From Tubiluchus corallicola (lineage: Eukaryota; Animalia; Priapulida): DNA of 64,000 bases. Below are positions 1 to 64,000 of the stretch, piece by piece. The translations under genes were made by a program, and so were the position numbers. The notes beneath the pieces are model-generated. The model was not told where the DNA came from, did no database searches, and was given only the letters and a program-made list of their open reading frames with translations. The stretch is taken from contig JAQGDQ010000391.1 in assembly GCA_030141605.1 (NCBI GenBank), positions 155,865 to 219,864 of the forward strand, written 5' to 3'. Each line of letters starts with the position of its first letter. Position 1 is the stretch's first letter.

Positions 1-719
1 CATGACCACCACGACCATGACAATGTTCACGGTCAAGAACAGCATGACCACAACGACTATGACAATGACTACGACCACAAACAGCATGGCCACCATGACT
101 CCGACAATGACCAGGAGCAACAGCAACAGCAGCAACAGCAACTACAACAACACCCCACAGCAACCAGTTATCTCGGTCAATAAGAGAAATATAGGTTCTA
201 GGTCTTGCGAGAATTTGCTTCATGACGTTTTGGCTTCATTCAGCAGGGAAAATATAGTACACAAGTGCCTCTTGCTAGTCCATCAAACCACTATGGGAAT
301 GCTTAATAAAGAGCTTGGGAAACATTTGAAGAAAATAGAAGATATCTAGTGATTTTATCTAAGTACACTGAAATCTGATGTTTTTCTTGTTTCTTGCTAG
401 TGAGATTTTTAACAACAATAAGTACATTTAAATGGTATCCATATATAACATATAGACACAATGGTATAATATAACATAATAATAATGCTTAGTAATGCTC
501 CCAAAGTTAAAATTTTAACGGAGGACAAAAGGCTATTTTAAAGTATTCACTTTGGAGAGAAAGATGTTTTACTTTGCATTACTCTTACCTGTTTGAAACA
601 GTTGCGCAATTAGACGATAAACTTTTTAAGAATTTGAAATATTTGCACCACAAGTTAAAACGGCACTGCATCAACATCCCAGTGTGCATCACTGATTCAC
701 AAAGAAACAAACATTATTG

Positions 720-1060
720 ATCTTATTGACAATATAAAGTAATTTAAATTTTCGATTTGTTAGTGAAGAGTGTGCTACGAATGCATTGATTATTTTCTCA
801 AACTTTACACAAGGTTATCTAAACTTAATTCAAACGACTTACCATTAAAATGGCTGCGCCTATACCGTGGGAGTTTGAACATACAAGTTTTACACAGCGC
901 TAACGCAAGCCCTGTACACAATAAGACGGGATGTAAGTGACGTAAAATTTCCAGATGAAGCTTGAGATTTTCAGAAAAATTCCATAAATGAAGTTTAAAA
1001 ACTTTTTAAACTTTATTTATGAAGAGTGTTTTCGTGTGCTTTAACAATATGTCCATTGGT
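720..1060. repeat. Dispersed repeat family, diverged copies at ~2230-2480 and ~38700-38935
   Basis: Shared tgacaatataaagtaattt...gttagtgaa and aaacgac.taccgttaaa.tggctgcg...gtgctttaa segments. Confidence 0.55.
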
Positions 1061-1199
1061 TTACTCACCACGTACATATTTGACACAAATTTTGACCTCG
1101 TGATCTTGACAAAAACAATGGGTTTCCAGGACTTGCCCAGAAATGTCCCTGTGGTAAGTTTGGTGATCGTAGATTCATCAGTTTTGATTTTATTATGCG

Positions 1200-1271
<72 letters not shown>

Positions 1272-1340
1272 GTCAGACAGACTGACTGACTGACTGACAG
1301 AGACACAGACAGACAGACAGACAGACACACGCACGCACAC
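1200..1340. repeat. (CAGA)n microsatellite
   Basis: Directly visible. Confidence 0.95.
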
Positions 1341-2616
1341 GCGACTATAAACAAAGGACGACGTGGGTAAAGACGTAACAATACACCAACGAAGGAAAAC
1401 ATCAATAGGATGGTGACCAGAATTTGGATTTCGTCCACCTTTCTCTACCCTCAGTTCTAGACAGGAAAAGGAAGAAACTTAAAGGACAAGAAAACGCAAT
1501 TTTTATATAAAAAGAACTGACTTGAAATTTTATATCGCCCACATATTGCCAAGTTGTCAATAAGATTAATGATATTTTTTGGTGAGCCAGTTACGCATTT
1601 AGCTAAGCACTGGGATAGTGAAACAGTGACGTTTCACTTACCCGCTGGCAAAAGCCTTTTTAAATTATTGAGAATTTTCATTTGCAGTTACACAAATCTT
1701 TCTAAAGATTAATGCTACGTGATCTAAGCTTTTATGAAAAGCATTTTTGAGATGTTTGTAAGGAAATGTTTTCTTTGCTCCGCCTTTAATGATCGTAACT
1801 AAGGATTAAAGGACAAGAAAAGGGGTACCTGAAGTAGGAATCGCTTTAAAAATTATACTACTTTACAGCAATTTTATGCGCATATCGTATTCGCGTTGAA
1901 AGAAGTTTTCGTTTGTTTTCATTTTACTCCTCCCGCAATACTGTTACGATGACGCCATTATATGACGTCACTACGCCACGTAAATCAGGGGAAGAAAAGG
2001 CAATGTTCAATTATGAACCAAAAAACTTTCCGTGCAAATCTATATTACTTAGCATTTCCCTTACCTGCTGGAAAGACTTATGTAACTAGACTAATAATTT
2101 AAATTGTTTATACCAATTGGTAAAATGTCGCTGACTCACCCTCCAGGGTGCGCCACTCACTAGCCAAAAACGTATTTTTAATCTTATTTATAAGATACAG
2201 TAATTTAAAATTTTACTTAATTAGCAACATGTATGCTACGAATGCTCTGATTATTTTTCAAACTTCATTCAATTTTATGAAAACTTGTTTCAAACGACCT
2301 ACCGTTAAATGGCTGCGTCTAACGGTCATCGCTTGAGTTTAAATTTACAAGTTTTATATATAGCGTTACTTCCGACGCACACCCTGCATGCGAAATGGTA
2401 GTAAGTGGTATAAAATTTGAAGACGAATTTTTTAAGCTTTGTGTAAGTGGAGGGTTTTCTTGTGCTTTAAGAACTTTATCAAAAAATACAGTATGCAGTA
2501 AAGATGCTATTGCAGATTTAGTTCTTTGCATATTCAGATCAATAAGATGCATTAATTGCTGATATACACGAGTAAATTAGTAATCAAAGCATCTGCTGAC
2601 ACACTAATTGAGCCAA

Positions 2617-3972
2617 TTATGAAATATTCTTCCAGGCTTCTCGTCAGATGCTAGTAATATAAAGATAGCGAAAGAAAATTACTACAGCGCAGTGTACATA
2701 ACACATCTATGGTGGCATACACTCCAACCAAATATGTGCATGAAAAAAAGGCGCCCATCATTTTTATTCAGCATCCATAAATGGCCAAAACAATTTATAA
2801 CAAAAAAAATCGATTAATCCCTAAATTTGTGACGGATTTTACTCTTTTGTACAGTTTTTTTATTGATTTCTTAATATTGATAGCTTAGTAATATGCTAAC
2901 AGAATATTAATTTCTAAACTGTCGTGACGTTCTATTTTAGCTGCCTAAGCTCCTTAATCTCACTTAAGATGTACATTGATAAAGTATATTGTACATGGTG
3001 TACCGAAAGAAATTTTGCAGCTGAAAAAATGCTGATATGTTGAAATAATATTATGTTAATGAAGTCACAAAGAAATGTGACTGAACATTATTCGAAACGT
3101 TGCACGAAATTTGACTACAGTAACTTGTTTTTGGTTAAAATTTACAATTTCCCACACACAACAAATTAGTTCGTGAAACGGATTAGGATTTGGGTTAGGA
3201 TTAGGCTTAGGGTTAGGGTTGGGGTTGGGGTTAGGATTAGCATTAAGATTGTGATTAGGATTAGCAATGGGGTTAGGTTAGGATTAGGGTTGGGTTTGGT
3301 GTTGGGGTTAGTGTTAGGGCTGGGGTTGGGGTTGGGATTAGGATTAGGCATAGGGTTAGGGTAGGGGTTGGGATTGGGATTAGGATTAGGCTTAGCATCA
3401 GGGTTGTAGTTAGGTGAGGGCTAGGGTTGGAGTACTAAAACTCTGTGGGGAATTGTAAACTCCTTCCTTTGTTTTTTGTACAACATACGTTCCAGTGTCT
3501 CTTATAGGACTCTGTAAAATGTAATATCGGCAACTGTGGCTCCTGTTCGTGCACTGTTTCTTTTGGAACTCCCTGTATTCAAAACGTTATTATGAAATAT
3601 TCTTCCAGGCTTCTCGTCAGATGTTAGTAATATAAAGATTGCGAAAGAAAATTATTACAGCGCAGTGTACATAACACATCTATGGCGTGGTGTACACTCC
3701 ACCCAATGATGTGCATGAAAAAAAGGCGCCCATCATTATTCAGCATCCATTATTGGCCAAAACAACAATTTATAACAAAAAATCGATTAATCCCAAAATT
3801 TGTGACTGATTTTACTCTTTTGTACAGTTATTTATGGATTTTATTTAGTTTAGTAATATGCTAACAGAATATTAATTTCTAAACTGTCACGACGTTCTAT
3901 TTTAGCTGCCTAAGCTCCTTAATCTCACTTAAGATGTACATTGATAAAGTAAATATATTGTACATGGTGTAC
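2617..3972. repeat. ~385-bp direct duplication (2617-3003 and 3591-3972)
   Basis: Both copies run from ttatgaaatattcttccaggcttctcgtcagatg to tacatggtgtac with few differences. Confidence 0.9.
3138..3468. mobile_element. MITE-like element with internal degenerate (TTAGGG)-like hexamer tract
   Basis: Imperfect TIRs tttacaatttcccaca ... tgtggggaattgtaaa flank ~45 GGGTTA/GGATTA/GGGTTG hexamers. A second copy in opposite orientation lies at 21981-22443. Confidence 0.65.
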
Positions 3973-4784
3973 AATGTGTTATGTGTTGATTAATAAGTTC
4001 TCGCTACTAAATTCTACTAGGATGCATGAAGCTGCAACATAACACATAAAAAATAAATACATCAAAACATGCTAAAGAACTGCATGGTTGTCATGGCTCT
4101 CACGCATTCAATTATGCTGTATAATCTCTTGAAGCTTTTGTGTTGCTGGAAAATCTTGACAAATGGAGTTCAAAAATATCTCATGAGATTTGTGTCAGAC
4201 TTAGCCTATATAATGAAATTCAAGGTTCAGTGGACTGCAATTTCTTTAGCAATGTCGTGAGATTTTAAATTTCCTTGGAGAATGTTTGCTTATCGTCACA
4301 ACAGATGTATCCGAATGTAATGGTTGAAAAAGAGCATATGGCTGACAAAAAATGGGCTGATGTCCTGCTCTGGAGTGGAAAAGCAGTGTCTTTATTACTT
4401 CTTTGCTTCAAACTTTGCTAAGAGTAACAAAAGTAAGACACAACAGTTTTTCTTCTTTATTAATATAATTGCTTATGTATTGAATAGATTAACAATTATT
4501 TGAGGTGTATTAGTTATACTGTTAAGCTAGTTTCTAGTTTCTGAGTAACTGCTTGTTGCGTGTTATACAAGGTTTGTTTTACATCAATATAAACGGATGC
4601 ACTTTTTCCGAGGTTAGTGAGAATTTTTCTAAAATCGGGCGCCTAAAATGTGGCACCCCTCAAACTTTGGCGCCCTTTGCTATAGACTAATTAGCCTATT
4701 GGTTAATACACCCATGTTAATATAGGAGTAAAAATTGGGACCTATACTACTTTAGTTATTTTAGTAAAAACTGAAGTTCACTGT

Positions 4785-5170
4785 ACATAGAAATACATTA
4801 GAAAAGGTTCAGAGAGTTAAAACTAGTTGCTGAGTTAAAAGATTTACCTTACGATGTGTGACTGAATGAATCAAAACTTACATCATTAGAGGATGGTAGA
4901 ATAAGAGGCGATCTCATTGAGGTCATCAAATTCGTTCAAGATTATAATAATGTCAATTATGAAACAATGTTCAAATTAAGAACCCTGATTTACGAGGACA
5001 ATGTTTTACTCTTGAAACTAATAAGATACATTATAATCTAAGGACGTTCTTTTTTTAGTAATAATGTTTGTCTGTGGAGTAGCTTACCTGAGTATGTATA
5101 GTGTTGGCCCCCAGTACAAATGGTTTTAAAGAAAGATATGACCGACACATTCATAATTTGTAAAATAATA
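4785..5170 (+). mobile_element. Degenerate CR1-type LINE 3' fragment
   Basis: Frameshifted translation LEKVQR...LKDLPYD...LTSLEDGRIRGDLIEVIKF...WSSLPE...APSTNGFKERYD matches the CR1 ORF2 C-terminal motif pattern. Confidence 0.75.
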
Positions 5171-6419
5171 CGATATCATTAACAGTGACTGTAGTAATCA
5201 ATTTTAAAAATATTTTTACGATGTGTGCTTTTATGTAGTAGAATTGACACTTTTATCCCACAATAAAATGTAACATGTATTATTATTATGTACAACATTA
5301 GCCCGTTTTCAACATAGGTAGATTGTTGTATGCACACACGCACGCACGCATACATTCGCGCTGTGTTAGTAGCAACGCTGTAGAAAACGTGAACATTTAA
5401 ACTCTCGCGGCCATTTTGACGATAATTGGCTTCAAACAAGTTTAGATAACATTGTGCACGCTGCAATGTTCGACAAAGTAATCAGAGCATTCGTGGAGAG
5501 CATTTCACTAACTAAGCGAAGTACAACTCACTGTATTAAAGATTAAAAGTCAAAAAGATTAAAAATACCTTTTTAGGTGAGTCACTGATGCATACTGGGA
5601 AGGTGAGTCAGTGACATTTTACCAGTTGGTGCAAACATTTAAATGACTAAGAAATTTCTTTTCGTTACAAAAGTCTTTCAAGTTTTTTAAGCGTAATGTT
5701 AATTAATAAAACTTTGTATGAAAATTTTTTGGGACATGCTTTAAAGTTGCCTTTTCTTTCCCTTTATGATGAATGAATTCTGTGCATTACACTCAGTGCC
5801 TGCGTGCGTGATGGTTTTATGTTGTCAACATTACTGCGCGTTTTCTGCGAAATGATTTGTGATTCCCAAAGTCTAAATAAGGTTTACTCACGAACGGTAG
5901 TTGCTAATGCGCGACCAGCAATTACAGCGCGCTAGGGATTGTGGGATATGACCTATGGCTTCCCTCCAGAATGATAATGACTGCAATATTAGTTTAAAAA
6001 CTACCTAAGCTCCAGTATCTTGTGAAATGGTTGGTAAATTAAACGAGAGGTAAGGTGGGATAAGGACGAAATTAAGCGAATTGGGGTGGGTGTGAGAAAG
6101 GAAAGATATTACGAACAGGTTTAGTTTAGTTTAATCTATTTGACACCCATAAAATAAACAAATATATTAAATTTATGACAATAAAAATAGTCAATAGGAA
6201 GCGGAAGGGACGCCAGAGATAAACTGCTTAAATGCGCCTCATAATGTAATACACTACATTACAGAATATTTTTAAGTAAAGTATTATTGAACCTAATGCA
6301 ATATTGTGTGCCTATCGTAATACAAATACCTTACAGGCTATGCGAAGCGCATTCACAAATCTACTTTCGAATATTGGAGAACACTGTCTTCGGACTATTA
6401 AAAATATGTAGTTCTTACA

Positions 6420-6572
6420 TTTCTCTTTCTCTCTCTGTCTCACTCTTTCTCTCTCGCTCTCTCTGTCACTCATTCACTCTCTCTCTCGCTCTCTCTGTCA
6501 CTCACTCTCTTTCTCGCTCTCTCACTCACTCTCTCTCTCTCTCACTCTCTCTCCCCCCTCTCTCTCTCTCTG

Positions 6573-6615
<43 letters not shown>

Positions 6616-6670
6616 TGCTATCACTCTCTACCTCTTTCCTCCCTCTTTTTCTCACTTTCCTTCTCTCTTG
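6420..6670. repeat. (CT)n-rich microsatellite
   Basis: Directly visible. Confidence 0.95.
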
Positions 6671-7029
6671 TTCCTTCTGCTATTGAAATCAATACGGTTA
6701 ATTATTGATTGCCTTCATTACGGCTGTAATCCAGTGCGTGGCTTTTCGCTCCTACAATGTAATTAATAATAGCATGACGCATTGGAGCATAACTGTGGTC
6801 ATACTGATTTACACAACCAACCCAAGAAGCCTAGCTGAAAGTGCTGTAGGCGGCTGATCGATCTATTTGCATCGATTCATGTCTGTTTTATTTAGTCATG
6901 CTTTATTTCACGTCTTTATTTCAAAAGTAAAACCCAACATCTTCTTAATATTCGTTTTTTTACTTTAATTTAGCAGTAAATCTTGCGAGATCATTGTTTT
7001 TTCACCATCCGAAAGACTGAGACAGTCTT

Positions 7030-7200
7030 CAATTCAATTCATTTTTTTATTTCGGTAACTAGGATCATATAAAATGTAAATACAGTTTGAAATAAATGAA
7101 TGAAAATACAATGAAATAAAAATTGCAAAAGTAATTTTGTAGTATACAGGGTTAGTAAATTAAAAGCTAAATAAATTTTAGAGGCGCTAATTATGTAATA
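7030..7200. repeat. Dispersed repeat, inverted copy at ~25375-25546 (probable retroposon 3' tail)
   Basis: aattcaattc...tatttcggtaactaggatcatataaaat is the reverse complement of attttatatggtcttagttaccgaaata...aattgaattgaatt. Confidence 0.6.
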
Positions 7201-9895
7201 ATTTGTTCCATTTCACAATTATGATTTCATCATTTGTTTTAAAATTTTGCAAAACGCGCGTATTTTTTTTTTTTTTGCTTAAAAGAACATTTTTCTGTTT
7301 TCCTTTTTTTTGTTTTCTTTCTCATGGGTCGCGGTAGTTCGAAGTAAAACACAACTAGTTAACTATACTAATTAGCTGCTAACAATATTAATAGAGACCG
7401 CCGCCTTTTTATTTCCGGGCCATTGTTAATGAAAAAATTAAACCAAATCTCAATTTTTAAAATCATTTAAAAATCTTTTTAAAAGAATAAAATAGGCAGG
7501 TTGAAATTCGAAATCGTGACGTGTGGCCCCTGGATAGAATCAAAGGCAATATTTAACTTTTAATTATAATTTAGATGCGAATCAAGTAACTTTCAAACAT
7601 TTCAATGACGTTCGAAACACTTTTATAAAGAATCTAATGTGTGAAGGAACCGGTTCTATGAATCAACGGGTTTTATTTACAGTAGCAACGATCGTTTCTG
7701 TTTACTACCATTACCAATCTGAAAATAAGGCTTTGAGTAACATCATCTTGAGTGACGTTATCACAAAATTCATGAACAAAAGGCATAAAAAACACTACTA
7801 AATAATGAAGTTAGTGATGGGTTAAAGTAGGTATCGTATTGTTATGTACAGAAAAGCTTTCACTATTTCATTCATGTTCCAAAGTCGTTTACTCTAAAGA
7901 GAACAATAAAGAGTACATTAACAAGTAAGAAATTAAATAAAATGATAAACAGAAGCTTAATAATTAAGAAGAAGACAACCTGTTGGTCAAAGTACTTTCA
8001 CAAATTTCACAGATCGAATTCGCAAACTTAATTTAAATTCGTGTAACTTACATCGTAGGCTCTTCATCAAGATTTATAATTTCTCAAGCTACAAATTTGG
8101 TAATAACTAAACGCTGTTGTTAACTAACACAATAACCATAGAAAAAACATTGTTGTGAACAAGAACGCGACCATCATTGTTCTCCTCCCCTTCTCTCTTT
8201 CATCCCAACTACTGCTCGTAGAGGGCAGCACCTTCCAATAAATAAGTGCCATTATGCATATTGCAGTTGCACGTATCGTAGCTAGTTTTTCGTAACGTTT
8301 TGAGATTGACAATGGTTGTGAACCGAAAAGATCGTCACTAATGTAAATAAAACACAAAGATTCTGTTTGACCTTCTGGTGACCCGGGATTATTTGTGATG
8401 GTTGAAAAACCATGCAGCAAACTCCAAATGGTTCTTAATGAGAAAAATTGTTAAAATAAAAAAGGATCTCGTAATAAATAAGACAAGATAAGACACTTGA
8501 TTTATTGTTTGTGTTTAAAGACAACATTAACCGAAGCTAATATAATCGACACAGAGCTTCTTTGCTAAATAGAGAAGCAGCAAGATATTTGCCAGGTGAA
8601 CCAACTTCAGAACGTTAAAAATGCATAAAAGTAATTTTAAAAAATCACTATAAAGTACATAAAAAATAAGTTTGCGTATTTCACATATTCGGGTAACAGC
8701 AAACCAGAATTCAGTACTTAGCGGAAAGACTTACGTAATGTGAAAGGTTGTGAGAAGTCTAGAATCTATCTCACCATCGTGGTAAGTATGATGAGACATT
8801 GTATCGGCAGAGTTGTCTCTGCCACACGAATTCATCCTCTCGCAACTAAATCCAGTTTATAGGGTATGAAACCGCCCTGTGCGAGTATTGAACCATGCGC
8901 CCCCATTCATTTGAAGCCCCATCTAGGCATGTCTGCACTAAACATTTTACCGTGAACGCTCGGCTATTCACATAATGCATGCATAAAATTTTTTTTGAGA
9001 CCAGTCTCTCTCCTTTCAGCATTTAAAGTACATTTCAACATTTGAAAAGACAAAAAATCCATTTGTTTTTATAAAGCTTAAAAGCCGCACTGAAATTTTG
9101 TATCACTTACATGCTATCTTACTATATACTGAGCGTTAACAGTAAGACTGCATAAAACTTAAAGGAAAACCTGACGATTGTGTAAACATTGGTTCAGAAT
9201 AAAGAATGCTCTAAATATTAAAAACTACATTAAATAATAATTACCGCGGATACTCAAATTTCGTTAAACTTTCAAAGCTACGCGCGGCTTAGTGAATCTA
9301 CTAAGATTGGCAACGGCGCCTTTTTGTCACAATGGCGTGGCTGACAAATAGAAGACGGTACCGTGATAAGCATGATCATGAACTGCTGTGTTAATTTCTG
9401 ACGTCACATGATGTACAGCCCATTTTTCTGACATCACGCATTTACGCAGTAACACTTACGCAAACGTGTTTGACGAGCAAGGGAAGCTGCCTTCCATTGC
9501 ACAAAGCAATTCTGACGTAAGCAATAGCTGCGTTCGGTTGCCATTAATTAACTTTCTAACCTAATTATTCAAATATAAGAAACAATTGTTAACTTTTATA
9601 GGCAGGAAAATGTATATTTTGGACAGTAAATTAAAATAAGATTGAGTCTAAACAATCGTCTGGTCTTCCTTTAAAAGTTTAAACTGCAGTCACTTAACTT
9701 TCAGTCTTTTAATAAGAAATTTAAGTTATGCAAGTTCAAATAACATAACATTACATTACATTACATAACGAATCAGAGCAACTGTAACATAAAATTTATT
9801 AACTAAGCAAAATCATATAGAACTTTAAATTATTTTATTTTGTCAGTAAGATGAATATCATTGTTTTTGGTGAAACTGTGACATTTTTTATGCAC

Positions 9896-10376
9896 ACTGG
9901 CACAGTGAAACAGTGACGTTATTGATGCCAACTGGCATAGTGAAACCGTGCAGTTATGGAAGCTAACTGGCACAGTGAAACAGTGACGTTATTGATGCCA
10001 ACTCGCATAGTGAAACAGTCACGTTATGGATGCTAACTGGCATAGTGAAACAGTCACGTTATAGATGCTAACTGGCATAGCGAAACAGTGACGTTATTGA
10101 TGCTAACTGGCACAGTGAAACAGTGACGTTATGGATGCTAACTGGCACAGTGAAACAGTGACGTTATTGATGCCAACTCGCATAGTGAAACAGTGACGTT
10201 ATGGATGCTAACTGGCACAGTGAAACAGTGACGTTATTGATGCCAACTCGCAGAGTGAAACAGTGACGTTATGGATGCTAACTCACTTAGCGAAACAGTG
10301 ACGTTATTGATGCCAACTCGCACAGTGAAACAGTGACGTTATGGATGCTAACTCACTTAGCGAAACAGTGACGTTT
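9896..10376. repeat. 35-bp minisatellite, ~14 copies
   Basis: Unit actggcacagtgaaacagtgacgttattgatgcca; partly alternating variants; lone related copy at ~1609-1635. Confidence 0.95.
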
Positions 10377-11147
10377 ACCAGGTGAGGCGAGTATTTCAAA
10401 TCACCAAGAATTTCCTCTTCCAGTTATAACAGTCTTCCAATAGCTATGTGTAATGATATAAATTTGGATAGAAGTTTTTTTTAGATAAAGCTGCCCGCTC
10501 TTTCCCTTTAATTTGATTCTAACTAGCCTATTTGTAAAGTAATTCACGTTAGTTTGTGTGCTAATGCTGTGAAACTTCGACTCACTCGTCTGGAAACGGG
10601 TCGATGCTAAAGAAAGATGAGTCGTGATTATAGTCGCGTATTGAGCGGTTGTACTGACAAGTGCCATAGCAACAGAAGCTGCTGAGACGAATGCCGACGC
10701 AGCAAATGGCTTAGACGAAATGCAAATCATTTTTATTAAAATGTCAACATGAGAAAATGAAAATCGCATTTCGGCTAGCACGACTAGATTTTGGGAAAGG
10801 AGCTTTCAGCAGGCAACGAAGTGCAGACATTTTCAGACTGAAAACAGCATCATGTCAACATTAGAAAACTGTCATTTCGACCTTTTTGGCACGGGTTGCT
10901 TTTATATACTGACAATGGAGTGTTTAGTTTTTGATCAAGATTGGAAAAAAAGCGCAAACCTCTTCAAACAATTCTTAATTTTGCTGCCTTTTTTTTACTT
11001 TAATTTTTATTCATCTTTATATAAACCGTCTATCATTCCTGGTGACACTATTCAATCCGCAGACAGCAACGAATACCTTAATACAAATCAACTCAATTCT
11101 TGTTCGTTTCGGTAAAACAGTACCATAATTATAAATTTAAAAGAAAC

Positions 11148-11583
11148 TGTGAAAGTTGTAACTGTATATTTTAGGTGCTGCCATCTATTGATTAGTCACT
11201 TTAACATTTTACTAGTTAAAGTCACCCCTAGTACAATTGCTCGGTCCAGTGAATATGCAAACTCACTGGATCTCCCCTATTTTTACTGTAATGGGATATG
11301 TGAAGCCAAGTTTTTGCATAGTTCTCTACCTATATAAACTGGTTGGAATTCACTTCTAGCCACTGTCTCTCTGTCACGCTCTCAGTGACGTGCAGTCGTG
11401 CTACACACTGTCTGACTCACACTCTCAGTGCAGTGCAGCAGTCGTGATCTTCATTTTACTTGTGTATTTTACTCATGTGTATTTAGTGTAATAAACGTGT
11501 TTCAGTTCGGTGCAGATATGTAATATAGTGTTCAGTCGTTTTCTACAAAGTGTTCAACTTCAACTTCATAACTAACTTTCACA
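11148..11583 (+). mobile_element. Solo LTR of an LTR retrotransposon
   Basis: Begins TGTGAAAGTT and ends AACTTTCACA (TG...CA, 10-bp terminal inverted repeat). 5-bp TSD GAAAC on both sides. Internal TATATAAA (~11331) and AATAAA (~11490). Homologous to 34112-34529. Confidence 0.9.
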
Positions 11584-11639
11584 GAAACCACAGACTTCCC
11601 TTTGCTCAAATCAAGCGGAACTTCATATTCAACGAATCC

Positions 11640-12395
11640 AACGAAGAAGTCACAAGAAAAAGTCACATGTAAAAAAATCACGGAAAAATAGCTCAAAGGA
11701 AAAAAGAAATAACCCTATCTCTAACCCTAGCCATAGCTGTTAACCGTAAGCCCTAACTATATAAATATAAATAATGTTTTCAATTTGTACAAGTCATATA
11801 TTGCCAGTTAATAACTGATTTAAAATACTTTCTGGTTTATTACATTAATTGCTTGCGGTACAGATTGTGCCCACTATAAATTAATTTCTGTGATTTTTTT
11901 CCTACTAAAATTGTGGTCTGTTTCTGGCCACCATAACTTAATTGTGACATTTTTTCTGTGACTTTTACCTAGCCAGAATTGTGGCTTTTTCTGGCCACCA
12001 TAACTTACTTGTGACATTTTTTCTGTGACTTTTAACTAGCCAGATTTGTGGCTTTTTTCTGGCCACCATAACTTAATTGTGACATTTTTTCTGTGACTTT
12101 TACATAGCCAGATTTGTGGCTTTTTTCTGGCCACCATAACTTAATTGTGACATTTTTTCTGTGACTTTTACCTAGCCAGAATTGTGGCTTTTTTCTGGCC
12201 ACCATAACTTAATTGTGACATTTTTCTGTGACTTTTAACTAACCTGAATTGTGACTTTTTTTCTGGCCACCATAACTTAATTGTGACATTTTTTCTGGCC
12301 ACCATAACTTAATTGTTACATTTTTCTGTGACTTTTTTCTGGCCTCGATGACTTATTTGTGACTTTCTTTACTGTGACTTTTTTCGAGTGACATT
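11640..12395. mobile_element. Non-autonomous foldback-like element with internal ~68-bp tandem repeat
   Basis: Left arm has aagtcaca/aaaa subrepeats and right arm has complementary tgtgactttt subrepeats, with a taaccct tract between. About 6 copies of ctggccaccataacttaattgtgacatttttt... at 11920-12330. A related short element lies at ~24630-24850. Confidence 0.5.
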
Positions 12396-13117
12396 GTAAA
12401 AGCTATTGTAAAAGCTACAGTATTTGAACTTGTCAGGTTCACCTTTCAGTCTTATAAGCAATTCTCAATGTGTTCGTCGAAGCTGAGCTAGATTATAAAA
12501 ATTTAATGAGACACGAACATTTTGCGGCTAAAATTGTTTTCTCTGCGCATATATACGTAACCTCATTACCTGGCGGTATTTTATTGCTATATTAGTTTGC
12601 TCTTTCCGACGTTTATTTGAAGATAACAAGAGTGCAGAGATTCATTTCGAAGGAAGAATTCAAGTAGCAAGCTCTACGTGAAATTGCCTTACAGCGTGCC
12701 CTTCAGCAAAACTTAATCTCGTTCAATCTCGTGCACTCTCGCGAGATTTGACAGAATTGCCTCAATCAGGCGCCTACGTCGTTGAACATATGAAATAATA
12801 AAATGCGAAGTGCACTAGATGATTAAATGATTTCGTTTCGCATGGAAACGTTTGATCAAACGATACAAGTTTGCATTAATCTTGCTGTCATTGTATTGAA
12901 AAGCAAATAAAAACAAATATAGGCCTGTAACTGACTGCAAACGATTGCAAAGTTTATAATTATAACTAGTGGATAGATAACTAAGCACCCGATGGCTCCC
13001 TTTTCTAAACAAAAATCATTAAAAATTTCTCTTCGCTTTTGGATAATACTGAGTTATTTTATTTGTGCGTTTTCGTGTTGTGTTAATGTACTTTTCGTAG
13101 AAAAAATAATAGCGTTA

Positions 13118-13290
13118 ATAATAATGATGATGACGGTGATAATGATGACGATGGTGATGATGATGATGATGACGATGATGACGGTGATGATGTTGCTGAT
13201 GCCGGTGATGATGATGATGATAATGATGATGATGATGATGATAATGATGATGATGATGGCGATGATGCTAATGATGCCAATGATGATGTT
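13118..13290. repeat. (ATG)n-type microsatellite
   Basis: Directly visible. Confidence 0.95.
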
Positions 13291-14579
13291 GAAAAACAAT
13301 AAATGCAAAATTTGGAGATTTTAATACTTTTAAAATAAAAAAGCTGAAATTTTGCAAAGAAAATATAATTTGTCCTTTAAATTTTGTTTGCGCTTAAATG
13401 TTTCTAACCTACTCAGTTAAATTTCTATGTAAATTGGGTAAAATTATTTTAGGGTACGTTTTTGTGTCTACCCCGCATACAGGCACATTATGAAACAGAA
13501 GTAATATTTGGCTTCATTCATTTACGTTAATCGTACGAAACCCTAAGGCTTCACTAACACATTTGTGGAATTTTTAACAATCGTAATAGATGAAAACGTT
13601 TCAACAATCACAAAATCACAAAATTTCATTGAACGTGAAACTCGTGCACACAAAATGTAATTCTGTTTAACTGAACTCGTAAATTCAAAATTTCCTCCCT
13701 AATCGGGCTCTCAAAAATTCGAACTGCAGAGTTTTTGGAATCAACCTGTCGTATCACAATAAACCATAGTGCAAATGCCACGCGTGCGCAGAGAGAATTT
13801 GCTAGGCTCGTGGAAAGACGAGACAAACAATGGGCACCATTTTGTACAATAGAAAAACATCATTCGATTTCATGGTAAGAACAGGCAATGTTAATGCATA
13901 CCTTACTAACATTTTATGTACAATAGTGAAACATTGCATTTAACGACTGCTCAAAAAAGACACGCTTCAAATTCTTTGAAGTTCAAGAGTCATGCTCCGA
14001 AGATTAATATGGCTAAGACCTTCTAAGACCTAATATGATACCTTTTAAGATTACTGAGTAAGGCACCAGTAAGAATCGCCTTAAAGGGAGCAAAAAAGCC
14101 ACCTAGCTAGCAAAAGATAACTTGTATTGCTAAGATAAGTAAATATGTTCGACAACTTCGACTAAATTTATCTTTGAGAGTAGAAGAACTTGCGCTATTA
14201 GCTCCAGGAGTGGGTGGAATGCTTTAATAAATTGGTAATGGATCAATGTCTATATCAGACGGAATGAGGCTTTGATATATGACGATGAATGATTCACTGT
14301 TGAAATACAGTATTATTCTATTTGCATTCTCTCTGCGCATGCGCGCCATTTAAATCTAGTTGAAACAACTAAGTATACTAGATCTCATATTCTTTACCAG
14401 TGTGATAGTAAATGTAAAAAGGCAGAAATGAAATGCATTGCAGGTCTAAGCCGCCATATTGCAGAACTTATCTTTTATGCAAAAGACATGGTAACAACTT
14501 TTGCATGTCTTTAACAACAATATAGTTTAAAGAACAATAAAAATTATTAGGCTAAAAAAATTTTCTTTATCAGTGACAA

Positions 14580-15490
14580 CAACTATTACTATCATTACAA
14601 CTGCTGTTATTATTCCAGTTATTGTTACTGGCTACTGTTACAGTTACTAATACTATTACTGTTACTGTTACTGTTACCGTTACCGTTACTGTTACTATTA
14701 CTATCACCATTACTATAATGCTACCATTACCGTTACCATTACCATTACCATTACCATTATCTAATACATTATTATTATTACTACTACTACTTCTACTACT
14801 GTTACTATCACTAACACTGTTACTATCATTACCACCACCACTATCACTACCACTACCACCATCACTACCACTACCACTACCATTACCACTACCATTACCA
14901 CTACCACTACCACTACCACTACCACTACCACTACCACCACCACAACCATTACCACTACCATTACCGCTACCACTACCACTACCACTACCACTACCACTAC
15001 CACTACCACTACCACTACCACAACCATTACCACTACCATTACCGCTACCACTACCACTACCACTACCACTATCACTACCACTATCACTATCACTACCACT
15101 ATCACTATCACTATCACTATAACTATCACTAGCACTATTATTATCACTATCACTAGCACAACCACTATCACTATCACTATAACTATCACTAGCACTATTA
15201 CTACCACTATCACTATCACTAGCACAACCACTACCACTATCACTAACACTATTACTATCACTACCACCACCACTATCACTATAACTATCACTAACACTAT
15301 TACTACCACTACCACTATCACTATCACTATCACTAGCACAACCACTACCACTATCACTAACACTATTACCATCACTATCACTATCACCATCACTACCACT
15401 ATCACTATTACTGTCAATATCACCATTACTATTACTACTGCTACTATTGCTACACTATTACGATTACGACTGTTACTGTTTACTATTATC
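14580..15490. repeat. Compound (GTTACT)/(ACCACT)/(ACTATC) microsatellite
   Basis: Directly visible. Confidence 0.95.
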
Positions 15491-18260
15491 ATGTTTTTTA
15501 TTACTTGAAAAACACGTTCAACGCTGAACAAAATGAGTAATAAATGCAAAATTCAGAGCATGAGAATAGACCACCGAAACATTTCTTCTCGGCAGCTCTA
15601 GCTTTAGTACTGAACTATGCAGTGGTTCATGACCTGGCAGACACATCACCCACTCAAGTACAATGGATAATTAGAGAAATTAATAATTAAAAGACGAAGC
15701 AGATCATCGATACCTAATAAAATAATTATGCCAACCATATGCGAAGAACAACGCCTTATTCGTGAATGCACGTTTTTCTCTCTACGCTTCAGTTTATTCA
15801 GAAGCTTTTACAAAACCCATAGATGATCTGTTGAAGTTGTTATTATTCGGAAAAGATTAATTTAACTATGTTGCTAACTGTAAAATATTCCATTGTATAC
15901 ATGACTTTATATTACGTACTAAACGCTTCCAGTAGTTTCAATCTGATATAAAATGCATCAGTCTTAAATAATCTTACATTGATATTTTCTAACCGTCATT
16001 TTCTACTAATGTGTGATGTAATATTCTAGTAAAACTTGTCAGCTTGTGTAGTTATAGTCTATTCTTACTGTAAATGTTTATGTAAATAGTGTATAAAGTC
16101 TGTTGTGGTGAGGATCTTAAATCATGTTGTTCAAACTGTCTGATCCAATCCTAAATAATGTTTAAACTAAACTGAAACCCATAGAACAATGAAGATTGCT
16201 AATGCGCAGTGTCTTCTTACACCAGTTGTACTAATTACAAATTAATGCGTTTTCTTAACCTGTAAAGTCTTTTCTCTTATGAAATGTATTTTTAGCTAAG
16301 ATCTTTACTTCCGTTTCTTATATTACTACGTATTTTATATGGTACCTGCCTGACAGGTTTCTTACATAAAGCAAAATCGGATCCAATCTTAAACTGTAGG
16401 AGAAAACAATCTACGCTCTAAACTATTATTGAAAGGAAACAATTTTTCAAAAAGAATAACGTGAAAGAATTTTTACCTCACAAACACAATTTCGCTGAAA
16501 ATTATGTTAGTTTGTTATGTCATCAATAGCTGGGGTCGCAGGCCATTAATTAAGTTTTTAATCTATTGCTTAATTATCAGAAACACTTTTGCAGCATTAA
16601 CTGTTTTAAAATGTACACATTTTATCGGATTTGAAAATGGGGTAGTATAGGAAAAATCTTCCTGTCTTTCTTTAATCAAGGCCAAACCTTCTGGAAAGTT
16701 TATTTCAATGTTTGCGAAGAATGTTAGAAGGGTTGATTAATAAAGGCATAGTAAGTGTCTCGTTTAAATAGTAAAATCTCTTTAAAGCAACGATGATTTG
16801 ACGTTTAGCACTGCCAGTTTGAACACATATTTTTCTACCAATGACGTCGTTCATAATTATGTGGGTTGTGTTTTAATCAAGTACTCATTAGCTTATACTA
16901 GAATCAACTTACGTACTGCTGTAATAACTGCAATATTACACTAATTGTATTAATTCCACAAGTACTGGATTTCTGAATTAAGTAGTAACTTTGTACATTA
17001 CAATTTACAACTTATATTTTGCATGGGCTAATAGGGTTATTTACATCGAGAATCGTTTCTGTTATCGTACCTAATGTATGGGTTTTGTAAATTTCAATTA
17101 AGTATTAACTAATTAACTAGTCATAAATTTGTATTAACTATTTTCACCTATTACGTTCTCGGACTAACTAATTGTATATTTCGTAACTGCACATAGTGGA
17201 AATACTGTGATCAGTAATAGTTACTGTGTTGTAAATACACTCAAAGTAAATAAAGTTTAAATCATATCATCGTGCTTATCAAAGATGATAATTTTATCAT
17301 ATCGATGATATCAAAGTTTTCTTATCATCGGCTTGGAAACAGCACGCTGTCAATTTCTATCAAAAGTATAACAATTTTTTATACAAAAGTGGTTACCTAA
17401 TTTTATAACATTTTTGCATGAACATTAGGTCAGCTGCAGAACTTTTAATTAGTTTAGGTAGACCATGCTTACGGAAACACACGATGCGTTTACGAAAAGT
17501 CACGATGTCCACCGGTTACATCATAATTTTCCAACTGAATGGCGGAAAATTTTAAGTTTAAGTGGTAACAACACAAATAACACAACTAAATTACCTGACC
17601 TTTCCTTTAACTAAAGAATTAATTTTCTTATTATTTTGTGCATTTTAAGAAATTATTTTATTGATTTCCACCCCCCTTACCCAACCCCCACCCCACCCCC
17701 ACCTTTGTATTCTGAAGAAGTGCTATTTTTATATGGTGCTGAGTCCTTTAATTAATAATGCAACTCATTCTCGAGATTGTGATTATCCGTTCTGCTGCAT
17801 CTTTCCTGTGAAATGTGTGTCTTGTACAGCAAATACCCATGTCGAAATTAACAAGGTGAAAGGAAAATTTCCTAGCGCCATTTTACGTCTCACTAACCAA
17901 TTAATTTGCTTTTGTAAAAAATAACTAGAGACTCTAATTATAATTTTGTAATAATTAGAATTAAATAGTAATGTTTTATTAAGGCCTTAATTTTTAATAT
18001 TAATCATAATTTGAAATGTTAACCACAATTTTCTATCAATTTTTTACATTTCGCATTTATTTTTTCGAATAAACTATGTTTAACATAGCTAACAAAAGTT
18101 AAACCTAAACAGAAACAGAGAGAAAATGCTTGCCAACCTCAGAACAAATTAATAAATAAAAAAGAGTAAGAAAGTGCTAGTCAATACCAGAAACCTTCGA
18201 AATGAAACCAGCAAAACATTTGAGTTTTTCAAAACCACAAGATAAAAACGGTATAGTTAC

Positions 18261-19998
18261 CTTGTGCAAACTCGAACGGCAAGACCCACCAAGGATTTTT
18301 GAGCCAGCTCACGTATAGGAACCGTCCGACGTTGACAGCGAGGCCCAAGTAGAGGACCCTGATATGGCCCAAATGAGTGATGAGCCGAACAGTGAATGCA
18401 TACGCGAATATCTCCGAAATGTGGTTGATAACAGAAGCTACGCCAAAAAGGGATGGCGTTCCTCCGAGATCTTGCAAATGCCAGAAGAGGAAGGTGAACA
18501 CCAAGCCAATGCCAAATCCCATAAACCAGACAACATAGAGGACTGCAATGTAATGTATTGTTCCGAATGTTCTGAGAACCGTCATGGTTTTTGCCATCTG
18601 CGTTTCTTCCGACTGTGACGTTTGCGGCACCTTCTGGATGCTGTTGACCGTATCGGCCACGGCATCCTGGTGGTAACCGTAGTGGTTCATACTGGCAAAA
18701 TCGGCGTTCTCGTTCGTGATGCTCAACTGTGGGGTGTCCTTTTCTTTTTTCTGGTACGTCTGTCCCGACTGCAAGACACTCATGGGTAAGTTTTCGTGGT
18801 GGCAGTGTTCTTCGGAGGAAAACCAGAACTGCGTGGCCACAAGAAAGGCGCAACTCATCAGGACCGAGAACACGGCAAAACAGAGAGTGTAGTTCTTCTC
18901 CCCCGTTTCAATCTCTCCACAAGGATGGTCTGGAAAGGCCATTGTATGATCAAGAGCTATGCCCACAAAGAACATGCTGAGACCCCAGCCCAAAGAGCCG
19001 AACATTCTCTGTCTACCGTACAGATCAGCGTCCTCTGCTAGGTATTCTAAAGTGGCCGAGTCCGCCAGAGTTATTGCAGGTGCGCTGAAGAACTCGCCCA
19101 CGCAAATTAGAAGCATCAGAAGCCAAAAGACTTCGCGTACGTCTCTTTCTCGGTACACAATTGTACTGAATGGAGGTTTCACCAGACTTCCTTCCACTTC
19201 TGCATCATAATTCACAACTTGCTCCTTGCTAATTCGTTCTGGCGACTTTCCCATCACGTGACCTTCAGGGAATCTCGGCTTCTGCGTTCTGGTTTCCAAA
19301 ATCCACGCGGCTCTCTTTTCAAGATGGTGACCAGTTTCTATTTCGTCCAAGTCGTTACTAGCGTCCGTGGCCTTGCTAAATTCCTCGTACAGCATAGTGG
19401 ATGTCTGATAATCGAGTAGTTTTTTCAGCTGAGCTCCTTCGAGCCTTTGCTTGAACAAGTCGTTAGCAGGAGCTCGCTTTTCCACCTCCACGTACGGCTC
19501 TTGGAGGAAATCATGCGTTATATTCGACAGGAGACACGAGGCAGGCGGAGGCACAATGAAACAAATAGCTAACGTGAAAGCCACCCAGCAGAACAATGAA
19601 AACAGCATCACCAGTTTGCGCTTGGAAAACTTGTCACCAATGTTCGCCCAAAAGGGTCCACTACAAAACTCGATTAGAGGCCTCACGCCTATCAGAGCAC
19701 CACCTTGCACTGGGGTCATACCCAACTGCTTAAAATAAACTCCTAGTAGTGGAAACAGCGATCCAAACGCCGAAAAGAAGAAAAAGTAGAAGGCTTTGGA
19801 CATTAGCAAGTGTTTGTCAATTTTGTCCCACAGATAATCAAAACAATCGCCGCGTAGTCGTCGTTTGGGTAGAGGTGGTGGCTGTACGCCAGGAGCTCCG
19901 AGCTGTTGCTTGAAATCCGGTGGCGCACCGCCGTATCCGTATCCCTCTTCGCCCACCACCGGATCTGTCTCCATGTTGCCAAATGGTTGGAAAGACAT
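18261..19998 (-). CDS. MFSD6: MFSD6-like major facilitator superfamily membrane protein, first large coding exon (gene incomplete, later exons not located)
   Basis: 589-aa ORF with MFS-type TM segments and MFSD6-family motifs (KAFYFFFFSAFGSLFPLLGVYFKQLGM; GEFFSAPAITLADSATL; YGRQRMFGSLGWG; FLFWHLQDLGG; WWVLPFEFAQG). ATG in ACCATG context. Upstream acceptor ttgttatag|G at 20054/20053. Donor CAAG|gtaact at 18261/18260 (phase 1), so the last ORF residues (NYTVFILWF) are intronic. Confidence 0.9.
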
Positions 19999-20124
19999 GG
20001 TAACTTTTACTCAACGTCTGTTTTTCTTTTCAGGTTTCTTGCCTCGAGACAACCTATAACAAAAAGCAGCTTTGAGTATTGGTAAAGAAAAGAAAACCTG
20101 TGATTTTCTTTTGAAACGATAAAA

Positions 20125-20298
20125 AATAATGGTGATGATGGTGGTGATGATGACGCCGATGATGAAAATGATGATAATGATGATGATGATGATGACGACG
20201 ATGACGACGACGATGATGATAATAATGATTACGATAACGATGATGATGATAATGATGATGCCGAAGATGGTGATGATGACGATGATGATAATAATCAT

Positions 20299-20357
<59 letters not shown>

Positions 20358-20560
20358 ATGATGATGATGACGATGAACCAGCTATAGCAGAGAAAAACAT
20401 AAGAAAACTTATGATTTTAGTTGGAACACTAAGAAAGATATGATGATGATGATGACGATGGCGACAATAATTGTGATGATGATGATGATGACGATGAACC
20501 AACTATAGTAGAGAAAAACAAAAGAAAACTTATGATTTTAGTTGGAACACTAAAAAACAT

Positions 20561-20600
<40 letters not shown>

Positions 20601-20720
20601 CGATGACGACAATAATTGTGATGATGGTGATGGTGGTGATGGTGATGGTAACGGCGATGATGATAATAATGATGACGATTATGACGATGGTGATGACTAC
20701 GATGACGACGCTAATGATGT
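20125..20720. repeat. (ATG)n tracts with a duplicated ~75-bp spacer
   Basis: gacgatgaacca.ctatag.agagaaaaaca.aagaaaacttatgattttagttggaacactaa occurs at ~20370 and ~20490. Confidence 0.9.
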
Positions 20721-20994
20721 TGATCACGGATCACATCGGCGGAAATGATAAAGGAACTTTAGAGTTCCTAGAGAGTAAACGGGCAACAATGGCTGCTGCA
20801 GCAATCCACTCAAACTTTCTCAAATTGGTCTAATCGAAAGAAATGCTGGAACTGATTAGGCGGAAACGGAAAACGGCAAACAGGTAATTTACACAATCAA
20901 CAATCAGCAAAAGAGTCTCTTAATCATGTTAAAACAACTCAGTGGATAAGCCTTTACGAATCTTCGCATTTTCTTAATTCATTTTTATTGACAC

Positions 20995-21530
<536 letters not shown>

Positions 21531-21980
21531 CGGACACCGGTGTAAAATCATGTATTTGCTATTCAATCTTACTACATCGTTTTTAAAATAATGGCCTACG
21601 CAAATTGTATTAACAATAACATCATACTAATTGTATAGCCATTCAAGCTACATTAAGTACCATTGCAAGTGCCGTATGATGGTTCGAGTCCCCAGTAAGA
21701 GAGGATAGCAAAGGATTTACACAACTGAACATTAATGCTGCAACAGAAACCCGATCAGCTCTCAGCTTGTGCTAGAACATTGCCTTAATTTAGTAACTTG
21801 TGTTACGAATGCTGCCAGTCACGCCTAGGAATTCAGTAACCGAGTGACGAAGATCTGAAGCTCATCTTAACCTAAACTTAACCTAACCTAACCTAGCGTG
21901 CCTTGTAAGTGATGAGGTGTACAAACGTAGTGAAGATCTACTAAAACGAGGCGCTCTAATCTAACTCATGTACAAGATTT

Positions 21981-22443
21981 GGAAGGAGTTTACAATTCCC
22001 ACACAATATGAATACCCTAACCCTAACACCCGTCTCAACGCTGACACCAACTCAACCCTAACCACATCCCAACCCTATTCCTATCCCTAGCCTTAATGCT
22101 AACCCCAACCCTAACCCTAACCTTAACCCTGACACTAACCCAATCCTAACCCCATCCCAACCCTAATCCCAACCTTACCCTGACCCTAACCTTAACTTTA
22201 ATTAACCATAGAATTAATCCTACCCACAATCCAACCATAACCCCAACCGAACCCTAACCCTAGCCTTAGCTCTGACACCAACCCATCCCTTACCTCAACC
22301 CAACACTAACACTAACCATAGCCTTAATCTTAACCTCAATCCAAACCCTAACCCCAACCCAACCCTAACCCTAACCCTATTTCTAATCCTAATCTTAATT
22401 CTATTCCGCTTCACTAAGTAATTTTTAGTGTGAGAGTAAACTT
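21981..22443. mobile_element. MITE-like element with (CCCTAA)-like tract, inverted copy of 3138-3468
   Basis: ggaaggagtttacaattcccaca start is the reverse complement of the 3446-3468 end; the distal ccgcttcactaa...tgtgagagtaaact matches the other terminus. Confidence 0.65.
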
Positions 22444-22527
22444 TTTATACGATTATATACGCAACTACGCAGCTAAACAGAAAACACAGAAAAGCAAATT
22501 TCCCTAGAGAAGTAACCAACCGCTCTA

Positions 22528-23794
22528 CATTATACACCAAGACTGCTTGAACTTCACGATTCATTATCAATTCCAGCGTTTATTAACAGTAGAAATACTG
22601 TTTGGCTTTGTGTCCCGTAGTGGTTTAACACAGTTTTTAAAAACCCTTGAAGTATTCTAAAATTAATAGTTGGCGCAACACTAGCGACTTGTGGGAAAAC
22701 TATTATGTAATTAACACGTCAGTCATTAAACACTCTCGGCTTACAGAGATACACAACGCCACCAATACGCGAAGACGACACAACAAAATCTAACTTAACC
22801 TTGATCAGATGAGTCGAAAATCCGGATAAGCGACAGCGTCCATTGATTAACCCGAGCCGAATAACCGTGTGCAGACGAAAGAGCGTTATTCCGTCTCTAT
22901 TCTTATAGTCAATTCATCGCTTCTCTTGGAACGCCAAGCCGCATACTACATTGATCGTGCAGAGCAACTGAAGATCGATATGGTTAGGAGTTCTGGAGAA
23001 ATGGCGTTTGAGCCTGAGCGCTTGCCAGCGGATTTTGAATCAATGTTTTTAGCTCTCCGCTGCTGTATTGGTGGCAAAAAATCTTGCCTTGTTTATGGGA
23101 CTAAAGATTGACATTTTCAGTCGTGGTGGCAGGCTCATTGTTACCACTGACGTGTTAACTAAAAATCACCTGAGAAGAACAATGCGAGAACATTGGCTTT
23201 AAACGACGAACCAGAATTCATGCTGCTTTACACAGAAAACCATATAAGTTCATACTTATCATTAGACGGTGAAGGGGAATAGAAACACGGGCGCAAATCG
23301 AAAGAAATGTTTTAAAACTCGAAAAAAATCAACATCGAGCCTCTTAATTTCTCACTGGACAAAACAGAACGGAGCATCGAATCAGCATATATAAGTCTCT
23401 TTACTGAACAGGGAAACTTCAAGCAGTTTTTATTTAGTTAAAACTAACGGATAATAGCACATGTGAATGCGGTACAGAAATTCAAACACCTGAACAACTA
23501 AACTACAGATGCAACAGTAGACGCCATTATACACCAAGACTGCTTGAACTTCACGCGTCTAATTTCATTATCAATTCCAGCGTTTATTAACAGTAGAAAT
23601 ACTGTTTGGCTTTGTGTCCCGTAGTGGTTTAACACAGTTTCTAAAAACCCTTGAAGTATTCTAAAATTAATAGTTTGCGCGACACTGGCGACTTGTACGA
23701 AAACTATTATTTATTTAACACATTAGTCATTAAACACTATCGGCTTACAGAGAGATACAACGCCACCAATACGCAAAGACGACACAACAAAATC
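22528..23794. repeat. ~265-bp direct duplication (22528-22790 and 23525-23794)
   Basis: Both copies run from cattatacaccaagactgcttgaacttcacg to cacaacaaaatc. Confidence 0.9.
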
Positions 23795-26172
23795 CAACAA
23801 AAAAAAACACCCATTAGAAACCCTGCAGGGGGAAAACGTAACCAATGTATTTAAAAAAAAAGAAGCATTAAATAAAGCCTAGTTAATTTTGTGGGAGACG
23901 GATTTTGTTATCAGTTGGTATAAAGATGTGAAAGGGTAAAATGCATAATACAATATAATTTTAGCTCTCGCACACATATGTATATATTTATATATATATA
24001 TTTGTATAACTCTTCAGAAACTTTATTCTGATTTAATCGTAAATTTTAGCAAAATTCCTTGTTTTTCTATCTTTGTAAGTAAAGCGCGCGCGTTGAAAAA
24101 GTTTGTCATTATTAATGCTTTCCTAATATTGTAATTAAAATAATCCCAGTAAATGAATTCTGTTATTATGAACCTAAACTATTAAAAATAATTGCTAAAA
24201 TGTTTTATAAGCAAATTTGTGGTGCATGCATTAAGGACATAATTATATTTGACCGTGTAGTATATATACTCTTATATGATGATACAGTGCAGAATTATCG
24301 GCCCGCAAATAGAGGCCTTGCTTGTGTATATTGTGCAAATAAAGATTTATCATCCCCGTTATTTCCTGGGATCATCAGAAGGCGTTGTCATGCGCAGTTT
24401 TCTTATTTATGGCTAAACTTGATTTAATAATTGGCGTTTTCACAATAAAGAACATTTTATCAGTTTTGTATAAAGGAAGCTCTGTGATTGTAAGTCGCAG
24501 CCAGTCTCTTCCTGGTTGAAATTTTTAATAAAAAGACAATTTAGCACTTGATCGTCGAAGTATTGTGTTCCGTAAAACTGGTAAATTATTAGCACCAATA
24601 CCTAGCTATATTCGTTGAAAACGAATCCAGGTAAAATTGACACGTAAAAAAGACGAATCCAGGAAAAAGTTACAGGAAAAAAGAACACAGGAAAAAGGAA
24701 ATAATCTTACCCCTAACCCTAACCCTAACCACTAAACCCAACAATAATCCAAATCCTAACCACTAATCTTAATCCAAAATCTTAGCCAAAATTAAATGTG
24801 TCTTTTTTCCATGACTTTCTTTCCTACGACTTTATCATCGGCCACCTGGAAAACCAAGTTATGATAGTATCCTGCATTGTGAAATGCAAAGTAAAAACAG
24901 AGAATTGTGCTCCATTTTTCAGTCGGAATCCCCCAGGGTGGTTGTTTAGGTCTTGTTCTTTTTCATTCATTTAAGATATCAGCTATTTATGTTTAAAATT
25001 AACGTGGCTTATGAATACAGGATCATAATTTTAAGTTCAGTCCTTGTCACTTTTAAAAGCTGACAATTAAGAAAGGCAAAATTATAAAGAGTGAACATTA
25101 TTGGGATACAAACATGACGGCGACCATTTCTCAACAAAAAAGACGTTTCAGCTGCTAAGCAAATGTTTACAACAATGGTATCAGAACACCGTTTCACTTA
25201 AAGTACGTTTGCAGTGCTTCTGACATGTGTGTAAACCTATCTCTACCACATTTTAGTCATATTCGCAGAAGACCATATTAAATCGTTCAAAACAGTATTG
25301 TAAACTGGCAGTAGTGTTACAACTGCTATTATTAATTCACATAGACTCGTCAAATCTAGTTTCTAATGAAATGGAAAGAATTATTACGCAATTAGCCTCT
25401 AAAATTTATTTAACTTTTATTTTACTAACCCTGGATATATATTTACTCTTGTAATTTTTACTTCGTTATATTTTATTTCATTTTAGGAATGTATTTGTAT
25501 TTTATATGGTCTTAGTTACCGAAATAAAAAATAATTGAATTGAATTATCCGTCCGTTTGTCGCAGCTAGCAATGAAGATGCTTAGCGACGCCAAACTTTT
25601 CTTCGCATATAGACTCCTAGAACAATTGCTCTAGAAATTTACTGAGGACTGTTTGCAATCACTGTACAGTTTGCAATGGTGATTAGAGCTGCATTTTCAC
25701 GTACAAGTACTGCAGGCGATTCGCGAAGGTTGAAGACAAAGCTTGCCGCGCAGAATTTATTTGCCTCGCGAATTATCGGATAATCTCACACGATTGGTTG
25801 AATGACGTAATTCAATATAATATGCAATGTCTGATATGGGCTGTGCACATGGTTTCTCCGTCCACTGGGATACACTAAGACGCGCGAACATCGATTGCTA
25901 TTCATTCGAGTAGGATTCACTTGCCTACTGGCTGTACAATTTATTTTAGATTGAAAAGGATGAAGTAGCAAAGTGCTTTTGGAAAAGTAGAGACGACAAA
26001 AGATTGCAGTGTAAAATACGAAAAAAAGCACAAGTAATAATAATATCAAACAGTAAAAGCAGTTGTAATGGTAGTGGTGGTGGGAGGGGGTGATAGTAGT
26101 CGCACCTTTTATCACAAGACACGAAAGATAACAACTCGGTAGTTACTACAATTATTGACAGCAGTGGTATCA

Positions 26173-26605
<433 letters not shown>

Positions 26606-28189
26606 CATAATTTCGAGACGAATGTTTTACACGAAGTTTTCAAACGCCAATTGCAATTTAGACCAACTTAGCTGTTTTATATTGTGATAACCATATGGTT
26701 TTTTGGCGACTGTAAATGATAATACCCATTACTTATCTTGTGAAAAATTTTGTCACCCGAACAAAGCTGCTTCATCACGACCGATTATTCTATGTCTTCT
26801 TTCGCAGGTGCAGTTTATAGAGTAAAATTAATCTTTACTTCTAAGGTATCCCCTATTGACTCGTTACTTGTCTTTATATCTTTATTAATTGTAATCACTG
26901 CACTCGAGATTTTGCGGTATTTATTAACTGAGAGTGAAATAGCAACCCCTTTCAACATTTTACTTGTGTTACTTTGATTTTTCAAAGTCACGCCTACACG
27001 TATTCTCCGTGTAAGCTGCTGTAAGCAAGCAAAAACAGGGATATGCACGATATTTCAATACGTACACATAAAACGATGTTTCTTTGATGCTTGTTTACAA
27101 TAGCACGAGCTTTGTGACTTATCATAACTCTAAAAATGTTTTGTGTATTCATTTGTTAATGTATTCTGATGCAGAATTCCTCGCAGAAGAAATTCTTACT
27201 ACAAGAAAATGTTCTTTTGAACAAGGACAATGCAGAAGATGATTAATGGCGTCTCATATGCGTTACGTTGATTTCAGGATGTTAGTCGCCTAAACAAAAT
27301 GAATGACTTGAGTTGAAAACGTGTCACCTTGGGTAGATCCCTCAAGTCTTGTCTTTGTCTTTTTCTTTGACTTTGTCTTTGTCTTTGTCTCACTTTTGTA
27401 AAGAAATTAAAACCACGACCGGTTAAAATAATATTTTAAAATGCTCAAACAAACTCAATTTTGCTTTGAAATCTCAGTTTTGTATTGAAAACAGGTTTGA
27501 TTATGATGGCGATGATGATGATGATAATGGTTGTGGTGGTGGTGATAGTGGCGATTGTGGTAGTACTGATAGTGGTTCTTATAAGTCGATATTTCGATTG
27601 CATACTTGAAAGAGCTAAAATCAGAGAGTGTCCAGTGTAAGTATCTGTAAAGGGTCACGTTTCTTGGCTGAAGTATTTCTGGCACCTTGTGAAATTCATT
27701 GAAACCCTTGTCCACTTAAGAACTCAATGTTTTCCCCTTAAGTAATCATCTTTACATGTAAGTCTAATTCCTACATCTTGCCATTCGCCATCATCTTTCT
27801 CACCACATCTTCACTCTCATTACCTTTCAGACTTTCCTTCCTTTTATCATGCATCTCCTGCACTCCTGTTATTCCATACTCCCTGTTCGACTCAGATCTT
27901 ACAAGTTCGGTATGATCTGATCTGAGACGATAATTTTCTGCGCTGCACTAATCGTTTAGCTTAATCTTATTTCCCATGTTATTTTTATACATTGTCCATT
28001 TTTGTGTAAGATATTGTTAAATTGTACTTGGAATAAATAATATATACGACGTCTTAGCTCGAAACGGGCGGAACACATTCGATGAAAAACATATCAAAAT
28101 ATAAAGACAATTTAAAAATAATATATACAGTAGTGAATAATAGAGTTTGTTAACTGTGAAAAGAATCATTAATTGACTAGTTGTGCTGC

Positions 28190-28840
28190 CTTCTTCTTCC
28201 TCTCTTCTTTTCCTTTCTTTTCTCATGTGCACTGACTCTTTTCTCATTGAATTTGTTGCACGTTTTCCAAATGGCTGTTCTCCAAAATAGTCGATCTTCT
28301 ACGATTCTTTGCCGTTCATCCAGAATTTAACCACATTTCAAAGCGCTTTTACAGGTATCCTTGTATCTTAGCTTTGGGCGTCTAATGGGGCGTGTCCCTT
28401 CTGTTAGTTCCCGATACAGAAGGGCTCTCACTGGTCTCTCATTGTCCATTCTAGATGCATGGGCCAGCCAGCGCAGTCTACTTCTTACCAATTTGATTGC
28501 GATTTCTTCAATACCTGCAGGAGTTAAAGCTTCTTCGTTACTAATGTAATCATCACATTTGATTATCAAGACCCTTCTCAAGTGACGTTGTTGTACAGTG
28601 TGAAGCTGTCTGACTTGGTGATAATAAAGAGTCCAAGTCCCCCCCCCCCCCGTAAAGTAGTAGGGGCATCAGGCACTGGTTGTAAACTTTGATTTTCGTT
28701 GAGCAGGTGAGTTCATGTGAGTCGAAAACTCCACTTTGTAGTCTTCCATATCCACAGGACACTGCTTGGATGCCTGATGTAAGCTCTTCTTTCATCGAAC
28801 AGTCTTCGGTTACATAACTACCGAAATACTTGAAACGCTT
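28190..28840 (-). mobile_element. 5'-truncated RTE-clade non-LTR retrotransposon fragment (C-terminal part of the RT ORF)
   Basis: Translates across a frameshift at the poly-C run (~28620) as FKYFGSYVT...TKIKVYNQCLMPLLLYG / ETWTL...RHLRRVL...ISNEEAL...RLRWLAHASRMDNERPVRALLY...GTRPIRRPKLRYKDTCKSALK, which is characteristic of the RTE ORF end. Confidence 0.88.
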
Positions 28841-31800
28841 TAAATTCTTAGAATAAATAAACAATACAATACAATCTCGTATTTTTATACATACAGAGAA
28901 CATCATACAGAAACTTTATTAAAAGCTTAGAAAACATTCTCAAAGTGCAGTAATTACTTCGCATTGGAGATTTTCTAAACATTCGCAAGTTCAATTCACC
29001 TCTATTTTACCAAAAAGATACCAAACTATAAATAAAAGAACACATAAAGTTTAGACACCACTTACAAGCGAATTTAACATTAAAGAAGCTATAGAACTGC
29101 ACACAAACAATCTTCGTTTTAGACGGCGCTAGCGTCTTAATTTTTCACACCACTAACAAATTCGCTTAGCTTTCAGGCAATTATACTTGGCTTCAGCAAT
29201 AATTTGGCTTCACTTGAAATTGAGTTCCTAATCGGATTTCAACACTTCACGGTGTGTTGTTAACAGGGATAGTTGCTCATTATTGGTAACCTCGATGAAA
29301 GTCTAGTTAGAAGTGATAAAAATTTTTAGTAACCTGTGAAATTTAAGGTTAAACCTTTTCAAGGGTGGAGAATAAAACAATACTTAGTTAGCTATCATAA
29401 TCAGACAGACGCTGTAAATTTAGAAATGTTAGTGTCTAAAATTATGTACTAGCTTATTTACCGGCTTATACCTCAATGATTTTCACTACTTGGTCTCTGT
29501 GAAAACGAAAATTGGAGAACTGTGCTACTGTAAGATATTCAGTGTGTTGTACTAAAACTAGGCACGTTTTAAGATAAAAATTGAAATTTCACATTTACCG
29601 CTGTGCTCACGCAAGCTGACGAACGTGTGTAGTTTGTCACAAACTAACACATCTGAACTAAGAGGTACAACACCTGTTTTTCTGCAATGCGTTTCCGCAA
29701 TGCAGGCGCTAGTGTCCGTCTAACTAGCGAATGGCGAAATGCATGTAACAGCGAAGAATTTGTGGCGTGAACGTGAAATTGTGTTTGTGTGGTAATAATT
29801 GTTTTACGTAAGTCATTTTTGAAAAAATAGTGTGTTTCCTTTCAACATTTTAAAGAGTAGATTGTTTTGACCTACAATCTACGACTGGGCCCGGTTTTGC
29901 TTTGCTACCGTATCGCTAACAATTTCAAGTAGGAGTACTTTTATAAAAGACAAAGACGACTTTTTATCAAGATTCAGTGTTGCTTATTTCAAAATAATTT
30001 TTCTTGAAAAACTGCACAAAATTAATAATTGCAGGGCACCTATAGTCCACACATTTGGGATAAATAGGAGAAGAACCTCCCACTAATTGCAGGGGAGCTT
30101 ATGTTGGATGTTGATAGGCCTAAACTTTGTAATTTTGCCTTTCATAGGATTTTGTAATTTTCGTGTAAGAAATTTGTTTTTCAGAAACAAAATATCTATC
30201 TATGCAGTTGATTTAGCCTTGTGAAAACATTGATGAAAAGGTATTAAGAAAATCCGAGTTATAACGTCATCAAATTTTGGCATTTTTAGTACTTGTCACT
30301 AGTTGAATTTCTTGGAATATTTCATATCTTTTAAGAAGGTAGTCGTGAGACTAGATCAGTTGAAAAAAATGATATTACAATTAGTGGTCGTGTTATATAC
30401 TTATTGGACTACTACACTGTCTGAGACGTTGTCTTGTGTAGTTTAAGTGCAAAATTACTACTTTTTAAGATTATCGAATCTGCGTGCAATTAGATTTTTT
30501 AAGTCCACACATTATGTTCGTCGCTGTCTCGTGTTTTCTTTATTTTGACAATTTCCTTTTCTTTTTCCTTTACTCTTACTTTTACATTTACCTTTATTTT
30601 TAACATCAACATTAACTAATCTTTACATTTACCGGGTGGTAATGGTAAGGGTTACATTAGTCAGTACTATTTACTTTATCTTTACTTTTTTGTATACCAT
30701 TACAATTACTTTATTTTTACCTTTGTCTCACTTCAACCTTTATTCCCACCTTCGCCATTACAATTACTTTACTTTTACCTTTGTTTTGCTTTTACCTTTA
30801 ATCTTACCGTTACCATTACATTTATTTTGCTATGCATAATAACTTTTATCTTTACTTCTAAGTTTACCTTTACCTGTACCCATATCTTTATCTTTACCTT
30901 TATATACATAAATATCTTTTATTTTTTATATTTTAGTGTACAGAATTTAATGTTAAAACTGAAATGGAAAATACATTTCGTTTAGTGTGAGTTTTTTTAA
31001 GAACACCAAACAATAAAAATAGTCATAAATAACAATAACAATAAAGAAGACAAATTTGAAGTCACCAACTTAAGCAATAATAACAACAACAATATAGCAA
31101 CGACAGAATACTTAAAAATGTTTTACGAGTATAACAAGTCAACAAGATTTCTAATGCATTAACTGGTTTTGTTATTCATATGGAAACCTTTGCAGCTGCT
31201 CTTTGTAACCATAAAGGGGCTGATTTATAAAAAGTTAACACAAATGTTAAAACATTGTACATTGCGTAACTTAGACGCACACTCTTAACAAGGCCATATA
31301 TGGTAAAATGAGCTGACGTCATACGCAGGCAGCTGTTCAATAACGAGCTTCAGGTTTTACTAAAAATAAGAAAATTTTATAGACAGTATGTTGTGCCTCT
31401 TCTTTATTATTGAAATAGTGGAGAAAAGCATACTGTTTTTATTAAAGCTTGATCGTTTTCTGACAATAGCCAATGTATGACGTTAACACATTTCAGTTCA
31501 TTTCGTTTTATTTATTCATTAAATACATCCACAACAATCATTACAGCATGGCACTTCCAAAAGATTTAATGAGATACCAATCTCAAAAAATTATTCCTTG
31601 TTAGCAGCACCCTAAATGAATGTGGATTGAGAAAAGTAAAAACGAGCAGTTCAGAGGTAGAAAAGAAACGTTGAAGGAGAATAAAAAGAAAGAGAAAGAT
31701 GAGATGGTAACTGTGTGAAGTAACGCGAACTGTAGAAATCGACATAGACAGCAGCGTAATCAGTCAAATTGATTTATTCTATACAAAGAGGGAAGAATTC

Positions 31801-32319
31801 TTTTTGAAGTTATTTTATACATAAAGAAATTTTGATGTATTCTTATCCATTATGCTATACACGTCCTTTTTATAAGTCAGCGGTTAAGTTAAGCCCAGTA
31901 GAATATTCTGACAATTTTGTCAACTTTGCAAATCAGTCAAGGGTAGCAGTGCTTGATAGAATTTCTTGTGAGTGAATGCAAAGATGGTTTCAGACCTAGA
32001 ACATAATGATCCGTGCTACCAGCTTTATTATAATTATGACATTTGTTACATAATAATTACGTAAACTTACCATTATTTTTATTATCATCAGCATCATCCA
32101 ACCGAACCCATCTTCAACGCTCATTTCTTAAGTAGACATCTCGTCAAACAGACCGTTTGACGTATCCTCGAGTTCTCTAATGGCAGAGAAAGTAGTGCCT
32201 TACTAGAAGTCTTAGTAGCGATACACAATAAAGATTTTAAAATCGAGGAGGACTTCCGTTTTGGACAACTAGTTGTTATTTTCAACTTGATTTACATAGC
32301 GACTTCGTATAGCTGACAA

Positions 32320-32695
32320 ATAGAGTAGTTCCTATCTGGAATGATCTTAATTATGACGTTATTAATGCATCAAGCATTGCCATTTTCAACAGTAAACTAA
32401 CAAGCTGCTATTTTTAGGTTACTACCATGTTCATCGTTTTATGTAAGCTATGTTTCATTTATTGTATGTAGTGTCTTTCCCTTTTCAATTTTCGCTAAAG
32501 GTTTTTCAGATTTTTAAGATTTTTTTCTGGTGTAATGATAATTTTTTACTGCCCATATATTTGTTTTATAACTGTGATTGTAAATATGTTGCAAATTACT
32601 TTATTATGTATTATATGGCTAGCATAAGTACAATGAGCCTGCTGCCATTTTGTTTTATAAAAATGTATTTTACAAATGTTCTAAAATAAATAAAT
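32320..32695 (+). mobile_element. Short CR1/L2-type LINE 3' tail
   Basis: NRVVPIWNDLNYDVINASSIAIFNSKLT followed by a T-rich UTR-like stretch ending aaataaataaa. Confidence 0.5.
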
Positions 32696-34111
32696 TGTGC
32701 AGAAGTTTATCTATGGTAGGTCAATTTGATTTATTTACCATAATGAGCCAAAAGCCATCGTGGCAAGTATTTCACCTTATAACTTTACTTTCTAGCACTA
32801 GAGGATCAAATTTGACAACTTTAATTTGGCTTTTAGTAACAAATTGTGGCTGTTTATTTAGAACGACTGTGCTTAGGATCCAAGTAAGGACACTGGCGCG
32901 ATCAATAGCAACGTGTGTATTATTCCGCTACTCAGAGAGTGAAGCCAATGGAGGTTGGTTAGCGGGTGACTCGGTGCGCCATCTGTTGTTATAATTTTGA
33001 ATTTTACTTCTGTCAAATTCACCAAAAGTAGTTAGAAAAACTGTTTAATTCGCTATGTACCGTTTTGCTCTTTGGACCGCTGGCACAATCAACATCAATC
33101 ATAATTAAAACCATAATATAGATTTTTTACTTTACCTCAATAATGCTTTAGATAATACTAAGGCCATGATGGTAAAGTTACAACATTTGTTGCACAGGGC
33201 ACAGGCATGCAGTCACACACAACAATCAGTCATGTGCAGTAATTACAACGATTCAAATTTCAAAATTATGTACAAGTGGAGATTAGATTTTTATCTTTAA
33301 ATTTTTGAAGCAATAATCATAAATTTTAAAGATCCGATTCTATATAGACAAAAAGAACGTGTTACTAACTTGTCTCTGCTTTAGTTACTGAATCTAGTAC
33401 AAATTTTACTCAGTAACAAGCAAGGCTGCCTTCAACAAGAATTTTAGTTTTGTGCTTTTACGATATAAATGCAGAATTAGACACTGCAGAGCTCTGTTGA
33501 AAAGTCTTATGTCTTTCAAATCAGTTATTGTATGATTGCTTATTGCACTGTGCACTGTGGAATAAATGCTGAATTTCTACCATCATGGTCTTAGCATTAT
33601 TTAAAGCATTCTTGAAATTCTGTACCACCAAGAACCTACTTAACGTCCACTGAAAATCAGCCAATTTTCAAGAGGGCTTTAAGTACAAAGATTAAAATAA
33701 GATCAGAAGCAAAAGCAATATCATCAACAATAACAGCCTCAATATCTACAATTTTCTTGTATTTATCCAAATATCTATTCTGGCATATCATTTTATTTAC
33801 TATTTATAATTAATATGATCCTATACGAACTAACTATTAGGGAAAGACTTAAGTTGGATATTTTAGTAGATAAGGTGATTTTGTATAGTATTACTCGCTG
33901 TATAATCTGCATTTATAGGGTTTAAATGAGTCTGCTAATGACAGCAAGCAGAATTGTCAAAACTTTTAGACTAATTCCAATCGAGGTAATGTGGCTGCGA
34001 CAGGTAGCAGCAGTGCTTAAAGCGCGCGTTGTCTTCAGGGTCGCAGACCCGGAACCTAAAGTTGCAGATCCTGCACCCAAAGCAAAAACAATGTCTCGCC
34101 GGATCGGCATA

Positions 34112-34529
34112 TGTGAAAGTTGTAACTGTATATTTTAGGTGCTGCCATCTATTGATTAGTTACTTTAACATTTACTAGTTCAATTCACCCCTTATCACAA
34201 TTGTTCGGTCCAGTGAATATTCAAACTCACTGTATCTCCCCTATTTTCACTGTAATGGGATATGTGAAGCCCAGTTCTTGCATACTTCTCTACCTATATA
34301 AACTGGCTAGATTTCACTGCTAGTCACTCTCTGCTCAGGCACTGCAGTCGTGCAACTCATGGGACACACTGTCTCTCTGTCACACACTCAGTGCTGTGCA
34401 GCAGTTGTGATCTTCATTTTACTTGTGTATTTAGTGCAATAAGTGTTTCAGTTTTTATGCGAACATGCAATCTAGTGTTTAGTTGTTTTCTACAAGTGTT
34501 CCATTTCAACTTCACAAATAACTTTCACA
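34112..34529 (+). mobile_element. Solo LTR, same family
   Basis: Same TGTGAAAGTT...AACTTTCACA termini, 5-bp TSD GCATA on both sides, TATATAAA at ~34295. Confidence 0.9.
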
Positions 34530-35672
34530 GCATATTTAGTTTTCTCAGTGCTTAATTGTCTATAAGCCTAGCAGTAACACATGTTAGTAGCACAATTTTT
34601 TCTTTCAGTCAACAAAATTGTCCTGTTGATGATAACAATGGTTTCAAAGATGTCCATTTTTGTAACGTTGCTAACCGACATTAAAATCAAATCTTTCTTC
34701 TCTATTGTTCTATGAAATGTTTTCAATCATTCCTGTATTCTAGGTCTAGATTAAATTGATGTATTGTAACATTAGTGGGACTCAATACCAATAGATAAGG
34801 AATATATATATATATATATATATATACGGCAATTCCACGGTCAGTAACGTTGCGATTTAGGATGTTTATGTACGTGGTCCAGTTAGGTTTCTCAGTAACC
34901 CCAGAAATTACACCAGAAACAACGTCAAAGATCAATCACGTAGAAATCATGTTAGCATAATAGAATTATATAAGTATACGTATGACGCATGCAGCTCAAA
35001 GCCAAAGACACTTTTATCTCAGACTTCAACATGTCACTTTTTGGTTTTTGGTGTTTCAAACGATGCACAAACTAAGATTTTTTCAAGTTTTGGGCCACTG
35101 TAGACCTGTTAATGTTGTAAAATCAAAAACTGCCTGCATATGTGTGTGTTTTTGTGTGCGTGCGGGTGCATGAAGGTGTGCGTGTGCGTGTGTGTATGTA
35201 TGTATGTATGTGTGTGGTTTAACAAAAAATGATAATGATTTTCTTGTAAAAACACTAAACCTGAAATTTCTACCAAATCATTTCATATTGTAACTATCAA
35301 TCATTGTTTTGCCTTTCCGCTTCACTGTGACTGTGAGAAATGAGAAATGGGTGCCATGGCCTATTGTGATGTTGTCTATTGTCCTTTCTTCACGATACGC
35401 AATGGCAGAATTTTCTACAGTGGCTTTGTCTCTCGCAGTGAAACGCACAGATAACGCGTATCATTGACAATAATTATTCAGAATTTACTACCTAAGTAAA
35501 AATGTCTATTAATATGTTCTTGTTAAGAAACTGTTTTGGCCATTTTAAACAAGACAAATCGACAGTAACGATGAAGGATGTTAAAAAACTACATTTATTC
35601 AAGAAAATATCAGTATAAATAAGCTAATGGCCGCTATTAAATTAATAAACTTTTTATGACGTGTGTGTGTAC

Positions 35673-35798
35673 TTGTTGCTGAGGATGGTGCTGAAGTTGT
35701 AGACATCGTTAATTCTGTAGTTAGTTCATCATATGACGTTTGTCCATAGATACTTCTAGACTTTATCTTCCTTTTCCTGCGTGCCAATGTGTGCCGAT
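35673..35798 (-). CDS. Putative exon with polybasic RRKR motif and S/T tail
   Basis: ttttcattacag|ATCGG...GCAACAA|gtacac, 126 nt, phase 1/1. Encodes RHTLARRKRKIKSRSIYGQTSYDELTTELTMSTTSAPSSAT; its 3' end resembles the repeat-exon 3' end (ACGATG...ACAA|GTAC). Confidence 0.6.
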
Positions 35799-35929
35799 CT
35801 GTAATGAAAATCTTGGTTTGTTACACATCTACATAATCATGTTAAAATTGCAACAAGAACAAGAACTGCTGCTGCAACAACAACAACAGCAACAACAGCA
35901 GCAACACACAGCAATAAGAGCAACTACAA

Positions 35930-35962
<33 letters not shown>

Positions 35963-35972
35963 TAGTAGTAGT

Positions 35973-36022
<50 letters not shown>

Positions 36023-36077
36023 CAGTAGTGGCAGTAGTAGTAGTGGCAGTAGTGACAGTAGTGTAGTAGTGGTAGTA

Positions 36078-36153
<76 letters not shown>

Positions 36154-36167
36154 TAGTGGTAGTAGTG

Positions 36168-36200
<33 letters not shown>

Positions 36201-36229
36201 ATAGTAGTACTAGTAGTAATAGTAGTAGC

Positions 36230-36264
<35 letters not shown>

Positions 36265-36347
36265 TGGTAGTGGTAGTAGTAGTGGTAGTGGTAGTGGTAG
36301 TGGTAGTAGTAGTAGTAGTAGTAGTTGTAGTAGTAGTGGTAGTAGTG

Positions 36348-36384
<37 letters not shown>

Positions 36385-36454
36385 CAGTAGTAGCAGTAGT
36401 AGCAGTAGTAGCAGTAGTAGCAGTAGTAGCAGTAGCAGTAGCAGTAGCAGTAGC

Positions 36455-36501
<47 letters not shown>

Positions 36502-36520
36502 TAGTAGTAGCAGTAGCAGT

Positions 36521-36584
<64 letters not shown>

Positions 36585-39500
36585 TGAACATCAGCATAAA
36601 AACTAGTTCATTAATTAATTACTAAATTAATAGTTTAGTTACTAAATCAATGAACCTTTATTACGCCTGTTTGTACTTTTTGTTAATTTTGTTTTTGCCA
36701 TCGATTGTGAAGTCATTCATGCAAATTCTAAAATTGTTGAAATAGATGAAAAGATAAATCTAAAGATTTAAATTTAAGATAACAGTAAATCAGTTAAATG
36801 GAATATTTCACTTACTAACCAATTTCGTTTGACAAGATCCCTAAAAAGGTTAACGTGATTAACGTCAACGTGATTAAGGGAATGGAAAAGAGAAGATGTC
36901 ATCAAAAAAGTTCTTAAATACAGTCAGATCATAGAATTAAGTTGTATAGCGGTATTTATGGCTTAACTGATGAATATTTTAAAATCTATTTTATATTACA
37001 ATAAAGATCAGGCCAGGTAAAAAATTACCCTTTGAAAGTTTTGCTTAATATGTGTTACTAACTGGACAGAATGACCAACTGGTGATTGAGGTGCTCCTAT
37101 CAGTACAAAATCAAGTTGTGCTATATGAGTGCACCAAGGATAAAAAGATGCTTCCATTATTGCATTATATTTTATATGCTATATTATTCATGCTTGGTTT
37201 ACCAAGTCTTGGGAAAAATGTTGTAATAGTCTAACGATGTTCACTGTTTAATTCTGAGACTTGGTCTTCACTTGCTGGATCTTCTAAAATTTTATCTTCA
37301 TCAGCTTCAATCTTAGCCACTTGTACAGCTAATGTTCTCGCCGTGCTGATGAAAGAAGAATTTTCATAAATTTTAATACGAAATTTCCTCAACAGATCGT
37401 TAGAAAAATCTCTTTGCGGAACTTTGGGCTAAATTGGAGGTTTGCAGCACTTCACAGTTATAAAAGTAAACACCTTGTGCTGTCAGAAAGAAAAATACTG
37501 CAAAGTAAATTCCAAAACTTTACCTACATAAAAGATAATAAATTACCCCACATTAGGTCTGGTAACTGCATCTGGTGCTCGTGCTTTGTAAAAAAGCATG
37601 AATAATAATTTTCAACAAAACCAAGGTATGGATGCATAAAAAATCGAAAAATATTTGTTCACTATTACTATTACTATTACTATTACTGTTACTGTTACTG
37701 TTACTGTAACTGTTACTGTTACTGTTACTGTACTGTTACTGTTACTGTTACTGTTACTGTTACTGTTACTGTTACTGTTAACTGTAACTGTAACTGTAAC
37801 TGTTACTGTTACTGTACTGTTACTGTTACTGTTACTGTTACTGTTACTGTTACTGTTACTGTTACTGTTACTGTTACTGTAACTGTTACTGTTACTGTTA
37901 CTGTTACTGTTACTGTACTGTTACTGTTACTGTTACTGTTACTGTTACTGTTACTGTTACTGTAACTTTTACTGTTACTGTTACTGTACTGTTACTGTTA
38001 CTGTTACTGTTACTGTTACTGTTACTGTTACTGTTACTGTTTCTATTACTGTTACTGTTACTGTTACTGTTACTGTTACTGTTACTGTTACTGTTACTGT
38101 TACTGTTACTGTTACTGTTACTGTTACTGTTACTGTTACTGTTACTGTTACTGTTACTGTTACTGTTACTGTTACTATTACTATTACTATTACTATTACT
38201 ATTACTATTACTATTACTATTAGTTTGAAATTTTCTCCTTGGATGTATCAATATAAAAATGTGAGCAAACATTCCCAGGCTAATTTTTTTACCGATTTCA
38301 CTTGGTAGTGCTACGTTAGATATTTGGTCAGTAGACGAACAGTAATGCTAAATCGTTTTGTAAACGGATTGTTAGTTATTTCTGGACCTGTATTTCAGCT
38401 AACACTGTGCACAACCACGAAAAGTCACTTACATTAAATTAATGCATAACTAAACTTTGATTTTCCACCAAATGGTTTAACATTGATCAGCTCGCTAAAC
38501 ACAAGACAATTTTAAAGTATGTCCAAAATACTGTCCATACAAAGTTGTATTATTCTGCTTTAGGTTTGCCTGTTTGAAAGACTAACGTAACTACAAAAGA
38601 AAATTGTTAGTATTTTAAATAATATTAACGTGTGCGCCAAGTGGTAGAATATCATCCAAGTGTTCCCCTCTGATTCGCCAAAAACGTATTATATATATAT
38701 ATTACTGACAATATAAAGTAATTTTAATTTTTGCTTAGTTAGTGAAAAATGTGTTACAATCAATACGATCATTACGCTCTGACTAGTTTTTCATCAAACT
38801 TTCTAAACTGGCTTCAAACTCACCGTTAAAATGGAGCCTAGAGGTCATCGCAGCTATCAGTTCTATATAAGTTGCTGCTAATGACGGATTTTTTACGATT
38901 AATTTATGAAGAATGCTTTATTGTGATTTAACAACACAACCGGCCACATGTCCTGCTGTGGCTTTGAAACTAACATCGGCACACAAAGGTATCACAAACC
39001 GGCAATGACTAAATTGTTTAAGGCAAAGTTTTTTATCAACAACTATCTTTATAATAAAGCGATCAATTTGTCAATTTTAACAGTGAGTCAAAGCGACAAC
39101 AGTCAAATCAAACGACCAACTACATAAATATAGGAAACTACTACCTATTAAATTATTAAAATTTTTATTACTTGTTATTTTACAACTAGTTGTTGCTGTT
39201 TCAGTAGTAGTTGTAGCCTCAGTTGATTCTGATGTCACTTCTGAAGTTGTTGTCGGTGAACCTAATATTATTGAAACAGACTTAAGATAAACATCAGGTA
39301 ACATTGGATTACGAACAATAAAATGCAGTTGATGGCAATATTAATAAAGCTTTGTTACATGCTTACCTTGCTGATGATATCTGACCAGCTTACTTAGTTG
39401 ATGATATTTAACCAGCTTACTCAGTTGGTGATATTTGACCAACTAACTTAGTTGATGATATGTGGCCAGCTTACTCAGTTGATGATATTTGACCAACTTT

Positions 39501-42500
39501 CTCAGTTGATGATATTTGGCCAGCTTGCTTGGTTGATGATGTTTGACCAACTAACTTAGTTGATGATATGTGGCCAGCTTACTCAGTTGATGATATTTGA
39601 CCAGCTTTCTCAGTTGATGATATTTGGCCAGCTTCCTTGGTTGATGATATGTGGGCAGCTTACTCGGCTGATGATATTTGACCAGCTAACTTAGTTGATT
39701 ATATGTGGCCAGCTTACTTGGTTGATGATATTTGGCCAGCTTACTCGGCTGATGATATTTGACCAGCTTACTCATTTGATGATATTTAACCAGCTTACTC
39801 AATTGATAATATTTGGCCAGCTTCCTTGGTTGATGATATTTGACCAGCTTACTTAGTTAATGATATTTGACCAGCTTACTTAATTGATGATATTTGACCA
39901 GCTTACTTAGTTGATGATATTTGACCAGCTTATTTAGTTGACGATATTTGACCAGCTTACTTAGTTGACGATATTTGACCAGCTTACTTAGTTGACGATA
40001 TTTGACCAGCTTACTTAGTTGATGATATTTGACCAGCTTACTTAGTTGATGATATTTGACCAGCTTACTTAGTTGACGATATTTGACCAACTAAATACTT
40101 AACAAGACAAATACTGTCAAAGTCAAATAAAAACGACCATTTGAGCTTCAAATGACTGTGCTATTGAAAAGTAGGAAAAGAACAAAACACTTTGCCCAAA
40201 GAGGTTGGTAAATACAGTTAAATTCGCTGCTGCAGTAACGTTAAGCAGTGTTACACCATGTGCTAATCTTTTGCTGTGTTAGACATCGACCGGGTATGTC
40301 GATCTTAAAATTATACAAGAAATTGCTTATTTTAGATTTCTAAGACTGCCGCTGATGGCTCTGTGCCTCGTATAGATGATAAAACTAAATAACGCAGCAA
40401 GTGTGCTGCATTCATTCATTTTAAGTTCAAGATTTCATTGCTATTTTTTCATATTTCTGTGAACATAAACGTTTATATTTTCTCTTGCGTCTCATTCTAA
40501 TCGCTACTGCCTTAGCTAGGCGAAATAACAGCAGTATCTTATTTAAAGTATTTTAAACATTGACGTTCTTCTCCATGGTGAGCAAATCGATAGATGGCTG
40601 CTATCGTTTGCGACTTTAACTGTTTTACGGCCCTTTGCCTTTTTCTCTCATGAGAGAAATGTGCAAACGTCACAAATAAGCCATACATATTTGCCATAGA
40701 GGTGCCGTTAACATACTGCTAATTTCTGTGCGTCCACAACCATTTAATATTAGCATCAGGGTCTGAATTCCGATTTATACTGTACACAGTAGTGTAAAAA
40801 CCATTAACATAGAAACACACTAGCCATTAAACAAAATAACCGAAAGTTAAAGTTAAAAATTCAAATTCCAAGTTTACGGCTGCTCTCACTCATGAGATCA
40901 CGAACGTGTGTACTACATTGCATTTGAGAACCTATGAGTTGAAAGGTGGTTTTATTCAACGTTTTTCATAAATGCAGTTACTAGTGACCACCTTCCTTGT
41001 GAAGGAAACCGCCAAGAATTGGTAGAAGAAATGCAAAATTAATTTTAAGTTTATCATTGCACTCACTCATGAGACCTCGAACATGTGTACTACATTGCAT
41101 TTGAAAACCTAAGAGTCGAAAGCTACAGCACCTGGTTTTTATTCAAATGCAGGTACTAGTGTCCACCTACCTAGTGAATGTAACAGCCAAAAGTAGTGAA
41201 AAAAATGCAAAATTACTGTAGTAATAATATTTTCAGGTGAACTATTATTGAAAAAAATATGTTCCTTTTCAATATATAGATTAGAATTATAACATATGAC
41301 TGGGTGCAACATTCTATTAACATTAGCAGCAGGCTCTGTATTCTAGTTTAGAATATGCATGAAAAAAAGTAAAAACCGTTTACAAACCCTGTAGCCTATA
41401 TACTAAAGCAGGGTTTACAGATATTGGAAAGATTTGTGTTTTTACTACTATGGGCAGTCACGGCAGTGTAAGATATTAAACACATTGGTACGAGCAGCAA
41501 CAGTTTTATACAGTGCATTCTGAAGCACGTAAGTATAACTACGATACTTACTGCAGTTGGCTTCTACACCTTCATCACGTCCATTTCCGCATTCGAAATT
41601 GCCGTTGCATAGGAAGTCCTTTGAAATGCAATTTTCGTAAGGGTCAAGCAACCAAGAGAGAGACATCTTACAGTCAAATTCATCTGAACCACATGTGTAT
41701 GGCGAAGCTAAAATTGCGCAAGAAGAAAAATAAGTAATTAACTTAGGTTTACACAAAAAAGCCAATATTGATAGACAGGGCTGGACTATGACCTTTTGGA
41801 GCTTCCGACGATAATGAAATTATGGGTCTTAATGTCTAGAATAGTTTTTACTGGTAATATATTATAAAAACAATTGCAGATCTTGAAGTAAATTTATTGC
41901 AAATTCTTTGATTTAGAATGACTTTTACTAGTCAACACAGTAATGCCAAAGCTCAGTAATGCCAAGCATTGTATTAAATCCTTAGTGAGCAGCTGCAGTT
42001 TTTTTGAATTTTGGTATTTCAGAAAAATGTGCTGCTGCTAGAAATTGTGAATGGATTTGCAGTCTAAAATCAATTTTATAAAGGCATGACAATTAAAGTT
42101 GTGCATAAACTCAAAAAGGAAAAACGTATAAAAATTTACATTTTTCAAGCATTGAAAAAATCTGGTAGTTATCCCATGAAATACATAAAACAGTTAATTT
42201 GGCTACTAAATAATAAAAGTTTTATTGCTTGTTCTAGTACTTGTTGTGGACGATGCACTTGAAGCTGTTGCTGTCATCGTTTGTGTAGTTGAGCCTGAAG
42301 ATGATTCTGAGACTGTTCTCGTTGCAGTTGACAAACTTGTAGGTATACCTAAAGTTGTAAAGAAAGAAGCTGATAAATAATACTAGATTAAAGAAAACTA
42401 CTGACTATTAAGTTAATCAAACTTTACAAGATTACTGAAACGACACATATTTCGTTTTGCATTAACATAAAATTCTGCCCAAAAAACAAAATAGATGGGC

Positions 42501-45500
42501 CATACTAAAGACCAACTGTACCCTCAAGTATACAGATCAGTTTCCTTATTTTCGACCTCATTCCCTTTTGGAAGGTACACAAAAAGCACAAATATCTTGT
42601 AAGCCTTTTTAGCTAAAGTATTTCACCATTTGATATTATTTTTTATTTCTACATCTAAGAAAAATGTGCTGCTCCCAGGATGCTTTGGCACTCTAGAATC
42701 AATTTTATAAAAGTTGACAATTAAAGCAGTGTAAATCCTCAAAAAAGGATAAATATCAAGATTTGCGTTTTTCCAAGTGTTAGAAAAAAATCTTGAAGTA
42801 ATTCCAAAAAAATTATCAAAAACTGTTAATTTTGCTACTAAATAATAAACGTTTTATTGCTTGATTTAGTACTTGTTGTGGACGACACTCTTGAAGTTGT
42901 AGCTGTCATCGTTTGTGTAGTTGATCCTGGAGATGTCCTTGAGACTGTTCCTGTTGTCGTTGACATATTTGTTGATGAACCTACGATTGTTGAAACAATT
43001 TAAGCAGCAAAATAATAATATTAATAAAAAGAAAGCCACTGACTCTCTTCAGTTAGTAAGCATTTACAAGATTAGTAGAATGGCCATATTTTACTATGTT
43101 TTCACAATAAGTTTTGGCCAAAAAAATCTGAAACAGGATAACAAGTAGTGATTTTGTATAGTCGTATAAATCGCAGTGTTATTGTGCAATGTTCAATGAT
43201 GTTCAATGATCAATGTAATAATAAAAAACCAAAATTTTAAATTCAAATTCAAATTTTAAGTTTACCATTGCACTCACTCATGAGACCTCGAACATGTGTA
43301 CTACATTGCATTTGAAAACCTAAGAGTCGAAAGCTACAGCACCTGCTTTTTTATTCAAATGCAGGTACTAGTGTCCACCTGCCTAGTGAATGTAACAGCC
43401 AAAAGTAGTGAAAAAAATGCAAAATTACTGTAGTAATAATATTTTCAGGTGAACTATTATTGAAAAAAATATGTTCCTTTTCAATATATAGATTAGAATT
43501 ATAACATATGACTGGGTGCAACATTCTATTAACATTAGCAGCAGGCTCTGTATTCTAGTTTAGAATATGCATGAAAAAAAGTAAAAACCGTTTACAAACG
43601 CTTCTGCCTATATACTAAAACAGGGTTTGCAGATATTGGAAAGATTTGTGTTTTTACTACTATGGGCAGTCACGGCAGTGTAAGATATTAAGCACATTAG
43701 TACGAGCAGCAACAGCTTTATACAGTGCATTCTGAAGCACGTAAGTATAACTGCAATACTTACTGCAGTTGGCTTCTACACCTTCATCACGTCCATTTCC
43801 GCATTCGAAATTGCCGTTGCATAGGAAGTCCTTTGAAATGCAATTTTCGTAAGGGTCAAGCAACCAAGAGAGAGCCATCTTACAGTCAAATTCATCTGAA
43901 CCACATGTGTATGGCGAAGCTAAAATTGCACAAGAAGAAAAATAAGTAATTAATTTAGGTTTACACAAAAAAGCCAATAGTGATAGACAGGGCTGGAATA
44001 TGACCTTTTGGAGCTTCCGACGATAATGAAATTATGGGTCTTCCTGTCTTGAATAATTTTTACTGGTAATATATTATAAAAACAATTGCAGATCTTGAAG
44101 TAAATTTATTGCAAATTCTTTGATTTAGAATGACTTTTACTAGTCAACAAAGTAATGCCAAAGCTCAGTAATGCCAAGCATTGTATTAAATCCTTGGTGA
44201 GCAGCTGCAGTTTCTTTTGAATTTTGGTATTTCAGAAAAATGTGCTGCTGCTAGAAATTGTGAATGGATTTGCAGTCTAAAATCAATTTTATAAAGGCAT
44301 GACAATTAAAGTTGTGCATAAACTCAAAAAGGAAAAACGTATAAAAATTTACATTTTTCAAGCATTGAAAAAATCTGGTAGCTATCCCATGAAATACATA
44401 AAACGGTTAATTTGGCTACTAAATAATAAAAGTTTTATTGCTTGTTCTAGTACTTGTTGTGGACGATGCACTTGAAGCTGTTGCTGTCATCGTTTGTGTA
44501 GTTGAGCCTGAAGATGATTCTGAGACTATTCGTGTTGCAGTTGACAAACTTGTAGGTATACCTAAAGTTGTAAAGAAAGAAGCTGATAAATAATACTAGT
44601 TTAAAGAAAACTACTGACTATTAAGTTAATCAACCTTTACAAGATTACTGAAACAACACATATTTCGTTTTGCATTAATATAAAATTTTGCCCAAAAAAC
44701 AAAATAGATGAGCCATACAAAAGACCAACTGTACCCTGAAGTATACAGATAAGTTTCCTTATTTTCGACCTCATTCCCTTTTGGAAGGTACACAAAAAGC
44801 AGAAATATCTTTTAAGCTTTTTTAGCTAAAGTATTTCACCATTTGATATTATTTTTTATTTCTACATCTAAGAAAAATGTGTTGCTGCTAGAATGTTTTT
44901 GCACTTTAGAATCAATTTTATAAAAGTTGTCAATTAAAACAGTGTAAATCCTTAAAAAGGGATAAATATCAAGATTTACATTTTCTAAAGCACTGAAAAA
45001 ATCTAGTAGCTATTCCATGAAATATATAAAACTGTTAATTTGGCTACTAAATAATAAAAGTTTTATTGCTTGTTCTAGTACTTGTTGTGGACGATGCACT
45101 TGAAGCTGTTGCTGTCATCGTTTCTGTAGTTGATCCTGAAGATGATTCTGAGACTGTTCTTGTTGCAGTTGACAAACTTGTAGGTGTACCTAAAGTTGTA
45201 AAGAAAGAAGCTGATAAATAATACTAGATTAAAGAAAACTACTGACTATTAAGTTAATCAACCTTTACAAGATTACTGAAACAACACATATTTCGTTTTG
45301 CATTAACATAAAATTCTGCCCAAAAAACAAAATAGATGAGCCATACAAAAGACCAACTGTACCCTCAAGTATACAGATCAGTTTCCTTATTTTCGACCTC
45401 ATTCCCTTTTGGAAGGTACACAAAAAGCAGAAATATCTTTTAAGCTTTTTTAGCTAAAGTATTTCACCATTTGATATTATTTTTTATTTCTACATCTAAG

Positions 45501-48500
45501 AAAAATGTGCTGCTGTTAGAATGTTTTTGCACTCTAGAATCAATTTTATAAAAGTTGTCAATTAAAACAGTGTAAATCCTTAAAAAGGGATAAATATCAA
45601 GATTTACATTTTCTAAAGCATTGAAAAAATCTAGTAGCTATTCCATGAAATATATAAAACTGTTAATTTGGCTACTAAATAATAAAAGTTTTATTGCTTG
45701 TTCTAGTACTTGTTGTGGACGATGCACTTGAAGCTGTTGCTGTCATCGTTTGTGTAGTTGATCCTGAAGATGATTCTGAGACTGTTCTTGTTGCAGTTGA
45801 CAAACTTGTAGGTATACCTAAGTTGTAAAGAAAGAAGCTGATAAATAATACTAGTTTAAAGAAAACTACTGACTATTAAGTCAATCAACCTTTACAAGAT
45901 TACTAAAACAACACATATTTCGTTTTGCATTAACATAAAATTCTGCCGAAAAAACAAAATAGATGAGATATACAAAAGACCAACTGTACCCTCAAGTATA
46001 CAGATCAGTTTCCTTATTTTCGACCTCATTCCCTTTTGGAAGGTACACAAAAAGCAGAAATATCTTTTAAGCTTTTTTAGCTAAAGTATTTCACCATTTG
46101 ATATTATTTTTTATTTCTACATCTAAGAAAAATGTGCTGCTGCTAGAATGTTTTTGCACTCTAGAATCAATTTTATAAAACTTGTCAATTAAAACAGTGT
46201 AAATCCTTAAAAGGGGATAAATATCAAGATTTACATTTTCTAAAGCATTGAAAAAATCTAGTAGCTATTCCATGAAATATATAAAACTGTTAATTTGGCT
46301 ACTAAATAATAAAAGTTTTATTGCTTGTTCTAGTACTTGTTGTGGACGATGCACTTGAAGCTGTTGATGTCATCGTTTGTGTAGTTGATCCTGAAGATGA
46401 TTCTGAGACTGTTCTTGTTGCAGTTGACAAACTTGTAGGTATACCTAAAGTTGTAAAGAAAGAAGCTGATAAATAATACTAGTTTAAAGAAAACTACTGA
46501 CTATTAAGTCAATCAACCTTTACAAGATTACTGAAACAACACATATTTCGTTTTGCATTAACATAAAATTCTGCCCAAAAAACAAAATAGATGAGCCATA
46601 CAAAAGACCAACTGTACCCTCAAGTATACAGATCAGTTTCCTCATTTTCGACCTCATTCCCTTTTGGAAGGTACACAAAAAGCAGAAATATCTTTTAAGC
46701 TTTTTTAGCTAAAGTATTTCACCATTTGATAATATTTTTTATTTCTACATCTAAGAAAAATGTGCTGCTGCTAGAATGTTTTTGCACTCTAGAATCAATT
46801 TTATAAAAGTTGTCAATTAAAACAGTGTAAATCCTTCAAAGGGGATAAATATCAAGATTTACATTTTCTAAAGCATTGAAAAAATCTAGTAGCTACCCCA
46901 TGAAATATATGAAACTGTTAATTTGGCTACTAAATAATAAAAGTTTTATTGCTTGTTCTAGTACTTGTTGTGGACGATGCACTTGAAGCTGTTGCTGTCA
47001 TCGTTTGTGTAGTTGATCCTGAAGATGATTCTGAGACTGTTCTTGTTGCAGTTGACAAAGTTGTAGGACTACCTAAAATTGTAAAGAAAGAAGTTGATAA
47101 ATAATACTAGATTAAAGAAAACTACTGACTATTAAGTTAATCAACCTTTACAAGATTACTGAAATGACACATATTTCGTTTTGCATTAACATAAAATTCT
47201 GCCCAAAAAACAAAATAGATGGGCCATACAAAAGACCAACTGTACCCTCAAGTATACAGATCAGTTTTCTTACTTTCGACCTTATCAACTTTTGGAAGGT
47301 ACACAAAAAGCACAAAATCTTTTAAGCTTTTTTAGCTAAAGTATTTCAACTTTTGATACTATTTTTTATTTCTACATCAAAGAAAAACGTGCTGCTGCCA
47401 GGATGTTTTGGCAGTCTAAAATCAATTTTGTAATGGCATGACAATTAAAGTAGTGCATAAACTCAAAAAGGAAAAACGTATAAAAATTTACATTTTTTAA
47501 GCATTGAAAAAATCTGGTAGCTATTCCATGAAATACATAAAACGGTTAATTTGGCTACTAAATATTAAAAGTTTTATTGCTTGTTCTAGTACTTGTTGTG
47601 GACGATGCACTTGAAGCTGTTGATGTCATCGTTTGTGTAGTTGAGCCTGAAGATGATTCTGAGACTGTTCTCGTTGCAGTTGACAAAGTTGTAGGACTAC
47701 CTAAAATTGTAAAGAAAGAAGTTGATAAATAATACTAGATTAAAGAAAACTTCTGACTATTAAGTTAATCAACCTTTACAAGATTACTGAAATGACACAT
47801 ATTTCGTTTTGCATTAACATAAAATTTTGCCCAAAAAAACAAAATATATGGGCCATACAAAAGACCAACTGTACCCTCAAGTATACAGATCAGTTTCCTT
47901 AGTTTCGACCTCATTCCCTTTTGGAAGGTACACAAAAAGCACAAATATCTTGTAAGCTTTTTTAGCTAAAGTATTTCACCATTTGATATTATTTTTTATT
48001 TCTACATCTAAGAAAAATGTGCTGCTCCCAGAATGTTTTGGCACTCTAGAATCAATTTTATAAAAGTTGACAATTAAAGCAGTGTAAATCCTCAAAAAGG
48101 GATAAATACCAAGATTTGCATTTTTTCCAAGTGTTAGAAAAAAAATCTTGAAGTAATTCCAAAAAAATTATCAAAAACTGTTAATTTTGCTACTAAATAA
48201 TAAAAGTTTTATTGCTTGATTTAGTACTTGTTGTTGACGACACTCTTGAAGTTGTAGCTGTCATCGTTTGTGTAGTTGATCCTGGAGATGTCCTTGAGAC
48301 TGTTCCTGTTGTCGTTGACATATTTGTTGATGAACCTACGATTGTTGAAACAATTTAAGCAGCAAAATAATAATATTAATAAAAAGAAAGCCACTGACTC
48401 TCTTAAGTTATTAAGCATTTACAATATTAGTAGAATGGCCATATTTTACTATGTTTTCACAATAAGTTTTGTCCAAAAAAATCTGAAACAGGATAACAAG

Positions 48501-51500
48501 TAGTGATTTTGTATAGTCGTATAAATCGCAGTGTTATTGTGCAATGTTCAATGATGTTCAATGATCAATGTAATAATAAAAAACCAAAATTTTAAATTAA
48601 AATTCAAATTTTAAGTTTACCATTGCACTCACTCATGAGACCTCGAACATGTGTACTACATTGCATTTGAAAACCTAAGAGTCGAAAGGTACAGCACCTG
48701 GTTTTTATTCAAATGCAGGTACTAGTGTCCACCTACTTAGTGAATGTAACAGCCAAAAGTAGTGAAAAAAATGCAAAATTACTGTAGTAATAATATTTTC
48801 AGGTGAACTATTATTGAAAAAAATATGTTCCTTTTCAATATATAGATTAGAATTATAACATATGACTGGGTGCAACATTCTATTAACATTAACAGCAGGA
48901 TCTGTATTCTAGTTTAGAATATGCATGGAAAAAAGTAAAAACCATTTACAAACGCTTCTGCCTATATACTAAAACAGGGTTTGCAGATATTGGAAAGATT
49001 TGTGTTTTTACTACTATGGGCAGTCCTGGCAGTGTAAGATATTAAACACATTAGTACGAGCAGCAACAGTTTTATACAGTGCATTCTGAAGCACGTAAGT
49101 ATAACTACAATACTTACTGCAGTTGGCTTCTACACCTTCATCACGTCCATTTCCGCATTCGAAATTGCCATTGCATAGAAAGTCCTTTGAAATGCAATTT
49201 TCGTAAGGGTCAAGCAACCAAGAGAGAGACATCTTGCAGTCAAATTCATCTGAACCACATGTGTATGGCGAAGCTAAAATTGCGCAAGAAGAAAAAATGT
49301 AATTAATTTAGGTTTACACAAAAAAGCCAATAGTGATAGACAGGGCTGGACTATGACCTTTTGGAGCTTCCGACGATAATGAAATTATGGGTCTTCCTGT
49401 CTTGAATAATTTTTACTGGTAATATATTATAAAAACAATTGCAGATCTTGAAGTGAATTTATTGCAAATTCTTTGATTTAGAATGACTTTTACTAGTCAA
49501 CAAAGTAATGCCAAAGCTCAGTAATGCCAAGCATTGTATTAAATCCTTTGTGAGCAGTTGCAGTTTCTTTTGAATTTTGGTATTTCAGAAAAATGTGCTG
49601 CTGCTAGAAATTGTGAATGGATTTGCAGTCTAAAATCAATTTTATAAAGGCATGACAATTAAAGTTGTGCGTAAACTCAAAAAGGAAAACCGTATAAAAA
49701 TTTACATTTTTCAAGCATTGAAAAAATCTGGTAGCTATCCCATGAAATACATAAAACGGTTAATTTGGCTACTAAATAATAAAAGTTTTATTGCTTGTTC
49801 TAGTACTTGTTGTGGACGATGCACTTGAAGCTGTTGCTGTCATCGTTTGTGTAGTTGAGCCTGAAGATGATTCTGAGACTATTCTTGTTGCAGTTGACAA
49901 ACTTGTAGGTATACCTAAAGTTGTAAAGAAAGAAGCTGATAAATAATACTAGTTTAAAGAAAACTACTGACTATTAAGTCAATCAACCTTTACAAGATTA
50001 CTGAAACAACACATATTTCGACTACGACACATATTTCGTTTTGCATTAAAGTAAAATTCTGCCCAAAAAACAAAATAGATGAGCCATACAAAAGACCAAC
50101 TGTACCCTCCAATATACAGATCAGTTTTCTTATTTTCGACCTTATCCCCTTTTGGAAGATACACAAAAAGCAGAAATATCTTTTAAGCTTTTTTAGCTAA
50201 AGTATTTCACCATTTGATATTTTTTTTTATTTCTACATCTAAGAAAAATGTGCTGCTCCCAGGATATTTTGGCACTCTAGAATCAATTTTATAAAAGTTG
50301 ACAATTAAAACAGTGTAAATTCTTAAAAAAGGATAGATATCAAGATTTACATTTTCTAAAGCATTGAAAAAATCTAGTAGCTATCCAATGAAATATATGA
50401 AACTGTTAATTTGGCTACTAAATATTAAAGCTTTTATTGTTTGTTCTAGTACTTGTTGTGGACGATGCACTTGAAGCTGTTGATGTCATCGTTTGTGTAG
50501 TTGAACCTGAAGATGATTCTGAGACCGTTCTTGTTGCAGTTGACAAAGTTGTAGGACTACCTAAAATTGTAAAGAAAGAAGTTGATAAATAATACTAGAT
50601 TAAAGAAACCTACTTACTATTAAGTTAATCAACCTTTACAAGATTACTGAAATGACACATATTTCGTTTTGCATTAACATAAAATTCTGCCCAAAAAAAA
50701 CAAAATAGATGGGCCATACAAAAGACCAACTGTACCCTCAAGTATACAGATCAGTTTTCTTACTTTCGACCTTATCACCTTTTGGAAGGTACACAAAAAA
50801 GCACAAAATCTTTTAAGCTTTTTTAGCTAAAGTATTTCAACTTTTGATATTATTTTTTATTTCTACATCAAAGAAAAACGTGCTGCTGCCAGGATGTTTT
50901 GGCAGTCTAAAATAAATTTTATAAAGGCATGACAATTAAAGTAGTGCATAAACTCAAAAAGGAAAAACGTATAAAAATTTACATTTTTCAAGCATTGAAA
51001 AAATCTGGTAGCTATTCCATGAAATACAAAAAACGGTTAATTTGGCTACTAAATAATAAAAGTTTTATTGCTTGTTCTAGTACTTGTTGTGGACGATGCA
51101 CTTGAAGCTGTTGATGTCATCGTTTGTGTAGTTGAGCCTGAAGATTCTGAGACTGTTCTTGTTGCAGTTGACAAAGTTGTAGGACTACCTAAAATTGTAA
51201 AGAAAGAAGTTGATAAATAATACTAGATTAAAGAAAACTACTGACTATTAAGTTAATCAACCTTTACAAGATTACTGAAATGACACATATTTCGTTTTGC
51301 ATTAACATAAAATTTTGCCCGAAAAAACAAAATAGATGGGCCATACAAAAGACCAACTGTACCCTCAAGTATACAGATCAGTTTCCTTATTTTCGACCTC
51401 ATTCCCTTTAGGAAGGTACACAAAAAGCACAAATATCTTGTAAGCTTTTTTAGCTAAAGTATTTCACCATTTGATATTATTTTTTATTTCTACATCTAAG

Positions 51501-54500
51501 AAAAATGTGCTGCTCCCAGAATGTTTTGGCACTCTAGAATCAATTTTATAAAAGTTGACAATTAAAGCAGTGTAAATCCTCAAAAAGGGATAAATATCAA
51601 GATTTGCATTTTTTCCAAGTGTTAGGAAAAAAAATCTTGAAGTAATTCCAAAAAAATTATCAAAAACTGTTAATTTTGCTACTAAATAATAAAAGTTTTA
51701 TTGCTTGTTCTAGTACTTGTTGTGGACGATGCACTTGAAGCTGTTGCTGTCATCGTTTGTGTAGTTGAGCCTGAAGATGATTCTGAGACTGTTCTTGTTG
51801 CAGTTGACAAAGTTGTAGGACTACCTAAAATTGTAAAGAAAGAAGTTGATAAATAATACTAGATTAAAGAAAACTACTGACTATTAAGTTAATCGACCTT
51901 TACAAGATTACTGAAATGACACATATTTCGTTTTGCATTAACATAAAATTCTGCCCAAAAAAACAAAATAGATGGGCCATACAAAAGACCAACTGTACCC
52001 CCCAATATACAGATCAGTTTTCTTATTTTCGACCTTATCCCCTTTTGGAAGATACACAAAAAGCAGAAATATCTTTTAAGCTTTTTTAGCTAAAGTATTT
52101 CACCATTTGATATTATTTTTATTTCTACATCTAAGAAAAATGTGCTGCTCCCAGGATGTTTTGGCACTCTAGAATCAATTTCATAAAAGTTGACAATTCA
52201 AACAGTGTAAATCCTTAAAAAAGGATAGATATCAAGATTTACATTTTCTAAAGCATTGAAAAAAATCTAGTAGCTATCCAATGAAATATATGAAACTGTT
52301 AATTTGGCTACTAAATATTAAAGCTTTTATTGTTTGTTCTAGTACTTGTTGTGGACGATGCACTTGAAGCTGTTGATGTCATCGTTTGTGTAGTTGAACC
52401 TGAAGATGATTCTGAGACTGTTCTTGTTGCAGTTGACAAAGTTGTAGGACTACCTAAAATTGTAAAGAAAGAAGTTGATAAATAATACTAGATTAAAGAA
52501 ACCTACTGACTATTAAGTTAATCAACCTTTACAAGATTACTGAAATGACACATATTTCGTTTTGCATTAACATAAAATTCTGCCCAAAAAACAAAATAGA
52601 TGAGCCATACAAAAGACCAACTGTACCCTCCAATATACAGATCAGTTTTCTTATTTTCGACCTTATCCCCTTTTGGAAGATACACAAAAAGCAGAAATAT
52701 CTTTTAAGCTTTTTTAGCTAAAGTATTTCAACTTTTGATATTATTTTTTATTTCTACATCAAAGAAAAACGTGCTGCTGCCAGGATGTTTTGGCAGTCTA
52801 AAATCAATTTTATAAAGGCATGACAATTAAAGTAGTGCATAAACTCAAAAAGGAAAAACGTATAAAAATTTACATTTTTCAAGCATTGAAAAAATCTAGT
52901 AGCTATCCAATGAAATATATAAAACTTTTAATTTGGCTACTAAATATTAAAGGTTTTATTGTTTGTTCTAGTACTTGTTGTGGACGATGCACTTGAAGCT
53001 GTTGATGTCATCGTTTGTGTAGTTGAGCCTGAAGATGATTCTGAGACTGTTCTTGTTGCAGTTGACAAAGTTGTAGGACTACCTAAAATTGTAAAGAAAG
53101 AAGTTGATAAATAATACTAGATTAAAGAAACCTACTGACTATTAAGTTAATCAACCTTTACAAGATTACTGAAATGACACATATTTCGTTTTGCATTAAC
53201 ATAAAATTCTGCCCAAAAAACAAAATAGATGGGCCATACAAAAGACCAACTGTACCCTCAAGTATACAGATCAGTTTTCTTATTTTCGACCTTATCCCCT
53301 TTTGGAAGGTACACAAAAAGCACAAAATCTTTTAAGCTTTTTTAGCTAAAGAATTTCAACTTTTGATATTATTTTTTATTTCTACATCAAAGAAAAACGT
53401 GCTGCTGCCAGGATGTTTTGGCAGTCTAAAATCAATTTTATAAAGGCATGACAATTAAAGTAGTGCATAAACTCAAAAAGGAAAAACGTATAAAAATTTA
53501 CATTTTTCAAGCATTGAAAAAATCTGGTAGCTATTCCATGAAATACATAAAACGGTTAATTTGGCTACTAAATAATAAAAGTTTTATTGCTTGTTCTAGT
53601 ACTTGTTGTGGACGATGCACTTGAAGCTATTGATGTCATCGTTTGTGTAGTTGAGCCTGAAGATGATTCTGAGACTGTTCTTGTTGCAGTTGACAAAGTT
53701 GTAGGACTACCTAAAATTGTAAAGCAAGAAGTTGATAAATAATACTAGGTTAAAGAAAACTACTGACTATTAAGTTAATCAACCTTTACAAGATTACTGA
53801 AATGACACATATTTCGTTTTGCATTAACATAAAATTCTGCCCAAAAAAAAATAGATGGGCCATACAAAAGACCAACTGTACCCTCAAGTATACAGATCAG
53901 TTTTCTTACTTTCGACCTTATCAACTTTTGGAAGGTACACAAAAAGCACAAAATCTTTTAAGCTTTTTTAGCTAAAGTATTTCAACTTTTGATACTATTT
54001 TTTATTTCTACATCAAAGAAAAACGTGCTGCTGCCAGGATGTTTTGGCAGTCTAAAATCAATTTTGTAATGGCATGACAATTAAAGTAGTGCATAAACTC
54101 AAAAAGGAAAAACGTATAAAAATTTACATTTTTTAAGCATTGAAAAAATCTGGTAGCTATTCCATGAAATACATAAAACGGTTAATTTGGCTACTAAATA
54201 ATAAAAGTTTTATTGCTTGTTCTAGTACTTGTTGTGGACGATGCACTTGAAGCTGTTGATGTCATCGTTTGTGTAGTTGAGCCTGAAGATGATTCTGAGA
54301 CTGTTCTCGTTGCAGTTGACAAAGTTGTAGGACTACCTAAAATTGTAAAGAAAGAAGTTGATAAATAATACTAGATTAAAGAAAACTTCTGACTATTAAG
54401 TTAATCAACCTTTACAAGATTACTGAAATGACACATATTTCGTTTTGCATTAACATAAAATTTTGCCCAAAAAAACAAAATATATGGGCCATACAAAAGA

Positions 54501-57500
54501 CCAACTGTACCCTCAAGTATACAGATCAGTTTCCTTAGTTTCGACCTCATTCCCTTTTGGAAGGTACACAAAAAGCACAAATATCTTGTAAGCTTTTTTA
54601 GCTAAAGTATTTCACCATTTGATATTATTTTTTATTTCTACATCTAAGAAAAATGTGCTGCTCCCAGAATGTTTTGGCACTCTAGAATCAATTTTATAAA
54701 AGTTGACAATTAAAGCAGTGTAAATCCTCAAAAAGGGATAAATACCAAGATTTGCATTTTTTCCAAGTGTTAGAAAAAAAATCTTGAAGTAATTCCAAAA
54801 AAATTATCAAAAACTGTTAATTTTGCTACTAAATAATAAAAGTTTTATTGCTTGATTTAGTACTTGTTGTGGACGACACTCTTGAAGTTGTAGCTGTCAT
54901 CGTTTGTGTAGTTGATCCTGGAGATGTCCTTGAGACTGTTCTTGTTGCAGTTGACAAATTTGTAGGACTACCTAAAATTGTAAAGAAAGAAGTTGATAAA
55001 TAATACTAGATTAAAGAAAACTACTGACTATTAAGTTAATCAACCTTTACAAGATTACTGAAATGACACATATTTCGCTTTGCATTAACATAAAATTCTG
55101 CCCAAAAAAACAAAATAGATGGGCCATACAAAAGACCAACTGTACCCCCCAATATACAGATCAGTTTTCTTATTTTCGACCTTATCCCCTTTTGGAAGAT
55201 ACACAAAAAGCAGAAATATCTTTTAAGCTTTTTTAGCTAAAGTATTTCACCATTTGATATTATTTTTATTTCTACATCTAAGAAAAATGTGCTGCTCCCA
55301 GGATGTTTTGGCACTCTAGAATCAATTTCATAAAAGTTGACAATTCAAACAGTGTAAATCCTTAAAAAAGGATAGATATCAAGATTTACATTTTCTAAAG
55401 CAGTGAAAAAATCTAGTAGCTATCCAATGAAATATATGAAACTGTTAATTTGGCTACTAAATATTAAAGGTTTTATTGTTTGTTCTAGTACTTGTTGTGG
55501 ACGATGCACTTGAAGCTGTTGATGTCATCGTTTGTGTAGTTGAGCCTGAAGATGATTCTGAGACTGTTCTTGTTGCAGTTGACAAAGTTGTAGGACTACC
55601 TAAAATTGTAAAGAAAGAAGTTGATAAATAATACTAGATTAAAGAAACCTACTGACTATTAAGTTAATCGACCTTTACAAGATTACTGAAATGACACATA
55701 TTTCGTTTTGCATTAACATAAAATTCTGCCCAAAAAAACAAAATAGATGGGCCATACAAAAGACCAACTGTACCCTCCAATATACAGATCAGTTTTCTTA
55801 TTTTCGACCTTATCCCCTTTTGGAAGATACACAAAAAGCAGAAATATCTTTTAAGCTTTTTTAGCTAAAGTATTTCAACTTTTGATATTATTTTTTATTT
55901 CTACATCAAAGAAAAACGTGCTGCTGCCAGGATGTTTTGGCAGTCTAAAATCAATTTTATAAAGGCATGACAATTAAAGTAGTGCATAAACTCAAAAAGG
56001 AAAAACGTATAAAAATTTACATTTTTCAAGCATTGAAAAAATCTGGTAGCTATTCCATGAAATACATAAAACGGTTAATTTGGCTACTAAATAATAAAAG
56101 TTTTATTGCTTGTTCTAGTACTTGTTGTGGACGATGCACTTGAAGCTGTTGATGTCATCGTTTGTGTAGTTGAGCCTGAAGATGATTCTGAGACTGTTCT
56201 TGTTGCAGTTGACAAACTTGTAGGTATACCTAAAGTTGTAAAGAAAGAAGCTGATAAATAATACTAGATTAAAGAAAACTACTGACTATTAAGTTAATCA
56301 ACCTTTACAAGATTACTGAAACGACACATATTTCGTTTTGCATTAACATAAAATTCTGCCCAAAAAACAAAATAGATGGGCCATACAAAAGACCAACTGT
56401 ACCCTCAAGTATACAGATCAGTTTCCTTATTTTCGACCTCATTCCCTTTTGGAAGGTACACAAAAAGCACAAAATCTTTTAAGCTTTTTTAGCTAAAGTA
56501 TTTCACCATTTGATATTATTTTTTATTTCTACATCTAAGAAAAATGTGCTGCTGCCAGGATGTTTTGGCACTCTAGAATCAATTTTGTAAAAGTTGACAA
56601 TTAAAACAGTGTAAATCCTTAAAAAGGGATAGATATCAAGATTTACATTTTCTATAGCATTGAAAAAATCTAGTAGCTATCCAATGAAATATATAAAACT
56701 GTTAATTTGGCTACTAAATATTAAAGGTTTTATTGTTTGTTCTAGTACTTGTTGTGGACGATGCACTTGAAGCTGTTGATGTCATCGTTTGTGTAGTTGA
56801 GCCTGAAGATGATTCTGAGACTGTTCTTGTTGCAGTTGACAAAGTTGTAGGACTACCTAAAATTGTAAAGAAAGAAGTTGATAAATAATACTAGATTAAA
56901 GAAACCTACTGACTATTAAGTTAATCAACCTTTACAAGATTACTGAAATGACACATATTTCGTTTTGCATTAACATAAAATTCTGCCCAAAAAACAAAAT
57001 AGATGGGCCATACAAAAGACCAACTGTACCCTCAAGTATACAGATCAGTTTTCTTACTTTCGACCTTATCAACTTTTGGAAGGTACACAAAAAGCACAAA
57101 ATCTTTTAAGCTTTTTTAGCTAAAGTATTTCAACTTTTGATATTATTTTTTATTTCTACATCAAAGAAAAACGTGCTGCTGCCAGGATGTTTTGGCAGTC
57201 TAAAATCAATTTTATAAAGGCATGACAATTAAAGTAGTGCATAAACTCAAAAAGGAAAAACGTATAAAAATTTACATTTTTCAAGCATTGAAAAAATCTG
57301 GTAGCTATTCCATGAAATACATAAAACGGTTAATTTGGCTACTAAATAATAAAAGTTTTATTGCTTGTTCTAGTACTTGTTGTGGACGATGCACTTGAAG
57401 CTGTTGATGTCATCGTTTGTGTAGTTGAGCCTGAAGATGATTCTGAGACTGTTCTTGTTGCAGTTGACAAACTTGTAGGTATACCTAAAGTTGTAAAGAA

Positions 57501-60500
57501 AGAAGCTGATAAATAATACTAGATTAAAGAAAACTACTGACTATTAAGTTAATCAACCTTTACAAGATTACTGAAATGACACATATTTCGTTTTGCATTA
57601 ACATAAAATTCTGCCCAAAAAACAAAATAGATGGGCCATACAAAAGACCAACTGTACCCTCAAGTATACAGATCAGTTTCCTTATTTTCGACCTCATTCC
57701 CTTTTGGAAGGTACACAAAAAGCACAAATATCTTGTAAGCTTTTTTAGCTAAAGTATTTCACCATTTGATATTTTTTTTTATTTCTACATCTAAGAAAAA
57801 TGTGCTGCTCCCAGGATATTTTGGCACTCTAGAATCAATTTTATAAAAGTTGACAATTAAAGCAGTGTAAATCCTCAAAAAGGGATAAATATCAAGATTT
57901 ACATTTTTTCCAAGCATTGAAAAAAAATCTTGAAGTAATTCCAATAAAATTATCAAAAACTGTTAATTTGGCTACTAAATAATAAAAGTTTTATTGCTTG
58001 TTCTAGTACTTGTTGTGGACGATGCACTTGAAGCTGTTGCTGTCATCGTTTGTGTAGTTGAGCCTGAAGATGATTCTGAGACTGTTCTTGTTGCAGTTGA
58101 CAAAGTTGTAGGACTACCTAAAATTGTAAAGAAAGAAGTTGATAAATAATACTAGATTAAAGAAACCTACTGACTATTAAGTTAATCAACCTTTACAAGA
58201 TTACTGAAATGACACATATTTCGTTTTGCATTAACATAAAATTCTGCCCAAAAAAACAAAATAGATGGGCCATACAAAAGACCAACTGTACCCCCCAATA
58301 TACAGATCAGTTTTCTTATTTTCGACCTTATCCCCTTTTGGAAGATACACAAAAAGCAGAAATATCTTTTAAGCTTTTTTAGCTAAAGTATTTCACCATT
58401 TGATATTATTTTTATTTCTACATCTAAGAAAAATGTGCTGCTCCCAGGATGTTTTGGCACTCTAGAATCAATTTCATAAAAGTTGACAATTCAAACAGTG
58501 TAAATCCTTAAAAACGGATAGATATCAAGATTTACATTTTCTAAAGCATTGAAAAAATCTAGTAGCTATCCAATGAAATATATAAAACTGTTAATTTGGC
58601 TACTAAATATTAAAGCTTTTATTGTTTGTTCTAGTACTTGTTGTGGACGATGCACTTGAAGCTGTTGATGTCATCGTTTGTGTAGTTGAACCTGAAGATG
58701 ATTCTGAGACTGTTCTTGTTGCAGTTGACAAAGTTGTAGGACTACCTAAAATTGTAAAGAAAGAAGTTGATAAATAATACTAGATTAAAGAAACCTACTG
58801 ACTATTAAGTTAATCAACCTTTACAAGATTACTGAAATGACACATATTTCGTTTTGCATTAACATAAAATTCTGCCCAAAAAACAAAATAGATGAGCCAT
58901 ACAAAAGACCAACTGTACCCTCCAATATACAGATCAGTTTTCTTATTTTCGACCTTATCCCCTTTTGGAAGATACACAAAAAGCAGAAATATCTTTTAAG
59001 CTTTTTTAGCTAAAGTATTTCAACTTTTGATATTATTTTTTATTTCTACATCAAAGAAAAACGTGCTGCTGCCAGGATGTTTTGGCAGTCTAAAATCAAT
59101 TTTATAAAGGCATGACAATTAAAGTAGTGCATAAACTCAAAAAGGAAAAACGTATAAAAATTTACATTTTTCAAGCATTGAAAAAATCTAGTAGCTATCC
59201 AATGAAATATATAAAACTTTTAATTTGGCTACTAAATATTAAAGGTTTTATTGTTTGTTCTAGTACTTGTTGTGGACGATGCACTTGAAGCTGTTGATGT
59301 CATCGTTTGTGTAGTTGAGCCTGAAGATGATTCTGAGACTGTTCTTGTTGCAGTTGACAAAGTTGTAGGACTACCTAAAATTGTAAAGAAAGAAGTTGAT
59401 AAATAATACTAGATTAAAGAAACCTACTGACTATTAAGTTAATCAACCTTTACAAGATTACTGAAATGACACATATTTCGTTTTGCATTAACATAAAATT
59501 CTGCCCAAAAAACAAAATAGATGGGCCATACAAAAGACCAACTGTACCCTCAAGTATACAGATCAGTTTTCTTATTTTCGACCTTATCCCCTTTTGGAAG
59601 GTACACAAAAAGCACAAAATCTTTTAAGCTTTTTTAGCTAAAGAATTTCAACTTTTGATATTATTTTTTATTTCTACATCAAAGAAAAACGTGCTGCTGC
59701 CAGGATGTTTTGGCAGTCTAAAATCAATTTTATAAAGGCATGACAATTAAAGTAGTGCATAAACTCAAAAAGGAAAAACGTATAAAAATTTACATTTTTC
59801 AAGCATTGAAAAAATCTGGTAGCTATTCCATGAAATACATAAAACGGTTAATTTGGCTACTAAATAATAAAAGTTTTATTGCTTGTTCTAGTACTTGTTG
59901 TGGACGATGCACTTGAAGCTATTGATGTCATCGTTTGTGTAGTTGAGCCTGAAGATGATTCTGAGACTGTTCTTGTTGCAGTTGACAAAGTTGTAGGACT
60001 ACCTAAAATTGTAAAGCAAGAAGTTGATAAATAATACTAGGTTAAAGAAAACTACTGACTATTAAGTTAATCAACCTTTACAAGATTACTGAAATGACAC
60101 ATATTTCGTTTTGCATTAACATAAAATTCTGCCCAAAAAAAAATAGATGGGCCATACAAAAGACCAACTGTACCCTCAAGTATACAGATCAGTTTTCTTA
60201 CTTTCGACCTTATCAACTTTTGGAAGGTACACAAAAAGCACAAAATCTTTTAAGCTTTTTTAGCTAAAGTATTTCAACTTTTGATACTATTTTTTATTTC
60301 TACATCAAAGAAAAACGTGCTGCTGCCAGGATGTTTTGGCAGTCTAAAATCAATTTTGTAATGGCATGACAATTAAAGTAGTGCATAAACTCAAAAAGGA
60401 AAAACGTATAAAAATTTACATTTTTTAAGCATTGAAAAAATCTGGTAGCTATTCCATGAAATACATAAAACGGTTAATTTGGCTACTAAATAATAAAAGT

Positions 60501-63500
60501 TTTATTGCTTGTTCTAGTACTTGTTGTGGACGATGCACTTGAAGCTGTTGATGTCATCGTTTGTGTAGTTGAGCCTGAAGATGATTCTGAGACTGTTCTC
60601 GTTGCAGTTGACAAAGTTGTAGGACTACCTAAAATTGTAAAGAAAGAAGTTGATAAATAATACTAGATTAAAGAAAACTTCTGACTATTAAGTTAATCAA
60701 CCTTTACAAGATTACTGAAATGACACATATTTCGTTTTGCATTAACATAAAATTTTGCCCAAAAAAACAAAATATATGGGCCATACAAAAGACCAACTGT
60801 ACCCTCAAGTATACAGATCAGTTTCCTTAGTTTCGACCTCATTCCCTTTTGGAAGGTACACAAAAAGCACAAATATCTTGTAAGCTTTTTTAGCTAAAGT
60901 ATTTCACCATTTGATATTATTTTTTATTTCTACATCTAAGAAAAATGTGCTGCTCCCAGAATGTTTTGGCACTCTAGAATCAATTTTATAAAAGTTGACA
61001 ATTAAAGCAGTGTAAATCCTCAAAAAGGGATAAATACCAAGATTTGCATTTTTTCCAAGTGTTAGAAAAAAAATCTTGAAGTAATTCCAAAAAAATTATC
61101 AAAAACTGTTAATTTTGCTACTAAATAATAAAAGTTTTATTGCTTGTTCTAGTACTTGTTGTGGACGATGCTCTTGAAGCTGTTGCTGTCATCGTTTGTG
61201 TAGTTGATCCTGAAGATGTTCTTGAGACTGTTCTTGTTGCAGTTGACAAAGTTGTAGGACTACCTAAAATTGTAAAGAAAGAAGTTGATAAATAATACTA
61301 GATTAAAGAAAACTACTGACTATTAAGTTAATCAACCTTTACAAGATTACTGAAATGACACATATTTCGCTTTGCATTAACATAAAATTCTGCCCAAAAA
61401 AACAAAATAGATGGGCCATACAAAAGACCAACTGTACCCCCCAATATACAGATCAGTTTTCTTATTTTCGACCTTATCCCCTTTTGGAAGATACACAAAA
61501 AGCAGAAATATCTTTTAAGCTTTTTTAGCTAAAGTATTTCACCATTTGATATTATTTTTATTTCTACATCTAAGAAAAATGTGCTGCTGCCAGGATGTTT
61601 TGGCACTCTAGAATCAATTTCATAAAAGTTGACAATTCAAACAGTGTAAATCCTTAAAAAAGGATAGATATCAAGATTTACATTTTCTAAAGCAGTGAAA
61701 AAATCTAGTAGCTATCCAATGAAATATATGAAACTGTTAATTTGGCTACTAAATATTAAAGGTTTTATTGTTTGTTCTAGTACTTGTTGTGGACGATGCA
61801 CTTGAAGCTGTTGATGTCATCGTTTGTGTAGTTGAGCCTGAAGATGATTCTGAGACTGTTCTTGTTGCAGTTGACAAAGTTGTAGGACTACCTAAAATTG
61901 TAAAGAAAGAAGTTGATAAATAATACTAGATTAAAGAAACCTACTGACTATTAAGTTAATCAACCTTTACAAGATTACTGAAATGACACATATTTCGTTT
62001 TGCATTAACATAAAATTCTGCCCAAAAAACAAAATAGATGGGCCATACAAAAGACCAACTGTACCCTCAAGTATACAGATCAGTTTTCTTGCTTTCGACC
62101 TTATCAACTTTTGGAAGGTACACAAAAAGCACAAAATCTTTTAAGCTTTTTTAGCTAAAGTAGTTCAACTTTTGATATTATTTTTTATTTCTACATCAAA
62201 GAAAAACGTGCTGCTGCCAGGATGTTTTGGCAGTCTAAAATCAATTTTATAAAGGCATGACAATTAAAGTAGTGCATAAACTCAAAAAGGAAAAACGTAT
62301 AAAAATTTACATTTTTCAAGCATTGAAAAAATCTGGTAGCTATTCCATGAAATACATAAAACGGTTAATTTGGCTACTAAATAATAAAAGTTTTATTGCT
62401 TGTTCTAGTACTTGTTGTGGACGATGCACTTGAAGCTGTTGATGTCATCGTTTGTGTAGTTGAGCCTGAAGATGATTCTGAGACTGTTCTTGTTGCAGTT
62501 GACAAACTTGTAGGTATACCTAAAGTTGTAAAGAAAGAAGTTGATAAATAATACTAGATTAAAGAAAACTACTGACTATTAAGTTAATCAACCTTTACAA
62601 GATTACTGAAACGACACATATTTCGTTTTGCATTAACATAAAATTCTGCCCAAAAAACAAAATAGATGGGCCATACAAAAGACCAACTGTACCCTCAAGT
62701 ATACAGATCAGTTTCCTTATTTTCGACCTTATTCCCTTTTGGAAGGTACACAAAAAGCACAAATATCTTTTAAGCTTTTTTAGCTAAAGTATTTCACCAT
62801 TTGATATTATTTTTTATTTCTACATCTAAGAAAAATGTGCTGCTGCCAGGATGTTTTGGCACTCTAGAATCAATTTTGTAAAAGTTGACAATTAAAACAG
62901 TGTAAATCCTTAAAAAGGGATAGATATCAAGATTTACATTTTCTATAGCATTGAAAAAATCTAGTAGCTATCCAATGAAATATATAAAACTGTTAATTTG
63001 GCTACTAAATATTAAAGGTTTTATTGTTTGTTCTAGTACTTGTTGTGGACGATGCACTTGAAGCTGTTGATGTCATCGTTTGTGTAGTTGAGCCTGAAGA
63101 TGATTCTGAGACTGTTCTTGTTGCAGTTGACAAAGTTGTAGGACTACCTAAAATTGTAAAGAAAGAAGTTGATAAATAATACTAGATTAAAGAAACCTAC
63201 TGACTATTAAGTTAATCAACCTTTACAAGATTACTGAAATGACACATATTTCGTTTTGCATTAACATAAAATTCTGCCCAAAAAACAAAATAGATGGGCC
63301 ATACAAAAGACCAACTGTACCCTCAAGTATACAGATCAGTTTTCTTACTTTCGACCTTATCAACTTTTGGAAGGTACACAAAAAGCACAAAATCTTTTAA
63401 GCTTTTTTAGCTAAAGTATTTCAACTTTTGATATTATTTTTTATTTCTACATCAAAGAAAAACGTGCTGCTGCCAGGATGTTTTGGCAGTCTAAAATCAA

Positions 63501-63775
63501 TTTTATAAAGGCATGACAATTAAAGTAGTGCATAAACTCAAAAAGGAAAAACGTATAAAAATTTACATTTTTCAAGCATTGAAAAAATCTGGTAGCTATT
63601 CCATGAAATACATAAAACGGTTAATTTGGCTACTAAATAATAAAAGTTTTATTGCTTGTTCTAGTACTTGTTGTGGACGATGCACTTGAAGCTGTTGATG
63701 TCATCGTTTGTGTAGTTGAGCCTGAAGATGATTCTGAGACTGTTCTTGTTGCAGTTGACAAACTTGTAGGTATAC
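35673..63775 (-). CDS. Partial multi-exon mucin-like Ser/Thr-rich protein with three LDLa domains (5' end beyond window, 3' end not located)
   Basis: Chain of phase-compatible AG...GT exons in transcription order: 23 S/T exons (63775 to 49807), LDLa 49273-49118, 7 S/T exons, LDLa 43919-43764, 2 S/T exons, LDLa 41707-41552, then unique exons 39261-39172, 37583-37547, 37345-37245 and 35798-35673. No in-frame stops seen in the exons read. Confidence 0.75.
35850..36583. repeat. (GTA)n/(GCA)n microsatellite
   Basis: Directly visible. Confidence 0.95.
37245..37345 (-). CDS. Putative acidic exon of the mucin-like gene
   Basis: ttcttctttcatcag|CACGGCG; phase 2 in, encodes TARTLAVQVAKIEADEDKILEDPASEDQVSELN, phase 1 out (gtgaac, or gttaga 9 nt further). 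Confidence 0.5.
37547..37583 (-). CDS. Putative 37-nt exon of the mucin-like gene
   Basis: ttttttacaaag|CACGAGCA...GTGGG|gtaatt; phase 1 in, phase 2 out (RAPDAVTRPNVG), matching the phase needed by the next exon. Confidence 0.45.
37660..38222. repeat. (GTTACT)n microsatellite
   Basis: Directly visible. Confidence 0.95.
39172..39261 (-). CDS. Diverged Ser/Thr/Glu-rich exon of the mucin-like gene
   Basis: tttcaataatattag|GTTCACCG resembles the type-B acceptor. Encodes SPTTTSEVTSESTEATTTTETATTSCKIT; donor A|gtaata gives 90 nt, phase 1/1 (alternative in-frame donor gttgta 15 nt earlier). Confidence 0.65.
39367..40092. repeat. 27-bp minisatellite, ~27 copies, intronic
   Basis: Unit agttgatgatatttgaccagcttactt. 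Confidence 0.95.
41552..41707 (-). CDS. LDL-receptor class A (LDLa) domain exon, copy 1
   Basis: 156-nt phase-1/phase-1 exon, ttttag|CTTCG...TGCA|gtaagt. Encodes SPYTCGSDEFDCKMSLSWLLDPYENCISKDFLCNGNFECGNGRDEGVEANC with 6 Cys, FxC, CI and the CxGxxxCxxGxDE pattern. Confidence 0.88.
42241..42348 (-). CDS. Representative type-A Ser/Thr-rich repeat exon (108 nt)
   Basis: ctttag|GTATACCT...ACAACAA|gtacta; encodes (S)IPTSLSTATRTVSESSSGSTTQTMTATASSASSTT. A/variant copies have low ends at 44454, 45082, 45710, 46337, 46965, 47593, 49807, 50453, 51084, 51717, 52346, 52975, 53603, 54229, 55492, 56122, 56749, 57377, 58010, 58638, 59267, 59895, 60521, 61156, 61784, 62412, 63040 and 63668. Confidence 0.75.
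42873..42980 (-). CDS. Type-B Ser/Thr-rich repeat exon (108 nt); second copy 48228-48335, A/B chimera 54864-54971
   Basis: aatcgtag|GTTCATCA...ACAACAA|gtacta; encodes (S)SSTNMSTTTGTVSRTSPGSTTQTMTATTSRVSSTT (NMS sequon). Both full B copies are the first exon downstream of an LDLa exon. Confidence 0.75.
43764..43919 (-). CDS. LDLa domain exon, copy 2
   Basis: Near-identical to copy 1 (offset 2212 bp) with intact splice sites; one S>A change (KMALSW). Confidence 0.88.
49118..49273 (-). CDS. LDLa domain exon, copy 3
   Basis: Near-identical to copy 1 with intact ttttag and gtaagt sites; the differences seen are synonymous (e.g. TGT/TGC, TTC/TTT, AAC/AAT). Confidence 0.88.
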
Positions 63776-64000
63776 CTAAAGTTGTAAAGAAAGAAGCTGA
63801 TAAATAATACTAGATTAAAGAAAACTACAGACTATTAAGTTAATCAACCTTTACAAGATTACTGAAACGACACATATTTCGTTTTGCATTAACATAAAAT
63901 TCTGCCCAAAAAACAAAATAGATGGGCCATACAAAAGACCAACTGTACCCTCAAGTATACAGATCAGTTTCCTTATTTTCGACCTCATTCCCTTTTGGAA

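What the first reader, a model, noticed from the sequence alone, without database searches (positions are those of the whole stretch)
41552..64000. A 22-kb 'satellite' that is an array of 32 tandem symmetric exons building a mucin-like stalk studded with LDLa domains
Seen: every ~630-bp unit has, on the minus strand, a pyrimidine-rich acceptor (ttttag/ctttag), a 108-nt stop-free Ser/Thr-dominated segment and a GT. All are phase 1/1, the same phase as the three interspersed LDLa exons. Spliced together they give ~1150 aa of S/T repeat, and the array continues beyond the window. Known: in many well-studied mucins the PTS repeats sit inside one giant exon, and LDLa modules are classic phase-1 shuffled exons. 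Inference: here the amplifying unit is exon+intron, so stalk length and LDLa spacing (>=23, 7 and 2 units) could vary in frame by unequal crossover or exon skipping. Repeat masking and ORF finders would miss this gene.
Basis: partly seen in the sequence, partly recalled or inferred. Interest (0 to 1): 0.82.

Follow-up and report, generated by a model that had tools for sequence, protein, structure and literature searches.

The report
Worm mucin array with weak donors
What looks like a 630-base satellite in a likely priapulid worm is at least 32 tandem copies of a short serine/threonine-coding segment with three LDL-receptor-type modules among them, likely the exons of one mucin-like gene built one repeat per exon as known from blood flukes and chicken; every copy ends in an unusually weak splice donor followed by a stop codon, so its splicing is untested and would probably be leaky.

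Summary
The anatomy is real: 32 units (31 of 108 nt, one of 105), all with an AG acceptor, an open phase-1 Ser/Thr frame and a GT, spaced 23/7/2 around three phase-1 LDLa exons that pass Pfam's cut-off. The amplifying unit is exon plus intron, with a 10-unit higher-order repeat. The neighbouring MFSD6 gene is closest to Priapulus. Two older copies of the exon lie downstream, with GPI-like ends possible. Each is followed by AATAAA and an in-frame stop inside a ~40-nt stretch that is conserved across the old copies. Splicing could not be tested. Best reading: a mucin-like gene of weak-donor cassette exons (0.55). A skipped pseudo-exon satellite stays open (0.25). One repeat per exon is published (SmPoMuc, chicken Muc13), and this scan has already reported that design in seven other genomes' windows. 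New member of a known kind, with one testable twist.

The parts
49807..63775 (-). Block 1: 23 Ser/Thr units at 626-646 bp spacing; each has acceptor, 108-nt phase-1 segment (first at 63775-63668; 105 nt at 51188), GT. Open towards the window end.
51189..63775 (-). Two copies of a 10-unit higher-order repeat (6291 and 6296 bp, 99.3% identical, differences clustered in tracts)
49118..49273 (-). LDLa exon 1, 156 nt, phase 1/1, strong donor
44454..48335 (-). Block 2: 7 units, the first (48335-48228) a variant type about 20-22% diverged in the exon
43764..43919 (-). LDLa exon 2
42241..42980 (-). Block 3: 2 units (variant 42980-42873, standard 42348-42241)
41552..41707 (-). LDLa exon 3
63628..63667 (-). 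Example of the ~40-nt element after the GT, present in every unit: weak donor, AATAAA at +14, in-frame TAG 11 codons on; 71-78% identical among the array unit and the two older copies
39184..39261 (-). Older diverged Ser/Thr exon candidate, 78 nt to the homologous GT; an AG//GU donor in phase lies 39 nt further (117-nt form); its acceptor resembles that of the variant units
35673..35798 (-). Older diverged exon candidate, 126 nt, phase 1/1, with an RRKR furin-type motif (motif recalled) followed by Ser/Thr
35599..35672 (-). Read-through of the 35798 exon: short polar spacer, 16 uncharged mostly hydrophobic residues, TGA overlapping AATAAA; GPI-signal-like by a home-made rule
33922..34070 (-). 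Second candidate last exon, phase-1 acceptor, 48 codons, Ser/Thr/Ala/Gly-rich then hydrophobic tail, 46% GC; lies beside a high-copy element, so uncertain

Best explanation
This is likely the 3' part of one mucin-like gene of a probable priapulid, in which a symmetric Ser/Thr exon and its intron were amplified in tandem together with an LDLa exon, and the spliced product is predicted to be a long O-glycosylated stalk carrying LDLa modules and probably ending in a GPI-type tail. Shown: the units, their shared phase, the LDLa modules, the nested duplications and conversion-like tracts. Inferred: the array grows and shrinks by unequal crossover and is homogenised by gene conversion, always in frame. 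Inferred: because each repeat's donor is weak and followed by a conserved 40-nt element, the repeats behave as cassette exons that are included only part of the time, so the gene yields a spread of stalk lengths and not one 1150-aa stalk. Untested: every junction, the signal peptide (beyond the window), the true last exon, glycosylation.
For: 32 of 32 intact acceptors and open phase-1 frames; 0 of 1000 shuffles reach the S/T level. LDLa exons have the same phase and strong sites, and 3 of their 4 variable sites are synonymous (P 0.026 to 0.084 by two null rates). GC step at the GT: 0.42 to 0.28 in the unit, 0.40 to 0.28 at 35798. Diversity 0.034 in the exon vs 0.068 in the intron over 27 units. 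One 3-nt indel in the exon; 15 of 16 internal indels outside are not multiples of 3. Two older copies at 62-65% DNA identity keep acceptor, phase, S/T frame and a GT at the same place. The first 40 nt after that GT are 71-78% identical among the three types (0 of 300 shuffles in each of 3 pairs), against 54-64% for the last 45 exon nt and 46-49% further in; conserved proximal intron beside a weak site is typical of regulated cassette exons (recalled). Precedent: SmPoMuc 1-kb exon+intron repeats, >93% identical, with variable repeat numbers in cDNA (PMC2576457, passages).
Against: The donor CAA|GTACTA matches the U1 consensus at 5 of 9 positions and has neither -1G nor +5G; the two strong donors seen in this window are of the ordinary classes. 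The GT is also part of a Ser codon, so its conservation need not mean donor function. S/T codon variants show no synonymous excess (8 of 28; 29% expected) and the lack of stops is unremarkable (P 0.14). Many intron indels sit in homopolymer runs that the exon lacks. The variant-type exon is more diverged from standard units (20-22%) than its intron is (10-11%). No close homolog of the LDLa module was found, so there is no annotated ortholog to lean on.
Confidence: 0.55

Rival explanations
1. Skipped pseudo-exon satellite: the units descend from a once-coding Ser/Thr exon but have no working donor; the gene splices its LDLa exons over them and the array expanded neutrally inside introns.
For: 0 of 32 donors in either main class; neutral-looking codon changes; the copies are young (unit pairs up to 100% identical), so intact frames and acceptors prove little.
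Against: Acceptors are strong in 32 of 32; the older copies keep the whole anatomy at 62-65% identity; the 40 nt after the GT are conserved above both flanks; indels avoid the exon.
Confidence: 0.25
2. Splice-or-stop ladder: each unit is mainly a composite terminal exon. When the weak donor is passed over, the frame reads 11 more codons to a stop and the transcript is polyadenylated there, giving secreted forms of many lengths; only transcripts that splice through all units reach the GPI-type end.
For: AATAAA within 25 nt of the GT and an in-frame stop after 11 codons in 32 of 32 units. ATAAAA sits inside the conserved element in all three types. In the 35798 copy, whose read-through runs to a hydrophobic tail, the near hexamer is CATAAA and an AATAAA overlaps the stop. 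Weak skipped donors mark composite terminal exons (PMC2926593, passages).
Against: AATAAA occurs 1.6 times per kb here, so one within 25 nt is about 4% by chance, and the 32 copies are one event. The hexamer lies before the stop and only 14 nt from the GT, against a median of 238-355 nt quoted in PMC2926593. In the 39261 copy the hexamer is intact but the stop is 105 nt away. Leakage at each of 32 or more units would leave few full-length messages.
Confidence: 0.13
3. The conserved element is a 38-39-nt GT..AG micro-intron or a recursive splice step, not the start of the long intron.
For: A TAG falls at +38 (array) or +39 (both older copies) after the GT; at 39261 it is followed directly by GT.
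Against: Very short for most animals (recalled); sequence beyond +40 is at background identity; in the array the following frame ends in a stop with no donor examined that would continue it.
Confidence: 0.04
4. The array length is an assembly or amplification artefact.
For: Several unit pairs ten apart are 100% identical.
Against: The two 6.3-kb copies differ at 45 columns in clustered tracts; there are 19 distinct exon sequences among 32.
Confidence: 0.03

Closest known systems
Schistosoma mansoni SmPoMuc genes (PMC2576457; search listing and passages seen)
   Same: A mucin-like repeat held in one small exon, amplified with its introns as a tandem genomic unit (about 1 kb, up to about 20 copies, >93% identical), homogenised by concerted evolution; exon types differ more than introns.
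   Different: Here 108-nt exons in ~628-bp units, at least 32 copies, a 10-unit higher-order repeat, LDLa exons between blocks, no Rfam match in the window (SmPoMuc has an intronic hammerhead), and splicing is not shown. No homology is claimed.
Chicken Muc13 (PMC1552070; abstract and passages seen)
   Same: PTS domain made of near-identical exons, one repeat each; the authors already propose length control by recombination and by splicing.
   Different: Muc13 has SEA, EGF and transmembrane parts and EST support; none of 101 downstream ORFs here hit Pfam, and proline is only 3%.
Holothuria leucospilota predicted protein KAJ8024783.1, auto-named 'sortilin-related receptor' (P0121)
   Same: Best hit of the LDLa exon (38% identity, E 1.6e-17 summed over 15 stretches): LDLa modules with a long loop after the second Cys, alternating with Thr-rich spacers behind a signal-peptide-like start.
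   Different: One short Thr/Pro spacer per LDLa, many LDLa; its exon structure was not examined; similarity is at family level, not orthology.
Xenopus FIM-C.1 integumentary mucin (PMC7177656; passages seen)
   Same: Mucin with shuffled Cys-rich modules, described as highly polymorphic through alternative splicing.
   Different: TFF modules, not LDLa; its exon layout was not in the passages I saw.
Composite terminal exons / intronic polyadenylation, e.g. sFlt1 (PMC2926593; passages seen)
   Same: Weak donor competing with read-through to a stop and poly(A) signal, switching anchored to secreted product.
   Different: One switch per gene, poly(A) signals 100 to over 4000 nt from the donor; here a candidate switch in every repeat, 14 nt from the GT, untested.

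Membership tests
One-repeat-per-exon mucin-like genes (SmPoMuc, chicken Muc13 design) | Tandem genomic unit = one symmetric Ser/Thr-rich exon plus intron | tested here: met
   32 units, phase 1/1, 66% S+T
One-repeat-per-exon mucin-like genes (SmPoMuc, chicken Muc13 design) | Units homogenised by concerted evolution | tested here: met
   Mean pair identity 0.92, 10-unit higher-order repeat at 99.3% with clustered tracts
One-repeat-per-exon mucin-like genes (SmPoMuc, chicken Muc13 design) | Working splice donor on each repeat exon | tested here: inconclusive
   GT in 32 of 32, but 0 of 32 in either main donor class; GC step and conserved +1..+40 support the boundary
One-repeat-per-exon mucin-like genes (SmPoMuc, chicken Muc13 design) | Transcripts that join the repeat exons | not testable with these tools
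   No usable RNA run; see Tried and rejected
One-repeat-per-exon mucin-like genes (SmPoMuc, chicken Muc13 design) | Signal peptide and O-glycosylation | not testable with these tools
   5' end lies beyond the window; no whole genome held
LDL receptor class A module (PF00057) | Six Cys and profile score above the curated cut-off | tested here: met
   3 of 3 exons above 24.1 bits; Atlas top hits LDLa at 0.95; VLDLR/LDLR/LRP1 chains in PDB, E 2e-4 to 7e-3
LDL receptor class A module (PF00057) | Acidic calcium cage near the C-terminus | tested here: inconclusive
   Final DE kept; against the aligned VLDLR/LDLR repeats several Asp positions are Asn or Glu and Ser is Arg, and the loop after Cys 2 is 9 residues longer. 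Which residues bind calcium is recalled.
LDL receptor family proteins | EGF, YWTD propeller and transmembrane parts after the LDLa cluster | tested here: not met
   0 of 101 minus-strand ORFs of 38 aa or more between 20000 and 41500 hit Pfam at E 0.01; shorter exons would be missed
GPI-anchored proteins | C-terminal omega site, polar spacer, hydrophobic tail | tested here: inconclusive
   35798 read-through passes a home-made rule that 4 of 366 ORF ends in the window pass; its 28% GC is intron-like; second candidate at 34070; no GPI predictor available
Composite terminal exons (intronic polyadenylation) | Weak donor, in-frame stop and poly(A) hexamer downstream | tested here: met
   32 of 32 by sequence
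Composite terminal exons (intronic polyadenylation) | Polyadenylated transcripts ending there | not testable with these tools
   Needs 3'-end sequencing
Ribozyme-bearing satellites (retrozymes) | Self-cleaving ribozyme in each unit | tested here: not met
   0 Rfam matches at gathering score in the whole window

The most novel reading that the evidence does not exclude
Every repeat carries its own splice-or-stop switch: a donor outside both main classes, a poly(A) hexamer and a stop codon in one conserved 40-nt element. One gene would then make a ladder of secreted LDLa-mucins of 30 or more lengths plus a GPI-anchored, furin-releasable full-length form, with length set by where transcripts stop and not by exon skipping or DNA copy number.
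Probability: 0.13. Interest if true: 0.75.

Novelty: new member of a known kind. Interest (0 to 1): 0.4.

Why it matters
As a gene model it shows again that apparent satellites can hide mucin exons, here in a poorly sampled phylum and with LDLa as the interspersed module; that design is already published and the scan has met it often. The part worth a test is the donor. Thirty-two or more tandem exons all using a site with neither -1G nor +5G would be a natural, highly replicated case of non-class 5' splice-site use. If the adjacent stop and poly(A) hexamer are used, it would be a new way to make mucin polydispersity. If the units are skipped, it is an example of an exon-derived satellite growing inside a live gene.

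Tried and rejected
No whole genome is held, so the 5' end and genome-wide donor statistics could not be examined. Run search with the neighbouring MFSD6 coding region: 2 runs listed, no RNA holder listed. X1 (kind unknown) covers introns like DNA and may be the window's own sample, so it is no independent support. X2 (RNA is a guess; 0.00 of the MFSD6 words) laid 1 contig on 40100-43100 and 3 on 31000-35870, all short partial matches away from the candidate exons; this says nothing about expression. No joints over introns in either run on 40100-43100. X1 depths are no copy number; I did not use them to estimate array length. A 39-nt exon pattern in metagenome contigs: 0 matches. LDLa exon against longer proteins in the 5.8-billion set: no candidate; against 1.84 billion representatives: 9 hits at E 0.001 or better, none above 42% identity, three of them (P0123, P0128, P0129) not evidently LDLa. 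Pfam on the 35798 exon: none. tblastn for further MFSD6 exons to get more donors: nothing convincing. Idea that the units are decayed copies of a GPI last exon held by protein constraint: weakened, because identity falls to background after +40, before the hydrophobic tail. Better in-frame donors inside the units: only a +5G site at +12 in 10 of 32 and an AG//GU site at +54 in 3 of 32, so none general. A 2-nt bulge register (+4/+5) would fit the +7G of 29 of 32 units, but PMC4856993 (passages) proved that register only in artificial contexts, and the older copies lack it. Invariance of -7..+6 across 32 units is not significant given how few columns vary. Paper searches for this combination found nothing relevant: 0 papers; 1, on snail thioester proteins; 0. 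One search listed priapulan genome papers; I read none. No supplements were opened.
Full report
Observation. On the minus strand I recovered 30 units by motif and 2 variant units that follow LDLa exons 1 and 2, 32 in all. Each has a pyrimidine tract ending in TAG, a stop-free phase-1 segment and a GT. 31 of 32 are 108 nt and one (51188) is 105 nt through a 3-nt deletion. Together they hold 1151 codons, 34% Thr, 32% Ser, 3% Pro. Three 156-nt phase-1/1 exons encode LDLa modules above the Pfam cut-off, backed by the Atlas and by weak PDB hits to VLDLR, LDLR and LRP1 repeats. Spacing is 23, 7 and 2 units and the array leaves the window. None of 1000 dinucleotide shuffles of a unit gave a symmetric AG..GT segment with 40% S/T, against 69% observed.

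Organism and context. The neighbouring gene at 18229-20010 is MFSD6; its best named hit is Priapulus caudatus at 65%, with all other named hits scoring far lower. The animal is therefore likely a priapulid or close relative (inference). No whole genome is held.

How the array grew. Adjacent units are about 93% identical, units ten apart 98.7%; the two 6.3-kb blocks are 99.3% identical with 45 differences in clusters, such as one tract in unit 3 and one in the exon of unit 5. The LDLa exon was duplicated with about 1-1.6 kb of flank at 96-98% identity. This is what unequal crossover plus gene conversion leaves (inference), and it argues against a plain assembly echo. Because every module is phase 1/1, any gain or loss keeps the frame.

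Evidence that the segments code. LDLa copies differ at 4 sites, 3 synonymous (P 0.026 at the counted site ratio, 0.084 at a 30% null). In 27 regular units diversity is 0.034 in the exon and 0.068 in the intron. The exon has one 3-nt indel; 15 of 16 internal indels outside it are not multiples of 3, though many lie in homopolymer runs. G+C falls from 0.42 to 0.28 at the GT. Against this, S/T codon variants are 8 synonymous of 28, as expected without selection, and the absence of stops has P 0.14. The young array by itself cannot prove function.

The gene goes on below the finding. Two older relatives of the unit lie at 39261 and 35798 (62% and 65% identity, E 4e-5 and 2e-9). Both keep a YAG acceptor, phase 1, an S/T frame, a length divisible by 3 and a GT at the homologous place. 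The second has an RRKR furin-type motif (motif recalled). Read through its GT, it ends in 16 uncharged, mostly hydrophobic residues and a TGA that overlaps AATAAA; a home-made GPI rule passes 4 of 366 ORF ends in the window, this one included. A second GPI-like candidate last exon starts at 34070, with exon-like 46% G+C, but it borders a high-copy element. None of 101 downstream ORFs hit Pfam, so no EGF, propeller or SEA part was found and this is not filed as an LDL-receptor family member.

All 32 donors read CAA|GTACTA: 5 of 9 matches to the consensus, no -1G, no +5G. None fits AG//GU or //GURAG, the classes that hold 45.1% and 53.6% of human donors and are reported in fly, worm, fish and Arabidopsis too (PMC11732430, passages). 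The LDLa and MFSD6 donors in this window are ordinary. No better in-frame donor is general: 10 of 32 units have a +5G site at +12, 3 of 32 an AG//GU site at +54. The homologous GTs of the two older copies are outside both classes as well. If the donor is passed over, all 32 units meet a stop after 11 codons and all have AATAAA within 25 nt.

A conserved element sits there. The first 40 nt after the GT are 76%, 71% and 78% identical in the three pairs among the array unit, 39261 and 35798 (0 of 300 shuffles each), more than the last 45 exon nt (54-64%) and the next 80 intron nt (46-49%, background). So something at the DNA or RNA level is kept beside the weak GT, and it is not the hydrophobic tail. 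I read it as a helper of a weak cassette-exon donor, which is the main reason to rank the spliced reading above the dead-satellite reading. It could instead be a poly(A) signal that competes with the donor, as in composite terminal exons (PMC2926593, passages), or a 38-39-nt GT..AG unit. A 2-nt U1 bulge register fits 29 of 32 units but was proved only in artificial contexts (PMC4856993, passages).

What could not be tested. No spliced junction was seen or excluded; the run look-ups are told under Tried and rejected.

Comparison with what is known. SmPoMuc genes carry a 27-bp exon in about 1-kb exon+intron repeats, up to about 20 per gene, over 93% identical, under concerted evolution, with variable repeat number in cDNA (PMC2576457, passages). 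Chicken Muc13 has one PTS repeat per exon, and length control by splicing was proposed there in 2006 (PMC1552070, abstract and passages). Xenopus FIM-C.1 is called polymorphic through alternative splicing (PMC7177656, passages). An LDLa plus Thr-rich spacer architecture is predicted in a sea cucumber protein (P0121). This scan's own notes list seven similar arrays in other genomes; they are unchecked leads, and I used them only to find the Muc13 paper. Three paper searches for the LDLa/GPI/mucin or terminal-exon combination found nothing relevant.

Verdict. Works like SmPoMuc and chicken Muc13 in design; membership is met on anatomy and open on splicing. Best reading 0.55: weak-donor cassette exons of an LDLa-studded mucin-like gene. 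Rivals: skipped pseudo-exon satellite 0.25, splice-or-stop ladder 0.13, micro-intron 0.04, artefact 0.03. New member of a known kind; interest 0.40, or 0.75 if the ladder is real.

Noticed in passing
window 18229-20010, minus strand: MFSD6 gene with about 590 codons in one exon; best named hit Priapulus caudatus 65%. Its later exons were not found in 1-18000 by tblastn.
   Followed up: partly
window 35448-35870: In run X1 one contig with a single difference covers the 35798 exon and its tail at depth 100, against about 9-12 on nearby pieces. Depth is no copy number, but it hints that this exon has several near-identical copies elsewhere or is collapsed here.
   Followed up: no
window 41478-41721: Run X1 holds a second, diverged LDLa-exon contig (235 nt laid, 30 other letters, a 9-nt gap and a 1-nt gap with a 1-nt insertion nearby), a hint of a paralogous or upstream LDLa exon.
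   Followed up: no
window 34097-34574: High-copy element of about 460-480 bp (very high X1 depth; joints that skip 458 and 476 bases), MITE-like, just upstream of the 34070 candidate exon.
   Followed up: no
window 28017-28915, minus strand: Broken ORFs that read like the 3' end of a non-LTR retrotransposon (resemblance recalled; no Pfam hit; ORFs).
   Followed up: partly
window 39361-40089; 9870-10375; 11885-12297: Minisatellites of 27 bp (27 copies, in the intron after LDLa exon 3), 35 bp and 68 bp.
   Followed up: no
window 3183-3428, 22054-22407: Degenerate interstitial TTAGGG-type repeats, on opposite strands.
   Followed up: no
window 22540-22790 and 23560-23810: Two similar stretches about 1 kb apart, seen by eye; a local direct duplication.
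   Followed up: no
window 54864-54971 and 61156-61263: Units 15 and 5 carry exon parts like the variant post-LDLa unit inside standard flanks, a likely conversion between blocks 6-13 kb apart.
   Followed up: partly
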